Assembly: GCA_016931595.1 (NCBI GenBank)
Contig: JAFGEN010000354.1
Span: 1 to 50,420 of the forward strand
Reading direction: 5' to 3'
Source of the DNA: Candidatus Aminicenantes bacterium
GTDB lineage: Bacteria > Acidobacteriota > Aminicenantia > Aminicenantales > UBA4085
Length of the DNA stretch: 50,420 nucleotides
Part shown: piece by piece, positions 1 to 50,420 of the stretch
Position numbering within the stretch: the stretch's first letter is position 1
Layout: every line of letters starts with the position of its first letter
Position numbers and translations under genes: made by a program
Notes under the pieces: model-generated
The model's database searches: none
Seen by the model: the letters and a program-made list of their open reading frames with translations, nothing else
Told to the model about the DNA's origin: nothing

Positions 1-533
1 CGCGGTTTGTCGACGATTCGGACGCAAGGGACGGTCAAGGGACGGAGAGCGCTTCCGGCCGAACCGAACGCCTCCGGTGGAAGAAGCTGAAGGAGCGTCT
101 GGATTCCATGGAAAGCGCCGGCCGCGTTTTCGGCCGAAACTGAAACGGCCGCCGGCGTCACCGAAAGCTCATAACCCTCGGGACCCGCATCCGGCCCGCC
201 GCCGCGGCTGAGAAAGACGATCGGCGTCGATTCAACCGGCGGAGCGTCGGAAACCGAAAGCTCGAGGCCGAAGACGGTCCGCAGGCGATCCGCCAGAAAC
301 CGTCCGGCGGCGGCGAATTCCGCCTCCCCTGCCGGCACCGCGATCCGCCGGGCCGAAGAAAGGGCGAAGGCCCCGGCCTGGCGTTGAACGAGAAGAGGTT
401 TGGGAATGATCGTTTGCTCCGGCGGCAGGGCGCGAGGCGCCTCGACGGGCGAGGGCGCGGCGCAAGCCGACCAGACAACCGCCAGCCCGGCGGCCAGGAC
501 CGCGGCGGCGATGAATGCGCGGTATTTCTTCAT
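1..533 (-). CDS. Beta-N-acetylhexosaminidase (GH20), N-terminal part; gene continues beyond the left edge
   Basis: Not in the ORF track because there is no stop in the window. Own translation from ATG at 533 (RBS GAAGGAGG): MKKYRAFIAAAVLAAGLAVVWSAC (lipoprotein-like signal), then TIIPKP...EGYELSVT...AGAFHGIQTLLQL...VPCVRIVDKPR, the typical GH20b domain leading into the catalytic domain. Confidence 0.85.
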   Translation of the reverse strand, partial: MKKYRAFIAAAVLAAGLAVVWSACAAPSPVEAPRALPPEQTIIPKPLLVQRQAGAFALSSARRIAVPAGEAEFAAAGRFLADRLRTVFGLELSVSDAPPVESTPIVFLSRGGGPDAGPEGYELSVTPAAVSVSAENAAGAFHGIQTLLQLLPPEAFGSAGSALRPLTVPCVRIVDKP

Positions 534-630
534 GGGGGCCCTCCTTCGGAGGATTCGGACGGATTGTATCACCGGACTCCCGGTCCGGGAAATCGATTGC
601 ATTTCCCGGCAAGTTGAATATAATAATAAT

Positions 631-660
631 ATTAGTCGTATGACTAATTATTTTAGTCAT
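631..660. promoter_or_regulatory. Overlapping inverted repeats, putative operator upstream of the wHTH/nucleotidyltransferase pair
   Basis: ATTAGTC-GTAT-GACTAAT (631-648) overlaps ATGACTAA-TTATT-TTAGTCAT (640-660) in an AT-rich patch immediately before the GGAGA RBS of the gene at 672. Confidence 0.6.
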
Positions 661-671
661 GGAGAATCCTG

Positions 672-1001
672 ATGCTCGAACCTTTGCTCAATTCGGATAT
701 CAAGGAAAAAACTCTCCTTTTCATCTGGGCCAACGGAGAATCCTTCCCCCGGGAAATCGCCCGGACGTTCGGTTTCAACCTCCGGGCGGTTCAATATCAA
801 CTGAAAAATCTGGAAGAAGGCGCCGTCCTCTACAGTAAGCTGAAAGGGAAGGTTCGGCTCTATGGGTATAATCCACGGTATCCCTTCCGAAAGGAACTGA
901 CCGCCCTGCTGGACAAAGCATTGATGTTTTACCCCGAGAGCGAGCGCGCCCGGATCGTTCCCCTTCGCCTCCGTCCTCGGCGGGCGGGCAAGCCGTTATG
1001 A
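672..1001 (+). CDS. Winged helix-turn-helix protein (ArsR-like), putative antitoxin/regulator
   Basis: HTH-like segment FPREIARTFGFNLRAVQYQLKNLEEG followed by a wing; RBS GGAGA; ATGA overlap with the next gene. Confidence 0.75.
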   Translation: MLEPLLNSDIKEKTLLFIWANGESFPREIARTFGFNLRAVQYQLKNLEEGAVLYSKLKGKVRLYGYNPRYPFRKELTALLDKALMFYPESERARIVPLRLRPRRAGKPL

Positions 1002-1558
1002 GCGTCCCCAAACTCAAAGAAATCTCCCTTGCTCAACTGGCAGCCTTCGTCTCTGATCATCTGAACCGAAACGGCATCGAAGCCGTGTTGACGGGCGGCG
1101 CCTGCGTCTCCCTTTATACTCGAAACGCCTATGCGTCCTTCGACCTCGATTTCGTACTCGTTTCATTCGAGAAGAAACGGTTATTGAAGAAGGTCATGGA
1201 AGACATCGGCTTTCGCTTGGAGAGCGGTTGTTTCAGACATCGGGAGACGCCGTTTTTTATCGAATTTCTTCCCCCGCCTCCCTCGGTCGGGGAAGAGCCG
1301 GTCAAAGAGATCTCGACGATCGAAATGCATGGAAAAACGCTCAAGCTCTTATCTCCCACGGATTGCGTCAAGGACCGTTTGGCGGCTTTCTATCACTGGA
1401 ACGACCGGCCTTCGCTGGACCAAGCTCTTCTCGTGGCCTTGAATCAAAAATGCGACGTCGACGAGATCGGCCGTTGGTCGTCGGCGGAAAACATGAAGGA
1501 GAAATTCGAGACTTTTCGCTCCCGGTTGAGAAAAAGCCGGTCCCAAAAACAGGATTAG
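998..1558 (+). CDS. Pol-beta-superfamily nucleotidyltransferase-like protein, putative toxin
   Basis: VLTGGACVSLY...SFDLDFV matches the hG[GS]...DxD nucleotidyltransferase motif; translationally coupled to the wHTH gene. Confidence 0.65.
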   Translation: MSVPKLKEISLAQLAAFVSDHLNRNGIEAVLTGGACVSLYTRNAYASFDLDFVLVSFEKKRLLKKVMEDIGFRLESGCFRHRETPFFIEFLPPPPSVGEEPVKEISTIEMHGKTLKLLSPTDCVKDRLAAFYHWNDRPSLDQALLVALNQKCDVDEIGRWSSAENMKEKFETFRSRLRKSRSQKQD

Positions 1559-2463
1559 TCGAGCGGCAGGGCGGCCAGGCTCCAGGGGTCCACCCGGCTG
1601 TCGAGGACCCGGACGCTCCAATGCAAGTGCGGCCCGGTCGAGCGGCCGGTGCTTCCGACCTCGGCAATGATGTCGCCCTTGGCCACACGGTCTCCCCTTT
1701 TCACCCGCAGCTTGGAGAAATGGCAGTAATAGGTAAAGACACCAAGGCCGTGGTCGATGATGACAGTCTTGCCCGAATAGTAGAGCCCCGTGGCCAGGAC
1801 GACCCGGCCGGAGTTGGCCGCTCGGGCCGCGGTCCCGGCCGGGGCGGAAATATCCACTCCCGAATGGGTCGAAGCGATCCGGCCGTTGTATATCCGCTTC
1901 TGGCCGAAGTTCGGAAATGGCTCGAAACCAGGAAGCGGCGAGACGAAAGGCCCCGATCCCAGCCACGAAGGCGAAACCGCGGCCAGGAGATCGGCGACCA
2001 GAACGGATTCACGCCTGATCCGCTCGGCCTCCTCCGGCGGCGGGTTGACCATGCCGGGGGCGACGGTCAGCTTCGTTTGGGGGAAGTCGCGCGGCTCGAC
2101 GACGAGCTTGTGGAAGAGATTCTCCCGGGAGCCGTCGCGCCTTTCGACGCCTATCTCCATGAAATAAGCCTGGGGCTTGGCTCCGTAATCAATCCCAAGG
2201 AGGGCCGTCCCGGTCCCGGCGTCGAAATCGAATCTCCGCTTCTGGGTCCGCAGCCGGACGTCGATGCGTCGGACCGTCGGGTCGTTCCTGGATTTCACCA
2301 GGATGACCTCGCCCGGCTGAAGGGCCCGGCAGGTGAATTCCAAGGCGACTCCGGGCACATGAAAGGTCCGCAAGGCAGGCGCATCCTGCCCGCCGAAGGC
2401 CGGAGTCAACAACAAAACGACCGCCGCCCAGATGCTTTTTCGGCCTATTTTTAGATCGATCAT
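1555..2463 (-). CDS. M23 family metallopeptidase (peptidoglycan endopeptidase), secreted
   Basis: HSGVD (HxxxD) and GPHLHW (HxH) zinc motifs; N-terminal signal peptide. Confidence 0.9.
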   Translation of the reverse strand: MIDLKIGRKSIWAAVVLLLTPAFGGQDAPALRTFHVPGVALEFTCRALQPGEVILVKSRNDPTVRRIDVRLRTQKRRFDFDAGTGTALLGIDYGAKPQAYFMEIGVERRDGSRENLFHKLVVEPRDFPQTKLTVAPGMVNPPPEEAERIRRESVLVADLLAAVSPSWLGSGPFVSPLPGFEPFPNFGQKRIYNGRIASTHSGVDISAPAGTAARAANSGRVVLATGLYYSGKTVIIDHGLGVFTYYCHFSKLRVKRGDRVAKGDIIAEVGSTGRSTGPHLHWSVRVLDSRVDPWSLAALPLD

Positions 2464-2494
2464 TGTTTTCTTATGATAACAAAAGAAATTCCGG

Positions 2495-3325
2495 TCAGAA
2501 AAAAAACGACAAGGTCACCGACCGGCGGTCGCGGCCGGCGTCGAGCGAAACCCGGAGGGAGTTTCCGCCCCTGTTCAGGGCGTTGAGCGCTCGGGCGGTG
2601 AAATACCCGACCAGCGAGCCGGCCACCGCGTCGGAAGGCCAATGCTTCCGGTCGTGAACCCGGTAGACGGCGGCCAACCCCGCGGCTGTATAGGCCAGGG
2701 CGTCGATCCAGAACGACTCCGAATTCGCGGCGATCGTCGCGGCCACGGCGAAGGCCCCGGCCGCGTCTCCCGAGACGAATGACGCGTAGCGCCCCTTAAA
2801 CGAGAAGGGATGGTACGAGGCCGGTCCTTCCCCGGCGTAAGGCCGGGCCCGGCCGACGACGATCTTGATCGCCGTGACCATGGCCGAGGCGGCCAGAAAG
2901 CTTTCGAAACCGACCAGAGCGGTCTTCCGGACAGACCGGGAATCGAAGATCTCTCCCCCGCCGTAGAGGACCGCCAAGAAGGCCGTGAGATATCCCCCGT
3001 TCCCGATTTTCGAGATGACCGGGGAGGCATCCATCGACGCCTCGGTCTTCCCGTCCTGGATCCAGTCGAAGAGATCGCGGTCGAAGGCCAGAAACAGTCC
3101 GGTCGCGCCCGCGGCCGCGGCCAGGGTCAGAAAATCGTTGCCGTCCCAGCGGATGGGAGCGGTCCAGGCGGTCCAGCAATCGGCGGGAATCCGGCCCAGG
3201 TATCTTCCATTGAGCCGCCAATCGAGATTCTCCGGCAGGTCCTCGAACGCTCCCTCCGCCGGTATAAGGCCGGCCCAAAAGATCATGGCCGTCAACACGA
3301 CCGCCGCCGTCCGCCGACTACGCAT
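2495..3325 (-). CDS. PAP2-family phosphatase with a variant C2 motif
   Basis: KIVVGRARP (C1), VSGD in place of PSGH (C2), YRVHDRKHWPSD (C3); signal peptide; start overlaps the end of waaA. Confidence 0.8.
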   Translation of the reverse strand: MRSRRTAAVVLTAMIFWAGLIPAEGAFEDLPENLDWRLNGRYLGRIPADCWTAWTAPIRWDGNDFLTLAAAAGATGLFLAFDRDLFDWIQDGKTEASMDASPVISKIGNGGYLTAFLAVLYGGGEIFDSRSVRKTALVGFESFLAASAMVTAIKIVVGRARPYAGEGPASYHPFSFKGRYASFVSGDAAGAFAVAATIAANSESFWIDALAYTAAGLAAVYRVHDRKHWPSDAVAGSLVGYFTARALNALNRGGNSLRVSLDAGRDRRSVTLSFFF

Positions 3326-4595
3326 GCGGTCCTCCTACCAACGATTCGATGGCGGTGACAGCCCGGCCTGTCGCCCCCTGGAGCGAGGTCAAGATTTCCT
3401 TGGCCTTTCGGCCCATACCGGCCATCGCCTCCAGGTCGGCGAAGCTGAAAAAGGAGGCGATTTCCTCGGGAGTCCGGACGGTCTTCGCCCCTCCGCCGAG
3501 TTCAAAGGTTTCAGCCAGGACGGCGAAATTGTTCATGTGCGGTCCGAAGATGATCGGCTTCGCATAAAATGCCGGCTCCAGGAGATTTTGCCCGCCCCAG
3601 GGAACCAAGCTTCCTCCGACAAAGGCCAGGTCGGCCACGGCATAGGTCCGGGCCAGATCTCCGATGGCGTTCAGAAGGAGCACATCCCAGCCGGTCGAAG
3701 GATCGAGCCCCGATCTCGTCTGGACGGCGAGGCCTTTTCCCGATTCCGCCTCGCGGAAGCCGGCGAATTTCTCCGGGTGCCGGGGAGCGAGAATCAACCG
3801 GAGACCGGGGCGGCCGCGACGGGCGATTCTGAAGGCCTCCAGGAGGATAGGCTCCTCGCCGGGATGGATGCTCCCGGCAACGATGACCTTGTCCCCGCTC
3901 TGAATCCCGAGTTCACGTTTGAAGGCCTCCAGCTCCGCGGCCGAAAGCGCGGGCAGGCGGGTTTCGCATTTGAGGTTGCCCGAGGTCCGGATTTTTTCCG
4001 GACGGACGCCGAGCGTCTCCAGGCGGTCCCGGTCGAGCTCCGTCTGGACCAGGAACCGGTCGACGCGGCCCAGGAGCCGAAGGGCCAGCGGCCTGATGCA
4101 GCGCATTCTGGAAAACGTCCGGCCGGAGATCCGGCCGTTGACCACGAGAACCGGACAGCCGCGCCGCCGGGCTTCCCGCAACATCCGCGGCCAGTATTCG
4201 GATTCGACCAGAACCAGGAGGGAGGGCCGGAATCGGGAGAAAACGCGCTTGACCGAAAAACCCAGGTCGAAGGGAACGAAAAAGAGGTGGTCGGCGCCCC
4301 GGATGGTCCGGCGGGCGGCGGCGTAGCCCGTGTTGGTCAAGACGGAACACCCGATCTCCCAATCCGGATGGGCGTCCCGGACCGCTCCCACCAGGCTTTG
4401 AAGGGAGAGGACCTCGCCGACGGATACGGCATGGATCCAGAGGAACGGCCGCTTGCCCCCGGGCCGTGGAAGATCCAAGCCAAGCCGCTTTTTCAAATGG
4501 AGCGGCTGCCCCTTCCGGACCCGCAGCCGCAGCCAGTAGGCCGGCAGGATCGCCGCCAGGGCGAGGATCATGAGCAGGTCATAGAGGACAAACAC
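3318..4595 (-). CDS. waaA: 3-deoxy-D-manno-octulosonic acid (Kdo) transferase
   Basis: WIHAVSVGE, PFD, ESEYWP, NGRIS, GNLK, APRHPE, FVGGSL, GGQNLLEPA, GPHMNNF. Start placed at GTG 4595 before the N-terminal TM helix; the ORF track start at 4745 is likely too long. Confidence 0.93.
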   Translation of the reverse strand: MFVLYDLLMILALAAILPAYWLRLRVRKGQPLHLKKRLGLDLPRPGGKRPFLWIHAVSVGEVLSLQSLVGAVRDAHPDWEIGCSVLTNTGYAAARRTIRGADHLFFVPFDLGFSVKRVFSRFRPSLLVLVESEYWPRMLREARRRGCPVLVVNGRISGRTFSRMRCIRPLALRLLGRVDRFLVQTELDRDRLETLGVRPEKIRTSGNLKCETRLPALSAAELEAFKRELGIQSGDKVIVAGSIHPGEEPILLEAFRIARRGRPGLRLILAPRHPEKFAGFREAESGKGLAVQTRSGLDPSTGWDVLLLNAIGDLARTYAVADLAFVGGSLVPWGGQNLLEPAFYAKPIIFGPHMNNFAVLAETFELGGGAKTVRTPEEIASFFSFADLEAMAGMGRKAKEILTSLQGATGRAVTAIESLVGGPHA

Positions 4596-4638
4596 GATTG
4601 TCAGAATATACCGGAATCGCAGACCGTTTTCCAGGCGG

Positions 4639-6546
4639 TTATCGTTGACTCCCAAGAAGCCGCCGATGGGCGGAGAAATCGTTGACGGCAATCCCGGCAA
4701 ACGACGGATAGACCGAAAGCTCGCCCGCCGTTTGCGCCATGGCAAGCTTTAACAGATCCCCCCCGAGAAGGGCGAAGCTGACCGCCGCCGACGGAATTTC
4801 GGGAGCCAGGTAGACCGGCCACCAGAACGAGGCCTTCCCGGTGTCGCTTAACCTTCCCTGAAGGTCGGCCGCCGCCGAAGGCTCCAAGACATTGATTGTC
4901 ATCTCCTCCGCCGCGCCCGAAAGGCAGATAAAAAACGGCGCGTTGGGGAAGGAAAAGGGGTCGGGCGCAGGTGCGCCGCGAAAGGTGAAAACCCTTTCGC
5001 CCTCGACGGGCCGGGTTTCCAGGCCCACGTAGATTTTCTTGCCGGTTCGCGAAGCATAGGCCAATTCGCCCACGGCCTGGGCCATGATTCCCTCCACTCC
5101 CCCCGTCGAAGTCCGGCGTACGCCCACGTTCACCCGGTCGCAAAGATCGATGACATGCTCGTAAACCGGCTTGGTCCGGCCGGAGAGGTCGGCCGACATG
5201 ACACCGCCCGAGGAAGGCTCGACCTGGTCGAACCAGGACGGGATATCCACGCCGAACGAAAGCCGTCCGGACCGGGCCAGGCCGGCGGCATCGGAGAGGA
5301 TTCGGAGATACTGGGCCAGGATATCGCCCCGCTTGGAGGCGTAGAATCCCGGAAGAAGGTGGGCTTCGATGTCCAGCTGAATTCCCGAAAACCGGGCTTG
5401 GGCCGCGACCCTCGAATTGAAATCGATGATGCCCTTGATCGCATTTTTCACAAACGCGTGATTGCGGGAAAGGGCGAGTTCCTTGTCCCCGAGCAAGGCT
5501 GCCGTTTCGATGCCCTTCTGCCGAAGGAGCATCATCAGGCCGCCCATCTCGGTCTCGTCGAAGGCGAACGAACCGAATTTGAACGGAATATTCATATAAA
5601 TCAGGTTGATGCCCTCCGCGGCCAAGTGGGTCAGGAGGGCGTTTTGCTCGGCTCGGGAGGACATGACCTGTTCGGTATTCCAGACCCAGGCCGCTGTTGC
5701 GTCCGTTCGGGGCTTGGGTGGTTCGACGGGCAGGGAGTCGGGATGATTGGCTAGGGCCAAACCCTTGACTTCGAGCCGGTAAGCCCCAGGGGAAACGAAT
5801 TCGATGACGAAGGTGCCCAGGTTCTTCCGGTCGAGGCCGCCGGGCAGGGCCTCCAGGGGAATGGCGGCCAGCTGCCAATGGGGCTCGATTTTCTTGGAGG
5901 GGACAAAAGAGGCGATCGGTCCGATTGCGACCGAATCTTCGCGCTTCTGCCAAGCCGCGTCGGCCAGCTTGATGTTGGCCTCGGGTCCGGCTGCGGTTCC
6001 CCTGACCCAGAAGACAAGGTGGCTGAACAAGCCTCCGTTGAGATACTCCCGGGTCAACGGTTCCCCGTTGGTTTCGATCAGATGAACCCAGGCGCCGCAC
6101 CACCCGTCCTTTTCCCGCTGGGCGGTCAGAACCATACTCTCCATTCCGTCGGTCCCCGGCCCGACCTCGAGCTGGGCCGTACTCGGGGCTCCCTGGAAGG
6201 CGCCGAAATTGCCCCCGAGCGAGTGGGGCGGAGGCGTCACGAAGTTGGAAACGAGAAAATAATCCCCGTTGAACGCGGCCGGTTTCGACCCTCCCTTCCG
6301 GCCGGACCGGATCTCTTTCGAAAGAAAGCGGATGTTCAGGACGTCCCCCGACGCCTGCCGGACCATTGTCAGTTCACCGCCCCGGATCGCTTCGGCCGAG
6401 CTCAAGCCCCAGTCCAGGGGACTGACGGCGGATGAAAGGCTGAGTTCCTTTTTCTGGGGGGGTTCGCCTCCGGAGGCGGGAACGACGGGCAACGCATTCG
6501 CGAGAAAAAAGACAATCAACGGAACCGAGATGACGGCTTTTCTCAT
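4639..6546 (-). CDS. Secreted protein with a CBM-like beta-sandwich and a glycoside-hydrolase-like TIM barrel (paralog B)
   Basis: Signal peptide MRKAVISVPLIVFFLANA; LVFWVRG...WQLAAIPL domain; AWVWN...FSGIQLDIEAH...KKIYVGLET barrel; extensive similarity to 6624-8573. Confidence 0.65.
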   Translation of the reverse strand: MRKAVISVPLIVFFLANALPVVPASGGEPPQKKELSLSSAVSPLDWGLSSAEAIRGGELTMVRQASGDVLNIRFLSKEIRSGRKGGSKPAAFNGDYFLVSNFVTPPPHSLGGNFGAFQGAPSTAQLEVGPGTDGMESMVLTAQREKDGWCGAWVHLIETNGEPLTREYLNGGLFSHLVFWVRGTAAGPEANIKLADAAWQKREDSVAIGPIASFVPSKKIEPHWQLAAIPLEALPGGLDRKNLGTFVIEFVSPGAYRLEVKGLALANHPDSLPVEPPKPRTDATAAWVWNTEQVMSSRAEQNALLTHLAAEGINLIYMNIPFKFGSFAFDETEMGGLMMLLRQKGIETAALLGDKELALSRNHAFVKNAIKGIIDFNSRVAAQARFSGIQLDIEAHLLPGFYASKRGDILAQYLRILSDAAGLARSGRLSFGVDIPSWFDQVEPSSGGVMSADLSGRTKPVYEHVIDLCDRVNVGVRRTSTGGVEGIMAQAVGELAYASRTGKKIYVGLETRPVEGERVFTFRGAPAPDPFSFPNAPFFICLSGAAEEMTINVLEPSAAADLQGRLSDTGKASFWWPVYLAPEIPSAAVSFALLGGDLLKLAMAQTAGELSVYPSFAGIAVNDFSAHRRLLGSQR

Positions 6547-6623
6547 TATACCGGTCATCATAGGGGCAGGGAGGAAAATCGCAATCGCCTTTTGGGGTGA
6601 GAAGGGGGACGATTCCCGGGACC

Positions 6624-8573
6624 TCAGGGCGTGGGCCCGGATTCTTCCTCCGAAACGAGCTTGCGGTGATAGGTCGCGTTGTGAAAAGCGATGCCGGCAA
6701 ACGACGGGTAGAGGGACAGCTCGGCCGCCGTTTCCAAGGCCACCCGACGAAGTTTGTCCGGGCCGTGGAAAATGAAGCTGATTGACGAGCCCGAGACCAG
6801 GGGGACATGGAATACAGGCCACCAAAAGGCGGCCGGCCCCCCGCCTCCCCTTCCCAGCTCTTCTTGGAAAACAGCCGCCTCGGCTGCGGCCAGAAGGGTC
6901 AAGGTCGGCTCCGGACCGGAGCCGGAGATACAGATGTAAGCTGGCGCCTTCGGAAGGGCGTCCGGCCGCAGGGCCGGCGCCCCGCGGAAGGTGAACAATC
7001 GCTCGTCGTCAATGGGAGCGGTTTCAAGTCCAATGTAGACCTTTTTCCCGACCTTGGCGGCATAGGCTAGCTCTCCCGCGGCCTGGGCGATGGTCCCGTT
7101 GAGGCCCGAAGATGTCGTCCGATAATCCATCAGGGTAACTTGATCGCAGATGTCAATCAAGTGTTCATAGACCGGCTTCGTCCGTCCGCCGTAAGTTGTG
7201 GTCAGGACGTCCTCGGAGTATTCGTTGACCGCATCGAACCAGGGGGGGGTGTCCGCCCCGAACGTCAAGTCGGCCGACCGGGCGAGACCGCCCGCCTCGG
7301 CCAGGATCGAGATGAAATTCTTCAAGAGAATCCCTCGAGCGCGGCTGTTGAAACCGATGCAGAGATACGGCTCGATATCGACGTGGATCCCCGAAAATCG
7401 GGCCGGTTCCGGCACCCGGCCGTTGTACGAAATGATGTCGTCAATCGTCTTGCGGACGAAGGCATGGTTCTCAGCCAGGACGAGCGTTTTATCGCCGAAA
7501 AGGGCGTGAGTCCGAATTCCCCTTTCGAACAGCCTCTCGACCAGGGGAGCCAGAAGTGAATCGTCCAGGACGACTGCCCCGGACCGGTACGGCAGGGACA
7601 GATGGACGAGATCGATCTTTTCCCGGGTCAGGTGATCCAGAAGCATCAACAGTTGCTCATTCGAACGGCAGACATCCTCGGTGTTCCAGACCCAGGTCGC
7701 CCGCGACGGCGTGACGGGCGGAGGAGGAGCCGAAGGCGGAGCCTGGCCTGGATTGGCCAAGGCCAGCCCTTTGACCTCGATCCGGTGGGATCCGGGAGTC
7801 GTGACTTCGAAGACAAGCGAAGCCAAGGCTCGGCGATCGAGGTTTCCGGGCAAGGCTGAAAGCGGAATGACGGCCAACTGCCATTCGGTTTCGATCCTCC
7901 CTCGGGGAAGGAATGAGGCGACCGGCCCGACCGCCGCCGCATCGTCCCTTCGAAACCAGGCAGAATCCGCAAGCTTGAGTGTCACCTCGAGGCCGGGGAC
8001 GTCGCTCCTGACCCAAAAAACGAGGAAGGAGAACGGGTCGGTATTCAAAAACGCCCGCGTTTCCTGTTCCCCGAACGTGTCGATAAGATGGATCCAGGCT
8101 CCGCAGAATCCCTCCTCCCCTTTCAGCGTTGAAATCACGAGAGCGTTCCGGCCCTCGGTCGTCGTCCGGACCTCAGCTGCGGCCGCGCTCGGCGCCCGGG
8201 AAAAGGACCCGACCCCTCCCCCGAGGGTGTTGGGAGGCGGAGAGTCGAAATTCGAGATTAAGAAATAATCGCCGTTGAAGACCTCCGGCCTGGTTCCCGG
8301 CGTCGAAATGGTCCGGAAAATATCGGAGAAAAAATGGACGGTCAGAATCTCCCCTTCCGCCTTTCTCACGGCCGAAACACGGCCGAAACGGATCGCCCCG
8401 GCTGAATCGAGCTCCCAATCCTTGAGGGAGATCTTCATGGATAGACGGCGCGTCGCCTCGGCCGCGGCGACCGCCTGGCCGCGGCCTTCCGTCGGAGCCG
8501 GTCCTGCCCCGCCTGTGAAGACCAGGAAGAGCAAAGCCAGGACTGCGGGGCGGAATTCCCGAAACGAATTCAT
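6624..8573 (-). CDS. Secreted protein with a CBM-like beta-sandwich and a glycoside-hydrolase-like TIM barrel (paralog A)
   Basis: Signal peptide MNSFREFRPAVLALLFLVFTGGA; LVFWVRS...WQLAVIPL; TWVWN...FSGIHVDIEPY...LMDYR...KKVYIGLET. Confidence 0.65.
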   Translation of the reverse strand: MNSFREFRPAVLALLFLVFTGGAGPAPTEGRGQAVAAAEATRRLSMKISLKDWELDSAGAIRFGRVSAVRKAEGEILTVHFFSDIFRTISTPGTRPEVFNGDYFLISNFDSPPPNTLGGGVGSFSRAPSAAAAEVRTTTEGRNALVISTLKGEEGFCGAWIHLIDTFGEQETRAFLNTDPFSFLVFWVRSDVPGLEVTLKLADSAWFRRDDAAAVGPVASFLPRGRIETEWQLAVIPLSALPGNLDRRALASLVFEVTTPGSHRIEVKGLALANPGQAPPSAPPPPVTPSRATWVWNTEDVCRSNEQLLMLLDHLTREKIDLVHLSLPYRSGAVVLDDSLLAPLVERLFERGIRTHALFGDKTLVLAENHAFVRKTIDDIISYNGRVPEPARFSGIHVDIEPYLCIGFNSRARGILLKNFISILAEAGGLARSADLTFGADTPPWFDAVNEYSEDVLTTTYGGRTKPVYEHLIDICDQVTLMDYRTTSSGLNGTIAQAAGELAYAAKVGKKVYIGLETAPIDDERLFTFRGAPALRPDALPKAPAYICISGSGPEPTLTLLAAAEAAVFQEELGRGGGGPAAFWWPVFHVPLVSGSSISFIFHGPDKLRRVALETAAELSLYPSFAGIAFHNATYHRKLVSEEESGPTP

Positions 8574-8670
8574 GTCCACATCACATATCCTAATGATTTT
8601 CCCGCCCATTTCAACATCCAGGTATGATCCCTTTTTTCTGACTCTGATCGGAGAAAATAAAGAGATTCGC

Positions 8671-8699
8671 TGGCAATCTCCCCTTCTTTCTGGTATACT
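8671..8699 (+). promoter_or_regulatory. Sigma70-type promoter for the small ORF at 8749
   Basis: TGGCAA (8671-8676), 17 bp spacer, TATACT (8694-8699) with extended -10 TG at 8691-8692. Confidence 0.6.
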
Positions 8700-8748
8700 C
8701 CGTCCGAAAATTAATGAATGAGACTCTAAGTTCAAAGGAACAATGACG

Positions 8749-8922
8749 ATGGCTGACGAAACGAAGCCCGAAGACGGAAAAACCGCCAAGCGGAAGAAAA
8801 TCAACAAGCTGCCGGTCGCCGAAATCGACGCCAAGCTGGCCGCCGCCGGTTCGGCCCAGGGCGGCTTCCGTTCCCGGTACGCTAAACAGCTGCAGCTGCG
8901 CAAAAAAGCCCTCGGGAAGTAA
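8749..8922 (+). CDS. Small basic hypothetical protein (57 aa)
   Basis: Below the ORF-track size cutoff. RBS AAAGGA 9 nt upstream, own promoter, GC3-rich codons: MADETKPEDGKTAKRKKINKLPVAEIDAKLAAAGSAQGGFRSRYAKQLQLRKKALGK. Confidence 0.75.
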   Translation: MADETKPEDGKTAKRKKINKLPVAEIDAKLAAAGSAQGGFRSRYAKQLQLRKKALGK

Positions 8923-9046
8923 TCCCTCATTTTCCGTCCCGCTGTCCCGGCTTTGGCGTCCGTATTCCCCTCCTACCACGCCGGTCCAAGTTTCTTTTCC
9001 CCCTCTTCTATGGTAGGATATTGCAAGAAAATAAAGGAGATATAAC

Positions 9047-9313
9047 GTGTTGACGAAAGAGAAAAAAACCAAGATCGTCACCGACCACCGGGTCCATCCC
9101 GCCGATTCGGGCTCGGTCGAAGTCCAGGTCGCCCTGCTCAGCGAACGGATCACCGCCCTGACCAAGCACATGGTCGCGTTCAAAAAAGACCACAGCTCTC
9201 ATACGGGCTTGATGAAAATCGTCAGCCAGCGGAAACGTCTGCTGATCTACCTGAAGCGGGAAGACCCCGCCCGGTACGAGAAGCTGATCCAGAAGCTCGG
9301 ACTGCGCAAGTAA
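9047..9313 (+). CDS. rpsO: 30S ribosomal protein S15
   Basis: DSGSVEVQVALLSERI...KKDHSS...RKRLLIYLK...LGLRK; GTG start with AAGGAG RBS; adjacent to pnp. Confidence 0.98.
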   Translation: MLTKEKKTKIVTDHRVHPADSGSVEVQVALLSERITALTKHMVAFKKDHSSHTGLMKIVSQRKRLLIYLKREDPARYEKLIQKLGLRK

Positions 9314-9335
9314 GCGCGACCGGTACTCAACCGAC

Positions 9336-11528
<2,193 letters not shown>

Positions 11529-11581
11529 GCGTCCGGCCGGACATCCGGCCCGCCCGAATTACGGCGGCCGGAAGGAGGATC

Positions 11582-12061
11582 ATGCGCCTGCGCGGGGGTT
11601 TTACCCTGACCGAGCTTCTGGTCACCGCCGCGATCCTGACCGTCCTGGCCGGGGTTGCCATCCCCGTCGTTAAAACGGCCGTCCAGCGGGACCGGGAGCT
11701 GGAATTGCGCCGGGCCCTCCGCCTCGTCCGCGAGGCGGTCGATTCCTTCAAGAAAATGGCCGACGAGAACCGGATCGAATACGACGAAGACACCGACGGT
11801 TATCCCCCGACCCTCGAGGTCCTGGTCGAAGGAGTCGAGCTGAAAGAGGAAGCCGAAGGCTCGGAAAAGGGCAAAGGGGAAAAGATCATCAAGTTTCTCC
11901 GCCGGATCCCCGTCGATCCCATGACCGGAACCAAGGACTGGGGCCTGCGGTCCAGCCAGGATGAGCACGACTCGATCTCCTGGGGCGGCGAGAACGTCTT
12001 CGATATCTATACCAAGAGCCGCCGGACCGCCCTCGACGGCTCGAAATATGCGGACTGGTGA
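11582..12061 (+). CDS. Type II secretion/type IV pseudopilin (GspG-like)
   Basis: Prepilin cleavage site G|FTLTE plus hydrophobic helix; FLRRIPVDPMTG...WGLRS...DGSKYADW. Confidence 0.85.
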   Translation: MRLRGGFTLTELLVTAAILTVLAGVAIPVVKTAVQRDRELELRRALRLVREAVDSFKKMADENRIEYDEDTDGYPPTLEVLVEGVELKEEAEGSEKGKGEKIIKFLRRIPVDPMTGTKDWGLRSSQDEHDSISWGGENVFDIYTKSRRTALDGSKYADW

Positions 12062-12474
12062 GGAAGGAGGAGCCCTTGGCCCGGCAACACGAGCGCGGAT
12101 ACACCCTGATCGAGATCATCATCGTTTTCACGATGATCGGCATCCTGGTCGGACTGGCTCTTCCCGAGTATAAGAATGCCGTCCGCAAGGGCAAGGAAGC
12201 CGCCCTCAAGGAAGACCTTTTCCAGTTCCGAAAGCTGATCGACCAGTATTACCAGGATAAGGGCCGCTATCCCGCAGCCCTCCAAACCCTGGTCGATGAG
12301 GGGTATCTCAGAAAAATTCCGGCCGACCCGTTCACCAACATGACCGATTGGTCCGAGGTCCGGGAGGAGCCGACGGCCGAGGAAATCGAGCCCGGGATGA
12401 TCCTCGGGATCGTCGATGTCAAATCGGCCTCCGAACTCTCGGCCCTCGACGGGACACCCTACAACACATGGTGA
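12058..12474 (+). CDS. Type II secretion/type IV pseudopilin (GspG-like)
   Basis: G|YTLIE; IDQYYQDKGRYP...YLRKIPADPFT...DGTPYNTW; 4-bp overlap with the previous gene. Confidence 0.85.
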   Translation: MRKEEPLARQHERGYTLIEIIIVFTMIGILVGLALPEYKNAVRKGKEAALKEDLFQFRKLIDQYYQDKGRYPAALQTLVDEGYLRKIPADPFTNMTDWSEVREEPTAEEIEPGMILGIVDVKSASELSALDGTPYNTW

Positions 12475-13085
12475 GACATCCGAAGCCCGGCTACACGCTC
12501 ATCGTCGTCATGGTCGGCATCGCCCTCCTTCTCGTCGGTATGACCATCGCCATGCCCGTCCTTTCGACCCAGGCCCAGAGGGAAAAAGAAGCCGAACTCC
12601 TCTTCCGCGGCGGACAGTACGTCGAGGCCGTCCGGTTGTTCCTTCGGAACAATCCCGGCAATTTCCCCGATTCGATCGATGACCTTGTCAAAAAACGCTA
12701 TCTGCGGAAGGCCTTCCCCGACCCCATGACCAAGGACGGGAAATGGAACCTCATCCTGTTGGCCAACCAACCCGGCGGCCCGGCCGCGCCTCGGAGGAAG
12801 CCGCCCACCGGGCGGAGTGGAGCGGGTTCGGCCCGAAGGGAAGCGCCGGGCCCGGGCGCGCGGGCAGGGCAGTCGATGTCCGTCCAGCGGGTCATGATCG
12901 TTCCCGCGGACGCTCTCGATTCCGTGGCCGGCCCGAGGATCATCGGCGTTGTATCCGCCTCGGAGAAACAATCGTTCCTGGTCTATGACGACAACGAGAC
13001 CTACGACTCCTGGCTCTTCTATTACGGCCGGACCAAGGGAGCCAAGCCGGAAATCATCCGGTTTGGGGAGGATCGAAAAAAATGA
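12468..13085 (+). CDS. Minor pseudopilin-like protein lacking Glu5 (GspK-like)
   Basis: Start at ATG 12468 (or GTG 12471); G|YTLIVVM with no Glu at +5; REKEAELLFRG...YLRKAFPDPMT. Confidence 0.75.
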   Translation: MVRHPKPGYTLIVVMVGIALLLVGMTIAMPVLSTQAQREKEAELLFRGGQYVEAVRLFLRNNPGNFPDSIDDLVKKRYLRKAFPDPMTKDGKWNLILLANQPGGPAAPRRKPPTGRSGAGSARREAPGPGARAGQSMSVQRVMIVPADALDSVAGPRIIGVVSASEKQSFLVYDDNETYDSWLFYYGRTKGAKPEIIRFGEDRKK

Positions 13086-14212
13086 GCGGCCGGGACGTCC
13101 TCATCGTCGCCGGTGAAAAATCCGGGGAAAACTACGGCGCGGCCGTCGTCCGGGAGTTCCACCGCCTTCAGCCCGAAACGGCCTTCTTCGGCGTCGGCGG
13201 AACCAACATGTCCGCCGCCGGGGTGGAGATTCTTGTTCCGATGGAGGATCTGGCGGTGATGGGACTGGCCGAAGTGGTCAGGGAGATCCCCAGGATCAAA
13301 CGAATCCTGAACCGGCTGGCCGAGGAAGCCCAAAACCGCCGGCCGGCCGCGGCCGTTCTGATCGACTCCCCCGATTTCAACCTTCGCCTGGCCAGGCTGT
13401 TGAAGCCGCTTGGAATACCGGTCCTTTATTACATCAGCCCGACGGTTTGGGCTTGGAGAAAAGGCCGCCTGGACACGATCCGGGATGTCGTCAGGAAAAT
13501 GCTCCTCATCTTCCCCTTTGAACAAGTCCTCTATGCCGAAGCGGGGATTCCCCATGCTTATGTCGGTCATCCTCTCCTCGAGCGTCTCCGCGTCCAGAAA
13601 TTGCGGGAGGAGTTTTTTCAGGAAAACGGGTTGGATCCGGACCGGCCTTTGATCACCCTGCTGCCCGGGAGCCGGAAAGGCGAGATCCAGCGGCACATCG
13701 GCCCGCTTCGCGACGCGGCCGACCGACTGCGGGCGGAACGAGGGGCGCAATTCGTCCTGATCGAAGCCGAAGACCTCGACCGCCGGTTCGTGCCCGACCT
13801 CCTCGGCGAGGCCGCCGGCCACATCCGCCGGCTTCGGACCGACGCCTACGAGGCCATGGCCGCAAGCGACTTGGTGCTGTCGGCCTGCGGCACGGCGAAT
13901 CTCGAATCGGCCCTCCTGGGGACTCCGTTGGTCGCCTTTTACCGAATCTCTCCCCTGACCTATGCCCTCGGACGGCCGTTTGTCCGGATCCGGAATTACA
14001 GCATTGTCAACATCCTGGCCGGGAAGAAGCTCATCGCCGAGCTGATCCAAAAAGACTTCACCGCGGCCAACCTGGTCCGGGAAGCGGAACGGATCCTGGA
14101 CGATGAGAACGTCCGGGCGGAAATGAAACTGTATTTCACCGCGATCCGGCAAACCCTGGGCGACGAGCGGGCCTCGGAGAACGTCGCCCGCGAGCTGGCC
14201 GCCTTATTGTGA
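13082..14212 (+). CDS. lpxB: Lipid-A-disaccharide synthase
   Basis: VAGEKSG, IDSPDFN, YYISPTVWAWR, IFPFE, YVGHPL, LLPGSRKGE, GTANLE. Confidence 0.97.
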   Translation: MSGRDVLIVAGEKSGENYGAAVVREFHRLQPETAFFGVGGTNMSAAGVEILVPMEDLAVMGLAEVVREIPRIKRILNRLAEEAQNRRPAAAVLIDSPDFNLRLARLLKPLGIPVLYYISPTVWAWRKGRLDTIRDVVRKMLLIFPFEQVLYAEAGIPHAYVGHPLLERLRVQKLREEFFQENGLDPDRPLITLLPGSRKGEIQRHIGPLRDAADRLRAERGAQFVLIEAEDLDRRFVPDLLGEAAGHIRRLRTDAYEAMAASDLVLSACGTANLESALLGTPLVAFYRISPLTYALGRPFVRIRNYSIVNILAGKKLIAELIQKDFTAANLVREAERILDDENVRAEMKLYFTAIRQTLGDERASENVARELAALL

Positions 14213-15118
14213 ACCGGGCCGCGATGAGGCGGCCGCAAGAGCCTTTACCCGACTGTCCACCGCCGTCTGCATCAGGAACAGGGCGGCCATCGCCCCGTTC
14301 AAGACGACGATCATCGCCCAGAAATACAGGTCGAGCCGACGGGCGAACAAGGCGGCGATCAGCAGGACCGCCTGAGTTGAAGACCCGAGGAACGTCCAGA
14401 GCCGCATCGGCAGGCGGTTGATCCGCATGAAGAGGCCGGCGTCGACCGATCCGAGGGCCATCGGATCCCGGCTGATTTTCATCTGGAAGGCCGTGTATCC
14501 GAGATAAAGGCGGATGAATCCGCGCCGGAATTTTTGTCCGCCCCGGCGCTTGAGCTGGACATATTCCCGCCGGAACGCATTCCGGTCATCGACCTGGGCG
14601 GACCTGGCCCCGTGGATGTAGGCCAGGTAGCGGTTCCGGTAATAATCGAAGACGACCGAATGGATGATGTTGCTGGCCGCCGCGGCCAGGACGATCAACC
14701 AGCCCCGGAGCGGGTCCGGGCCGGCGCTCATGAAGCCGAAGCCCAGGCCCAGGTAGACCGAAATGCCCACGAAGTAGTCGATCGACCCGTCGATCACCCG
14801 GCCCATGTGCGTCCCGTTTTTCTTCAGCCTGGCCAGCTGACCATCGGCGCAGTCGACGACGACGGACAGGAAGAGCAGGACGGCTCCCGCCGCGGCCGAG
14901 CCCCAGCCACGTGTGGCGAGGAGAAATCCGCCCGAGATCCCCAGAATCATCGAGAAAATGGAAAGGTGGTTGGGGGTGAAGCTGGTCCGGAAGATCGCCT
15001 TGACCAGGAGAAAGGCCAGCGGGCGGAAGACGAACAGGTCGGCCCATTCTTCGACATCCGGACGTTTGAGGGACCGGAAATACTCCAGGTAATAGTCGCG
15101 GGGCAGGGCCATCGTCAT
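14204..15118 (-). CDS. CDP-alcohol phosphotransferase family membrane protein
   Basis: TPNHLS and the signature DCADGQLAR...G-RVIDGSID (DxxDGxxAR...GxxxDxxxD); multiple TM helices; 4-bp overlap with the upstream fusion gene. Confidence 0.9.
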   Translation of the reverse strand: MTMALPRDYYLEYFRSLKRPDVEEWADLFVFRPLAFLLVKAIFRTSFTPNHLSIFSMILGISGGFLLATRGWGSAAAGAVLLFLSVVVDCADGQLARLKKNGTHMGRVIDGSIDYFVGISVYLGLGFGFMSAGPDPLRGWLIVLAAAASNIIHSVVFDYYRNRYLAYIHGARSAQVDDRNAFRREYVQLKRRGGQKFRRGFIRLYLGYTAFQMKISRDPMALGSVDAGLFMRINRLPMRLWTFLGSSTQAVLLIAALFARRLDLYFWAMIVVLNGAMAALFLMQTAVDSRVKALAAASSRPGSQ

Positions 15119-16932
15119 GCGCGGATCAGCGCCCGGAGGGCGGCCAGCAGTTGATCATCGTCGGCCTGGTCGCGGACCGTCAGCCGGACGAAGGGCCGGC
15201 CGCTAAAGCCGAGCTTGCCCGAAGCGTCCTTGATCAGGATGTCGAACTCGTTGAGCAGGATTTCTGACAATCCGGCCGGGGTCCAGGGTGGAAGTATTTC
15301 GCAGAGAACGTAATTGGCGTGAGACGGCAGGGCGCGGAGATACGGGATGTCCCGGAGTCCCAGGATGAACCGTTCCCGCTCGAGGACGATCTGGCGGCAG
15401 GCCGAACGGAAATCATTCCGGTGCTTGTCGATGACTTGGAGGAAATGCTCGGCGGGCGAGTTGATGTTCCAGATCGAGACTTCATTCCTGATGCGCCGGA
15501 GAAGGTCCAAGTCGGAAGAGGCGATGATTCCCAGGCGAAGTCCCGGCACGCCGTAGGATTTGCTGATGCTCTTGACCGCCGTGAGATTGGGCAGGCGGTT
15601 GAGCAGGTCGGGCTCGATCAGGGAATGGTCGTCCGAGCCGTCTGCGAAATCCAGGAACGATTCATCATAGATCAGCCGGATCTTCTTCTCGGCCAGGCCT
15701 TCGGCCAAGCGGACGGCATCCTGCCGGGGAATGAAGTTACCCGATGGATTGTCGGGATTGATGAGGATGAGGGAGGAGACCTGTTCCCTGGAACAAAAAT
15801 CCAGAAGATCGTCGGCGGTATAGCGGAAGTCGGGACGGGAAGGCGCAAACGGCTTGATGTTCTCCGGTCCGGCGCAGGCCCGGTATTCGTCGAACGTCGG
15901 GACCGGGATCCCGACCGGACCCTCGTCCCCCCGGAAGAGCGCCTTGATCAGCTCGCTGGCGCCGTTTCCGACCAGGATATGCTCGGGAGAGATCTCGAAC
16001 ATCTTGGCCGCCAGAAGATTCTGCACGTTCTGGCCCGAGGGATAATTGGCCACCAGCGTCGGAAAGCTCCGGGCCATCTCGGCGAACATCGCCGGCGTCG
16101 GGAAATAGGGATTGACGAGATAGCAGTAGTCCTTGAGCTTCGGGAACCGCCAGTACCCTCCGTAGCGGGCATGGAGGGCCTTGACCTTGGGTTCCCCCTT
16201 GGCGAAGAGGGCATGGGCGATATCCAGGTCCTGGAGATCGTCGATCTCGTACCAGAGGCGGCCGCTGACGTCCAGGGCCTTGAGCGCCCCGCGGTCGATG
16301 AAGGTCAACAGCTTGAAGACTTCCTCGTAATATTCGTTCAAGCCCTTGGCCTTGATGTAGACATCCAGGAAGGGGAAAAACTTGTCCCGGCAGAAGGCCC
16401 GGGAGAGCTTGTAGATGTTGACCGTCTTGTAATATTGGGCCAGTTCGGACTCGACCATCTCCTTCTTCCCAAGGAAGCAGGTGATGTCGTGGTCCTCCCC
16501 CAACCGGGTCACCGTCCCGTCCATCCAGGACTCGAACCGGGCGACGACGGCCACGTTCGGAGAGGGGTGGAGGACGGAGTCCCGGATGATGGCCGGCTCG
16601 AAGATCAGGTCGCTTTCCAGAAGGATCGAGTCATCCTCCTCCATGGCTTCGCGGGCCAGGAACAGCGAATAGATATTGTTCGTCCGGGCGTAATCGGGGT
16701 TGTGGACGTAGGAAACGGAAATCCCGGAGTAGGACGGACCCAGAACCTCCTGGAATTCGTCCGCCCCGTGGCCGGTGACAATCACGGCTTTCCGGATACC
16801 CTGGGCTGCCAGCGCATCCAGGGCGTATTCGATCAGACGTTTCCCGTCGATTTTCACCATGCACTTGGTCGAGTTTCGGGTCAATTCGCCCAGCCGCTTG
16901 CCCATACCGGCGGCCAGAATAATGGCTTGCAT
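15115..16932 (-). CDS. Fusion of a LicC-like NTP (cytidylyl)transferase and a PLP-dependent class I/II (HisC/CobD-like) enzyme
   Basis: N-terminal ILAAGMGKRL...TKCM...TNNIYSL...ESDLIF...WYEIDD; C-terminal GNGASELI, NPDNPSG, DESF, KSISKSYGVPGLRLG (PLP lysine). Confidence 0.88.
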   Translation of the reverse strand: MQAIILAAGMGKRLGELTRNSTKCMVKIDGKRLIEYALDALAAQGIRKAVIVTGHGADEFQEVLGPSYSGISVSYVHNPDYARTNNIYSLFLAREAMEEDDSILLESDLIFEPAIIRDSVLHPSPNVAVVARFESWMDGTVTRLGEDHDITCFLGKKEMVESELAQYYKTVNIYKLSRAFCRDKFFPFLDVYIKAKGLNEYYEEVFKLLTFIDRGALKALDVSGRLWYEIDDLQDLDIAHALFAKGEPKVKALHARYGGYWRFPKLKDYCYLVNPYFPTPAMFAEMARSFPTLVANYPSGQNVQNLLAAKMFEISPEHILVGNGASELIKALFRGDEGPVGIPVPTFDEYRACAGPENIKPFAPSRPDFRYTADDLLDFCSREQVSSLILINPDNPSGNFIPRQDAVRLAEGLAEKKIRLIYDESFLDFADGSDDHSLIEPDLLNRLPNLTAVKSISKSYGVPGLRLGIIASSDLDLLRRIRNEVSIWNINSPAEHFLQVIDKHRNDFRSACRQIVLERERFILGLRDIPYLRALPSHANYVLCEILPPWTPAGLSEILLNEFDILIKDASGKLGFSGRPFVRLTVRDQADDDQLLAALRALIRA

Positions 16933-17016
16933 CAGATGTACCTCGTCGTATTATGCGGGCGTATTATCTTAGCGAAACCGTCCTATAAAAGCAAAGGGAT
17001 TCGACCCCTCTCTGCT

Positions 17017-18468
17017 TCAATATGCCCGTGCGAAATGGGCCGCGGCCACGGCCGGCTTTCCGCAACAGAGGCAGGGGCCATCCTGGGGGGAGTCGTCTCC
17101 CGGCAGGATGACCCGGATGGTGGCCATCGTCTCGGTCTTGATTTTGTCCTCGCATTCCGCCCCGCCGCACCAGGGACTGACGACGAATCCACGCGACGAT
17201 TCCAGAACCGACTTGAACTCATCGTACGCTTGGACCCGCCGGGTGTTGGCCGTAAGGAAGGTCCCGGCCTGGTCAAAAAGGACCGCCTGGATCTCATCCA
17301 GAAGGGCGGGAACCCGGACGGCCAAATCCGCCAGGGGGACGGCCTGCTTGGTCTTCAAATCCCGGCGGACGCAAACGGCCTGGCCGTTTTTCACGTCGCG
17401 GGGACCGATCTCGATCCGCAGAGGGATGCCGCGCATCTCATATTCTGAGAATTTCCAGCCGGGGGTGGCTTCCTCCCGGGCATCAAGCTGAACCCGGACC
17501 CCGGCCTTCCTCAAGGACTCGGCCGCGGCCTGGGCCGCCGGTAGGACCGTCGTCTTCCAGTCTCCGAACGGGATCGGGATGATGACAACCTGGACCGGGG
17601 CGATCCGCGGCGGGAACCGGAGCCCGGAATCGTCGCCGTGGACCATGATCAAGGCCCCGATCGTCCGGGTGGTCATTCCCCAGGACGTCTGCCAGACGTA
17701 CTGGAGGGTCTGGCTCTGATCCTCGAACTTGATGTCGAACGCCCTTGAGAAGTGCTGGCCGAGGTTGTGGGACGTCCCCATCTGGAGGGCCTTGCCGTCG
17801 GACATGAGCGCCTCGATGGCATAGGTCATCTGGGCTCCGGCGAACTTTTCCCGCGGCGTCTTGTGCCCGGCCAGCACCGGGATGGCCAGCTCCGTTTCGC
17901 AGAACTCCTTGTACATCGTCAGGATGGATAGGGTTTCCACCTCGGCTTCTTCGGCCGTGGCGTGGCAGGTGTGACCTTCCTGCCAGAGGAATTCCGTCGT
18001 CCTGAGGAAGGGCCGGGTGACCTTTTCCCATCGGACGATGTTGGCCCACTGGTTGATCAGGACGGGCAGGTCCCGCCAAGATTTGATCCATTTCGAATAC
18101 ATCGGCCCGATGACGGCTTCCGAGGTCGGACGGACGGCCAGCCGCTCCTCGAGCTCTTCCTTCCCTCCGACCGTGACCCAGGCGACCTCGGGGGCGAATC
18201 CCTCGACGTGTTCGGCTTCCTTCTTGAGGAAGCTCTCCGGAATGAATAGGGGGAAATAAGCGTTGACGTGGCCCAGGGCCTTGATCCGCCGGTCCAGCCT
18301 TTGCTGGATATTCTCCCAGACGGCATAGCCATACGGACGAATGACCATCATCCCCTTCATCGGGGTGTAGTCGGCCAGCTCGGCCTTTTGAACGATTTCC
18401 CCGTACCATCGGGAAAAATCTTCGGTTTTCGGAGTGATCTGCTTCACAAGGCGTTCGTTCGCGCTCAC
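17017..18468 (-). CDS. proS: Proline--tRNA ligase, archaeal/eukaryote-type (no INS domain)
   Basis: YFPLFIP, EAEHVEGFAPE, RPTSE, QWANIVRWE, FLRTTEFLWQEGHT, GTSHNLGQHF, C-terminal Cys cluster and ARAY end; GTG start. Confidence 0.98.
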   Translation of the reverse strand: MSANERLVKQITPKTEDFSRWYGEIVQKAELADYTPMKGMMVIRPYGYAVWENIQQRLDRRIKALGHVNAYFPLFIPESFLKKEAEHVEGFAPEVAWVTVGGKEELEERLAVRPTSEAVIGPMYSKWIKSWRDLPVLINQWANIVRWEKVTRPFLRTTEFLWQEGHTCHATAEEAEVETLSILTMYKEFCETELAIPVLAGHKTPREKFAGAQMTYAIEALMSDGKALQMGTSHNLGQHFSRAFDIKFEDQSQTLQYVWQTSWGMTTRTIGALIMVHGDDSGLRFPPRIAPVQVVIIPIPFGDWKTTVLPAAQAAAESLRKAGVRVQLDAREEATPGWKFSEYEMRGIPLRIEIGPRDVKNGQAVCVRRDLKTKQAVPLADLAVRVPALLDEIQAVLFDQAGTFLTANTRRVQAYDEFKSVLESSRGFVVSPWCGGAECEDKIKTETMATIRVILPGDDSPQDGPCLCCGKPAVAAAHFARAY

Positions 18469-18582
18469 GTTCGTCTCCCGGGGAAAAATGCTGGTTCATT
18501 CTAGCTTCGGTCCGGCGTCCTGTCAAATGGCAATCAAAAGGGAAAAGAGACGACGGCGGAAGGTGAGCGCCCGGACGGAGGA

Positions 18583-18641
18583 TATCACCCTTTTTATCAC
18601 CCTCAGGGGTGATTGACCCCCTTGACGCTTCCCGCGAAAAT
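18583..18641 (+). promoter_or_regulatory. Putative regulator-binding site and promoter upstream of the PilZ/LuxR cluster
   Basis: TATCACCCT direct repeat (18583, 18595); palindrome ATCACCC-TCAG-GGGTGAT (18596-18613) abutting TTGACC (18613-18618); possible weak -10 GAAAAT 17 bp downstream. Confidence 0.5.
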
Positions 18642-18676
18642 AGCCACGTCGATAGAAACCATAAGGAAGCGATGAC

Positions 18677-19039
18677 ATGGTGACAAAGATTCCGGCGGAC
18701 AACATGGACCTTCTGGGGCCGAAGAAGCAGGGCTTCACCTTCCCCCTGCCCACCCAGGTCGAAGGGCTGAACGCCAAGGGCCGGGACTTCTCCGAGGAAA
18801 CCGTCCTGACCTTCATCAGCCACGAGGGTTCCTCGTTCTGCCTGAAAAATCCAATCCAGGTCGGTTCCCGATTGAAAATGATCGTCGACCTCCCGGAACG
18901 GCTCGCCGACAATGTCCCCCTTAAGCTCGTCATCCGCGGCCGGGTGGCCAAAATCGAGGCCGTCTCGGGCGGCAACAGCGCCCAGCGGGTGACGCTCAAA
19001 TTCGACAGCAAATACATCATCAAGCCCGAGGACGCCTAA
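18677..19039 (+). CDS. PilZ-fold protein lacking the RxxxR motif
   Basis: Aligns by eye with 20199-20591 (LP-x-V-x-G...G..F.E.T...IS..G..F.L...G..L...LP...I.G.V); the RxxxR position reads KKQGF. Confidence 0.7.
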   Translation: MVTKIPADNMDLLGPKKQGFTFPLPTQVEGLNAKGRDFSEETVLTFISHEGSSFCLKNPIQVGSRLKMIVDLPERLADNVPLKLVIRGRVAKIEAVSGGNSAQRVTLKFDSKYIIKPEDA

Positions 19040-19040
19040 G

Positions 19041-19385
19041 ATGCCTGAAGACGGAGAAAAACCCGGCTCCCGGACATTCGAGATCGCCCTGCCCGCCCTG
19101 ATCCAAGGTTTAGATAAGGGCGAGCGCGAATTCGCCGAACAGACCGTGGTGTCAACCATCAACGCGGAGGAAGCCGTCGTCCTCCTTCGGTCGAAAGTCA
19201 AGCCGGGAGCCAAGATCCGCCTCTCGCTCCACATCCCCCGGACGTTCTTCCTGGAAAAGCCCCTGGACCTCAATCTGACCGGGACGATTTCGGAGATCCC
19301 CGCGCCGGAGAAGGGAGTCCGGGCGAAAGCGGCGGTCCGCGTCCGCCTGGACGATCGGTTCAGCATTCTCCCCGCCTCAGTATAA
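19041..19385 (+). CDS. PilZ-fold protein, degenerate in both c-di-GMP motifs
   Basis: Paralog of the neighbours (LPALIQGLD...EFAEQTVVSTINAEEA...PGAKIRLSLHIP); both RxxxR and [DN]xSxxG are lost. Confidence 0.65.
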   Translation: MPEDGEKPGSRTFEIALPALIQGLDKGEREFAEQTVVSTINAEEAVVLLRSKVKPGAKIRLSLHIPRTFFLEKPLDLNLTGTISEIPAPEKGVRAKAAVRVRLDDRFSILPASV

Positions 19386-19414
19386 GGAATCTCCGCGGCC
19401 GGTCCCCCTCTTTC

Positions 19415-19443
19415 TTGACTTCCTCATCTTCGTCGGATAGGAT
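19415..19443 (+). promoter_or_regulatory. Sigma70-type promoter for the LuxR regulator
   Basis: TTGACT (19415-19420), 17 bp spacer, TAGGAT (19438-19443). Confidence 0.6.
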
Positions 19444-19491
19444 TACCTCGAAATCGATGAACCCTCATTCTACGATTCAGGGGTCAACCCT

Positions 19492-20181
19492 ATGACAAAA
19501 AAAACCGCTCCGGCCCAAGCCGCCAAGAAGACCTCCGTTCTCCTGTATTGCCCCTCGGACCTGATCCTCGCCGGGATCCTGAAGTCCCTGGAAACCGACG
19601 AGCAGATCGAGGTTGTGGCGGTCGAGAAGGGAACCATCGATTCCTTCATGGGGGCCATCCGCCGCCTTCGTCCCCAGGTCATCCTGTTCACCAGCGCCGA
19701 AGCGATGCCCAACATGCGGGAGATCTGCAAGGCCATCCGGGACATCTCCCGGGACCAGATCAAGACGCAAATGCTGCTGCTGGGCAACATCCCCTCCCAT
19801 GAGGAAATCGTCAGCCTGATCAATGTCGGGGCCCGCGGTTATTTCGACCTGAACGACCCGTCCGGCCAACTGCCCGAGGCGGTCCGGGTTCTGGCCAAGG
19901 GCGAGATCTGGCTGCCCAGGGACAAGATGTCCAGCATCATGGATCGGATCATTTCCGTCGTCGGCCGGGAGATCAAGGAAAAGACGCTGGACCAGCTGAC
20001 GCCGACCGAGTTCCAGGTCCTCAAGCTCATCGGCCAGGGCAAGTCCAACGACGAGATCGCCACGACCCTGTTCATCAGCAAGAATACCGTCCGCTCCCAC
20101 ATTAAAAGCATCTACGCCAAACTCGACACCCACAGCCGTCTTCAGCTCGCTCTTTACGCGATCAATTCGGCTCTCTTCTGA
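19492..20181 (+). CDS. LuxR/NarL-family regulator with an atypical receiver (CsgD/VpsT-like)
   Basis: C-terminal LTPTEFQVLKLIGQGKSNDEIATTLFISKNTVRSHIKSIYAKL HTH; receiver lacks the acidic pocket (LLYCP), the phospho-Asp (VILFT) and the Lys (GYFDL); GEIWLPR motif. Confidence 0.9.
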   Translation: MTKKTAPAQAAKKTSVLLYCPSDLILAGILKSLETDEQIEVVAVEKGTIDSFMGAIRRLRPQVILFTSAEAMPNMREICKAIRDISRDQIKTQMLLLGNIPSHEEIVSLINVGARGYFDLNDPSGQLPEAVRVLAKGEIWLPRDKMSSIMDRIISVVGREIKEKTLDQLTPTEFQVLKLIGQGKSNDEIATTLFISKNTVRSHIKSIYAKLDTHSRLQLALYAINSALF

Positions 20182-20198
20182 TCACGAGGGAAAGGATC

Positions 20199-20591
20199 AT
20201 GGCCATGCGTACGAAATCCTCCGCCAAAGCCGCTGCCTCCCTCGTCTCCGCTCAAATCGCCCGGAGAAGAGAAGGCCGCTTCGAGATGCCCCTGTCGGCC
20301 GACGTCCGGGGGTCCCTTCCCCGCGGATCGACCTTCCAGGAAACGGCGAAAATCCGGAACATCAGCTCGACCGGCGCCTACCTCTACCTCCAGGCGGCGG
20401 TCATCGTCGGAACCAAGCTGACGCTGGCCATTTCGCTGCCGGCAAGAGCCACCGGCGGAAAGCCTCTCCGGTTGAAAATAGCCGGTTCCGTCGTCAGGAT
20501 GGAAAAGGCCCGCAAGACCTCCCGCAAGCTGGGCGTCGCCGTCCGGTTCGCCAGGGAATACCGGTTCGTCGCCGCGCCGACGCGGTCCTGA
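20199..20591 (+). CDS. PilZ domain protein with canonical c-di-GMP-binding motifs
   Basis: RREGR (RxxxR), NISSTG ([DN]xSxxG), GSVVR...GVAVRF. Confidence 0.85.
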   Translation: MAMRTKSSAKAAASLVSAQIARRREGRFEMPLSADVRGSLPRGSTFQETAKIRNISSTGAYLYLQAAVIVGTKLTLAISLPARATGGKPLRLKIAGSVVRMEKARKTSRKLGVAVRFAREYRFVAAPTRS

Positions 20592-20601
20592 CCCGGTTCG
20601 A

Positions 20602-21237
20602 ATGCTCCGCGTCGCCCTGACCGGAGGCATTGCCTCGGGGAAGTCTGTTGTCGCCGAAATCTTCCGACAACGCGGATTCCATCTTTTCTCGGCCGACCGC
20701 GCCGGCCGCGACTTCATGGCTCCCGGCGGCCCGGCATATTCCCCGATCGTCGAAAAATTCGGGCCGTCCATTCTGGCCGGCAACCAAACCCCCGGGGCCC
20801 CCATCGACCGGTCCGCCCTGGCCGCGATCCTCTTCTCCGACTCCGAAGCCAAGCGGTTCGTAGAGGGCGTGGTTCATCCGCTGACGATCGCAGCCATGAA
20901 GGCGGCGGCGGCCCGCCTGGAAGCCGAAGGCCGGACGGACGTCTTCGTGGCCGAATCCGCCCTGACCGTCGAAGCCGGCCTGGTCGAGGCTTTTGACCGG
21001 ATCATCGTCGTCCACTGCGACACGGAGACCCAAGTCCGCCGGCTGATGGACCGCGACGGAATCGGGCGCGAAGCGGCCCTGGCCCGGATCCGGACCCAGA
21101 AGCCGGTCGAGGAAAAGCTCCGGTTCGCCGATTTTGCCGTCGATTCGTCTGGGGAGATGGAAGAAACGATCGCCCGGGCTGAGGCCGTCGCCTCGCTTCT
21201 CTTGGATGAAGCCCGGGCCGGCCGGTTCAACCCTTAA
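20602..21237 (+). CDS. coaE: Dephospho-CoA kinase
   Basis: ALTGGIASGKS P-loop, IDRSALA...F, VHP, RLMDRDG...RIRTQ. Confidence 0.95.
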   Translation: MLRVALTGGIASGKSVVAEIFRQRGFHLFSADRAGRDFMAPGGPAYSPIVEKFGPSILAGNQTPGAPIDRSALAAILFSDSEAKRFVEGVVHPLTIAAMKAAAARLEAEGRTDVFVAESALTVEAGLVEAFDRIIVVHCDTETQVRRLMDRDGIGREAALARIRTQKPVEEKLRFADFAVDSSGEMEETIARAEAVASLLLDEARAGRFNP

Positions 21238-22138
21238 GGGCGGCGGCCAGGAGCGGAATCAGGATTTCGTGGGGTCCGACGAAGTAATATCCCTTTCCCT
21301 TTTTACCAAGCGGCCTCCGGACGACGTTTTCGGCCGGCCGGTAATGCTTGATGAAATCGAACACCGCCGTGGAGAATCCGTCCAGGCGGCCGCCCCCGTT
21401 GCGGATCAGGGAAACGGCCTTGAGGAAGACCTCGGGCAGAATGACGGCCGAACCGACATTGAGGAATATCCCTCCGCCGTCCAGCCGCCGGACTTCCCCG
21501 CAGAAAAGATGAAAATCGCGGAGCGATGCGGCCCCGATCGCTTCGCCGCTCGCCTCCGGATGCATGTGGATGATGTCGGTCCCGATCGCCACATGGACGG
21601 TGACTGGAATCCCCAGCTGGTGGGCGGCACCGAGAAGGCTCCACTTTTTGTAGGGGAAGCGGGAGCGGGCGATCATCCGGCCGACGGATTCGCCCAAGCC
21701 CCGGCCCTCGGCCGCACCCTCGACGATCGCCCGGTTCAGGAAAGTTCCCGTCTCGGCGGCCATCCCGAACCGCCCGTCCCGGATTTGGGCGGCGACGTCC
21801 TCGGAGGTCTGCCCGGCAAAGGCCAGCTCGAAGTCATGGATGATCCCGGCTCCGTTGAGCGCCAGTCCGCCGACCCACCCGTCCTTCATCAAATCGATGA
21901 GGACAGGGGACAGCCCGGCTTTGATGACGTGGGCTCCCATCGCCCACAAGATCGGTTTTTCCAACTTACGGGCTGTCCGAAGGAGCCCGGCGAATTCCTT
22001 GAAATCCCGCGCGGAGAGAAGACCGGGAAGTCCGGCCAGAAAATCGGAAAAGCTCCCGCCCCGGCGGGGCGGTTTGGCGAAATCGTCCAGGGTTACCTTG
22101 CTCGGCCGGGAGGCCAGCGGATAGGTCCGGATTTTCAT
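21227..22138 (-). CDS. Deoxyhypusine-synthase-like protein of unknown function
   Basis: GAHVIKAGL, NGAGIIHDFE, TSEDV, FGMAAET, PVTVHVAIGTDIIH, GSAVILPEVFLK, GPHE; resembles the DHS-like fold family. Confidence 0.7.
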   Translation of the reverse strand: MKIRTYPLASRPSKVTLDDFAKPPRRGGSFSDFLAGLPGLLSARDFKEFAGLLRTARKLEKPILWAMGAHVIKAGLSPVLIDLMKDGWVGGLALNGAGIIHDFELAFAGQTSEDVAAQIRDGRFGMAAETGTFLNRAIVEGAAEGRGLGESVGRMIARSRFPYKKWSLLGAAHQLGIPVTVHVAIGTDIIHMHPEASGEAIGAASLRDFHLFCGEVRRLDGGGIFLNVGSAVILPEVFLKAVSLIRNGGGRLDGFSTAVFDFIKHYRPAENVVRRPLGKKGKGYYFVGPHEILIPLLAAALKG

Positions 22139-22416
22139 TGGGCTTTGGGCCCGAGGCTTTTCAGCTCCTGGCCGCAGCGGAACTTGATGCGTTTCCCCTG
22201 GGTGATATGAATCTGTTTCTGGCGGCGAATGTCGCGGCCATACCCGGTTTTCTTGGCCACAACCTTGAAGCTGCCGAAGCCCCGGATCTCGACTTTATGG
22301 CTTGCAGTCAGGGCTTCCTTCAAGGCCTCGAGGATTGCTTCCACGATTTCCAAGGACCTGGCCGCATTGAAATCCGTCTTCTTTTCAATCGCCAGGACAA
22401 TGTCGTTTTTTATCAT
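22135..22416 (-). CDS. Integration host factor/HU family DNA-binding protein
   Basis: MIKNDIV...KVEIRGFGSFKV...GR...IKF; 93 aa, basic. Confidence 0.9.
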   Translation of the reverse strand: MIKNDIVLAIEKKTDFNAARSLEIVEAILEALKEALTASHKVEIRGFGSFKVVAKKTGYGRDIRRQKQIHITQGKRIKFRCGQELKSLGPKAQ

Positions 22417-22581
22417 GGAGGGCTCCTCGAGAGACTAAAGATTAATTTTTCGCCGGGGAAATGTCAAGCTGTTCGATTGACTTACCGGAAGGTCCTTTTT
22501 ATAATGAAATCAACATGAAGAGGGCGGAGCGGGACGGGTTTGTTCCAGCCCGGCCGCAGTCCGCCCGGAGGACGTGAGAGC

Positions 22582-23211
22582 ATGTCGAAATCCGATGAGT
22601 TCCGCGAGATGCAGATTTCCAGCGGGCAGCTGGCGGCGGTGATCCTCGTCCTCCTGGCCCTTTGCGTCTTCATTTTTTACCTTGGGACGCGAGTTGGAAT
22701 GAAGAAGGCCGCCGCCTCTTCTCCCCCGGCTGCAACAAAGACCCAGGCCAAAGCCGACCCCTCGACGAAGTTCGCGCCGTCCATCTCCGAGCTGGCCGGC
22801 CAAATCCAGAAGCCGGCCGGCGCCGAAACCGCCAAACCGCAGACGCCGGTCCCGGAGAAATCGAAGACAACCGAATCAAAACCTTCCGTCAAAACGGAAC
22901 AGAATCCGGCCGCCGCGGTTAAAAAGCCGGCGGCCGCCGAACCCAAGCCGAAGACAGTCTCCCCTTCAGGGACCTACTACATTCAAGCCGGCGCCCTGGA
23001 TACGCGGGAGAAAGGGGAAACCCTGGCCCGGAGGATCGAAGGCCTGAGTTTCCGGGCCATCGTCCTGAATCCGCTGGCCGGCGACAGGAAACCGGTCTAC
23101 CGAGTTCGGGTCGGCCCCTACGAGACCAAAGAATCCGCAGAAACCGCCAGGGAAAAGCTGGCCGAAGCGCTCAAAAGAAAAACCACTGATTTCTTCCTCG
23201 TCAAGGGTTGA
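22582..23211 (+). CDS. SPOR domain cell-division protein (DedD/FtsN-like)
   Basis: N-terminal TM helix, Pro/Lys/Ala-rich linker, YYIQAGA...YRVRVGPY SPOR domain; start at ATG 22582 after GGAGG. Confidence 0.88.
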   Translation: MSKSDEFREMQISSGQLAAVILVLLALCVFIFYLGTRVGMKKAAASSPPAATKTQAKADPSTKFAPSISELAGQIQKPAGAETAKPQTPVPEKSKTTESKPSVKTEQNPAAAVKKPAAAEPKPKTVSPSGTYYIQAGALDTREKGETLARRIEGLSFRAIVLNPLAGDRKPVYRVRVGPYETKESAETAREKLAEALKRKTTDFFLVKG

Positions 23212-23225
23212 GTCCGGCCTTCACG

Positions 23226-23261
23226 GTCCGGGCGTCATCCGGACTGACATTTATTTTTTTT
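23226..23261 (+). terminator. Putative intrinsic terminator after the SPOR gene
   Basis: GTCCGG/CCGGAC stem (23226-23244) followed after a few bases by TTTATTTTTTTT. Confidence 0.45.
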
Positions 23262-23314
23262 CATTGCGAACCCTTTATGTCTACGGTTCGTATATATATG
23301 TGCCCGGAGGCTTC

Positions 23315-23644
23315 ATGAGATTATTGACACGGACGGAAGAAATCATCCTGCTCGCAATCTGGCGCCTGGGCCATGATGCGTACGGGATCACGATCCGCGA
23401 TGAGGTCAATAAGACGACCGGAGAGGAATGGGGGCTGGGCGCGGTTTACCCCTTTCTCAGCCGCCTGCATAAAGCCGGATATGTCAGAACCCTGACCAGC
23501 TGTTCGACACCCGAGCGCGGCGGCCGGCATAAGATCATGTACCGGCTGACGGACTCCGGAAAAGAGGCTTTGGCCAAAATCCAACAGGTCAATGCCCGGG
23601 CCTGGGACGGCATTCCCGGTTTTATTTTCAAGAAATCCTCATGA
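23315..23644 (+). CDS. PadR-family transcriptional regulator
   Basis: EEIILLAI...AYGITIRDE...GAVYPFLSRL...ERGGR...YRLTDSG; GGAGG RBS; upstream inverted repeat CGAACC-N12-GGTTCG (23267-23290). Confidence 0.92.
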   Translation: MRLLTRTEEIILLAIWRLGHDAYGITIRDEVNKTTGEEWGLGAVYPFLSRLHKAGYVRTLTSCSTPERGGRHKIMYRLTDSGKEALAKIQQVNARAWDGIPGFIFKKSS

Positions 23645-26268
23645 GGGACCAGGCCCCGCCCCCCCGTCTCGCCCTCCGCTTGCTGGACCTCTTCAGCGGA
23701 TGGGAGGACGACTACGGGGCCGCCGGCGATTTCGAGGAATTCTTCCGCGCTGTGGCCGAAGAACGCGGGATTCGGGCGGCCCGGCGGGTCTGCTGGAAGC
23801 AGGTCCTGGCCGCACTCCCCGGATATGTCAGGAACACATTGATCTGGAGCGACGCCATGCTAAAAAATTATGTTCGCATCGCCCTCAGGAATTTGTGGAA
23901 ACACAAAGGCTATTCCTTCCTCAATATCGCCGGGTTGGCGGTTGGAATGGCCTGCGCTCTCTTCATTCTCCTCTGGATTCAGGACGAGATGAGCTTCGAC
24001 CGGTTCCACGCGAACGCGGGAACGCTTTTCCGGCTCGAGCAGGAGTCGGCGACCGGGCAGGGAAAATTCCGCCATTGGTCCATGCCCTATTCCCTGGGGC
24101 CGATCCTCAGGGACGAAATCCCGGAAATCGAGGATGCGGTCCGCCTGGCCGATCAAGACACCTTTTTCATCAGGTACGGGGATCACGCCTTCTATGAGAA
24201 CAAGGTCATGGCCGTCGACCCCCAGATATTGGAGATGTTCACTTTTCCGCTCTTGAAGGGCGACCCGGCCACGGCGCTCGAACGACCCGGTTCGCTGGTC
24301 GTCACCGAGGCGATGGCCGAAAAATATTTCGGCGACACCGACCCCATAGGAAAGACGGTGACCCTCAATGACGCCCATGATTTTATGGTCACCGGCGTGC
24401 TGAAGAATCTCCCGCAAAATTCGACCTTGTCGTTCGACATGCTCATCCCCTTCGATTTCATCAAGACCATCGGCCGTTACAACGACTCCCTGGTCAACAA
24501 CAACATTCCGACCTATATCCAGCTTCATCCCGGAAGCGACCCGGCCCTGGCCGGCGGGAAGATCACCCGGCTGGTCGGCGAACGAACCCTGACCTCCATC
24601 CGAGCCGACCCGGAAATGTCGAGTTATTTCGACAGCCATCCCGAAATCCGCGGCCAGTTTGAATCCCGGACGTTCCTCCTCATGCCCCTCGTGGACATCA
24701 ATCTGTACGGAACCCGAATGGCGATTAAAAACATTTACACCTACGGAGCCCTGGCGGTCTTCGTCCTGCTGATCGCCTGCATCAACTTCATGAACCTGGC
24801 CACGGCCCGCTCGGCCAACCGGGCGAAAGAGATCGGGCTTCGGAAGGTCGTCGGAGCCCAACGCAAGAGCCTGATCGGCCAGTTTTACGGCGAATCCATC
24901 CTGACCGCTTTCCTGGCCGGCGCCTTCGCCCTCCTCCTGGTGACGCTCCTGCTTCCTGCGTTCAACGCTCTTTCCGGAAAATCGATGGCTCTTTCCGTTC
25001 TTGTCGGCGGAAAATTCGTCCTGGGGATGCTGGCCGTCACCCTGCTGACCGGGATCGTGGCCGGCAGCTATCCGGCGCTCTTTCTCTCCGCCTTCCAACC
25101 CGTCACCGTTCTCAACGGCCGCTTGCGGGGCGGGGCAAAAAGCGCTCTGTTCCGGAAAACCCTGGTTGTCCTCCAGTTCGGATTGTCGGTCTTTCTTCTG
25201 ATCGGAATGGGGGTTGTCTCCCGCCAGGTCGACTTCATGCGGAATAAAACGCTCGGTTACGACAAGGACCAGTTGATCTACCTGCCGATGCGCGGTCAAA
25301 CGGCCTCTTCCTACACCGTCTTCAAGGAACGCCTTCTCCAGAATCCCCGGGTTCTCGGGGTGACGGCGGCCCGGCATCCGCCGACGGGCATCTACGCGTC
25401 CGGCAACATCGCCGACTGGGACGGTCGAAACCCAAACCTGCGGTTCAGGATCAGCTTCGCCTCCGTCGACTTCGATTTTCCCGAAACAATGAAAATCGAA
25501 ATGGTCGCCGGGCGGGCGTTCTCGCGGGCGTTCGCGATGGACGTCGGGCGGGCCTTCATGGTCAACGAGGATGTCCCGAAGCTGATGGGGCTCGACGCCG
25601 CTTCGGCCGTGGGCCGAAGGTTCGCCTTCCGAGGGTATGAAGGAACGATCGTCGGGGTCATGAAGAACTTTCATTTTAAATCGGTCCGCGAGGCGATCGA
25701 GCCCCTGGCCGTCGTCGTCGACCCGCAGGATTTTCGCTATGCCGTCGTTCGGATCGCCGCGGGAGAGATCCCTGCCTCCCTGAACGACGTCCGGGCCGTC
25801 TGGCGCCAAACCTTTCCCCTCTTCCCGGTCGAGTATCGCTTCTTCGACGAGGATTTCGACCAGATGTACCGAAAGGATGAGCGGATGGGGACGATTCTAA
25901 AGGTGTTTTCAACCATGGCGATCCTGATCGCCTGCCTGGGATTATTCGGGCTGGCCTCCTACACCGCCGAACAGAGGACGAAGGAAATCGGCATCCGTAA
26001 AATCATGGGCGCGACATCGCCGGGAATCGTCCTGCTTCTCTCGAAGGAGTTCGCCAAGTGGGTTCTGGCGGCCAATGTGATCGCCTGGCCGGTCGCCTAT
26101 TTCCTGATGAAAAATTGGCTCCGGGGATTCGCTTACAACTCCGGGATCTCCTGGTGGCTGTTCATCGCGGCCGGAGCAGGAACCCTGGCGATCGCCCTGC
26201 TGACCGTCAGTTTCCAGGCGCTCCGCGTCACCCAAACCCATCCCGCCCGGGCGTTGAAACACCAGTAA
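23641..26268 (+). CDS. Duplicated MacB/FtsX-type ABC permease with an N-terminal prefix domain (ADOP-like)
   Basis: PPRLA...GDFEE prefix, MLKNYVRIALRNL, two FtsX repeats (ACINFMNLATARS...KEIGLRKVVGA; RTKEIGIRKIMGA); coupled to padR; no ATPase gene adjacent. Confidence 0.92.
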   Translation: MRDQAPPPRLALRLLDLFSGWEDDYGAAGDFEEFFRAVAEERGIRAARRVCWKQVLAALPGYVRNTLIWSDAMLKNYVRIALRNLWKHKGYSFLNIAGLAVGMACALFILLWIQDEMSFDRFHANAGTLFRLEQESATGQGKFRHWSMPYSLGPILRDEIPEIEDAVRLADQDTFFIRYGDHAFYENKVMAVDPQILEMFTFPLLKGDPATALERPGSLVVTEAMAEKYFGDTDPIGKTVTLNDAHDFMVTGVLKNLPQNSTLSFDMLIPFDFIKTIGRYNDSLVNNNIPTYIQLHPGSDPALAGGKITRLVGERTLTSIRADPEMSSYFDSHPEIRGQFESRTFLLMPLVDINLYGTRMAIKNIYTYGALAVFVLLIACINFMNLATARSANRAKEIGLRKVVGAQRKSLIGQFYGESILTAFLAGAFALLLVTLLLPAFNALSGKSMALSVLVGGKFVLGMLAVTLLTGIVAGSYPALFLSAFQPVTVLNGRLRGGAKSALFRKTLVVLQFGLSVFLLIGMGVVSRQVDFMRNKTLGYDKDQLIYLPMRGQTASSYTVFKERLLQNPRVLGVTAARHPPTGIYASGNIADWDGRNPNLRFRISFASVDFDFPETMKIEMVAGRAFSRAFAMDVGRAFMVNEDVPKLMGLDAASAVGRRFAFRGYEGTIVGVMKNFHFKSVREAIEPLAVVVDPQDFRYAVVRIAAGEIPASLNDVRAVWRQTFPLFPVEYRFFDEDFDQMYRKDERMGTILKVFSTMAILIACLGLFGLASYTAEQRTKEIGIRKIMGATSPGIVLLLSKEFAKWVLAANVIAWPVAYFLMKNWLRGFAYNSGISWWLFIAAGAGTLAIALLTVSFQALRVTQTHPARALKHQ

Positions 26269-26362
26269 GGCTCCGGTCAAAGCGCAGTCGCCCGCGCCTT
26301 GACATCCTCCCAACCGGAACATATGCTTGTGATAGACTCAGACGGACCGTCCGTTATCAAAA

Positions 26363-27406
26363 ATGAACCTTAAACTTTATCACATTCTCGGAGCGGCGGC
26401 TTGCGGCCTCCTGACGGCCGCGGCCTTCACGAGCCTCGAGGCGATGTTCGTCGCCTGGATTTCGCTCATCCCGCTGTTTTTCCTCCTCTCCGGAAAGAAG
26501 CCGGGACAGGCGTCCCTTTTGGCCGGAACGGCCGGCCTGTTTTTTCACGGCCTCCTCCTCCATTGGCTGCCGTCGTGTCTCGCGCCGGTCGCGGTTTCGG
26601 CCGCGGCCTGGGCGGTTTTCGGGTTCGTTTTCTCCCTCATCGAAACGCGCCGCCCGTTCCCGGCCTTCATCGCCGCCCCTTTCCTTTGGGCCGGTTTGGA
26701 ATTCGCCCTGACTCTCGTCATGTCGGGCCGGGCCTGGGGAGCCCTGGGCCTCAGTCAGAGCCGGAACCTTCTCTTCATCCAGATGGCCGGGATCACGGGC
26801 GTGTTCGGCGTCTCGTTCATCCTGGTTTTATTCCAGGCTCTTTTTGTCGGGGCCATTCGGACCAGCATTCGGATGCCGTTCGTCGTCGGGATGGTCCTCC
26901 TCGTCCTGGTCCATCTCGGCGGCTTTCTCGTCCTGCAAAAACCGACACCGACGGTCGATTCGTTCGAGGCGGCCGCGTTCCAAGGCGAGGGCATCCCCGC
27001 TTCCGACGCCGCAACCGGTCTTCGCCGATTTCGAGGATTGGTCTTTGGCTCGCCGGCAGGACCGGACATCGCCGGTCCGGACCTTGTCCGGCGGCTCGTC
27101 GGCCGGGGAGCGTCTTTCCTGACCACGCACGGCGAGCCCGAAGCAAAACAAACCCGGGCGGCCGCTTCCGGACATCTCACCCAGGCCGTGTTCCGGGCCG
27201 TGGAAAACAGGCGGTCCGTGCTCCGGCTTGATGTTGGAAAGGGCTTCGGTGAAATCATCGACGCCTTCGGACGATCCGCAGCCTCGGTCATCCCCGGCGA
27301 CGACCTCACCTTCTATACCCGGCATGGCGACGTCTTCGCTCTTTTCTGCTTGACAATATCGGCCGGCTTCCTTATCCTCTCCTTTTTATTTATGAGGCGC
27401 CCATGA
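26363..27406 (+). CDS. Apolipoprotein N-acyltransferase homolog, internally deleted and lacking the catalytic triad
   Basis: Lnt-type TM domain (GLL...AWISLIPL...PFLWAGLE...WGALGLSQ...IQMAGITGVFGVSF) and C-terminus (RAVENRR, IIDAFG, TFYTRHGD), but only 347 aa with no WPE, no KxxLVPFGE, and ICYE replaced by AGPD. Confidence 0.75.
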   Translation: MNLKLYHILGAAACGLLTAAAFTSLEAMFVAWISLIPLFFLLSGKKPGQASLLAGTAGLFFHGLLLHWLPSCLAPVAVSAAAWAVFGFVFSLIETRRPFPAFIAAPFLWAGLEFALTLVMSGRAWGALGLSQSRNLLFIQMAGITGVFGVSFILVLFQALFVGAIRTSIRMPFVVGMVLLVLVHLGGFLVLQKPTPTVDSFEAAAFQGEGIPASDAATGLRRFRGLVFGSPAGPDIAGPDLVRRLVGRGASFLTTHGEPEAKQTRAAASGHLTQAVFRAVENRRSVLRLDVGKGFGEIIDAFGRSAASVIPGDDLTFYTRHGDVFALFCLTISAGFLILSFLFMRRP

Positions 27407-28546
27407 GTCCGGAAGATTCGACATCCAGCCGCATAAGCGAGCTCGAGGCCCAGGTCCGCGAGGCCGAAGCCAAATTTGACGAGCTCCGAGGTTTTCTTTG
27501 ACCTTCCGGCCAAGAAGAGCCGCCTCGAAGCCCTGAACGCCGACCTCTCCAAGCCCGAAGTCTGGCAGGACCAGAAAAAATCCGTCTCCCTCCAGCAGGA
27601 AAAAAAGCGCCTCGACCGGGAAGTCGCCTTCCTGGCCGGCCTCTACCGGGACAAGGAGGAACTCGACGTTTTTCTCGAGCTGGCCCGCGAGGGCGAGCCG
27701 GTGATCTCCGACATAGAAAAAGGCCTGGAAGCGTTCGTTCATAAGCTCGAGGAGGCGGAGCTCGTGACGCTGTTTGACGAGGAAGACGACGCCCGAAACG
27801 CCATTCTCACCATCCACCCCGGGGCCGGCGGGACGGAATCCCAGGATTGGGCCCAGATCCTCTTCCGGATGTACTTAAGGTACGCCGAGCGGAAAGGATA
27901 CAAGGCCGAAATTCTCGACATGACGCCGGGGGAAGAAGCGGGCCTGAAAAGCGCCACCATCAGGATGGAGGGCGACTTCGTCTACGGCCACCTCAACCAG
28001 GAAATCGGCGTTCACCGGCTGGTCCGCATTTCCCCGTTCGACGCGGCCAAGCGGAGGCACACCTCGTTTGCCGCCGTCTTTGTCTATCCGGAAATCGATG
28101 AGGATGTCGAGGTCGAAATCAACCCCGATGACCTCAAGATCGATACCTACCGGGCCGGGGGCAAGGGCGGCCAGCACGTCAACACGACGGATTCGGCCGT
28201 CCGGATCACCCACGTCCCCACCGGCATCATCACCCAGTGCCAGAACGAGCGCTCCCAGCACAAAAACAAAGCCGCCGCCATGAAGGTCCTCAAGTCCCGT
28301 CTCTACGAGCTCGAGCGCCGGCGGAAGCGGGAAAAGATCGAGAAGCTCGAGGATGCCAAGACCGAGATCGCCTGGGGCAACCAGATCCGGTCCTATGTCC
28401 TCCACCCCTACCGGATGATCAAGGACACCCGGACCCGGATGGAGACGGGCGATACCGACAAAATTCTCGACGGCGGGCTGGACGATTTCATCAAGGCCGA
28501 GCTGGTCTATCGGAAACAACAGAAGCAGGCCGGCGCGGCCGGTTGA
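27403..28546 (+). CDS. prfB: Peptide chain release factor 2 with a programmed +1 frameshift
   Basis: ATG 27403 reads 32 codons to CTT TGA C (27496-27502); the +1 frame continues DLPAKK... with GAGGTESQDW, SPF and GGQ motifs. Confidence 0.97.
27487..27502 (+). other. RF2 programmed frameshift site
   Basis: CGAGGT-TTT-CTT-TGA-C: internal SD-like element, 3-nt spacer, slippery CTT and in-frame TGA. Confidence 0.93.
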
Positions 28547-28573
28547 ATACCGGCCTCAAGACCCGCGGTTCAT

Positions 28574-29377
28574 TCATTCCGGGCGTTTCACGCCGCGTTC
28601 CTTTTTCAGCGACTGCCAGGCCGATTCCATTTCCTCGAGGTTCGCCGTCCCCAAGGGCTTCCCTTTCTCGCGGAGGCGGTCCTCCAGGGCGGCGAAACGG
28701 CCGATAAACTTGGCGTTGGCCCGGCGAAGGGCCGTTTCGGGGTGAATCCCCAAGAGGCGGGCGGCGCAGGCTAGGGCGAAAAGACAATCCCCCATTTCCT
28801 CGGCCTGGCGGGCGGCGTCACCCTCGGCGATCGTCCGGTCAAGCTCGCCTAATTCCTCCCTCACCTTGTCCAGGGCCCCGGCCGCATCGGGCCAGTCGAA
28901 GCCGAAAGCGGCCGCCCGCTTTCCGATTTCGAAAGCGGCCTGAAGCGAGGGGGCGGTCGCCGGAATGCCGTCGAAGTGAGAGGCGCGGCTCTTTTCCTTC
29001 TTCTTCCGGAGGTTCCAGGCGTTCGTCACCTCGTCGGGAGTGCCGAGGCGCTCGCCTCCGTAGACGTGGGGATGGCGGCGGATCATCTTGTCGTTGATGC
29101 TTTCCAGGGCGTCCGAGACCGAAAACTCTCCCCGTTCCTCAAAGACCCGGGAGAGAAAGACCACCTCCATCAGGACGTCGCCCAACTCCTCGGCCGCGGC
29201 CGCAGGATCGTTTCGGTCCAGGGCGTCGATCGCCTCATGGACTTCCTCCAGAAAATAATCCTTGAGCGTTTTGACGGTCTGCTCCCTGTCCCAGGGGCAC
29301 CCATCAGGCCCGCGGAGGCGGGCCAGGATACCGACGAGCTCCTGGAATTTCTCTCCGGCTTGCTTGGAATCGATCAT
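28574..29377 (-). CDS. mazG: Nucleoside triphosphate pyrophosphohydrolase
   Basis: LRGPDGCPWDREQT, EEVHE, EELGDVL, KMIRRHPHV, GFDW, EEMGD, ANAKFIGRF. Confidence 0.96.
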   Translation of the reverse strand: MIDSKQAGEKFQELVGILARLRGPDGCPWDREQTVKTLKDYFLEEVHEAIDALDRNDPAAAAEELGDVLMEVVFLSRVFEERGEFSVSDALESINDKMIRRHPHVYGGERLGTPDEVTNAWNLRKKKEKSRASHFDGIPATAPSLQAAFEIGKRAAAFGFDWPDAAGALDKVREELGELDRTIAEGDAARQAEEMGDCLFALACAARLLGIHPETALRRANAKFIGRFAALEDRLREKGKPLGTANLEEMESAWQSLKKERGVKRPE

Positions 29378-29384
29378 GGGGTCC

Positions 29385-30548
29385 TCACGCATGGAAGGTG
29401 CAAAGAAAATCCGCGAGGGAGAGCGCCTGAATGTTTTCCCGGAGAGGATAGGGCGACGCTACCGGGGCGACGACATAGGCCTTGTCGATACGCAGGTCAT
29501 CCAAGGCCCGCCGGAATCCTTCCCCGACGGCCGGCGCGGTCGAGGCTTTGAACTCGACCGCCGTTCTCGTCCGGCCCTTCTCCAGGATCAGGTCGATTTC
29601 GACGCCCGAAGAGGCGCGAAAAAAATAGCCGTCATGGCCGGGGAATGCCGCCAGGATATTTTCCAAGCCTAAGCCTTCCCAAGACGCTCCGAACATCGGG
29701 TGCCCCATGAGATCGTTGAAGCCCCGAATCCCCGAGAGACAATGCCAAAGGCCCGGATCTCGGAAATACAGCTTGGGCGACTTGACAATCCGCTTCTTTA
29801 AATTGGCATGATAAGGCTGAAGGAGACGGAAAATGTACGTCTGTTCCAGGATCTCGACATAATTCTGGATCGTGTGGTAGGAAAGTCCCAGCGATTCCCC
29901 CAGCTTCGAGAAATTCACAGTCTGGCCGTGGAAATGGGCGCACATCCGCCAGAGACGCTTCAGCCGGGGGCTGGGAACACGGAACCCCATTTGGGGAATA
30001 TCCTTTTCCACGAACGTCCGGATGAAGTTTTCCCTCCAGGCGAAGCTCTCCTCATCATTTTTCGCCAAAAAACTTCGGGGATAGCCGCCACGAAGCCAAT
30101 ATCTCTTGAACGCCCCTTTGTTTGGCCCCAAGACCTCCCCGGCCAGAAACGGCGTCAGCTCCAGGTAGGCGATCCGGCCGGCGAGGGATTCGGAGCTTCG
30201 GTTGATTAAATCCGGCGAGGCCGATCCAAGAAGAAGAACCTGTCCGTTGGTCCCTCGGCGGTCGAGAAGGCTTCTTAAGATGGGAAAGATCTTTGGAAGA
30301 CGCTGAATTTCGTCCAAACAGATGAGCCGGCCGACGTTGTACTCGAAAAAGAGCTCCGGCCTGCTCAGCTTATTGAGATCCTCGTCGCTTTCAAGGTCCA
30401 AGTAGAGGAAACCCGGCAGTCGACCGGCCAGCTTCTTAGCCAGGGTCGATTTGCCGCACTGGCGAGGTCCGAGGATGGCCACCGCCGGATTGGCCCGCAG
30501 GGCCGCAAGGACGCCCGTCTCGAGATTTCGCTCAATATAATCATGCAT
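29385..30548 (-). CDS. AAA+ ATPase with a C-terminal DUF4143/PD-(D/E)xK-like domain (COG1373-type)
   Basis: GPRQCGKST, LDEIQ, LGSAS, ESLAGRI, RGGYP, KSPKLYFRDPG, EIDL...EFK; visibly more AT-rich than its neighbours. Confidence 0.9.
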   Translation of the reverse strand: MHDYIERNLETGVLAALRANPAVAILGPRQCGKSTLAKKLAGRLPGFLYLDLESDEDLNKLSRPELFFEYNVGRLICLDEIQRLPKIFPILRSLLDRRGTNGQVLLLGSASPDLINRSSESLAGRIAYLELTPFLAGEVLGPNKGAFKRYWLRGGYPRSFLAKNDEESFAWRENFIRTFVEKDIPQMGFRVPSPRLKRLWRMCAHFHGQTVNFSKLGESLGLSYHTIQNYVEILEQTYIFRLLQPYHANLKKRIVKSPKLYFRDPGLWHCLSGIRGFNDLMGHPMFGASWEGLGLENILAAFPGHDGYFFRASSGVEIDLILEKGRTRTAVEFKASTAPAVGEGFRRALDDLRIDKAYVVAPVASPYPLRENIQALSLADFLCTFHA

Positions 30549-30554
30549 ATTAGA

Positions 30555-30583
30555 ACCTTATCTTCTATTTGACATAATGTCAA
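30555..30583 (-). promoter_or_regulatory. Promoter of the AAA ATPase with an overlapping palindrome; predicted leaderless transcript
   Basis: Minus strand TTGACA (30583-30578), 17 bp, TAAGGT (30560-30555), 6 nt, then ATG at 30548; perfect palindrome TTGACAT-A-ATGTCAA (30569-30583). Confidence 0.6.
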
Positions 30584-30736
30584 GGATTGACGAGATTAAC
30601 CTCGACCGTGTCTTCGCTGGTTATAATGCCTCGGCAAGCGTCCGGATGCGCCGCGGACGTTCGCGGGACTTCAGGCTTCAGGGATCCCCCGGCCGTCCTC
30701 CTCGATAAGGAGACGCAGGCCACCCCTCTGAAAAAC

Positions 30737-30765
30737 TTGAAATTCCCCCCGGCCCGGTCTATCAT
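30737..30765 (+). promoter_or_regulatory. Sigma70-type promoter for DUF1844-ribF
   Basis: TTGAAA (30737-30742), 17 bp spacer, TATCAT (30760-30765). Confidence 0.6.
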
Positions 30766-30798
30766 GTTCTTTCGCAACGAACAGGAGTCGAATCTCAT

Positions 30799-31110
30799 AT
30801 GCCCGAACATGACCCCAAGGAAGATGTGGACGGCGGAGCGGACAAACCGTTTCTCCCGCCCCTGGATTTCAGCTCGATCATCGCTCCGTTTTACACCCAG
30901 GCCCTGATCAAGCTCGGCCTGATCCCGGACCCGGTCAAGGGCGAGCCCGATGTGAATCTCCCCCTGGCCCGGCGCCTGGTCGACCTTCTCGACCTTCTGG
31001 CCGACCGGACCAAGGGCCGGCTGGAGCCGGAGGAGGAGAAATTTCTCGACTCCGTCCTCTCGCAACTCAAAATGCACTACCTCGAAAAATCCGAGGCCGT
31101 CAAGCTCTGA
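30799..31110 (+). CDS. DUF1844-family protein
   Basis: DFSS...QALIKLGLIPDP...NLPLARRLVDLLDLLADRTKGRL..EE...L.QLKMHY. Confidence 0.85.
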   Translation: MPEHDPKEDVDGGADKPFLPPLDFSSIIAPFYTQALIKLGLIPDPVKGEPDVNLPLARRLVDLLDLLADRTKGRLEPEEEKFLDSVLSQLKMHYLEKSEAVKL

Positions 31111-31114
31111 ACCA

Positions 31115-32041
31115 GTGCGCGTTTTCCGAACCCTGGACTCGATCGAGGCCCCAAAACCGGGCTGGGCCGTGGCCATCGGCAATTTCGACGGCCTCCACCG
31201 CGGCCATCGCCGGATCGTCCGCCGCCTCCGCCGCGAAGCCGCGACGGCCGGCCTTCCCGTCTGCCTCCTGACGTTCACTCCCCATCCGGAAAAAATTTTC
31301 AGCCCCGACCGGATCCTGATGATCCAGACGCTGGACCAACGCCTTCGGGGCCTGTGTCGAATGGGCCTGGAGACAGCGGTGGTCCTTCCCTTCTCCAGGT
31401 CGTTGGCGCGGATGACGGCCGAAGAATTCGCCGCCTCGGTTCTGGCCGGGGCTATGAACGCCCGCCTGGTCGTCGTCGGGGCGGACTTCCGGTTCGGGTC
31501 GAAACGGCGCGGTGATGCGGCCTTTCTGGGAGACGCCGGACGCCTGCTCGGGTTTCGAACGGTCGTCGTCCCTCCCCTGGTCTACGGCGGCAGTGAGGTC
31601 AGCAGCAGCCGCGTTCGAACGGCGCTTGCGGCCGGAAATGTCGAGGACGCGGCCCGCCTTCTCGGCCGAGCCTACGAGATCGAGGGCGAAGTCGTCCAGG
31701 GTTCGGGACGCGGACGAATCATCGGCTTCCCCACGGCCAACCTTCACTCCCCCAATGAAATCCTCCCCCCCGGGGTGTATGCCACCCGCCTCTTCCGGAA
31801 AAAACGGGCCTGGAAGGCCGTGACCAACATCGGCCTCCGGCCGACATTCGGGGAACTCGAACCGACCATAGAAACCCACGTCCTGGGCGTCTCGCCCGAC
31901 CTCTACGGGGCCTACATCCGGCTTGCGTTCCTTTCCCGACTCCGGAACGAGCGAACATTCCGGGGACCGGCCGCCCTGGCCGGCGGCATTCGGGCCGATA
32001 TCGCCGCCGCCCGAAGGGTCTTTCGGCGGCTTGGCCTGTGA
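31115..32041 (+). CDS. ribF: Bifunctional riboflavin kinase/FAD synthetase
   Basis: IGNFDGLHRGH, TFTPHP, VGADFRFG, VSSSRVR, GFPTAN, GVY, NIGLRPT, ETH. Confidence 0.97.
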   Translation: MRVFRTLDSIEAPKPGWAVAIGNFDGLHRGHRRIVRRLRREAATAGLPVCLLTFTPHPEKIFSPDRILMIQTLDQRLRGLCRMGLETAVVLPFSRSLARMTAEEFAASVLAGAMNARLVVVGADFRFGSKRRGDAAFLGDAGRLLGFRTVVVPPLVYGGSEVSSSRVRTALAAGNVEDAARLLGRAYEIEGEVVQGSGRGRIIGFPTANLHSPNEILPPGVYATRLFRKKRAWKAVTNIGLRPTFGELEPTIETHVLGVSPDLYGAYIRLAFLSRLRNERTFRGPAALAGGIRADIAAARRVFRRLGL

Positions 32042-32081
32042 AGGTTCCTTATGGTATAAAAGACGGCGTCAGGAGAGAGTC

Positions 32082-32645
32082 ATGACCAATAAAATCAAGG
32101 CCGGCATCATGGATGCGGCCCGGATCAAGCGCGTCCTCGACCGCATGGCCACCGAGATCCTCGAACGCAACCGCAACCTGAAAAACCTGGTGATCATCGG
32201 CATCCCGACCCGGGGCGTTTCCCTGGCCAAGCGGATCGCCCGGACCGTCAAGGACCTGGAAAACGTGGAGATCCCCGTCGGGATCATCGACATCACCCGG
32301 TACCGGGACGATTACGCCGCTTCCTCCACCCGGGCGACATCGTCGAAATCCAAGATCCCCTTCCCGATCGAGAAAAAAGACGTCATCCTGGTGGACGATG
32401 TCCTGTTCACCGGCCGGACGATCCGGGCGGCGATGGAGGGGCTTTTCGACCTCGGCCGCCCCAGGAGCATCCAGCTGCTGGTCCTGATTGACCGGGGCCA
32501 CCGGGAGTTGCCCATCCGGGCCGATTATGTCGGCAAGGTCCTCCCGACTTCGCGCCGGGAGATGGTCCGGGTCGACCTCAAGGAAATCGACGAACACGAT
32601 GACGTCCTCATCACCGAGCCGGTCGCCCTCGGCCGGAAACGCTGA
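32082..32645 (+). CDS. pyrR: Pyrimidine operon regulator/uracil phosphoribosyltransferase
   Basis: RMATEILE, GIPTRG, DITRYRDD, LVDDVLFTGRTIRAA, DRGHRELPIRADYVGK; start at ATG 32082 after AGGAG. Confidence 0.96.
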   Translation: MTNKIKAGIMDAARIKRVLDRMATEILERNRNLKNLVIIGIPTRGVSLAKRIARTVKDLENVEIPVGIIDITRYRDDYAASSTRATSSKSKIPFPIEKKDVILVDDVLFTGRTIRAAMEGLFDLGRPRSIQLLVLIDRGHRELPIRADYVGKVLPTSRREMVRVDLKEIDEHDDVLITEPVALGRKR

Positions 32646-32649
32646 CATC

Positions 32650-33933
32650 TTGAGAACCCTGGTCCGAAACGGCCGGCTGATCGATCCACGCTCGGGGATG
32701 GACGAAGTCGGCGACATCCTCCTCGATGGAGACAGGATCGAAGCCGTCGGCGGCCGGATCGAGGCGGCCGGAGCCGGGTCCATCGAGGCTTCGGGGCTGG
32801 TTGTCGCCCCAGGCTTTATCGATATCCATGTCCATCTGCGCGAACCCGGCCAGACCCACAAGGAAACGATCGCCACCGGGGCCCGGGCCGCGGCCCGGGG
32901 CGGCTTCACCTCGGTCTGCGCCATGCCCAACACCTCCCCGGTCAACGATTCGCCCGAGGTGACGGCCTATATCTTGAAGGCGGCGGCCGGGGCCGTTGTC
33001 CGGGTCTTCCCGATCGCCGCCCTGACCCGCGGCCTACGGGGCGAGGAACCGGTCGACTTCGCCGCCCTCCGCCGGGCCGGCGCGGTCGCCTTTTCCGACG
33101 ACGGCCGGTGCATTCAGGACGAGGCCCTGATGAAAAAGGTCATGGCCTCGGCCCGGGACCTTGACGCCCTGGTCATCGACCATTGCGAGGACCAAGGCCT
33201 CTTCGGGAACGGCGTCGTCAATGACGGCCCCCTCGCCCGCCGCCTGAACCTCCCCGGCATCCCGGCTTCGGCCGAGGAAACGATCGTGGCCCGGGACATC
33301 CGGCTGGCCGGGGAGGGGCTGGGCCGAGTTCACATCGCCCATCTCAGCACCCGTGGCTCAGCCCGGCTGGTGGCCGAGGCCCGCAGGCGCGGCGTCCCGG
33401 TCACAGCCGAGGTCACCCCCCATCACCTCCTTCTCACGGAAAACGAGGTCGAGGCCGGCGGGACAAATTTCAAGATGAACCCGCCGCTGCGGTCCGCCGA
33501 GGATGCGGCCGCCCTGATCGAGGCCGTCCGGAACGGGGAGATCGACGTCTTTGCCACCGACCACGCCCCCCATGCCGCGGCCGAAAAGGCCCGGGGAATG
33601 AAGGAAGCGCCCTTCGGCATCGTCGGGCTGGAAACGGCCGTTCCGCTGCTTCTGGACCGACTTGTCCGGACCGAAATCATTCCCCTCCTACGGTTCGTGG
33701 AGATGTGGTCGACTCGGCCGGCCGAGATCATGAAATGGGCGGACAAGGGCCGCCTCGAGCCGGGAGCGGCGGCGGACCTGACCCTGCTCGATTTGAACCG
33801 CCCGATGACGGTCGACCCTGAGCGATTCTCGTCCCTCGGACGGAATACGCCGTTCGCCGGCTGGACCCTCCGGGGTGCGCCGGTGATGACGATTGTCGGA
33901 GGACGAACCGCCCACGCGGAAGTGCCATGTTGA
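32650..33933 (+). CDS. pyrC: Dihydroorotase (type I)
   Basis: PGFIDIHVHLREPG, MPNT, FSDDG, HCED, HIAHLS, EVTPHHL, KMNPPLR, ATDHAPH, PFGIVGLET; TTG start at 32650 inferred. Confidence 0.94.
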   Translation: MRTLVRNGRLIDPRSGMDEVGDILLDGDRIEAVGGRIEAAGAGSIEASGLVVAPGFIDIHVHLREPGQTHKETIATGARAAARGGFTSVCAMPNTSPVNDSPEVTAYILKAAAGAVVRVFPIAALTRGLRGEEPVDFAALRRAGAVAFSDDGRCIQDEALMKKVMASARDLDALVIDHCEDQGLFGNGVVNDGPLARRLNLPGIPASAEETIVARDIRLAGEGLGRVHIAHLSTRGSARLVAEARRRGVPVTAEVTPHHLLLTENEVEAGGTNFKMNPPLRSAEDAAALIEAVRNGEIDVFATDHAPHAAAEKARGMKEAPFGIVGLETAVPLLLDRLVRTEIIPLLRFVEMWSTRPAEIMKWADKGRLEPGAAADLTLLDLNRPMTVDPERFSSLGRNTPFAGWTLRGAPVMTIVGGRTAHAEVPC

Positions 33934-34691
33934 GAACATTCTTCAGGAAAGCCAAAGCCAAGCCCGATCACGACCTGGAAAAGAGGCTCGACTACCGGTT
34001 CAAGGACCAGACCCTTTTTCACCTGGCTCTCACCCACAGCTCCCATGCTTACGAGTCCAAGGGCCTTCCCCTGGACAACGAACGCCTTGAATTCCTCGGC
34101 GACTCGGTCGTCGGGCTGATCGCCGCCGATTTTTTCTACCGGCTGTATCCCGAGGCCAACGAAGGCGACCTGTCCAAGTTCAAGTCTTCGGCCACCAGCA
34201 CGGTGGGGCTCTCCGAATACGCCCAGCAGATTCGGCTGGACGAGGTGATCCACTTGGGCAAGGGCGAAGAAAAGAGCGGCGGACGGAAAAAGAGCACCAT
34301 CCTGGCCGGGTCGTTTGAGGCCCTTCTCGGGGCCATCTTCATCGACGGCGGGTACGAGGCCGCCCGGACGGTCTACGAAAAATTACTCGATGGGTCCTAC
34401 GCCAAGATCAAGAAGCAGGGGCTGGAAATCAACAACTACAAGTCGGCCCTCCAGGAATTCCTCCAGAAGGAGGACCTGCCGGCTCCCCAGTACAAGACGG
34501 TGACGGTCACCGGTCCCGACCATCGCAAAGAGTTCGTCGTCGAGGTCGTGGTCAACAAGACCGCCTTGGGCAAGGCCAGGGGGCCCTCGCGCAAGGTCGC
34601 CGAGCAGAAAGCCGCCGAAAACGCCCTTAAAAGCTTTTTCGGGGCGCGGATCAAGGCCATCACCCCGGAAACATTTTTATTTAAATCCTGA
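33927..34691 (+). CDS. rnc: Ribonuclease III
   Basis: ALTHSS, NERLEFLGDSV, EGDLSK, FEALLGAIFIDGG, and a dsRBD (NYKSALQE...GPDH...AEQKAA). Confidence 0.98.
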   Translation: MLRTFFRKAKAKPDHDLEKRLDYRFKDQTLFHLALTHSSHAYESKGLPLDNERLEFLGDSVVGLIAADFFYRLYPEANEGDLSKFKSSATSTVGLSEYAQQIRLDEVIHLGKGEEKSGGRKKSTILAGSFEALLGAIFIDGGYEAARTVYEKLLDGSYAKIKKQGLEINNYKSALQEFLQKEDLPAPQYKTVTVTGPDHRKEFVVEVVVNKTALGKARGPSRKVAEQKAAENALKSFFGARIKAITPETFLFKS

Positions 34692-34703
34692 CCGGCTCCG
34701 CGC

Positions 34704-35735
34704 TCACTTGTTGCTGAGCAGGGCCTCGAACCAGCGCATCGACGGGATGTTCGAGGAAATAATCTTCATCACCACGATGACCGGCACGGACAGGATCATC
34801 CCCGGCACGCCCCACATCCAGCCCCAGAAAAACAGGGCGATGAGGATGGCCAGGGGGCTCAGGTCCAGGCCGGTCCCCATGAGCCTCGGCTCGATGATCG
34901 AACCGATAACGGCATCGGTGACGAACAGGATGGCCAGCATCCAGAACGCCGGCCAGAACCGTCCAAACTGGAGGAGGGCGAAGGCGAAGGGCAGGACCTT
35001 GGAGATGAACGAGCCGATGTTGGGAATGTAGTTCAGGACGAAGGTGATGAATCCCCAGAGGATGGCGTATCGGACCCCGAAGGCCATGATGATCAGCATG
35101 GAGATCAAGCCTGAGGCGAGGCTGATCACGGTCTTGAGAGCCAAGTACTTCTGGATCTGGCGGTCGATGCTGGCGGCCATCTCGACGATTTGGCCCGATT
35201 TGCGGGGGTTGGTCGAAAAGCGGCGGATCTTGCCGTCGAGCTTGTGCCGGCCGGCGATCATGAAGAACAGGAAGATCAGGACAAGGAAGATCGTCGAGAG
35301 GATCGAAACGAACGTTCCAATCGAATTCAGAAGGAAAGTGCCGACCTTGCCGATATCCAGGGTCTTGGCCCAGGCCATCGGGTCGAATTCGCCGCCGCCG
35401 GGGAGCTCGATCGTCTTGCTCCAGCCCTCGATCAATTCCTTGAGCTTGTTCCCGTAATCGGGAAGGTCCGAAGCCAGGGCCTTGCCGCTGGTGTAGAAGA
35501 GGAGGGCCATCAGGTAGAGGATGACGAAGGCGAAGAGGATCACCAGGATCAGGGACAGGGTCCGGGACAACTTGATCCTCATCAGGAAATCCTGGACGGG
35601 GGCCAGGATGAAATAAATGAACAGGGCTAAAAACAGGGGGAAGAGGACGGGCTCGGCCGTCTTGAACACGAAGCCGAGGACGGCCGCGGCGACGATCCAG
35701 GCGGCGATCGTCAGGGCCTTGTTCTCTTTGCTCAT
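34704..35735 (-). CDS. AI-2E family transporter
   Basis: Multi-TM; YLALKT, LNYIPNIGS, IEPRLMG..LDLSPL, FWGWMWGVPGMILSVP. TACAAT lies 6 nt before the ATG (probably leaderless). Confidence 0.9.
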   Translation of the reverse strand: MSKENKALTIAAWIVAAAVLGFVFKTAEPVLFPLFLALFIYFILAPVQDFLMRIKLSRTLSLILVILFAFVILYLMALLFYTSGKALASDLPDYGNKLKELIEGWSKTIELPGGGEFDPMAWAKTLDIGKVGTFLLNSIGTFVSILSTIFLVLIFLFFMIAGRHKLDGKIRRFSTNPRKSGQIVEMAASIDRQIQKYLALKTVISLASGLISMLIIMAFGVRYAILWGFITFVLNYIPNIGSFISKVLPFAFALLQFGRFWPAFWMLAILFVTDAVIGSIIEPRLMGTGLDLSPLAILIALFFWGWMWGVPGMILSVPVIVVMKIISSNIPSMRWFEALLSNK

Positions 35736-35793
35736 GGGCGTATTGTAAGGCTATCGGGGACCCCAGGTAAAGAGGGTCCTCCTCCCCCCCGAA

Positions 35794-35839
35794 TATCACC
35801 CCTGACGGGCATTGACCTGAGTCTTGACTTGAATATAAT
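35794..35839 (+). promoter_or_regulatory. Promoter of the REC-GGDEF gene with an upstream TATCACCC element
   Basis: TATCACCC (35794-35801), 9 bp, ATTGACC; TTGACC (35812-35817), 16 bp, TATAAT (35834-35839). Confidence 0.6.
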
Positions 35840-35913
35840 GAGAGGCGTTTGGATGTCTATTGTTCGAAATCGAACGGCGGCCAAATCCGAGGACGCCGGA
35901 GGATTAAAGCCGG

Positions 35914-36903
35914 ATGTCTCCTCTTCCTTCGGTCCTGATCGCGGAAGACGATCCGATATCCAGTCGGATTCTGGAGAAAAACCTCAGGTCCTGGGGATAT
36001 GAAACGACGGTCGCCCGCAACGGCAACCAGGCATGGGAAACCCTCCGAGGCCCGACGACCAGGCTGGCTCTTCTCGACTGGATGATGCCGGGAGCCGAAG
36101 GCCCCGAACTGTGCCGGCGGATCCGGGCGCTGAACAAGCCGGGTTATACCTACATCATCCTCCTGACCTCCCGCGACAGCGTCCAGGACATCATCGACGG
36201 CCTGGAAGCGGGAGCCGACGACTTCATGACCAAACCGGTGAATTTCGCCGAGCTGAGGGCGCGGCTTCAAACGGGAGGACGGATCATCGCCCTGGAGGAC
36301 AAGCTCCTCGATTCTCAGAAACGGCTGTTTGAACTGGCCACCCGGGACAGTTTGACCGGGATCTGGAACCGTGCGACAATCCTCCGTTTTCTTTCGGATG
36401 AAATGGCCCACTGCCGGCGGGGCGGCGACTATTCCCTCAGCACCATTCTCATCGACGTCGACTATTTTAAAAAAATCAACGATACCCATGGGCACCTGGT
36501 CGGCGACAAGGTCCTCAGCAAGGTCACGTCTTGCCTGGAAAAACACATTCGTCCGTACGACAAGGTCGGCCGGTACGGCGGAGACGAATTCCTGATCGTT
36601 TTACCAAACTGCAGCCTGTATCACGTCGCCGTCGTCGCCGAGCGACTCCGGACGGCCGTGGAAAAACTGAAAATCCGGGTCGAGGGGGGGGTCCTGAACC
36701 TCTCCCTGTCCCTGGGCTGTGCCTCATCGGAATGCTTCCGCCGCGCAGCCGGTGAGCGGATGATCAAGGAAAGCGACCGGGCTCTCTACAAAGCCAAGCA
36801 AGAAGGACGCAACCGCGTCGGGCTCTGCTCAGAGCTCAAAGGCCCGAAAGACAACCGGAAAGAAAAGAAGAAAGGAGCCCGCCGTGTCATCGAATCCAAG
36901 TGA
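35914..36903 (+). CDS. Response-regulator diguanylate cyclase (REC-GGDEF)
   Basis: Intact receiver (IAEDD, LLDWMMP, LLTS, TKP); DSLTG, DVDYFKKINDTHGHLVGD, I-site RPYD, A-site GGDEF. Confidence 0.95.
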   Translation: MSPLPSVLIAEDDPISSRILEKNLRSWGYETTVARNGNQAWETLRGPTTRLALLDWMMPGAEGPELCRRIRALNKPGYTYIILLTSRDSVQDIIDGLEAGADDFMTKPVNFAELRARLQTGGRIIALEDKLLDSQKRLFELATRDSLTGIWNRATILRFLSDEMAHCRRGGDYSLSTILIDVDYFKKINDTHGHLVGDKVLSKVTSCLEKHIRPYDKVGRYGGDEFLIVLPNCSLYHVAVVAERLRTAVEKLKIRVEGGVLNLSLSLGCASSECFRRAAGERMIKESDRALYKAKQEGRNRVGLCSELKGPKDNRKEKKKGARRVIESK

Positions 36904-37231
36904 ATCATCCCCCCTGAATCGAGCTGAAGCGTTGGAACGCGTCGGCGGCGACGAGGCCTTCCTGGAGGAATTGCTGTCGATTTACCAGGAGGAATTCGCC
37001 GAGAAGTCTCCCGCCCTGGCCGAGGCTCTGGCCAACCAGGACGCCAAGTCCGTCCGGGAAATCGGCCATTACATCAAGGGCGCCTCGGCCAACCTGAGCC
37101 TGCCTGGGCTCCAGGCGGCCTCCTTCGATATCGAAAAAGCCGGGGCTGATGGCAGGCTCGAGGATGCCAAGGCGGCCTACCAGACCCTGCTTTCCGAATA
37201 CGATCGTTTAAAAAAGCACTTAGCCGGCTGA
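36884..37231 (+). CDS. Stand-alone Hpt phosphotransfer protein
   Basis: ALERVGGD...GHYIKGASANL (HxxKGxS); GTG start overlapping the cyclase end. Confidence 0.9.
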   Translation: MSSNPSESSPLNRAEALERVGGDEAFLEELLSIYQEEFAEKSPALAEALANQDAKSVREIGHYIKGASANLSLPGLQAASFDIEKAGADGRLEDAKAAYQTLLSEYDRLKKHLAG

Positions 37232-37242
37232 GCCGCCGAAGA

Positions 37243-38133
37243 TCATTTTCCGGAGAGGGCCTTGGCCGTCCCCCGGATGGTTTTTTCCGCCGTTTCCATC
37301 GCCCCATCGGTGACCTTGACCGCTCCGACGACGTAACGCCCTTCCTTGACCGCAAGAATGTTCTCCAGGTAAGGGTCCTTCAGCCGGATGATTTCGCCCG
37401 AAGCCGGGTCGAGACCCGCCCCCTTGGCAAAATGGCCGGCGATGGCGGCCAAGGTCTTGGCCGCCTGCTCGGGAAGGGGCGTTTCGATGACAAAGGCGTC
37501 GAATTCCCCCGACTCCGCGGTCCGATAAGTGGCGACATATCCCCGGGTGAGAAAGGCCAGTCCTAGAAAATCCCGGAGGATGAATTTTTCGCTGTTGGCG
37601 ACACGGCCTGCGGGAGCAAAGGCCCGGACCGGAAGCGGGAACGTTCCCGGTTCGGCGATTCCCTTGGCCACGGCCGAGGCGAACGCCTTCAGAGATTCGG
37701 ACGTCCTGTCCCCGGCTTCATAGACCATGAGCTTGACGTAATATCGGCCGGAGAAAAAGTTTAGGACTTCGTCCTCGATGTAGCCCTGGACGCCGAACGG
37801 GAGAAATCGGCTTTCGGGGTAACGCTCCGAGCCATAGATCCCGAAGGCATGATCGGGAGCGCCCATGTCGTAGATCTCCACGGTCATCTCCGCCTTTCCG
37901 CCCGCCCCCCGGTACCGTCCGACGGCCAGCTCGATGAAATTGTAACTCAAGAAATTCTCGGCGGCCCCGTTGATATACTCGAAAAGCGTTTCGGGAACAT
38001 ATGTCTGGGGCGGTTCCGCGGCGGACCATCCATCGACTCCGGGAAGCAGCGAGGAGACCTGCTGGGCCGGTAAATATCCCGCGGCCAGAAAGAGAAGAAC
38101 GATCGCCGTCTTGGTCATTCGGGTGGTGTGCAT
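37243..38133 (-). CDS. Secreted hypothetical protein (DUF6599-like)
   Basis: Signal peptide; LFEYINGAAE, VEIYDMG...AFGIY..ER; start placed at ATG 38133 after AGGAGG. Confidence 0.7.
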   Translation of the reverse strand: MHTTRMTKTAIVLLFLAAGYLPAQQVSSLLPGVDGWSAAEPPQTYVPETLFEYINGAAENFLSYNFIELAVGRYRGAGGKAEMTVEIYDMGAPDHAFGIYGSERYPESRFLPFGVQGYIEDEVLNFFSGRYYVKLMVYEAGDRTSESLKAFASAVAKGIAEPGTFPLPVRAFAPAGRVANSEKFILRDFLGLAFLTRGYVATYRTAESGEFDAFVIETPLPEQAAKTLAAIAGHFAKGAGLDPASGEIIRLKDPYLENILAVKEGRYVVGAVKVTDGAMETAEKTIRGTAKALSGK

Positions 38134-38239
38134 ACCGGCCTCCTGGAAAACGAATCTCGGGCCGGTATTGTACCCCGGGGACGAAACCGGAGACAAGCTC
38201 GGGTGGGGAATTCCGATAAAAGAGGTATAATAGGACCCG

Positions 38240-39169
38240 ATGAACAACATCGACGCCCTCATCGCCAATATTCGGAAGGTATTCGTCGGCGACCCCGAAG
38301 TCGTCCGTCTCGTCGTCACCGCCCTCCTGGCCCGGGGCCACCTTTTGATCGAAGACGTTCCCGGTATCGGCAAAACCCTCCTGGGCGTGGCCCTGGCCCG
38401 ATCGATCGAGTCCTCCTTTCGCCGGATCCAGTTCACCAACGATCTTCTCCCGTCGGACCTCCTGGGGATGTCGATTTTCAACCCCCGGGAAAGCACGTTT
38501 ACTTTTAAGCCCGGCCCTATTTTCAGCCATATCGTCCTGGCCGACGAGATCAACCGAACCACGCCGAAAACCCAGAGCGCGTTGCTCGAGGCGATGAACG
38601 ACCTTCAAGTCACGGTGGACGGAGGCACGTATCCGCTGCCCGTTCCCTTCATGATCATCGCCACCCAGAATCCGATCGAATACCACGGCACCTTTCCCCT
38701 CCCCGAGGCCCAGCTCGACCGGTTCCTTCTCCGGGTCAAGATCGGTTACCCGTCGGCCGACAACGAAAAGGAGATCATCCGCGGCCGGGACCTCTACCAG
38801 CTGGCCGCCCGCCTCGAGCCGGTTCTCACCCCGGCCGAGGTCAACAGCCTCCAGGACCGGGTTGATTCGATCCGGGTCGACGACGCCCTTCTCGGATACA
38901 TCGTCGCCCTGGCCTCGGAGACGCGGCGGACCAAGGGAATCAAGCTCGGCGTCAGCCCGCGCGGCTCGCTTCTCCTCCGCCGGGCCGCCCAGGCCCATGC
39001 CCTGACGTTCGGGCGGGATCATGTCCTGCCCGACGACATCAAACGCATCGCCGCGCCCGTCCTGACCCACCGGATCGTCATCGAGTCGCAGTCGTTCGGC
39101 CTCCTCCGCATCCATGAATCGGACACGATCGTCCAAGGCGTCCTGGACCGCGTGCCTATTCCGCTCTAA
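38240..39169 (+). CDS. MoxR-family AAA+ ATPase
   Basis: GHLLIEDVPGIGKT, RIQFTNDLLPSD, DEINRTTPKTQSALLEAM, ATQNPIE..GTFPLPEAQLDRF, GVSPRG. Confidence 0.97.
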   Translation: MNNIDALIANIRKVFVGDPEVVRLVVTALLARGHLLIEDVPGIGKTLLGVALARSIESSFRRIQFTNDLLPSDLLGMSIFNPRESTFTFKPGPIFSHIVLADEINRTTPKTQSALLEAMNDLQVTVDGGTYPLPVPFMIIATQNPIEYHGTFPLPEAQLDRFLLRVKIGYPSADNEKEIIRGRDLYQLAARLEPVLTPAEVNSLQDRVDSIRVDDALLGYIVALASETRRTKGIKLGVSPRGSLLLRRAAQAHALTFGRDHVLPDDIKRIAAPVLTHRIVIESQSFGLLRIHESDTIVQGVLDRVPIPL

Positions 39170-39181
39170 TCCTCCGGTTCC

Positions 39182-42151
39182 ATGCTGACGCGCCTCGGCG
39201 TCCGTTTCGTTCTCGCTGCCGTCCTGGCTCTCTTCGGCGCGGCCACCAGCGGAGCCAATCTTCTTTACCTCATCGACGGGATGCTCTGGTCTCTGCTGGC
39301 GGCTTCCTGGTGGTGGTCCGGGCGGAATCTCCGGGGCATTGCAGCGCGGGCCGAATTCCCCGAGCAGGTGTTCCAGGATACGGATTTTCAATTGGCGCTG
39401 TTCCTGAGGAAGGAAACGGGACGGTCGGCCCACTTCCTCACCGTTCGTTCGCCGTCGGGACAGGCGTTTCTCCCCTTCCTGAAAAAAAGCCGGGAGGAGA
39501 AGACGACGATTCCCGCCCGTCTTCCCCGCCGGGGCTTGAACGAAATCGGGGACGTCTGGCTCGAAAGCGACTTTCCCTTCGGCCTGTTCAGTCGGCGGCG
39601 CCGGATCAGCGGCCTTGTCGGACTCGTCTTTCCCCGGGTGTTTGAGATCTACGGCCGCCAGGCTTCCCCCGCGGTCCGGGCCGAGGAGATCTCGCTGCCC
39701 CGGCGTGGCGTGGGTGAGGATTTCTACGGCCTCCGGGAATACGGAAGCGGCGAGGATTCCCGGCTGATCAACTGGAAGCTGACGGCCAAGACCGGAAAAC
39801 CCATCGTCAAGGAATATGCCGAACAAATCGGCAACCGGGTCACGATCTCGGTCGATGACGCCGAGGGACCGGAGGCCGAGCGGCTCATTTCGGAAGCCGC
39901 ATCGCTGGCCAAATACTTTATCGACGCCGGGGCCGATGTCCGGCTCAAGACCCCCGAGGCGACGGTCGTTTTCGGTCACGGACTGATTCATCTCGGTTTG
40001 ATTTTCAAGACCCTGGCCCTGCTCGGCCGGGGAAAGGTCGTCGAGCGATTCGCCCGGCCCCTCCCGAAAATCAAAATCCGGGCGTTCCCGGAGGAGAATC
40101 CCCTTTCCCTCTTCGCCTACCTGACGGCGGCGATCGCCTTCGCCTCGATGTTCCTGATCGAGGAACTCAACCCGCTTCCGCTCCTGGCCTATTTCGCCCT
40201 CTTCCCCCTCAGCCTGCTTTGTGACCGGAACAATCGGTATCCGCTGCCGAGGCTCGCGTTCGACCTCACGGCCGCCGCCTATCTCTTGTTTTTTTTCTTG
40301 TACGACCTGCCCGGGGCCGGTTCGCTTCGGGCCGTCTCCCGTCTGATCCTGTTCATCCTGGCCTACCTCCTGTTGACTCCGAAAACCGGCCGGGCGCCCG
40401 GCCAGCTGTTGACCGCCTCGTTTCTCGTCTTCTTTCTCGCCTCCGGCCAAGCCCTGAGCCTCTGGTATTTTCCGCTCTTCCTGGCCTTCTTTCTGGCCGC
40501 GGGAGCCTGGTTGATCGACCGGCGGGATCCCCGGCCGCGGCCGAGGAAGCCGAACTGGGGGAAAACGCTCATGTCGGTCATGGGAACGGCCGTTGTGCTC
40601 GCGGCCGTGGCCTTCATCTCTCTCCCCCGGCCCTACAGCGTCCGGATGCAGCAAATCCTGGCCTCGACCGGCCTGACCCGTTTCCATCTCTCGATGAGGA
40701 ACTTTTCGGGCCTGACCGAGCGCGTCGAGCTCGGCTATCTCGGACCGATTCACAAAAACACCACCCGGGTCATGCGGGTGACCATCGAGGACGTCACTGG
40801 GGACACCCGGCCCGAAGCCGTCCATGTCCGGGGCACAGCCTTCGACCTGTTCGACGGACACCGTTGGCGAAAGTCCGAAGTCAACTTCAACTACCGTCTA
40901 GCCGGGCGGGAGGTCCAGACGCGACGGTCCCTGGCCTGGCTGAGGAGGGAACAGGGCGTCATCTACAGCCCCGGCCATGACCCGGAAAAACCGTCCCGGG
41001 GCGAGCGATTCGTCATCTACCCCCTGCTGAACACGAATCTCGTCTTCTTCGTCGGAGCCCCGGCGGCGATCGAATCGTCTTTTCGAAGCGCATATTTCGA
41101 CTTCACCGACACGGCCTATTTTCCCGGGGCCTATCTCGAGGGGACTCAATACCGCGTCCTGAGCCAGAACCGGGACCCGGACTTCTCCCGGGCGATCGAA
41201 GACTACGACCGGATTCTCAATGAGTATTATCTTCAGCTTCCGGTCCCCGCGGACGACCGGATCCGGCGCCTGGCCCTGGAATTCGCCGGCCGGGCCGAAA
41301 CTCCCCGGGCAAGGGCTGAAGCTGTCGCGGGCCGCCTTCAGGATGAATATTCCTATTCCCTGGCCACGGCCCACGGCCGCCAGGATATCGGCGGCTTCCT
41401 CTTTGAGTCAAAAGCCGGCAACTGCGAATATTTTGCCTCGGCCATGTGTCTGCTGCTGCGCACGCTCGAGATTCCCACGCGCCTGGTCGTCGGATTCCTG
41501 GGGTCGGAATGGAATGAATACGGAAATTTCTTCGATATCCGTCAGAGCGACTCCCACGCCTGGGTTGAAGTTTACCTGCCGGACTCCGGCTGGACGACGT
41601 TCGACCCGACTCCGCCCGATTTCTCGGCCAAAGGGCCCGCCTCGCTCATCTCCCGCGTCTGGACCGCCCTCGCTCAGCAGTTCGAGGCCCTCCAATTCCG
41701 CTGGTATCGCCATGTCGTCGGATTCGACACCTACACCCAGAGGAATGTCCTCTACAACCTGGTCCGGAAAGTCTCCGACGCGCTGATCCCTCTCATCCTC
41801 GGCCTGGCCGCCCTTGTCCTGGCACTCTTCGTCGTCCTCAAAGCCGGGTCCAGGGGGAAGCTCCCCTCCTGGAAGCCGGCCAGAAAAAAGCCGGATGATT
41901 TTTATGAAACGGTCCTCAACCGTCTCGGCCGGGTCGGTTTTGTCAGAAAGCCGTCGCATACGGCGGCCGAATATGCCGGGAACCTCGCCTCGGCCCATCC
42001 TGAATTGAGCCCGCTCGAGGGGCTGGCCGCCCGTCATTACGAACTCCGCTACGCCGGCCGGGCCCTGGAGGAGGCGGAACAGAGAGACATCGTCCGCATG
42101 TCCAACGAGATTGTCTCGACCGCCCGCCGTATAAAAAAAGAAAAGACTTGA
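39182..42151 (+). CDS. Fusion of DUF58, a DUF3488-like membrane region, a transglutaminase domain (TgpA-like) and a DUF4129-like tail
   Basis: FPFGLF...EDFYGLREY..GEDSRLINWKLTAK (DUF58); 7-8 TM helices; RGTAFDLFDG..W; triad GNCEYFASA, SHAWVEVY, FDPT; one 989-aa frame. Confidence 0.88.
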   Translation: MLTRLGVRFVLAAVLALFGAATSGANLLYLIDGMLWSLLAASWWWSGRNLRGIAARAEFPEQVFQDTDFQLALFLRKETGRSAHFLTVRSPSGQAFLPFLKKSREEKTTIPARLPRRGLNEIGDVWLESDFPFGLFSRRRRISGLVGLVFPRVFEIYGRQASPAVRAEEISLPRRGVGEDFYGLREYGSGEDSRLINWKLTAKTGKPIVKEYAEQIGNRVTISVDDAEGPEAERLISEAASLAKYFIDAGADVRLKTPEATVVFGHGLIHLGLIFKTLALLGRGKVVERFARPLPKIKIRAFPEENPLSLFAYLTAAIAFASMFLIEELNPLPLLAYFALFPLSLLCDRNNRYPLPRLAFDLTAAAYLLFFFLYDLPGAGSLRAVSRLILFILAYLLLTPKTGRAPGQLLTASFLVFFLASGQALSLWYFPLFLAFFLAAGAWLIDRRDPRPRPRKPNWGKTLMSVMGTAVVLAAVAFISLPRPYSVRMQQILASTGLTRFHLSMRNFSGLTERVELGYLGPIHKNTTRVMRVTIEDVTGDTRPEAVHVRGTAFDLFDGHRWRKSEVNFNYRLAGREVQTRRSLAWLRREQGVIYSPGHDPEKPSRGERFVIYPLLNTNLVFFVGAPAAIESSFRSAYFDFTDTAYFPGAYLEGTQYRVLSQNRDPDFSRAIEDYDRILNEYYLQLPVPADDRIRRLALEFAGRAETPRARAEAVAGRLQDEYSYSLATAHGRQDIGGFLFESKAGNCEYFASAMCLLLRTLEIPTRLVVGFLGSEWNEYGNFFDIRQSDSHAWVEVYLPDSGWTTFDPTPPDFSAKGPASLISRVWTALAQQFEALQFRWYRHVVGFDTYTQRNVLYNLVRKVSDALIPLILGLAALVLALFVVLKAGSRGKLPSWKPARKKPDDFYETVLNRLGRVGFVRKPSHTAAEYAGNLASAHPELSPLEGLAARHYELRYAGRALEEAEQRDIVRMSNEIVSTARRIKKEKT

Positions 42152-42196
42152 TCCGCTTGCAATCCATTGGAGATTTGGATAGTCTTTTCTTCCTTC

Positions 42197-42613
42197 ATGA
42201 AAAGTTTCCGTAAGGAACTCTATTTCGAGGTCCCCAGCCGGCGGGGATTCGTCAACATCACCCCCCGGGTCGAGGCCTGTCTCAGGGAAAGCAAGATCCG
42301 CGAAGGCTTTTGTCTCGTCAACTCGATGCATATCACTTCCTCGGTCTTCATCAACGACGATGAAATCGGCCTCCACCATGATTTTGAGGTCTGGCTGGAG
42401 AAGCTTGCCCCCCACGAACCCGTCGGCGCCTACCGCCACAACGGCTTCGAAGACAACGCCGACGCCCACCTGAAGCGGCAGGTCATGGGACGGGAGGTCG
42501 TTGTCGCCGTCACGGACGGGAAGCTCGATTTCGGAACCTGGGAGCGGATTTTCTACGGAGAGTTCGACGGAAAACGGAAAAAACGCGTCCTGGTCAAAAT
42601 CATCGGAGAATAA
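42197..42613 (+). CDS. YjbQ/UPF0047 family protein
   Basis: [44 protein letters not shown]. Confidence 0.92.
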
Positions 42614-42644
42614 TCGCATTTTTCATCATATACCGGAGGTCATC

Positions 42645-44192
42645 ATGAAACACCGCAACCTGTCGCTGGCTCTTCTTCCCGCCGTTCTCCTCGTCCTCTG
42701 CTCCCTCCCCGCCTCATCGACCGGCCGGAACCCGGCCAAGGCGAAAGTCAAAATCGAGAAGGAAAAGCAAACCGTCCTGGATTGGCTTTCCCGTCCTGAA
42801 ACGGTGACCCGGTTCGGCAATATTTCCGACACCATCTGGGAATATGCCGAGCTCGGTCTCCAGGAATTCCGCTCGTCCAAGCTCCTGGCCGACACCCTCG
42901 AGGAAGCGGGCTTTTCTGTCGAGCGCGGACTGGCGGGCATGCCGACTTGCTTTGTCGGGACTTACGGCTCCGGGAAACCGGTCATCGGCCTGTTGGGCGA
43001 GTTCGACGCCCTGCCCATGCTCTCCCAGAAGGCCAACGTCCCGCGTCAGGACCCGCTCGTTCCGGGCGCACCCGGCCACGGCTGCGGCCATAACTCGATG
43101 GCCACGGCGGCCGTTTCGGCGGCCATCGCCGTCAAGGAAGCGATGGACAAGCACCATCTGTCCGGGACGATCAAAGTCTTCGGCTCGCCGGCCGAGGAGA
43201 TCGTCGCCAGCCGGCCTTACATGGTCCGGGCCGGTTTGTTCGAGGGCGTCGACGCGGTCATCGACAATCACAGCGGCGACGGCCTGAGCACGGGCTACGG
43301 CCGGAACGGCAATGCGCTGTTCTCGGCCATCTTTTCCTTCAAGGGCAAGACCTCCCACGGGGCCTCGGCCTGGTCGGGCCGGAGCGCCCTGGACGCCGTC
43401 GAAATCATGAACGTCGCGACCAACTACCTCCGGGAGCACCTTCCCATCTCCCATCGGATGCATTACATCGTTTTCGAGGGAGGGGAAGCGCCCAACGTCG
43501 TCCCGGACAAGGCCAGCGTTTGGTACTATGTCCGTAACACCGATGCGCTCCTCATGGACATGTACGAACGGGTCGTGAACTGCGCCAAGGCCGCGGCCCT
43601 GGCCACGGGGACGGAGCTCCTCCCCATCCGGGTCATCAGCGCCATCCATCAAAGCCACCTCAACAAAGGGATGGCCGAGCTCCTCCAGAAAAACATCGAG
43701 ATCGTCGGAATGCCGGCCTGGTCGGAGGAGGAAATCGGTTTCGCCAAGGCCCTCCAGAAAGAGCTCAAAGCCGAGGAAACCGGCATGCCCGCCGAAGTCG
43801 GCAAGCTCCGCGAACCGCGCGGAGACCAGACCGGCGGCGGCTCCACGGACGTCGGGGAGGTGACCCTGGTCGCCCCCACAGCCTCTGTCTATTTCCCCGG
43901 ACGCGTGCCGGGCTCGATCGCCCACCATTGGTCGGCCGTCGCCTGCACCGTTGGAACGGCCATGCACAAGGGCCTCAACGCCGGGGCCAAAGTCATCGCC
44001 GCCTCGGCGGTCGACCTTCTGACAAAACCGGCGGAGCTGAAAAAAATCAGGGAGGAGTTCGAGGCCTACATCGCCAAGAATCCGTACAAGCCCTTCCTCC
44101 CGGCCGACGCGGTCCCGCCCCTGGACCTCAACGAAGCCCTGATGAACAAATTCCGGCCGCTCATGGACAAAGCCGCGGAAATCAAAAAATAG
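42645..44192 (+). CDS. M20 family amidohydrolase (AbgB-like) with a signal peptide
   Basis: AELGLQE, EFDALP, GHGCGHN, PAEE, GRSALDA, PNVVP, GSTDVG; GGAGG RBS before ATG 42645. Confidence 0.9.
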   Translation: MKHRNLSLALLPAVLLVLCSLPASSTGRNPAKAKVKIEKEKQTVLDWLSRPETVTRFGNISDTIWEYAELGLQEFRSSKLLADTLEEAGFSVERGLAGMPTCFVGTYGSGKPVIGLLGEFDALPMLSQKANVPRQDPLVPGAPGHGCGHNSMATAAVSAAIAVKEAMDKHHLSGTIKVFGSPAEEIVASRPYMVRAGLFEGVDAVIDNHSGDGLSTGYGRNGNALFSAIFSFKGKTSHGASAWSGRSALDAVEIMNVATNYLREHLPISHRMHYIVFEGGEAPNVVPDKASVWYYVRNTDALLMDMYERVVNCAKAAALATGTELLPIRVISAIHQSHLNKGMAELLQKNIEIVGMPAWSEEEIGFAKALQKELKAEETGMPAEVGKLREPRGDQTGGGSTDVGEVTLVAPTASVYFPGRVPGSIAHHWSAVACTVGTAMHKGLNAGAKVIAASAVDLLTKPAELKKIREEFEAYIAKNPYKPFLPADAVPPLDLNEALMNKFRPLMDKAAEIKK

Positions 44193-44253
44193 CTAGGGCG
44201 CGTCTGGAGAGAGGCTTTTCGGCTATTGGGAATTACACCGAGATCTGCGGCGT

Positions 44254-45459
44254 TCAGCCCTCTTTCCCCACCACGTCCTTGCGAAGGGCGCTGTTGCCCC
44301 CCTCGTTGGTGAATCGGACGAAGGGCCGGGAACGGTCGAGAAGATAGCGATACGTGACGTGGGTTTTCTTGTGGATGCCGCCGATCTGCTCGTAGATCTT
44401 CCGCATCCGGGGGTTGTAATCCCCCACCCATGACAGCTCGATTTCCTTGTAGTGCGGCCGGGATTGGACGGCCCGGACGAAATGGAGGAACAGCGGCCCG
44501 ATGACGCTGGAGTTCTGAAACTCAGGGACGACCCCGGCCAGGAGGACGCGGTTCCGGGTAATCGTTTTCCCTTTGACCATCCGGAGAAACGTGAGCGTCT
44601 GCCACCAGTGCAGGCGGCCGTTGAACTTGGCCAGGACCTGGTTGATGTCCGGGAAGGTGACGACAACGCCGATCGGCTGTTCGTCCTTGTAGGCGAACCA
44701 GACAAAATCCTCGACGATGATCGGCTCCGCCGCCTTGATGATCCGTCCGATTTCAGCGGCCGAGACCGGCTGGTAGTCTTCCATGTAATCAGCCCAGGTC
44801 CGGTTCAGGATCTCGACCAGGTCGGCGATGAAGCGGGTCGAATGTTTTTTATCGTAGGGGCGAAAGGCATACGTCCCTTTCTTGATGATATGCTCGGCGA
44901 ATTTGACCATTCGCTCGGGAAACGGCTCGGCCAGGTCCTTGTGGTAGGAAAACTGGCGGAAATACTCCTGGAAGCCGTATCCTTCCAGGAGCGTCCTGTA
45001 ATAGGGCTTGTTGTAGGGCATCCCATAGCCCTGGGGCATGAATCCTTCGACCAGGACGCCCCAGTTGCTGAAATTGGCCCCGAAATTGACGCTGGCGTCG
45101 ATCGCCTGGACCCCGCGGGCGGCCAGCCAATCCCGGGCCGCATCGAGCATCAAGGCGGCCGCGGCCGGGTCGTCCGGGCATTCGAAAAAGCCGACGCCCC
45201 CCTCGGCCGGGTTCTTCCTCTTCACTTTTTCAAAATCGACGAAAGCGCCGATTCGTCCCACGGCCCGCCCGCCTCCGTCCCGCAGGACCCAGCGGACCGC
45301 CTCGCCGTGGTCGAACGAGGCGTTTTTCTTCGGGTCGAAGACCGCCTCAACCTCCATGTCCAGGGGCGCGATCCAGTTCGGGTCGCCGGCGTAAATCGAC
45401 CTGGCGACGTCGTGGAAGACGCGGGTTCCGATCGCGGCGGAGATTTCCTGAAGCGTCAT
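44254..45459 (-). CDS. GNAT-fold N-acetyltransferase (YghO-like)
   Basis: IY..DPNWIAPL, GRIGA, GFFEC, GVLVEGF, MPYNKPYY, PDINQ, GVVPEFQ, ELSWV..YN..M; GGAGGT RBS before ATG 45459. Confidence 0.8.
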   Translation of the reverse strand: MTLQEISAAIGTRVFHDVARSIYAGDPNWIAPLDMEVEAVFDPKKNASFDHGEAVRWVLRDGGGRAVGRIGAFVDFEKVKRKNPAEGGVGFFECPDDPAAAALMLDAARDWLAARGVQAIDASVNFGANFSNWGVLVEGFMPQGYGMPYNKPYYRTLLEGYGFQEYFRQFSYHKDLAEPFPERMVKFAEHIIKKGTYAFRPYDKKHSTRFIADLVEILNRTWADYMEDYQPVSAAEIGRIIKAAEPIIVEDFVWFAYKDEQPIGVVVTFPDINQVLAKFNGRLHWWQTLTFLRMVKGKTITRNRVLLAGVVPEFQNSSVIGPLFLHFVRAVQSRPHYKEIELSWVGDYNPRMRKIYEQIGGIHKKTHVTYRYLLDRSRPFVRFTNEGGNSALRKDVVGKEG

Positions 45460-45466
45460 CGGGCCT

Positions 45467-45919
45467 TTACCTCCGTCCATAGTCGATCTCGTCGGGCAGC
45501 TCGTTTCTGTCGGTTGCGCGGTCATGGGGGAAATGGGCGGCCAGGCGCTCTCCGGCCGTCCGGATGCCCTCGATCAATCCATCGGTGAACTCCCCATTCC
45601 GGAAACGCCGGGAAAGCGCCGAAGCCGTCTCCGTCCAGAAATCCGGTCCGACCCGGGCATGAATGCCTTCGTCGCCCAGAATGACGAATTTTCGGCGCGA
45701 GGGAACGATATAGAAGAGGATCCCGTTGCGATCTTTGGTCGCGTCCATCTTGAGGCGATGGAAGGCCCTCTCCGCCGTGGGTCGGACGGGACCCCAGAAA
45801 AAGCGGGATATGGAAACACGGATCTCCCCGGATGTCCGATATTCCGCCTCTGCGATCGCTTCCAGAACGCGGGCCTCATCGATCCTGACAAGCCAGTGTG
45901 GGCGAAACCTGATCGCCAT
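45467..45919 (-). CDS. TPM domain protein
   Basis: AIAEAEYRTSGEIRV, TKDRNGILFY, ILGDEGI, NELPD. Confidence 0.9.
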   Translation of the reverse strand: MAIRFRPHWLVRIDEARVLEAIAEAEYRTSGEIRVSISRFFWGPVRPTAERAFHRLKMDATKDRNGILFYIVPSRRKFVILGDEGIHARVGPDFWTETASALSRRFRNGEFTDGLIEGIRTAGERLAAHFPHDRATDRNELPDEIDYGRR

Positions 45920-45930
45920 GTCCGCCTCCT

Positions 45931-46683
45931 TCACCATCCCCCGGAGGCGCCGCCGCCTCCGGAGCGCCCGCCGCCGCCGCGGAATCCCCCGCCTCCCCCT
46001 CCGCTTCCACGGCCTCCGGAAAGAAGGCTGAACAGAAGCCAGAGAGCCAGACGGGGATTGGTTATGAAGAGAATCAGAAAGATGACCCCGCCGATAATGA
46101 GAAAAATCGGAGGGATTTCATCCCGACCGCCGTCCCGGTCCCGGAGGGGTCGTTCGCCATCAGAAGCGGGCTTGCCCTCGATCGTCTCCAGGAGGGAAAC
46201 GACCGCATCCCGGACGGCCGCATCCGCTTCTCCCCGCTGAATCCCGGCGGCGAGGACATCCCGGATCAGCCGGCCGGCGATGGAGTCGGTGACGACCCCT
46301 TCCAGGCCGTAGCCGACCTCGATCCGGATCTTGCGGTCGTCTGAGAAAATGAAAAGAACCAGACCATCCTCCAGCCCTTTCCGGCCGACCTTCCAGGCGG
46401 CAAAGGCACGGGCGGCGAAATCTTCCAGGGGGATGTCCCCGGTCGTCCGGGAGATGTACAGGATGACCTGGTGTCCCGTCCGTCGCTCGAATCCTTCCAG
46501 CCGCGAATCGATATCGGCCCTCGTTGCGGGGGAGATGAAGCCGGCCAGGTCGGTCGCCCATCGGTCCGGAGCGGGGGGAATCCCCGTCGCCTGGACGGCG
46601 GCCGAGGCGAGGACGCAGGCCAGAAAAAAACCCGTCGCCGAAAAGAGCCCGCACGGCATCCGCGGGCCGAAGGGCCGCCTCAT
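45931..46683 (-). CDS. TPM domain protein (YgcG-like) with a Gly-rich tail
   Basis: DLAG, GHQV, WKVGRKG..DG, DRKIRIEVGYGLEG, TM helix, GGGGRSGGGGASGGW. Confidence 0.92.
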   Translation of the reverse strand: MRRPFGPRMPCGLFSATGFFLACVLASAAVQATGIPPAPDRWATDLAGFISPATRADIDSRLEGFERRTGHQVILYISRTTGDIPLEDFAARAFAAWKVGRKGLEDGLVLFIFSDDRKIRIEVGYGLEGVVTDSIAGRLIRDVLAAGIQRGEADAAVRDAVVSLLETIEGKPASDGERPLRDRDGGRDEIPPIFLIIGGVIFLILFITNPRLALWLLFSLLSGGRGSGGGGGGFRGGGGRSGGGGASGGW

Positions 46684-46705
46684 CGTCTTAGACCGGATCG
46701 ACTGC

Positions 46706-47353
46706 TCAGTCGAACTTTACCGCCGGGGCTTTGTCCGCCCCGGGCTGGGACTTGAAGTAAGACTTCTCGGCAAACCGGTTGCCGAAGAATCCGGCAAGGA
46801 GGACCGTGGGGAAGCTCATCCGCTTGGTATTGAAGGCCTGGGCCGATTCGTTGAAAACACGACGCTCCTGGGTGATCCGGTTCTCCGTCCCCTCGAGCTG
46901 GTCCTGGAGCATTTTAAAGTTTTCCGTGGCCTTGAGCTCGGGATAGTTTTCGACGGCCACCAGGAGCCGGGACAAGGCCGAACCCAGTTCGCCCTGAGCC
47001 TGTTCAAACCGGGCGAACGCCTCGGGGTCGTTGACCACATCGGCCCCGACCTGGATCTGTCCGACCTTGGCCCTGGCCTCGGTGACGGCCGTGTAGGTTT
47101 CCCTCTCGAAGCTGGCCGCGCCCTTGACCGTTTCGACCAGGTTCGGCACGAGGTCGGCCCGCCGCTGATAGACGTTCTCGACCTGGCCCCACTTGGCCCT
47201 CACATCCTGGTCGAGCTTGTTGAGGCTGTTATAGGCCCCGATGCCCCACAAGGCCAGGATGACGACGATGACAACGAGGATTCCCAGGCCGCCGAGCAGG
47301 CCGAACCGCCGCTTGGGGGCCGCCGCGGGAATTTGAGGCGTTCCATTGGTCAT
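46706..47353 (-). CDS. lemA: LemA family protein
   Basis: YNSL, WGQVENVYQRRADLVPNLVETVKG, ENYPELKA, QLEGTENRI. Confidence 0.95.
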   Translation of the reverse strand: MTNGTPQIPAAAPKRRFGLLGGLGILVVIVVILALWGIGAYNSLNKLDQDVRAKWGQVENVYQRRADLVPNLVETVKGAASFERETYTAVTEARAKVGQIQVGADVVNDPEAFARFEQAQGELGSALSRLLVAVENYPELKATENFKMLQDQLEGTENRITQERRVFNESAQAFNTKRMSFPTVLLAGFFGNRFAEKSYFKSQPGADKAPAVKFD

Positions 47354-47466
47354 GGTTGTTCTCTCCCTTCAGGAAAATATACGATGGTCGACGGGCACGG
47401 TTTATTGTATCGGGTCGCGGCGCGGGATTCAACCCGCTTCGCCGCCTGAAGCATGGGCAGTCCGGG

Positions 47467-48747
47467 TCAGACGACCGTTCCAGACGGCAGAACGGCGTTT
47501 TTCGGAACGACAATGATCCCGTCGACGAGGCAGACATCCTCGCCGATGCGGTCGCGGACGCCGGCGGCGTTGATCAGCTTGACTCCGTCGCCGATTCGGG
47601 CGTTCTTGTCGATGATCGCGTTGCGGATTTCGCAGTTGCGGCCCACGCCGACGGCCGGAAGGCCCCGGGCGGCCGAACTCCGGAGGTCTTCGGCCGATTC
47701 ATAGAAATCCGCGCCCATCATCACTGTCCGGAGCAGCTGGGTCCCCTCTCCGATCCGCGACCGGATCCCGATAATCGACTGCCGGATATAGGCCCGGTTG
47801 ATAATGCTTCCCTCGCAGAGGATGGACTCGTGGACGTCGGCGTCGAGAATCTTGGACCCGGGCAGGAAGCGGGGCAGACTGAAGACGGGCTTGTCCTCGT
47901 CGTAGAAGTTGAACCGCGGCAGAGGATGGGTCAGGCCGATATTGGCCTCGAAAAAGTTCGGGATCGTCCCGATATCCTCCCAGTAGCCGTCGAAGAAATG
48001 GGCGAACACCCTCTTGTCCTGGATGGCCCGGGGGATGATCTGCCGGCCGAAATCCTCGTCCGTTGTGCTTTCCAGGACATCCTTCAGGACCTTCCAGTTG
48101 AACAGGTAGATGCCCATCGAGGCGGTGTGGGCCCGGCCGCGGGCGTCGACGCCGTTGGCCTCAAAAACCTCCGGGTCGACGGCCATCCCGTCGATCGCGG
48201 CGTCGTCCTTGGGCTTTTCCTTGAATTCGACGATCCGGTTGCTCGCGTCGACTTTCAGGACACCCAGGCTGGGAACATCCTTGCGCGCGGCTGGAACGAC
48301 CGATATCGTGATGTCCGCGCCGGCTTTCTCGTGGGCCTCGACGAATTTCCGGTAATCCATCCGGTAGAGGTGGTCGCCCGACAGGATCAGGATGAGATCG
48401 CCCGAGCCCTCGATAGTCGAGAGGTTGTGACGGACGGCATCGGCCGTTCCCTGGAACCAGCCCCGGTTCTCCAGCGTCTGCTTGGCCGCCAGGATGGTGA
48501 TGTAGTCCTTGTGGAACTGGTCGAACCGGTAGGACGTGAAGATATGGCGATGGATGGATTCGCTGGCGAATTGGGTCAGGATGAAGATCCGGCGGTATCC
48601 GGAATGGATGCAATTGGAAATGGGAATGTCGATCAGGCGGAATCGCCCCCCGATCGGAACGGCCGGTTTGCTCCGGATCTTGGTCAAGGGATACAGGCGG
48701 CTCCCCTGTCCGCCGGCCAGGATGAGTGTTGAGACGCGGGCGGCCAT
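47467..48747 (-). CDS. glgC: Glucose-1-phosphate adenylyltransferase
   Basis: LAGGQGSRLYPLT..RSKPAVP, WFQGTADAVR, LSGDHLYRMDY, FKEKP, ASMGIY, DFG, YWEDIGT, IIDKNARIG. Confidence 0.97.
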   Translation of the reverse strand: MAARVSTLILAGGQGSRLYPLTKIRSKPAVPIGGRFRLIDIPISNCIHSGYRRIFILTQFASESIHRHIFTSYRFDQFHKDYITILAAKQTLENRGWFQGTADAVRHNLSTIEGSGDLILILSGDHLYRMDYRKFVEAHEKAGADITISVVPAARKDVPSLGVLKVDASNRIVEFKEKPKDDAAIDGMAVDPEVFEANGVDARGRAHTASMGIYLFNWKVLKDVLESTTDEDFGRQIIPRAIQDKRVFAHFFDGYWEDIGTIPNFFEANIGLTHPLPRFNFYDEDKPVFSLPRFLPGSKILDADVHESILCEGSIINRAYIRQSIIGIRSRIGEGTQLLRTVMMGADFYESAEDLRSSAARGLPAVGVGRNCEIRNAIIDKNARIGDGVKLINAAGVRDRIGEDVCLVDGIIVVPKNAVLPSGTVV

Positions 48748-48874
48748 GCGCTCCTCCCTTCCCGCCCATTATATGCGAAATCGCCGGCAAAGGACATGGC
48801 CGGGCTTTACATTTATTCCGGATTGGGCTATCTTATGCTCCAGAATCGGTGAAACGAACCGCGGGGAGGCGTTC

Positions 48875-49321
48875 ATGTCCGAAGACGCACTGGAGAAACG
48901 AACCTGCGCCCGCTTCAGGATCCCGGGAGCAACAGTCGCCTTCAGGAGAGAAAAGGGGCTTTTTAAAAAAAGCTCGTACGGGGCCGAATTTCTTCCGATG
49001 CTGGACATCAGCCGGGGAGGGATCCGCTTTCTCTCCCAGGAGATGCTCGACCTCGACACCCGCATCCACCTCAGCGTCCAGGTCCCCGGCGACACGGCCC
49101 CCCTCAAGATGGAAGGCATCGTCCGGTGGTTCGCCACCAATCCCGGCCAAAGCTATAAATACCAACTCGGCGTCCAGTTCCTGCCGTACGGCGAAAAAAA
49201 GGACATGAACTACCCCGGCAACCTCGTCAAGATCATTTCCTACGAACAGAAATTCATGGATGAGACAACGATCATCAAGGACGAAACCGGGGGGCGCCGC
49301 GACGGCACCTTCGAAGTCTAG
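48875..49321 (+). CDS. PilZ domain protein with canonical motifs
   Basis: RTCAR (RxxxR), DISRGG, GIVRW...LGVQF; GGAGG RBS; promoter TTTACA-17-TATCTT (48806-48834). Confidence 0.85.
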   Translation: MSEDALEKRTCARFRIPGATVAFRREKGLFKKSSYGAEFLPMLDISRGGIRFLSQEMLDLDTRIHLSVQVPGDTAPLKMEGIVRWFATNPGQSYKYQLGVQFLPYGEKKDMNYPGNLVKIISYEQKFMDETTIIKDETGGRRDGTFEV

Positions 49322-49337
49322 TCGTGAATCATACCGT

Positions 49338-50420
49338 CTAGGGAACGACCGCCTCGAGCTTGAGGTCCCGGTCTTCCCAGCGGATCAGCCGGCGATCCCC
49401 TTCTCCCGCAACTTCCCGCCCGTCGAGCCGCACGACCGGACCGGTCGCGCCTTCCCGCCGCTTGATTTCGAACCGAAGCCGCCGGCCTCGAAACGGGATG
49501 TCGCCGAAGACCCCGCCCGATCCGGGCAGAAGACGGGGGCGGAACTCAAGGCCATCTTCCCGGGGACGGAATCCAAGCAGGTGCCGGACCGCCAGCATGG
49601 CCGTCTCCGCCCAAGCCCAGGGGATGATCCCGATTTGAGCGTAAGGCGGAGCAATCCGGTCGCCATGCAATTCGAACCAGGCTCCCGAGCGGGCGCTGGG
49701 CAGGGATTCGAGCCAGCGCAGGATTCTCTCGACCCGGGCCGGCATGCCCGCCTCGACATAGGCCCGGGCGATCAGGAGTCCCACGAGCGGCCATGGGCCG
49801 GATGAATCGGCTTCGGAGGTGAAGTGATAACGGCCGTATCCGCCCATCGTCCAATCCTGATTCCAAAGCTCTTCCAACCCGGCCAGGGTGGCCCGGCAGG
49901 CAGTGTCGTCGGCCGGAAGGAATCCGAGAACGATGGGCAGGGCGGCCGCCGCGTCCGGGTTGAGATAATGGGCGATCGGCCGGGACAGGGGAACCCCGTC
50001 CGGAAGACCCGACCCGGGGCGGGGCGAGATCGTTTCCTGGACGGAACCATCGAGGCGCCGACGCTTGATGAATCCCCGCCCGTCGATCATCCGGTACTTC
50101 GGGTGGAAGAGGACGATGTCCCGAAGCCGCATTGATTCCGAGGACCAGCGCCCGGCTTCCTCCTCCCGCCCCATCCACCGGGCCATCGTCGCCGCGGCGG
50201 CGAGTCCGAGCGAGTGGAAAACCTGGTACATCAGCTCGAACCCGGGTTCGATCCCAAAGGCCGCGTGCCGCTCCCAGAATTCCCTCCGGTTGAAAAGCAG
50301 CCCCGACTCGGGATCCCGGAATTCGGGGCGCAGGGGGAATTCGGCCGCCGCCCTGATTTTGGACCAGTATTCCGAGATGATGGACCGGTCCCCGCTCCAC
50401 AGGACATACTCCTTCAGGGC
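49338..50420 (-). CDS. (alpha/alpha)6-barrel glycoside hydrolase-like protein (GH15-like), 5' end outside the window
   Basis: The frame is open to the right edge (ALKEYVLWSGD...REFWERH...); GGYGRYH...GPWP...WFE...WAWAE; C-terminal beta domain (LLGFRP...FRPRL). Confidence 0.6.
   Translation of the reverse strand, partial: ALKEYVLWSGDRSIISEYWSKIRAAAEFPLRPEFRDPESGLLFNRREFWERHAAFGIEPGFELMYQVFHSLGLAAAATMARWMGREEEAGRWSSESMRLRDIVLFHPKYRMIDGRGFIKRRRLDGSVQETISPRPGSGLPDGVPLSRPIAHYLNPDAAAALPIVLGFLPADDTACRATLAGLEELWNQDWTMGGYGRYHFTSEADSSGPWPLVGLLIARAYVEAGMPARVERILRWLESLPSARSGAWFELHGDRIAPPYAQIGIIPWAWAETAMLAVRHLLGFRPREDGLEFRPRLLPGSGGVFGDIPFRGRRLRFEIKRREGATGPVVRLDGREVAGEGDRRLIRWEDRDLKLEAVVP

Follow-up and report, generated by a model that had tools for sequence, protein, structure and literature searches.

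A putative kinase-free, Kennedy-type pathway for a phospholipid head group in Aminicenantes

What might two overlapping genes make, if one encodes a nucleotidyltransferase fused to a PLP enzyme and the other a membrane CDP-alcohol phosphotransferase? Such a pair lies in the window analysed here, the whole stretch of 50,420 nucleotides from the genome of a Candidatus Aminicenantes bacterium. We propose, with moderate confidence and from sequence comparisons, that the two genes supply the head group of a membrane phospholipid, most likely phosphatidylethanolamine (PE), by a Kennedy-type pathway that needs no kinase. A literature search returned no paper describing this route.

Layout and surroundings of the gene pair

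The features discussed below are the following.

14204..15118, (-) strand: P0002, CDP-alcohol phosphotransferase of 304 aa, an all-helical membrane protein (PF01066, motif, AlphaFold model)
15115..15118, (-) strand: ATGA stop/start overlap of P0001 and P0002 (sequence reading)
15115..16932, (-) strand: fusion gene P0001, 605 aa, stop codon at 15115-15117 (ORF, translation, Pfam/NCBIfam domains)
15118..16140, (-) strand: class I/II PLP domain (CobD/HisC subgroup) covering about residues 265-605 of the fusion, with K458 as the PLP lysine (PDB, TIGR01140, invariance)
16198..16932, (-) strand: LicC/PntC-like domain for NTP (cytidylyl) transfer, about residues 1-245 of the fusion (PDB matches, invariant residues)
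16933..17016, (-) strand: 84-base spacer following proS, containing a terminator-like hairpin at 16993-17011 and, 8 bases ahead of the ATG, GAGG (consensus scans only)

The stop codon of P0001 shares four bases with the start of P0002, an arrangement that suggests translational coupling, and the candidate hairpin and GAGG in the spacer indicate that the pair may form its own transcription unit. The surrounding genes are of a housekeeping kind (rpsO, pnp, pseudopilins, lpxB, proS, a LuxR-type regulator, PilZ, coaE and SPOR). Upstream of the pair and on the same strand is proS; lpxB is convergent with it, the gene ends overlapping, and falls outside the operon because it is on the opposite strand. 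The sequence-only reading had described a LicC-like NTP transferase fused to a HisC/CobD-like PLP domain and translationally coupled to a membrane CDP-alcohol phosphotransferase, with no kinase, LicD or capsule genes nearby. The ORFs lie where it placed them, Pfam agrees with the domains it named, and the ATGA overlap is read at the junction. No kinase, LicD or capsule gene occurs within about 8 kb of the pair, and the choline/ethanolamine kinase family PF01633 has no match in the whole genome, which is 87% complete. At the sequence level a chance pair of ORFs is excluded: databases contain 7999 or more relatives of the fusion, and the top 120 all share 49-89% identity with it over the full length.

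Domains and catalytic residues

In the N-terminal part of the fusion, Pfam identifies NTP_transf_3/NTP_transferase at residues 3-134 (E 1e-13), and PDB matches include LicC (1jyk, E 1.7e-15) and the PntC domain of Tde1415 (6pd1, E 2.4e-14). Residues R13, K23, E106 and E203 are unchanged in 120 of 120 fusion-family members. In the alignment, E106 and E203 correspond to E104 and E196 of PntC, positions at which LicC has Asp; the available text of PMC6697681 describes Glu104/Glu196 as pocket residues of the aminoethylphosphonate (AEP)-specific PntC, with Asp instead in the choline-specific LicC. A pocket with Glu106 and Glu203 would thus fit a small primary-amine head group.

The C-terminal part contains Aminotran_1_2 (residues 296-599, E 1.2e-27), and its residues K458, D423, N395 and R466 are likewise unchanged in all 120 family members. 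Its top PDB match is 6oux, a 'threonine phosphate decarboxylase-like enzyme' (E 2.2e-39, 138.9 bits), and the best HisC structure is a weaker match (8e-26, 94 bits). The domain also scores higher with the CobD model TIGR01140 (145 bits) than with HisC (126 bits), as does the fusion of another genome (G015), though both scores of the domain are below their cut-offs (290.55 bits for the CobD equivalog). By these comparisons, the fused domain is closer to decarboxylases than to HisC. The molecule name of 6oux is identical to the annotation of SMUL_1544 of Sulfurospirillum multivorans, which we take it to be; SMUL_1544 acts on serine phosphate.

In P0002, CDP-OH_P_transf (PF01066) spans residues 48-153 (E 6.6e-11). 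The catalytic motif read in the translation is intact, D89-x2-D92-G-x2-A-R-x8-G106-x3-D110-x3-D114, and is mostly invariant across 10 relatives, with D114 retained in eight. The AlphaFold model (pLDDT 85.3) has 11 helices; its closest fold match is AF2299 (TM 0.56), and CEPT1/CHPT1 structures are weak matches at ranks 20-22. Among named models, those for archaetidylinositol-phosphate and PIP synthases come closest (E 1e-11; 44 bits against a cut-off of 180). Such matches would be compatible with either a CDP-alcohol or a CDP-diacylglycerol donor.

Distribution of the pair and of pssA and psd

Members of the P0002 family are recurrently found beside head-group-activating nucleotidyltransferases. 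Among 23 metagenome loci in which a P0002 relative is 30% or more identical and has 1 kb or more of sequence on each side, the adjacent gene encodes an NTP-transferase domain in 15 (12 split, two fused and one PEP mutase-NTP transferase fusion). Within the window's family, the fused form adjoins the transferase in G233, an adjacency also present at loci L001, L004 and L092-L094, and three further genomes (G257, G189 and G181) have separate genes for a PLP enzyme, a P0002 orthologue (46-48% identical) and an NTP transferase. At locus L107, a P0002 relative accompanies a PEP mutase-NT, a phosphonopyruvate decarboxylase and an NT-Aminotran_5; these genes make up an aminoethylphosphonate module, whose product is the phosphonate counterpart of phosphoethanolamine. 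Locus L143 encodes MIPS, an NTP transferase, a P0002 relative (27-29% identical), LPG_synthase_TM and HAD, a gene set that agrees with the putative Kennedy-like phosphatidylinositol (PI) cluster of Heaver et al. (PMC9246714).

The fused gene itself mostly occurs without such a partner. A P0002-like gene is missing from 75 of the 80 other genome loci with the fusion, and these carry TagF-like, LicD, opine-dehydrogenase-like and glycosyltransferase genes of glycan-type clusters, so that the fusion's product is not lipid-specific. Co-occurrence of the two genes therefore fails for most instances of the fusion and holds for the three activities, fused or split, in Aminicenantes and many metagenome loci.

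The sequence-only reading had also pointed to pssA and psd. For psd there is no match in the window's genome (G000), where the absence is not proven because the genome is 87% complete. Neither gene is matched in any of the five sampled genomes of the window's family or in five further Aminicenantes genomes that have both genes of the pair. For psd there are no matches in the five genomes G151-G155, in four of family f1 or in two of family f65; pssA exceeds its cut-off in none of the five (with no match in G153), nor in the same four and two. Across the class, psd is found in 101 of 121 genomes (and in 139 of the 151 sampled from the phylum) and pssA in 99 of 121; pssA is also present in all five classmates examined that do not have the fusion. 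The absence of both genes in every examined carrier of the orthologous pair fits a replacement of the PE-making enzymes. The correspondence is looser elsewhere in the class: a full-length P0002-like gene occurs in 22 genomes, 14 of which also have psd, and G015, G009 and G024 have the fusion or a split cassette together with pssA and psd. In family f64, pssA/psd are missing in 11-12 of 13 genomes and a full-length P0002-like gene is present in one, so class members without PssA/Psd can live without such a gene. Because f1, f64 and f65 are families of a single order, the losses reflect few independent events, perhaps one or two.

Proposed pathway, alternatives and known systems

In the proposed route, phosphoserine, an intermediate of serine synthesis formed via SerC, would be decarboxylated rather than transaminated by the CobD-like PLP domain, and the LicC/PntC-like domain of the same protein would add CMP from CTP to give CDP-ethanolamine. 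These reactions could run in either order, with phosphoethanolamine formed first or CDP-serine formed first, as with FrbH and its phosphonate. P0002 would then transfer phosphoethanolamine from CDP-ethanolamine to diacylglycerol, yielding PE, and in this Aminicenantes lineage the route would stand in for the PssA/Psd pathway. SerC is present in the genome (452.9 bits, above its cut-off). The kinase-free Kennedy-like lipid route of the sequence-only reading thus gains support from comparative genomics, with PE as first candidate; its solute alternative gains none.

Less likely, the same logic could serve another amino-alcohol, DHAP being converted to serinol phosphate or threonine phosphate to aminopropanol phosphate, and lead to an undescribed lipid (phosphatidylserinol or phosphatidylaminopropanol). 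The CobD/HisC subgroup, as far as the available text on it goes, includes both Cj1436, which makes ethanolamine phosphate by serine phosphate decarboxylation, and Cj1437, which makes serinol phosphate, and the fused domain is below every equivalog cut-off. The PLP gene of the sister genomes' split cassettes is HisC-like (203-247 bits) rather than CobD-like, so these cassettes may yield a transaminase product, for example serinol phosphate, and a product other than PE would account for the three genomes combining a cassette with pssA and psd. However, the fused domain itself scores closer to decarboxylases, threonine phosphate calls for a kinase of its own and otherwise belongs to cobamide synthesis (CbiB was not found in the 87% complete genome), and the lack of pssA/psd in every examined genome with the orthologous pair fits a replacement of PE itself.

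It is improbable that the CDP-amino-alcohol goes to a non-lipid acceptor, whether a soluble polyol phosphate (a compatible solute, compare IPCT/DIPPS) or a glycan or LPS component. AF2299 and IPCT-DIPPS-type enzymes are among the best PDB/NCBIfam matches of P0002, lpxB is a convergent neighbour here and in G249, and in other phyla the fusion family is mainly in glycan-type loci. Yet P0002 reaches 34 bits with the DIPPS model against a cut-off of 580, the transferases of the glycan loci are TagF-like or LicD, and lpxB is not part of the operon. The contexts of P0002 relatives point instead to lipids (the flippase-like LPG_synthase_TM gene, the PI-lipid cluster and the AEP module), and such an acceptor would leave the pssA/psd complementarity unexplained.

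We also give little credence to the idea that the two proteins share no pathway, P0002 being a CDP-diacylglycerol-dependent synthase (PIP-synthase-like, or a divergent PS/PG enzyme) and the fusion product going to an unlinked transferase. Its nearest named models, the different contigs of the fusion and the P0002 orthologue in G249, and the P0002-like genes of G085 and G061 without a related neighbour are consistent with it; the model scores far below cut-off, the four-base overlap, the repeated adjacencies, and the presence in this genome of pgsA plus a second pgsA/ClsA-like gene argue against it. Very improbable is a role in cobamide nucleotide-loop assembly (CobD plus a CobY-like guanylyltransferase), histidine synthesis (HisC) or phosphonate tailoring (PntC-AEPT): some relatives are named 'cobyric acid decarboxylase-like / GTP:adenosylcobinamide-phosphate guanylyltransferase' or 'histidinol-phosphate aminotransferase' and the N-domain resembles the PntC of Tde1415, but neither CbiB nor PEP mutase was found in the 87% complete genome, HisC has a gene of its own in a hisG-hisC-hisB operon, the PLP domain of Tde1415 is class V rather than class I/II, and every equivalog cut-off is missed by a factor of about 2.

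The proposed PE route shares with the eukaryotic CDP-ethanolamine (Kennedy) pathway (ethanolamine kinase, PCYT2, EPT1/CEPT1) activation by CTP, transfer to diacylglycerol and the transferase motif. It would differ in replacing the kinase and free ethanolamine with phosphoserine and a fused PLP decarboxylase; its cytidylyltransferase has a LicC/GlmU-type fold, distinct from that of PCYT2, and AF2299 and PIP synthases, from archaea and bacteria, are much closer to P0002 than CEPT1 is. Among bacteria, we know of a single Kennedy-type route to a phospholipid, the CDP-choline pathway of Treponema denticola, in which LicCA and a diacylglycerol cholinephosphotransferase make phosphatidylcholine; it likewise combines a LicC-type cytidylyltransferase with a CDP-alcohol:diacylglycerol transferase, but needs choline and the kinase LicA and has no PLP step. 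Cj1436 (C. jejuni) and SMUL_1544 are serine-phosphate decarboxylases of the CobD subgroup, with 6oux the structure most closely related to the PLP domain, but they stand alone and feed a capsule amide or norcobamide linker rather than a lipid.

Among fused enzymes, Tde1415 (PntC-AEPT of the T. denticola Pnt phosphonate-tailoring pathway; PDB 6pd1/6pd2), as the available text of PMC6697681 presents it, joins an N-terminal LicC-like cytidylyltransferase to an amine-making PLP enzyme. The pocket Glu residues are common to both fusions, and a P0002 relative belongs to such a module at L107, but Tde1415 has a class V transaminase acting on phosphonoacetaldehyde and requires PEP mutase. FrbH, from FR-900098 biosynthesis in Streptomyces, cytidylylates and decarboxylates an amino-acid phosphonate to a CMP-linked amine according to the available text of PMC9088020, and its conserved lysine is compared with PntC in that of PMC6697681; we liken it to the fusion by description, not sequence, and it differs in its phosphonate substrate, antibiotic pathway and absence of a membrane transferase. 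The alternative PI pathway of Bacteroides vulgatus and Prevotella, proposed to join CDP-inositol and diacylglycerol in Kennedy style and unconfirmed according to its authors (Heaver et al. 2022, PMC9246714), also has an NTP transferase alongside a CDP-alcohol phosphatidyltransferase, but its inositol phosphate head group comes from MIPS and it has no PLP enzyme. If the proposed route is correct, PE would be made without a kinase, in a lineage that apparently does without the usual bacterial PE enzymes.

The fusion–transferase gene pair and its predicted activities

ORF calls and translations confirmed two minus-strand genes where the sequence-only reading had placed them, one encoding a LicC/PntC-like NTP transferase fused to a CobD/HisC-like PLP domain (P0001), the other a CDP-alcohol phosphotransferase (P0002):

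15115-16932, minus strand: P0001, fusion gene, 605 aa
14204-15118, minus strand: P0002, CDP-alcohol phosphotransferase gene, 304 aa

Their translational coupling was borne out, as the P0001 stop and the P0002 start overlap as ATGA, and no kinase, LicD or capsule genes occur near the pair, in agreement with that reading. Housekeeping genes surround the pair (rpsO, pnp, pseudopilins, a LuxR-type regulator, PilZ, coaE and SPOR). The lpxB gene is convergent with the pair and proS lies upstream of the fusion gene, separated from it by an 84-base spacer in which a sequence scan identified a terminator-like hairpin and GAGG. Two further ORFs, one of 627 aa at 17483-19366 (minus strand) and one of 709 aa at 15319-17448 (plus strand), run across proS and the fusion gene in other frames. 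Both look like spurious high-GC frames; the 627-aa ORF has no family match and its translation is low-complexity and Arg/Gly/Pro-rich.

The PDB entries nearest to the N-terminal domain of P0001 are 1jyk, LicC of S. pneumoniae (E 1.7e-15), and 6pd1, whose Tde1415 PntC domain matches at E 2.4e-14. The domain carries the LicC/PntC-type signature, G-x-G-x-R plus a catalytic lysine (LAAGMGKRL, R13 and K23), invariant in 120 of the 120 best family members, and R13 and K23 align to Arg15 and Lys25 of Tde-PntC. In Rice et al. (PMC6697681), the amine site is described as Glu104 and Glu196 in the AEP-specific (aminoethylphosphonate-specific) PntC versus Asp105 and Asp192 in the choline-specific LicC. 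E106 of P0001 aligns to Tde E104 and LicC D105. E203 aligns to LicC D192, the residue that Rice et al. equate with Tde E196, but the alignment around this second position is weak. Both glutamates are invariant in 120/120 family members. These alignments provide a lead that the pocket may be PntC-like (Glu/Glu, for a small primary amine) rather than of the choline-type Asp/Asp.

For the PLP domain, the best structure is PDB 6oux, a 'threonine phosphate decarboxylase-like enzyme' (E 2.2e-39), followed by the best HisC (8e-26) and Salmonella CobD (2e-22). The CobD model TIGR01140 scores highest, above HisC, at 145.1 bits against a cut-off of 290.55, and the HisC model TIGR01141 gives 126.1 against 276.55. 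Because both scores are far below the cut-offs, we regard this domain as a separate subfamily that lies nearer to the decarboxylases. The PLP lysine, K458 within the sequence SKSYG, lines up with that of the 6oux and HisC structures, and the class I/II cofactor residues K458, D423, N395 and R466 are invariant in 120/120. We know of no residue signature that tells decarboxylation from transamination, and it is the ranking of the matches that makes decarboxylation the favoured reaction for P0001. A search with the PLP domain only, for named unfused relatives, returned almost exclusively slightly shorter fusions with uninformative names. The molecule name of 6oux equals the annotation of SMUL_1544, a probable serine-phosphate decarboxylase. 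A reference title presents norcobamide synthesis as governed by this gene. In C. jejuni, Cj1436 is stated to decarboxylate serine phosphate to ethanolamine phosphate and Cj1437 to make serinol phosphate.

P0002 matches the Pfam family CDP-OH_P_transf (PF01066) at 43.3 bits (cut-off 22). The catalytic motif D-x2-D-G-x2-A-R-x8-G-x3-D-x3-D is intact (D89, D92, G93, A96, R97, G106, D110, D114) and largely invariant across ten relatives. The AlphaFold model is all-helical (pLDDT 85.3), with AF2299 as its best fold match (TM 0.56), then PIP synthases and IPCT-DIPPS; AF2299 and PIP synthases were the only matches in a PDB sequence search. These matches confirm the family and do not separate CDP-alcohol from CDP-diacylglycerol donors. 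To our knowledge, this transferase family has no characterised member.

The domains, catalytic residues, gene coupling, recurrent association of the three activities and gene absences are observed directly; for the pathway, we infer substrate, reaction type, nucleotide, acceptor and product as follows. The fusion would convert phosphoserine and CTP to CDP-ethanolamine, and P0002 would transfer phosphoethanolamine from CDP-ethanolamine to diacylglycerol, giving phosphatidylethanolamine (PE). Decarboxylation and cytidylylation could occur in either order, since FrbH cytidylylates and decarboxylates within one protein. By description, P0001 has the same domain order as FrbH, an NTP transferase then a PLP decarboxylase in one chain (PMC9088020). 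SerC is present above its cut-off in the genome of the window (G000, 87% complete), and phosphoserine is therefore made. We consider it quite probable that a CDP-amino-alcohol is attached to a membrane lipid, and lean slightly towards PE from phosphoserine as the specific case.

Alternative roles in the host genome

Several other functions were considered. A phosphonate role, as in the AEP-making Tde1415 (PntC-AEPT), would suit the PntC-like N-terminal domain, and was rejected for G000 because PEP mutase (TIGR02320) has no match in the 87%-complete genome and the PLP domain is class I/II, not the class V of Tde1415. Cobamide loop assembly was rejected because CbiB had no match in the same 87%-complete genome. 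A role in histidine synthesis was rejected because G000 has a separate HisC (263.8-265.6 bits) between hisG and hisB in a hisG-hisC-hisB operon on contig C112; together with the fusion's score under the TIGR01141 cut-off (126.1 vs 276.55 bits), this speaks against the possibility, raised with the sequence-only reading, that the fusion is only a HisC. IPCT/DIPPS solute synthesis was rejected because the fusion and P0002 score 62.6 and 34 bits, respectively, against a cut-off of 580 for NF041135.

The choline/ethanolamine kinase family also has no match in the 87%-complete G000. Four CDP-alcohol phosphotransferase genes are found there: pgsA, a pgsA/ClsA-like gene, P0002, and a member of a second overlapping pair on contig C291 (locus L083). 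The latter pair, on the plus strand, comprises an IPCT-like NTP transferase (624-1370, 248 aa) and an AIPS/DIPPS-like CDP-alcohol phosphotransferase (1339-2022, 227 aa), and is a second Kennedy-style head-group module.

Distribution of the fusion and of the transferase

Database matches to the fusion number at least 7999; each of the top 120 spans the full length, at 49-89% identity to P0001. Among the best 80 of 321 confirmed genome loci, five, all Aminicenantes-like, also hold a P0002-like gene. The expected co-occurrence of the two genes is thus upheld in part: the pair recurs in these 5 loci and the three activities recur split or fused, but the other 75 loci are without a P0002-like gene.

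Neighbouring genes were surveyed at the 73 loci where a crude ORF caller found the fusion; three genes on each side (384 ORFs) were clustered and one representative per cluster was scanned. Glycosyltransferases are among the commonest neighbours. Of the others, a TagF-like Glyphos_transf protein occurs in 19 of the 73 loci, an Octopine_DH/G3P-DH-like protein in 18 and LicD in 12, with a second LicD cluster accounting for 7; a 900-aa protein that carries a YidC-like domain is found in 16 loci and an ornithine-cyclodeaminase-like protein in 6. The TagF-like, LicD and glycosyltransferase neighbours suggest that, in Treponema, Bacteroidales, Clostridia, Atopobiaceae and other groups, the fusion supplies transferases of the glycan or teichoic type. 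Judged from such gene content, the activated product of the fusion would be generic and its destination set by the transferase.

Outside Aminicenantes (L008, L023, L035 and other loci), the Octopine_DH/G3P-DH-like gene is usually just downstream of the fusion. These glycan loci may represent N-carboxyalkylated phospho-amine glycan decoration, or relatives of Gtp1-3 of the pneumococcal CDP-2-glycerol pathway (gene names and order from PMC1391919 and PMC5581491). A gene for a DUF192 protein immediately precedes the fusion in one close relative (L001, 4993-5925) and immediately follows the HisC-like gene in the arrangement shared by L098, L100, L103 and L124 (L100: 1892-2461). In the Acidobacteriota genome G015 (L090, 4344-11500), a 36%-identical fusion is coupled, by overlap, to a different, PssA-like CDP-alcohol phosphotransferase of 237 aa, with a convergent SAM methyltransferase and two transposases alongside.

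Within a sample of 121 genomes of the class Aminicenantia, the fusion occurs in three: G000, G249 (57% identical) and G233 (39% identical). It adjoins the transferase in G233; in G249 the two are on different contigs and the transferase is convergent with lpxB, as in the window. A full-length P0002-like gene is more widespread (22/121), and is present in 5/5 genomes of the window's own family, f1, and in 2/2 of family f65. The f1 orthologues are 46-48% identical to P0002, and in three f1 genomes (G257, G189 and G181) the activities are split over three genes: one for a HisC-like PLP protein, the P0002 orthologue, and one for an NTP transferase. The PLP genes of the split cassettes are HisC-like (203-247 bits) rather than CobD-like, and the copy in G257 is a paralogue, given that a canonical HisC is also present. 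The same three-gene cassette is found in an unpublished genome, G024, on which alone no conclusion rests. In the psd-positive genome G212, a P0002-like gene with three stop codons (G212:C1:462649-463497) is likely a pseudogene.

An alignment of ten P0002-like proteins was used to scan metagenomes. The best 80 of 548 confirmed relatives were kept, and 23 of these show 30% identity or more and have 1 kb or more of flanking sequence on each side. An adjacent gene encodes an NTP-transferase domain in 15 of these 23, and in 8 none does; the 15 comprise 12 separate genes immediately downstream, 2 fusions and 1 PEP mutase–NTP transferase fusion. This context speaks to P0002 being a putative CDP-alcohol-donor, diacylglycerol-acceptor (EPT/CPT-like) enzyme. 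The set Aminotran_1_2, transferase and NTP transferase recurs in L097, L130 and others. On a metagenome contig (L107, 5013-10610), a 35%-identical P0002 relative is followed by a PEP mutase–NTP transferase fusion, a phosphonopyruvate-decarboxylase-like TPP enzyme and an NTP transferase–Aminotran_5 fusion, a candidate for a complete AEP-lipid module of the Tde1415 kind. L143-type loci encode MIPS, an NTP transferase, an unassigned protein, the transferase, LPG_synthase_TM and HAD. The same gene set is proposed, unconfirmed, as a Kennedy-like phosphatidylinositol route by Heaver et al. (PMC9246714).

Elsewhere (L141, 3509-6913; L088, 5256-8541; L089, 4653-9024), the genes flanking P0002 relatives encode a class III aminotransferase and a GFO/IDH/MocA oxidoreductase, and L089 also holds an LPG_synthase_TM flippase-like gene. 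The relatives of L088 and L089 have another residue in place of the final Asp of the catalytic motif. The head group at these three loci may be of an amino-polyol lipid type. The thread common to the loci of P0002 relatives, as predicted from their genes, is a small head group that is activated by a cytidylyltransferase and passed to this membrane enzyme, with lipid-type accessory genes.

Complementarity with PssA and Psd, and implications

Bacterial PE is normally described as made via PssA and Psd. According to the abstract of PMC7952604, most bacteria rely 'exclusively' on Psd to make PE. A check for both genes, suggested with the sequence-only reading, found neither in the 87%-complete G000: psd (PF02666) has no match, and the pssA model (TIGR00473) matches paralogues at 20-26 bits, none above its cut-off. 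Both genes were likewise not found in the rest of f1, in f65 or in five genomes with both the fusion and the transferase gene.

Occurrence of psd and pssA in genome samples
Phylum sample: psd 139/151
Class sample: psd 101/121; pssA 99/121
Family f1 without G000: psd 0/4; pssA 0/4
Family f65: psd 0/2; pssA 0/2
G151-G155, genomes of loci L001-L005 (may overlap class-sample genomes under other handles): psd 0/5; pssA none in 5/5
Five classmates without the fusion: psd 5/5; pssA 5/5 above cut-off

In three of the five fusion-less classmates (G133, G027 and G008), pssA adjoins psd. The top P0002-like match of the phylum sample is in G061 (75% complete); this genome is without pssA and psd, and a fusion-like gene was not found in it.

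Several observations argue against simple replacement. Family f64 is without psd in 11/13 genomes and without pssA in 12/13, yet has a full-length P0002-like gene in 1/13. Conversely, of the 22 genomes that carry a P0002-like gene, 14 have psd; the P0002-like genes of these 14, most of them in family f4, are 32-38% identical. G015, G009 and G024 have the fusion or the cassette as well as pssA and psd. Furthermore, the losses of pssA and psd may represent one or two events, since f1, f64 and f65 are in one order. Absence of pssA and psd is therefore only a partly clean predictor of the P0002-like gene. Examples of f64 genomes without pssA and psd are G170, G185, G195, G209 and G223.

Full-text searches, with most subscription journals outside their coverage, found no paper on a bacterial phosphoserine/CDP-ethanolamine route to PE. 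The proposed system follows Kennedy-type logic; what would be new is the kinase-free, PLP-fed entry from phosphoserine and the bacterial transferase family. As a tentative broader reading, which we hold a little less readily than its opposite, this lineage discarded PssA and Psd and makes PE from phosphoserine via the fusion and the transferase, and the P0002 family is a general bacterial transferase of CDP-activated head groups to lipid. Its interchangeable modules (amino alcohol, aminoethylphosphonate, inositol and amino-sugar-alcohol) would then constitute an unnoticed modular bacterial Kennedy system.

The route can be tested directly with the two genes in E. coli. If correct, it would open a new way into membrane-lipid synthesis in bacteria, linking serine metabolism directly to head-group supply, and would explain how Aminicenantes without pssA and psd build a zwitterionic lipid. 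A function would also be assigned to the fusion family, which is unnamed and very large, with at least 7999 relatives, and in gut bacteria seems to supply surface glycans with the same activated amine; and the transferase family could be used to predict phosphono-, inositol- and amino-lipids from metagenomes.

Follow-up and report, generated by a model that had tools for sequence, protein, structure and literature searches.

Results

Gene content of the two loci

The window, by which we mean the whole 50,420-nucleotide stretch of Candidatus Aminicenantes bacterium DNA that was analysed (GCA_016931595.1, JAFGEN010000354.1:1-50420), carries a PilZ/LuxR operon divergent from proS and a diguanylate cyclase operon divergent from an AI-2E transporter gene (Table 1). 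The PilZ/LuxR gene cluster recurs in 39 of 41 related genomes. Its third PilZ gene matches PF07238 (E 3.1e-7) and contains both RREGR (RxxxR) and NISSTG ([D/N]xSxxG), so that by fold and both motifs its product is a predicted c-di-GMP receptor. Both motifs occur in 54 of 60 orthologs, the six misses concerning only RxxxR, which was searched in the first 45 residues only. By tblastn the first two genes are paralogs of the third (E 6e-10 and 3e-8); they returned no Pfam or NCBIfam match, and neither RxxxR nor [D/N]xSxxG was seen when their sequences were read by eye. The cyclase gave PleD/DgcR-like NCBIfam matches, which lie below the curated cut-offs.

Table 1. Features of the window discussed in the text
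Feature	Position	Strand	Details and basis
Candidate third, weaker site	6579..6617	-	TCACCC-CAAA-AGGCGA-TTGCGA; upstream of the gene for a 640-aa exported protein, 4639-6561 (-)
Predicted proS promoter	18498..18526	-	TTGACA, 17 nt, TAGAAT; 11/12 matches
Box A	18561..18566	+	AGGTGA, upstream inverted half-site, 18 nt before box B; conserved column block
Box B	18583..18591	+	TATCACCCT, direct-repeat half-site 12 bp 5' of box C; conservation
Boxes C and D	18596..18613	+	Palindrome ATCACCC-TCAG-GGGTGAT, centre ~-43.5 from predicted start; sequence and conservation
Predicted sigma-70-type promoter, PilZ/LuxR operon	18613..18641	+	TTGACC, 17 nt, GAAAAT; 9/12 matches
PilZ/LuxR target operon	18677..20591	+	Pfam GerE, PilZ
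PilZ-like 1	18677-19039	+	Paralogous to third PilZ gene by tblastn
PilZ-like 2	19041-19385	+	Paralogous to third PilZ gene by tblastn
Pseudo-receiver LuxR/GerE regulator, proposed binder	19492-20181	+	Pfam GerE
Canonical PilZ	20199-20591	+	Pfam PilZ
Predicted promoter, AI-2E transporter gene	35742..35771	-	TTTACC, 18 nt, TACAAT; prediction
Cyclase-promoter copy of the element	35794..35811	+	Strong box C (TATCACCC), degenerate box D (GGGCAT), centre ~-42.5; sequence and conservation
Predicted promoter, cyclase operon	35812..35839	+	TTGACC, 16 nt, TATAAT; 11/12 matches, conserved in genus
REC-GGDEF diguanylate cyclase and Hpt target operon	35914..37231	+	Pfam
REC-GGDEF diguanylate cyclase	35914-36903	+	Pfam
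Hpt protein	36884-37231	+	Pfam

The regulator encoded in the PilZ/LuxR operon ends in a GerE/LuxR helix-turn-helix (PF00196, E 1.9e-19, residues 167-223), and its structure model shows a five-stranded alpha/beta fold (mean pLDDT 75.6). The Pfam Response_reg domain is absent even at E 10, and alignment with VraR leaves no phospho-acceptor chemistry in the receiver-like domain: the DD pair is CP, the acceptor Asp is Thr, and the conserved Thr is Gly. A WLPR segment, invariant in all 81 sequences, aligns with WLTR of VpsT; measured against the VpsT-type c-di-GMP motif, which we take to be W[F/L/M][T/S]R, it keeps the Trp and Arg and has Pro in place of Thr/Ser at the third residue. In the model a helix (143-157) would directly follow WLPR, with I149 and M150 aligning at or beside VpsT I141. 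The preliminary description called this protein VpsT-like, a label that we do not retain. By phmmer the VraR-named chain 5hev (1.5e-21) ranks ahead of VpsT (1e-13, over the C-terminal half only), Foldseek places LiaR 5hev first (2.4e-12) and VpsT tenth, and the NCBIfam CsgD model yields 58.6 bits against a cut-off of 250. We class the protein as a NarL-family pseudo-receiver that is not closer to VpsT than to LiaR/VraR. Its ortholog was detected in 20 of 20 genomes of the same order and in none of 41 genomes from other orders of the class.

Two copies of one sequence

Positions 18595-18618 read TATCACCC-TCAGGGGTG-ATTGACC and positions 35794-35817 read TATCACCC-CTGACGGGC-ATTGACC. The letters, coordinates, and identical 9-bp spacing given in the preliminary description therefore hold on re-reading, as do its remarks that the first site is a perfect 7-4-7 palindrome with an extra half-site 12 bp upstream, that the second has a degenerate right half, and that the 11-mer at 35795-35805 is the exact reverse complement of 18603-18613. 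The abutting TTGACC, proposed as the -35 box, is borne out by promoter prediction at both sites. The CTTGAC said to follow each site shortly afterwards is there in letters, but it is not kept in same-genus PilZ promoters and is not a -35 box.

The genome-wide scan that had been suggested as a check showed that TATCACCC-N9-ATTGACC occurs exactly, on both strands of the 2.93-Mb assembly, only at 18595 and 35794, against about 0.003 occurrences expected from composition arithmetic. When 15 bases were specified and at most one mismatch was allowed, the window matched only at these two places, and 100 dinucleotide shuffles of it gave 0.00. The octamer TATCACCC alone is not enriched (33 genome matches against about 72 expected from base composition). 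Exact TCACCC-N4-GGGTGA has only three occurrences in the genome, all of them outside ORFs taken as genes, as judged by eye from ORF lists. A general weight matrix found eight genome sites above 20 bits and none in either the reversed or the Markov-shuffled genome. With this matrix the cyclase site reaches 11.8 bits (rank 19), within the range above 10 bits in which the Markov-shuffled genome also gives six sites; what makes it significant is therefore the exact pattern that it shares with the other site, together with its conservation in relatives. Spacing is specific as well, with six matches to TCA[CT]C-N6-GG[TCG]GATTG against 0-2 at N3-N9 spacings, and six to TC[AC]CC-N18-GG[TCG]GATTG against 0-3 at N15-N25.

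Several matches were set aside. The TATCACCC at 22200-22207 (minus strand) lies inside an HU/IHF-like gene and was taken as a chance match, and C27:15494, C181:3717, and C313:27934 fit the spacing patterns in coding-looking DNA. A crude longest-ORF coding mask took 91% of the genome for coding and gave wrong labels to true intergenic sites; it was dropped, and no intergenic-enrichment statistic was taken from it. Separately, C145:2940, C182:13388, and C326:28474 score 14-18 bits.

Architecture of the element

The two sites are copies of one conserved, promoter-proximal, and polar multi-box cis-element (TCACCC-type boxes A, B, C, and D) fused to a TTGACC -35 box. Boxes C and D are conserved as TCAYCC-N4-GGGTGA, and box B as AAtaTC[AC]CCC, in 73 of 75 PilZ species loci. 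The box B position is also occupied at pilB, pilM, and the cyclase operon, in the last case by a weak C-rich box at about 35781-35789. Box A was recognised in an ungapped alignment of 20 orthologous upstream regions, and a similar GGTGA box stands 5' of box B at pilB, pilM, and the exopolysaccharide cluster. With the extra direct and inverted half-sites the operator extends over 60-90 bp, often with one or two further GGTGA boxes, and other arrangements are also seen (GGTGA-N8/9-TCACC at pilM and an N18-spaced B-D pair).

Box D takes in the first base of the -35 hexamer, and the palindrome centres counted from the predicted promoters agree with the promoter-proximal position proposed earlier. 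TTGACC is present in 66 of 73 distinct orthologous PilZ sites and in 22 of 28 pilB sites; a good -10 hexamer accompanies the PilZ sites in only 14 of 73. The operator consists of several TCACCC-type half-sites, in which C and D make up an 18-bp inverted repeat touching the -35 hexamer and box B a direct repeat 12 bp upstream.

Conservation and target genes

Phylogenetic footprinting, also suggested as a check, was run on both intergenic regions, and the element is kept in both. It precedes the PilZ/LuxR operon in 73 of 75 species loci (absent from L055 and L110) and the cyclase operon in all six same-genus genomes, while full composite sites precede the orthologous PAS-hybrid-kinase/cyclase operon in 12 of 13 regions from other genera (G022 lacks a good site, with a score of -7.7). 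The element also stands before pilBTC in 28 of 30 loci (not in L139, which is diverged, or L140), before coaD-pilMNOPQ in 26 of 30 (not in L179 or L189-L191), always about 700-800 nt before pilM, and before an exopolysaccharide cluster in seven of eight; pilin-like genes and lytic transglycosylases are preceded by it as well. Random windows score at most 0.1 (400 nt) or 5.9 (1400 nt). Gene identities in the target operons were taken from Pfam.

The core pattern has 5-9 matches in each of five near-complete relatives, and 24 of 30 loci fetched from these stand upstream of a co-oriented ORF (ORFs read by us), annotated examples including pilin-like, SLT, RlpA-like, and PAS-kinase genes. A reversed-pattern control (no matches in five genomes) proved too lenient, being near zero also in unrelated Acidobacteriota that carry 0-8 matches of the real pattern; other-order genomes and shuffled or reversed genomes were therefore used as background. 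Eleven other-order genomes together hold only five core matches, and in five such genomes the upstream regions of pilB and pilM score like random DNA (-15 to -35).

By element, architecture, conservation, and gene set, this is an order-wide type IV pilus/c-di-GMP regulon of the Aminicenantales. The earlier suggestion of co-control of c-di-GMP synthesis and its effectors agrees with the element being kept at both operons across the order. However, the circuit is far wider than a two-gene loop, since the element also precedes the pilus, exopolysaccharide, pilin-like, and transglycosylase genes. The members of the regulon are the PilZ-PilZ-LuxR-PilZ operon, the (sensor kinase)-REC-GGDEF-Hpt operon, pilBTC, coaD-pilMNOPQ, pilin-like genes, and lytic transglycosylases, with the exopolysaccharide synthase cluster joining them where present. 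The weaker site at 6579..6617 is a candidate member only; it is kept in three of the four genomes having the gene (G000, G001, and G002) and scores low (-8.7) with the PilZ-trained matrix.

Discussion

The explanation that we favour as a whole, with modest confidence, is that the two sites are composite operators of an order-wide regulon with a LuxR/NarL-type binder and c-di-GMP feedback. The phosphorylation-independent LuxR/NarL-family protein encoded at 19492-20181 probably binds the operator as dimers or oligomers, and in doing so would control its own expression. Of all sites, the one in front of the regulator's own operon scores best and is the most conserved, as is typical of autoregulated factors, and no other DNA-binding domain was found among the annotated target operons. 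The C-D repeat has the size of a LuxR/TraR box, and GerE-type dimers (TraR/LuxR/NarL) fit an inverted repeat of 18 bp whose half-sites are centred about 10-11 bp apart. These three points weigh against the possible, if on balance unlikely, alternative that the operator and regulon are real but are served by a different Aminicenantales-specific factor, the LuxR-type protein being merely one target. The co-occurrence of regulator and motif also speaks for this binder, but it follows a single phyletic boundary and so amounts to one event in evolution, a pattern to be expected of any other factor specific to the order. In addition, the arrangements at pilM and in the N18 B-D pair go beyond a simple GerE dimer.

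If the 19492-20181 protein is the binder, we lean towards activation from a lux-box-like position. Lux and tra boxes are 18-20-bp inverted repeats near -42.5 that touch the -35 hexamer and are read by a GerE-type dimer, and the repeat described here is likewise 18 bp long, perfect 7-4-7 in its first copy, and in contact with the -35, and by the predicted promoters it would be centred as in class II LuxR/TraR activation. It differs from those boxes in that the element spans more DNA with extra half-sites, the -35 is near consensus, and the protein has no autoinducer-binding domain. Most target promoters share the near-consensus -35, and those of pilB, pilM, and the G000 cyclase also have a good -10, so that an activator is not obviously needed. 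Equally, sigma region 4 could be shut out by a protein sitting on box D. It is thus conceivable, although we regard it as rather doubtful, that the same protein binds but mainly represses, against or over the -35, giving negative autoregulation and negative feedback on the cyclase. The frequent TTGACC at PilZ and pilB sites, the 11/12 consensus matches of the G000 cyclase promoter, and the overlap of box D with the -35 would all suit such a repressor. Its predicted position in the geometry of class II activation does not, and the mostly poor -10 hexamers of PilZ promoters and the poor -35 hexamers of pilM promoters (TTGCCC) fit activator dependence.

For the binder and operator that we favour, c-di-GMP from the co-regulated cyclase would feed back on the system through the invariant WLPR segment of the regulator, through the co-transcribed PilZ proteins, or through both, and the MshEN domain of PilB may offer a post-translational route. 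More tentatively, and with less expectation of being right, we suggest that the pseudo-receiver LuxR protein would not sense c-di-GMP by itself, and that the canonical PilZ encoded immediately behind it docks on it and passes the c-di-GMP signal to transcription, with the two degenerate PilZ paralogs as further adaptors. A co-fold of the LuxR-type protein, the canonical PilZ, and two c-di-GMP scored 0.51 (runs 0.49, 0.51, and 0.58), and the best of three controls 0.00. Among solved complexes 116 of 157 attain the mark used, and among mismatched pairs 2 of 215; the range at or under 0.60 holds only 18 of the 157 solved complexes and both passing mismatches. The runs share at least 48% of contacts with partner pLDDT at least 75. 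The modelled complex lends weak support to docking and is the one direct hint of it. If true, this would be a PilZ-adaptor/transcription-factor switch driving type IV pilus genes, its own operon, and the cyclase producing the signal; no such wiring was found in the literature searched.

Because both window sites lie in divergent intergenic regions, the preliminary description allowed that proS and the AI-2E transporter gene could be the targets instead, and ProRS does adjoin on the upstream side in 67 of 80 loci, and AI-2E lies within 5 kb in 8 of 13 kinase-cyclase regions. We consider this very improbable. Both genes have predicted opposite-strand promoters of their own, conserved by eye (for proS, cattcta and ttgtcaa blocks in most of 20 upstream regions; for AI-2E, in same-genus and g6 relatives). 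The element is polar, fused to a plus-strand -35 box and always pointing at the PilZ or cyclase genes, and it points to the downstream gene again at pilB, pilM, and other targets. Moreover, it persists in four PilZ loci without a ProRS neighbour (L059, L064, L081, and L090) and in five cyclase-operon loci without AI-2E (L269-L273). That the inverted repeats work by folding as nucleic acid (into an RNA hairpin, riboswitch-like element, or terminator) is hardly credible: the arms are complementary, G-U pairing would accommodate the change between C and T in box C opposite an invariant G, and complementarity is extended at some pilB sites, but the boxes lie upstream of the predicted -35 and hence outside the transcript, Rfam gave no match (c-di-GMP riboswitches among the families sought), no terminator-like site was found at either promoter, inner pairs fail in 11-18 of 28 pilB sites, and covariation (0.138) is reached by 90 of 500 shuffles (0.124) and exceeded by a slid control (0.157).

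Aminicenantes are abundant in anoxic sediments, the records retrieved are all metagenome-assembled genomes with no isolate among them, and nothing on gene regulation in this group was found in the literature searched. The present analysis offers a testable map of one circuit, in which the operator is defined, a regulator is proposed, and the targets form a coherent set joining type IV pili, peptidoglycan-remodelling enzymes, an exopolysaccharide synthase, a phosphorelay-controlled diguanylate cyclase, and PilZ receivers. Every part lends itself to tests in vitro or in a surrogate host, with no need to grow the organism. In kind the finding is unsurprising. It extends the VpsT/CsgD theme of a LuxR-type regulator tied to a cyclase to Acidobacteriota, with another DNA specificity and an invariant WLPR variant.

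CsgD is an enterobacterial LuxR-family biofilm regulator that activates adrA, the product of which is a cyclase acting via PilZ-type receivers; it keeps the phospho-acceptor Asp, and its targets are curli and cellulose. The proposed circuit resembles it in wiring a LuxR-family regulator to a diguanylate cyclase and PilZ-type receivers, and differs in a receiver-like domain without the acceptor Asp and in pilus targets instead of curli and cellulose. A CsgD consensus sequence is not given in the available text of the review PMC3913822.

The closest precedent is the Vibrio cholerae VpsT/vpvABC feedback loop, which is positive, the cyclase operon vpvABC being activated by VpsT according to the available text of PMC8754643. 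As far as the available portions of PMC8754643 and PMC3359988 describe VpsT, both proteins are of LuxR/FixJ/CsgD type with a phosphorylation-independent receiver-like domain and, in the Aminicenantes protein as predicted by the model, a sixth helix after W-L-x-R, and both systems have motility, matrix, and c-di-GMP target genes and several boxes per promoter. A diguanylate cyclase operon among the direct targets closes the loop in VpsT (PMC8754643, available text) and is predicted to do so in Aminicenantes. The operators are unrelated, with a GC-rich TCACCC-N4-GGGTGA here and an AT-rich, degenerate 10-bp T-box in the portion of PMC8754643 concerned. The Aminicenantes system, known from sequence alone, further differs in its WLPR in place of WLTR, in a regulator nearer to LiaR/VraR by sequence and fold, in boxes fused to the -35 hexamer, in a regulon centred on type IV pilus assembly genes, and in the three PilZ-type genes of the regulator's operon.

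Results

Re-reading the sequence bore out the letters and positions that the preliminary description had given for an element standing before the PilZ/LuxR operon (site 1) and again before the REC-GGDEF cyclase gene (site 2). With up to one mismatch allowed, the shared pattern matched the window at sites 1 and 2 alone (100 shuffles, 0.00), and the exact pattern matched only them in the 2.93-Mb assembly (373 contigs, 61.6% G+C). The octamer by itself is not enriched (33 matches versus about 72 expected by composition arithmetic) and the cyclase site reaches only rank 19 under the general matrix, so that caution against over-reading is called for: its 11.8 bits lie in the same range as the 6 sites above 10 bits of a Markov-shuffled genome.

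Sites, predicted promoters and genes in the window
Feature	Position	Strand	Sequence or remark	Basis
Site 1	18595-18618		TATCACCC-N9-ATTGACC	
Palindrome in site 1	18596-18613		ATCACCC-TCAG-GGGTGAT, perfect	
Extra half-site at site 1	18583-18591		TATCACCCT	
Site 2	35794-35817		TATCACCC-N9-ATTGACC; right half degenerate (GGGCAT)	
Weak operator copy	6579-6617	-		
PilZ/LuxR operon promoter, predicted	18613-18641	+	TTGACC-17-GAAAAT	promoter scan
Cyclase promoter, predicted	35812-35839	+	TTGACC-16-TATAAT	promoter scan
proS promoter, predicted	18526-18498	-	TTGACA-17-TAGAAT	promoter scan
AI-2E gene promoter, predicted	35771-35742	-	TTTACC-18-TACAAT	promoter scan
Exported-protein paralogs	4639-6561; 6648-8552	-	tandem	
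ProRS	17017-18468	-		Pfam
PilZ-gene paralogs	18677-19039; 19041-19385			tblastn
GerE/LuxR protein (regulator)	19492-20181	+		Pfam
PilZ, canonical	20199-20591	+		Pfam
CoaE	20602-21237			Pfam
AI-2E transporter	34704-35735	-		Pfam
REC-GGDEF	35914-36903	+		Pfam
Hpt	36884-37231	+		Pfam
1047-aa ORF	37718-40861	-	convergent with cyclase-Hpt operon	

Ungapped alignment of the upstream regions of 20 orthologous PilZ operons gave four conserved blocks at fixed spacing, namely A (AGGTGA), B (AAtaTCaCCC), C (TCAyCC) and D joined to the -35 box (AGGGGTGATTGACC), with a -10-like hexamer 17 nt further on. The element is polar, its boxes running in order from A to D and leading into the -35 and -10 hexamers. 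Eighty further species loci were examined, and among the 75 with sufficient upstream DNA the element precedes the PilZ operon in 73 (misses, L055 and L110). Only the spacings N6 and N18 are enriched in the genome, at 6 matches each, with 0-2 matches at the spacings next to N6 and 0-3 at those next to N18; the general matrix found 8 genome sites above 20 bits and none in the reversed or Markov-shuffled genome. These spacing and genome controls support the operator pattern. A family search of the two ORFs listed as PilZ-gene paralogs returned no match.

At the cyclase gene, all six same-genus genomes keep box C together with the -35 box and TATAAT. In most other genera the cyclase has no separate promoter and comes after a PAS-HisKA-HATPase-REC-REC hybrid kinase (identified by Pfam on six such ORFs and on genome G018), and a scan of 5 kb upstream in 13 of these genomes placed a composite site immediately 5' of the kinase-cyclase operon in 12 (scores 9.8-35), G022 giving a weak score of -7.7. 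Full composite sites also stand immediately 5' of the cyclase gene itself in two more genomes (L035 and L050). This conservation across genera marks the cyclase operon as an old member of the regulon, and the proposal that the PilZ/LuxR and cyclase operons share one element, which is central to the preliminary description, held. The hybrid kinase, about 800-1090 aa, stands between operator and REC-GGDEF gene in 12 of the 13 other-genus regions (L261-L273); in the source genus (35736-35913) the kinase gene is absent from this spot and the cyclase begins right past the promoter.

A matrix trained on PilZ-operon sites, together with spacing-specific patterns, led to a small set of genome places. 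Pfam identified the targets there as pilB (MshEN + T2SSE), pilT and pilC; coaD followed by pilM, pilN, pilO and pilP; a REC/HEAT/GT2 cluster; an SLT transglycosylase; and a coiled-coil protein. A pilin-like gene and an RlpA-like lipoprotein were recognised from the sequence by eye. For calibration, the maximum score was 0.1 in 1000 random 400-nt windows and 5.9 in 1400-nt windows. Upstream of pilB, AAAATCACC...GGTGATTGACC occurs at an equal position in 28 of 30 relatives, L139 having diverged and L140 lacking the site. The pilB promoters (L136-L165, alignment A3 columns 1-16) bear another TCACCC/TAGCCT-N4-GGGTGA repeat some 28 nt 5' of box B, which brings the control region to about 90 bp and five half-sites. 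Upstream of coaD-pilM, TTCACCCC...TTCAYC...GGGGGATTGCC was found in 26 of 30 (all but L179 and L189-L191), some 700-800 nt 5' of pilM. An exopolysaccharide cluster is present in only 8 of 41 genomes and has the site in seven. Five near-complete relatives contain 34 core-pattern matches (5-9 per genome); by our reading, 24 of the 30 loci fetched stand 5' of a co-oriented ORF, and box B is present in 20 of these 24. Pfam families of the ORFs behind the relatives' sites include pilin-like, SLT, RlpA-like, PAS-kinase, receiver, protease and arginase.

Discussion

We infer that the operator is bound by the LuxR/GerE pseudo-receiver protein encoded at 19492. Its own operon bears the best and most conserved site, and its DNA-binding domain is the only one found in the annotated target operons. 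The ortholog (65-100% identity) is confined to the order in the genomes searched: at E <= 1e-25 it was found in 20 of 20 from the order and in none of 41 from the class's other orders, and the pilB and pilM upstream regions of five of the latter score like random DNA. This co-occurrence of regulator and element is limited as evidence in that it constitutes a single phylogenetic boundary. Eleven other-order genomes contain only 5 core-pattern matches altogether (the genomes scanned include G089, flagged unpublished, on which no claim rests).

The regulator is modelled with a NarL-family fold (pLDDT 75.6), for which Foldseek ranks LiaR first and VpsT tenth, and it has no phospho-acceptor residues. 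Its WLPR motif, followed by a helix, aligns with WLTR of VpsT. The motif is unchanged in all 81 of 81 sequences, and there is next to no variation in the segment flanking it or in the helix-turn-helix. PMC3359988 describes the Arg of WLTR as one that VpsT needs to bind c-di-GMP, and a residue on the next helix as required for c-di-GMP-dependent dimerisation. Co-folding of the regulator and the canonical PilZ with two c-di-GMP weakly supported an interaction, scoring 0.51 (best of 3 controls, 0.00), with at least 48% of contacts in agreement between runs and partner pLDDT of at least 75. Of 157 solved complexes 116 attain the mark applied, as do 2 of 215 mismatches; those attaining it with a score of 0.60 or less are just 18 of the 157 and both passing mismatches. 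The co-fold may be taken as a tentative lead for PilZ acting as an adaptor that would dock on the regulator and relay the c-di-GMP signal to transcription; it is no evidence for the regulator as operator binder.

Relative to predicted starts placed 7 nt downstream of the -10 hexamer (near 18648 and 35846), the repeats are centred at about -43.5 (site 1) and -42.5 (site 2), a predicted position equal to that of LuxR/TraR class II activation. Given the regulator as binder, we consider activation the probable outcome, if by no means a firm one. The generally poor -10 hexamers of the PilZ promoters (good in 14 of 73) and the poor -35 hexamers of the pilM promoters favour it. Repression through the same operator may instead occur, as -35 boxes are near consensus and the cyclase promoter of the source genome matches it at 11 of 12 positions, but the class II-like position and those weak hexamers speak against it.

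The preliminary description had also offered proS and the AI-2E gene as alternative targets, which we consider unlikely because the element is polar and both genes have conserved predicted promoters of their own. In every case it faces the PilZ or cyclase genes, and it persists where the divergent genes are missing, at four PilZ loci that have no ProRS next to them (L059, L064, L081 and L090) and at five kinase-cyclase loci with no match to AI-2E (L269-L273). Since these neighbours are syntenic in the remaining loci, the element may additionally affect them. An RNA or hairpin reading of the element found no support.

VpsT provides the closest described system. According to PMC8754643, it binds 23 loci, mostly motility, biofilm and c-di-GMP genes, via a degenerate AT-rich palindrome, and forms a positive loop by activating vpvABC, a cyclase operon. 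The Aminicenantes circuit follows the same logic, but differs in its DNA motif, in the third motif residue (WLPR versus WLTR), in a pilus-centred target set and in an operon with three PilZ genes. Literature searches turned up no published work on regulation in Aminicenantes; the in-silico regulon for this uncultured lineage is solid and testable, and its principle is unsurprising.

Several minor observations accompany the regulon. The PilB ATPase (source-genome contig C182:25972-27705; L131:4972-6705, minus strand) has an MshEN domain (PF05157, E 6.9e-21), a domain type that binds c-di-GMP in MshE according to PMC11731258, so c-di-GMP could also act post-translationally on pilus assembly. Two genes of coenzyme-A synthesis are carried along in operons of the regulon. 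The PilZ/LuxR cluster has coaE behind it, and coaD (C77:16579-17118; L134:2579-3118) is the first gene past the pilMNOPQ operator, an arrangement conserved order-wide. On contig C133 (1199-1265; L133), a second composite site comes 12 nt after a perfect TCACCC-TTAA-GGGTGA repeat, both 5' of the gene for a 458-aa coiled-coil protein whose sole match, DUF4407, falls under the curated cut-off. Within 35733-35771 (minus strand), only 6 nt separate the end of the -10 hexamer predicted for the AI-2E gene from the ATG, which may make the mRNA leaderless; same-genus relatives keep this arrangement. For the 1047-aa ORF, Pfam gave no match at E 1e-5. Finally, a weak operator copy lies between tandem paralogs for 635-640-aa exported proteins, neither with a Pfam family. 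Among 41 related genomes the 640-aa gene was found in just 4, which all belong to the same genus, and three of these four (G000, the source genome, with G001 and G002) keep the weak site.

Follow-up and report, generated by a model that had tools for sequence, protein, structure and literature searches.

How is a LuxR-type transcription factor controlled when its receiver domain has lost the residues of phosphorylation chemistry, and do the PilZ-fold proteins encoded beside it connect it to c-di-GMP? The question is raised by a locus of Candidatus Aminicenantes bacterium, lying in a 50,420-nucleotide stretch of DNA (contig JAFGEN010000354.1) that we refer to as the window. Aminicenantes (candidate division OP8) are uncultured, widespread bacteria of sediments, and a literature search found no paper pairing them with c-di-GMP. 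An initial annotation of the window had described four same-strand genes flanked by proS and coaE, and open reading frames were found at the positions claimed:

proS, 17017-18468, minus strand: divergent; archaeal/eukaryote-type prolyl-tRNA synthetase (Pfam ProRS domains)
P1, 18677-19039, plus strand: 120 aa; degenerate single-domain PilZ-fold protein
P2, 19041-19385, plus strand: 114 aa; single-domain PilZ-fold protein devoid of both c-di-GMP motifs
REG, 19492-20181, plus strand: 229 aa; transcription factor of the LuxR/NarL family, carrying a pseudo-receiver, WLPR and a GerE helix-turn-helix (HTH)
P4, 20199-20591, plus strand: 130 aa; canonical single-domain PilZ protein, likely a c-di-GMP receptor by its motifs
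coaE, 20602-21237, plus strand: dephospho-CoA kinase (Pfam CoaE, E 8.5e-44), 10 bp past P4

Gene order and phyletic range

The genes would form two transcription units, P1-P2 and REG-P4-coaE, with coaE probably the final gene of the second. One run of a sediment metatranscriptome gave two short contigs corresponding to 19437-19584 and 21025-21300, which, as RNA-library contigs, cannot prove transcription, transcript starts or an operon; the other two runs of the same study gave no contigs matching the locus. Judging from 11 GGDEF matches in its genome, including one REC-GGDEF gene within the window, the host organism makes c-di-GMP.

Conservation of gene order had been put forward as a check on the module, and the order is kept throughout the Aminicenantales (Acidobacteriota). 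We sampled 37 loci and then a second set of 68 that overlaps the first. All 68 loci of the second set and 36 of the 37 in the first place P4 downstream of REG; the one exception, L006, is truncated by its contig end. L006 is also the one locus of the first set where coaE is not seen behind P4 (36 of 37); the second set has coaE there in 67 of 68. At 34 of 36 loci, spanning nine families, REG and P4 are separated by -1 to 31 bp. Orthologues of REG were found in the Aminicenantales only, and its nearest relatives among 1.84 billion representatives are generic NarL regulators of about 30-35% identity.

The position of proS is conserved too, and the synteny of proS and coaE equals that of the PilZ genes. 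Some of the conserved order may therefore come from a stable stretch of chromosome and not from a common function. It is therefore conceivable that REG and the PilZ genes are mere neighbors in a stable proS-coaE region, REG being controlled by its level or by a ligand or redox cue at the pseudo-receiver and the PilZ proteins having their targets elsewhere. We consider this rather unlikely, and the close REG-P4 spacing of 8-31 bp maintained through nine families argues against it; further evidence on both sides appears below.

Three PilZ-fold proteins of graded motif content

The three small proteins had been called mutually similar, and their similarity is well above chance. By BLASTP, P1 is 27% identical to P2 (E 1e-14) and 28% identical to P4 (E 1e-13), and P2 is 30% identical to P4 (E 3e-8). 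Profile-profile comparison with hhalign aligned P1 with P4 at a probability of 99.7% (E 4e-26) and P2 with P4 at 99.4% (E 7e-22). P4 itself matches Pfam PilZ (PF07238) at 31.1 bits, against a gathering score of 22.5 bits (E 3.1e-7); its sequence had no match in the PDB at E <= 1. The window copies of P1 and P2 matched nothing in Pfam or NCBIfam. Among orthologues, Pfam PilZ was matched by 5 of 32 P1 sequences (best E 8.8e-5) and by none of 30 P2 sequences. An AlphaFold (AF2) model of P2 (pLDDT 83.7) found PilZ domains (4xrn, 4rt1 and 5vx6, TM ~0.6) as its top Foldseek matches, the best PDB matches being the PilZ domains of Alg44, MotI, VCA0042 and BcsA. The PilZ fold that had been claimed for P1 and P2 is thus borne out by the alignment of both to P4 and, for P2, by the model.

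The proteins differ in their c-di-GMP motifs, forming the gradient P4 > P1 > P2 that had been read from the window copies and that recurs in the orthologues. P4 carries RxxxR as R23-x-x-x-R27 and [D/N]xSxxG as N54-I-S-S-T-G59, which appear across orthologues as RRREWR and (N/D)ISSxGAY; in 34 of them R22, R23, R27, S56 and G59 are invariant and N54 nearly so. P1 retains (F/Y)ISHxG, and so only xSxxG, and has no RxxxR (KKQGF; GF in the consensus). In P2 the RxxxR site reads KRERxF in the consensus, with the final Arg substituted, and the other site reads TINAEE (consensus S(I/L)SAxE), so that this motif is absent. These residues make P4 a likely c-di-GMP receptor and suggest that P1 and P2, the paralogues of the first unit, would be c-di-GMP-blind.

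P1 is the best conserved of the three, its orthologues being 38-93% identical to the window copy. At five loci (L032-L036) there is a single upstream PilZ gene only, and P2 is missing; P2 is dispensable in some lineages. Its absence from five lineages is compatible with mere proximity of the genes, as is the background that most characterized single-domain PilZ adaptors are not known to have transcription factors as partners. Weighing on the other side, this PilZ subfamily is confined to the locus described here in the organism's own genome. A whole-genome scan with Pfam PilZ gave five other matches there and overlooked P4 itself, so such a scan undercounts weak PilZ domains.

P1 and P2 are like non-canonical PilZ adaptors in having the fold with c-di-GMP motifs missing. 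They are unlike the PilZ protein of Xanthomonas, a non-canonical adaptor that reportedly works with FimX, in being paralogues of a canonical PilZ protein that shares their locus. Non-canonical PilZ proteins are described as having the fold without the c-di-GMP motifs and as presumed protein adaptors (PMC3131395).

A pseudo-receiver regulator with an invariant WLPR motif

REG matches Pfam GerE (E 1.9e-19), and Pfam finds no Response_reg domain in it. Aligned to LiaR (5hev), it has C20-P21 in place of the acidic pair, T67 in place of the phospho-Asp, G98 for the Thr/Ser and L120 for the Lys. These substitutions are shared by most of 25 orthologues (C20 in 24, P21 in 23, G98 in 25, L120 in 23), and position 67 is A, T, S or F and never D or E. 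The receiver had been said to lack the acidic pocket, the phospho-Asp and the Lys; all five residues of phospho-chemistry are in fact replaced, and by this sequence evidence phosphorylation at the usual site is impossible. Around what was once the active site, C79 and H103 never vary and C20 hardly does, a pattern that could suit the redox or ligand control expected if the genes are mere neighbors.

The full-length sequence and fold of REG are best matched by the response regulators LiaR, VraR and NarL, from which it differs by the five replacements and by having no kinase gene between proS and coaE, where only the four genes lie. In databases it is mislabeled "NarL family response regulator LiaR". 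The REG model has a (beta-alpha)5 fold followed by a long helix at 143-163 and then the HTH.

The motif W140-L-P-R143 lies where it had been placed, at 19909-19920 on the plus strand, and in the alignment matches WLTR of VpsT (3kln) position by position. It is invariant, Pro included, in 25 of 25 and in 80 of 80 REG orthologues. In VpsT-type regulators c-di-GMP is bound through W[F/L/M][T/S]R where the receiver ends (PMC6237807), and REG departs from this consensus in having Pro in the T/S place. The initial annotation had treated the Pro as a small caveat to a phosphorylation-independent switch gated directly by c-di-GMP. It is instead the decisive point. Vibrio cholerae QstR carries WLPR and is active when c-di-GMP is low; substitution of Thr for its Pro made it c-di-GMP-dependent, and R130A had a mild effect only (PMC6237807). 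Vibrio vulnificus BrpT, also with WLPR, is described in papers citing the work on it as not dependent on c-di-GMP binding (PMC6237807, PMC6113621, PMC13726011). Because WLPR acts independently of c-di-GMP in both proteins, direct c-di-GMP gating of REG is unlikely; the phosphorylation independence of the proposed switch is supported by the lost phospho-residues.

QstR and BrpT resemble REG in combining a receiver-like domain with a LuxR-type HTH, in being phosphorylation-independent and in having WLPR at the homologous position. The helix after the motif carries a hydrophobic residue in each case examined: L137 in QstR, I141 in VpsT and M150 in REG. QstR and VpsT retain the receiver Asp, whereas REG does not. 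REG also differs from QstR and BrpT in its Acidobacteriota host and in its three flanking PilZ genes, of which the available portions of PMC6237807, PMC6113621 and PMC13726011 make no mention for the Vibrio proteins.

The alternative that REG itself binds c-di-GMP at a WLPR dimer interface, as VpsT does, with the PilZ proteins merely tuning it, nevertheless draws on real similarities. VpsT (3kln/3klo) and REG share domain order, the position of the motif, with its exact WLPR/WLTR alignment, and the long helix that follows the receiver; neither W nor R varies, nor does M150, which corresponds to VpsT I141, and the motif region is extremely constrained. Any two of the 25 orthologues share at least 90% identity over residues 138-229, whereas identity falls to 48% in the receiver core. 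Such conservation of the WLPR-helix-linker-HTH region is unusual for a linker and, as far as sequence can tell, fits a conserved interaction surface. NarL-family linkers are likewise helical, however, and LiaR and VraR match REG better than VpsT does: LiaR 5hev scores E 1.5e-21, whereas VpsT 3kln scores E 1e-13 over REG residues 114-226 only, and in a Foldseek search with the REG model LiaR/VraR rank 1 and VpsT 18. VpsT, with WLTR, requires c-di-GMP; REG has the Pro that both studied WLPR regulators share. Moreover, in five of nine conventional NarL-type regulators of this phylum, all of them phosphorylatable, W[V/I]GR occupies the equivalent position, and W..R at this position is therefore by itself no sign of c-di-GMP binding. 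We judge direct binding by REG improbable; the WLPR of REG and that of the Vibrio proteins are possibly convergent.

Promoters and a conserved operator

Promoter-like sites precede REG, proS and P1, and the last is accompanied by a conserved operator:

REG promoter-like site, 19415-19443, plus strand: TTGACT, 17 bp, TAGGAT, from a consensus scan
proS promoter-like site, 18526-18498, minus strand: from the scan
P1-P2 promoter with conserved operator, 18562-18641, plus strand: from sequence reading and the scan
Direct TCACCC half-sites, 18585-18590 and 18597-18602, plus strand: in the P1-P2 promoter
Inverted half-site GGGTGA, 18607-18612: in the P1-P2 promoter, abutting the -35
-35 element TTGACC, 18613-18618, plus strand: in the P1-P2 promoter
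-10-like element GAAAAT, 18636-18641, plus strand: in the P1-P2 promoter
Additional GGTGA, 18562-18566: in the P1-P2 promoter region

In front of REG, all 16 family-level intergenic regions that were aligned keep TTGAC and TA..AT, and they show no operator and no conserved palindrome beyond the -35 and -10. In front of P1, the element GGGTGATTGAC is located 61-86 nt ahead of the start in 32 of 35 loci. A composite motif of operator and -35, built from loci within the order, was found in 39 of 41 genomes of the order, compared with 2 of 198 genomes outside it, and in 0 of 14 genomes from other orders of the same class; it is order-specific only as a composite that includes the -35. The plain palindrome TCACCC-N4-GGGTGA was rejected as a marker of REG, since 87 of the 201 genomes scanned from the phylum contain it, and a reversed-pattern control is unfair to a palindrome of this kind. 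The order-specific TCACCC operator is a new element, and the operator and REG have equal phyletic limits.

Counted from coordinates, the 41 genomes hold 64 composite sites, 35 at the P1 promoter and 29 elsewhere. Twenty of the extra sites were fetched, and all 20 have the identical three-part layout with an open reading frame 22-177 nt downstream; nine precede REC...TonB_C genes, and one operator site (L163) precedes the gene of a canonical REC-GerE regulator. A REC...TonB_C target was also considered in the organism's own genome and rejected: the best match (C292) had no operator within three mismatches. The three-half-site operator marks a candidate REG regulon.

The binder of the operator could be another order-specific transcription factor. 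On this account a different regulator, perhaps a canonical NarL-type response regulator, binds the operator, and P1-P2 belong to its regulon and not to REG's, as might be expected from the site ahead of the REC-GerE gene, from the nine sites ahead of REC...TonB_C genes and from the absence of the operator from REG's own promoter. The equally narrow phyletic range of operator and REG, the pairing of an invariant HTH with an invariant GGGTGA half-site, and the fact that the commonest site (35 of 64) adjoins REG all point the other way. We hold this account to be doubtful but well within the range of the plausible. An order-specific operator at the P1-P2 promoter also speaks against the view that the genes are mere neighbors.

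A possible relay of c-di-GMP through P4

Our preferred reading, which we put forward tentatively and at somewhat less than even confidence, is that P4 relays c-di-GMP to REG by protein contact. REG would be an orphan regulator that, by analogy with QstR and BrpT, probably forms dimers by way of the helix that follows WLPR and itself has no need of c-di-GMP. P4, to judge from its motifs and encoded 8-31 bp after REG in essentially all genomes, would bind c-di-GMP, the input arriving in trans, and in its bound form would alter REG activity through direct contact. REG would act on the operator, whose three TCACCC half-sites comprise a direct pair and an inverted copy; it abuts the -35 of the P1-P2 promoter and also that of one to three further promoters per genome. 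The analysis establishes the genes with their homology, folds and motifs, as well as the synteny, the phyletic restriction and the distribution of the operator; we infer the binding of c-di-GMP by P4 (from sequence motifs), the contact of REG with P4, the binding of REG to the operator, and the direction of regulation.

A precedent for the mechanism exists in Pseudomonas aeruginosa, where TssZ (PA0012), a single-domain canonical PilZ protein, binds the LuxR-type regulator HinK and alters its DNA binding in a c-di-GMP-sensitive manner (PMC10912698). The REG-P4 contact is, by comparison, only predicted. HinK is a LasR-type regulator, whereas REG has a pseudo-receiver; TssZ-HinK was discovered by two-hybrid screening, whereas REG-P4 is suggested by gene linkage; and degenerate PilZ paralogues, represented by P1 and P2 at the REG locus, are absent from the TssZ-HinK system.

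Structure prediction gives the idea of a REG-PilZ partnership weak computational support. The predicted complex of REG, two c-di-GMP and P4 scored 0.50 (runs 0.61, 0.50 and 0.46), termed "weak support", while the best of three controls scored 0.02; contacts agreed between runs by at least 46%, and partner pLDDT was at least 75. In calibration 58 of 80 solved complexes attained the mark, as did 2 of 110 mismatched pairs, but scores of 0.60 or lower included only 7 of the 80 solved complexes and both passing mismatches, so that, according to the tool, 0.50 falls in a band more often wrong than right. The REG-P4 prediction also used its own alignments and a riding ligand, unlike the calibration set-up. 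With controls near zero, the prediction leans mildly against mere proximity. A Rosetta stone search for a PilZ-GerE fusion, run with the P4 profile against longer proteins, returned one protein of 311 aa with no recorded Pfam domain; an empty fusion search is weak evidence, according to the tool.

In favor of the relay we count the canonical motifs of P4, the GGDEF genes, the tight REG-P4 spacing, REG's own conserved promoter, the locus-confined PilZ subfamily, the constraint on REG from WLPR to the HTH, the weakly supportive complex prediction, the c-di-GMP-independent WLPR regulators, the TssZ-HinK precedent and an operator that shares REG's phyletic limits; against it we count the band in which the complex score falls, the search that yielded no PilZ-GerE fusion, the equally conserved proS and coaE, the lack of an operator in REG's own promoter, the chance that another factor binds the operator, and the plain palindrome's wide occurrence in the phylum. 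A more elaborate version, which we think quite improbable, would have P4, P1 and P2 compete for the WLPR-helix-linker of REG while REG drives P1-P2, so that the decoys set the c-di-GMP threshold of the regulon. The switch would then be a protein-level feedback, and REG a master regulator of the Aminicenantales with a regulon of REC...TonB_C envelope proteins, a lytic transglycosylase, a secreted M4 protease and a pilin-like protein.

Implications

The locus offers a near-universal, order-specific transcription factor that has been mislabeled as LiaR-type in databases, next to it a natural set of PilZ paralogues, one of them intact and two degenerate, and a sharply delimited candidate operator and regulon. 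Should the rival hold, the outcome would be a useful correction, namely that the WLPR motif is not to be taken for a c-di-GMP site. A relay of c-di-GMP by P4 to a WLPR regulator, if real, would mean that "c-di-GMP-blind" VpsT-like regulators can regain second-messenger control through a separate adaptor, and would provide a directly testable system in a 60-bp DNA and four small, soluble proteins, all expressible in E. coli.

Gene order and distribution of the locus

The PilZ-type genes P1, P2 and P4 and the LuxR/NarL-type regulator gene REG were described in the initial annotation as four co-oriented genes between proS and coaE, and the ORF positions bear this out:

17017-18468, minus strand, proS, divergent neighbour (Pfam)
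18677-19039, plus strand, P1, ORF of 120 aa
19041-19385, plus strand, P2, ORF of 114 aa
19415-19443, promoter-like TTGAC...TA..AT before REG, conserved in all 16 family-level regions aligned
19492-20181, plus strand, REG, ORF of 229 aa
20199-20591, plus strand, P4, ORF of 130 aa
20602-21237, plus strand, coaE, neighbour beyond P4 (Pfam)

Databases label P1 "hypothetical protein" and REG "NarL family response regulator LiaR". In a 36-locus survey the gap between REG and P4 was -1 to 31 bp at 34 loci, the other two being start-codon or ORF-calling artefacts, and the spacing upstream of REG was 89-587 bp. Because the first gap is short, the second wide and the promoter-like site conserved, the locus reads, by its layout, as two putative transcription units, P1-P2 followed by REG-P4-coaE. 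One run of a sediment metatranscriptome contained two short contigs identical to 19437-19584 and 21025-21300; the first starts inside the -10 predicted for REG, which is no proof of transcription or of a start site.

A pattern scan with one genome per species returned 229 loci encoding a relative of REG. Orthologues (67-98% identity) occur in 39 of 41 genomes of the order Aminicenantales, two of them broken at contig ends; the two genomes without one are 81% and 60% complete. Among 201 genomes sampled across the phylum, only the three from Aminicenantales carry an orthologue, and the other 15 matches are ordinary regulators at 26-37% identity (the sample includes the unpublished genomes G064, G089 and G192, on which no claim relies). 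The 14 genomes from other orders of the same class gave no REG match at E 1e-20. Among 1.84 billion representatives scanned, a single full-length cluster (74% identity) and some fragments were recovered, after which identity drops to about 30-35%.

The order divergent proS, P1, (P2), REG, P4, coaE was found in all 37 Aminicenantales loci as far as the contigs extend, with a single upstream PilZ gene in five of them (L032-L036). The motif WLPR (REG W140-L-P-R143) is present in every member of a second set, made up of 80 named loci and overlapping the first in species. Where the flanks sufficed (68 loci), a P4-like gene lies downstream of REG in 68, coaE is present in 67, two PilZ genes lie upstream in 65 and proS is divergent in 61. 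The conservation of gene order in relatives, on which the initial annotation had made its proposal depend, was borne out across the order. The initial observation is confirmed: the module exists as described, is conserved and is specific to the order. Many of the metagenome-assembled records bearing the locus (L038-L117) carry the title "uncultured Eubacteriales bacterium", and a single record that of "Candidatus Desulfaltia sp.", apparently mislabelled taxonomy.

Other genes of the neighbourhood include a 605-aa fusion of a nucleotidyltransferase (MobA-like/NTP_transferase) to a class I/II aminotransferase (15115-16932, minus strand) and a 303-aa ORF convergent with coaE (21227-22138, minus strand), for which the matches to deoxyhypusine synthase and to the C-terminal Rossmann domain of ArgZ are only weak and below threshold. 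Beside the latter lie genes for an HU-type DNA-binding protein (22135-22416, minus strand) and a SPOR-domain protein (22540-23211, plus strand).

The PilZ-type proteins

P4 matches Pfam PilZ at E 3.1e-7 (31.1 bits; gathering score 22.5), and the window copies of P1 and P2 match no Pfam or NCBIfam family. Pairwise comparison nonetheless indicates that the three are clearly homologous: BLASTP gives 27% identity for P1-P2 (E 1e-14), 28% for P1-P4 (E 1e-13; hhalign 99.7%, E 4e-26) and 30% for P2-P4 (E 3e-8; hhalign 99.4%, E 7e-22). Pfam PilZ is reached independently by 5 of 32 P1 orthologues and 0 of 30 P2 orthologues. P2 has degenerated furthest; its AlphaFold2 model (mean pLDDT 83.7) is a six-stranded barrel. 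A Foldseek search of the PDB placed the PilZ domain of Alg44 (4xrn and 4rt1, with E about 4e-4 and TM about 0.6) at the top of the matches to this model, together with MotI/DgrA, VCA0042, BcsA and MapZ. The PilZ fold of P1 and P2, on which the initial annotation had staked its proposal, is upheld, for P2 by this model and for P1 by homology only.

The gradient of motifs from P4 through P1 to P2 is likewise real and kept in orthologues. Those of P4 (n = 34) carry RRREWR and (N/D)ISSxGAY, with R22, R23, E25, R27, S56 and G59 invariant and N54 nearly so; those of P1 retain (F/Y)ISHxG and have no arginines ahead of the first strand; those of P2 have KRERxF, its final Arg substituted, and S(I/L)SAxE, from which Ser-x-x-Gly is gone. 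From the presence or absence of these motifs, we predict that P4, unlike P1 and P2, binds c-di-GMP. A whole-genome search with a P4-type PilZ profile matched P4 and P1 only. The organism encodes c-di-GMP enzymes, with 11 GGDEF matches in a genome that is 87% complete.

One of these GGDEF matches is a receiver-GGDEF diguanylate cyclase gene in the window (35914-36903, plus strand; GGDEF E 4.4e-44). A further gene of the window encodes 261 aa and has PilZ as its C-terminal domain (48536-49321, plus strand; E 3.7e-9).

The regulator and direct c-di-GMP gating

REG has a GerE HTH (Pfam E 1.9e-19), Pfam Response_reg was not detected in it, and it aligns over its full length to LiaR (5hev, E 1.5e-21) and also to VraR, DevR and NarL. 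The LiaR alignment and 25 orthologues confirm the loss of the key receiver residues: the acidic pair falls on C20 and P21 (conserved in 24 and 23 of 25), Thr/Ser on G98 (25 of 25) and Lys on L120 (23 of 25), while the phospho-Asp position, 67, is A, T, S or F and never D or E. In the REG model (pLDDT 77.4) a (beta-alpha)5 domain is followed by a long helix (143-163) and the HTH; LiaR, VraR, RcsB and NarL lead its Foldseek matches, and VpsT ranks 18th. Pairwise identity among the 25 orthologues falls to 48% in the receiver core, whereas across residues 138-229, which take in WLPR, helix, linker and HTH, no pairing drops below 90%. So invariant a linker is unusual, and would fit a conserved contact surface for protein, ligand or self-association. 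Within or close to what was the phospho-acceptor pocket, C79 and H103 never vary and C20 seldom does; these residues might form a metal, redox or ligand site.

The initial annotation had proposed that c-di-GMP gates REG through WLPR, a variant of the VpsT motif W[F/L/M][T/S]R. The position of the motif is upheld: W140-L-P-R143 (19909-19920) lines up position by position with WLTR of VpsT, the third residue differing, and M150 stands opposite VpsT I141. The gating itself is the least likely part of that model. A title by Chodur et al. (2017) reportedly describes a proline variant that "suppresses dependence on signal-association". The residues Trp and Arg at the end of helix 5 are a wider trait of a NarL subgroup, since 5 of the 9 best non-orthologous regulators of the phylum have W-[V/I]-G-R there, and these nine have Asp, Thr/Ser and Lys intact wherever the alignment reaches those positions. 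QstR shares WLPR exactly with REG; according to PMC6237807 it is active when c-di-GMP is low, substituting Thr for its Pro confers c-di-GMP dependence, and R130A has a modest effect only. A WLPR paralogue is likewise set apart from WLSR and WFSR paralogues in PMC13726011. Because of this published work on the exact motif, direct gating is disfavoured and, given also the W-[V/I]-G-R regulators, we think it improbable that REG itself binds c-di-GMP.

Ordinary Acidobacteriota NarL-type regulators at L121, L122, L125, L126 and L127 read GE(Y/F)W(V/I)GR(E/D) at this position; their Thr/Ser and Lys are intact, as is the phospho-Asp where the match reaches it.

An order-specific candidate operator

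The proS-P1 intergenic region has a block, absent from the initial annotation, that is near-invariant across Aminicenantales and contains:

18585-18590, direct half-site TCACCC
18597-18602, direct half-site TCACCC, then a 4-bp spacer
18607-18612, inverted half-site GGGTGA, abutting the -35 TTGACC (18613-18618)

In 32 of 35 loci the sequence GGGTGATTGAC was found 61-86 nt upstream of the P1 start. The plain palindrome is non-specific (87 of 201 phylum genomes). The composite motif TCAYC-N5-GGGTGATTGA occurs at 64 sites in 39 of 41 Aminicenantales genomes (reversed-pattern control 0), at one site each in 2 of 198 genomes outside the order and at none in the 14 genomes from other orders of the class; related genomes are not independent in these counts. 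By coordinates the P1 promoter accounts for 35 sites; only the 29 at other positions are informative, because the motif was derived from in-order loci. This layout, two direct TCACCC and an inverted half-site set against a TTGAC -35, is a promoter design specific to the order; it was noted at 18562-18641 of the window and, in the same genome (G000), C137:22861-22880 and C133:1199-1214.

Twenty of the 29 extra sites were fetched, the remaining nine being near contig ends or apparent orthologues of fetched sites. In all 20 a direct half-site stands some 12 nt ahead of the palindrome and TTGAC comes after it, with a same-strand ORF 22-177 nt downstream. Nine, from six families of Aminicenantales, precede genes for unusual proteins with receiver and TonB C-terminal domains; in the window's own genome no target of this type with the operator was found. 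Others precede genes for an M4 peptidase, a pilin-like protein with an N-methylation motif, a canonical REC-GerE regulator, a TPR-CHAT protein and several proteins without a Pfam match. The receiver-TonB_C proteins (L147, L148, L150, L153, L154, L156, L161, L165, L166) are 412-741 aa long with an N-terminal receiver; TonB_C alone was detected in L153 and L154, and the receiver alone in L161.

The window's own genome has two exact palindromes besides that of the P1 promoter, both kept in orthologous promoters of four other genomes. Its sole other composite site precedes a secreted SLT lytic transglycosylase gene, after alaS. The second palindrome precedes a gene for a 458-aa protein, with a half-site and a TTGCCC -35-like element about 40 bp downstream of the palindrome. 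Convergent with this gene is that of a 663-aa GAF-GGDEF-PilZ protein (C133; L129:2878-4866, minus strand), in which a cyclase is joined to a receptor domain of its own.

GerE-type dimers read C-rich inverted heptamers, such as the 7-2-7 sites of NarL. REG is the obvious candidate binder of the operator, because the two have equal phyletic limits, the commonest site adjoins REG, and an invariant HTH is paired with an invariant half-site; we lean slightly towards this assignment.

A possible route from c-di-GMP to REG

A single complex-prediction job, with the REG alignment and two c-di-GMP and the P4 alignment as partner, scored 0.50 (runs 0.61, 0.50 and 0.46; best of three controls 0.02) and was graded "weak support". 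The runs share at least 46% of contacts, and partner pLDDT is at least 75. In calibration 58 of 80 solved complexes attained the mark, as did 2 of 110 mismatched pairs; at a score of 0.60 or less it was attained by only 7 of the 80 and by both of the mismatches that passed. The REG-P4 set-up differed in its custom alignments and the ligand riding along. The prediction may thus raise the likelihood of REG-P4 contact by a small increment. A search for longer relatives of P4 found no PilZ-GerE fusion. A published precedent for a PilZ adaptor acting on a LuxR-type regulator is TssZ, which, according to PMC10912698, binds HinK and, in a manner sensitive to c-di-GMP, keeps it from binding DNA.

Our tentative reading is that c-di-GMP would reach REG, itself blind to phosphorylation and to c-di-GMP, through the canonical PilZ protein P4, and that P1 and P2 would be c-di-GMP-blind paralogues with an operon that forms part of the REG regulon. 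That the genes are neighbours without a common mechanism seems to us rather unlikely. These two readings and direct binding by REG are separate mechanistic claims and not mutually exclusive.

We found no paper pairing "Aminicenantes" with "c-di-GMP". Every component of the module is of a known kind; the arrangement is new, a WLPR pseudo-receiver regulator with its own operator being flanked by three PilZ paralogues, of which one is intact and two are degenerate.
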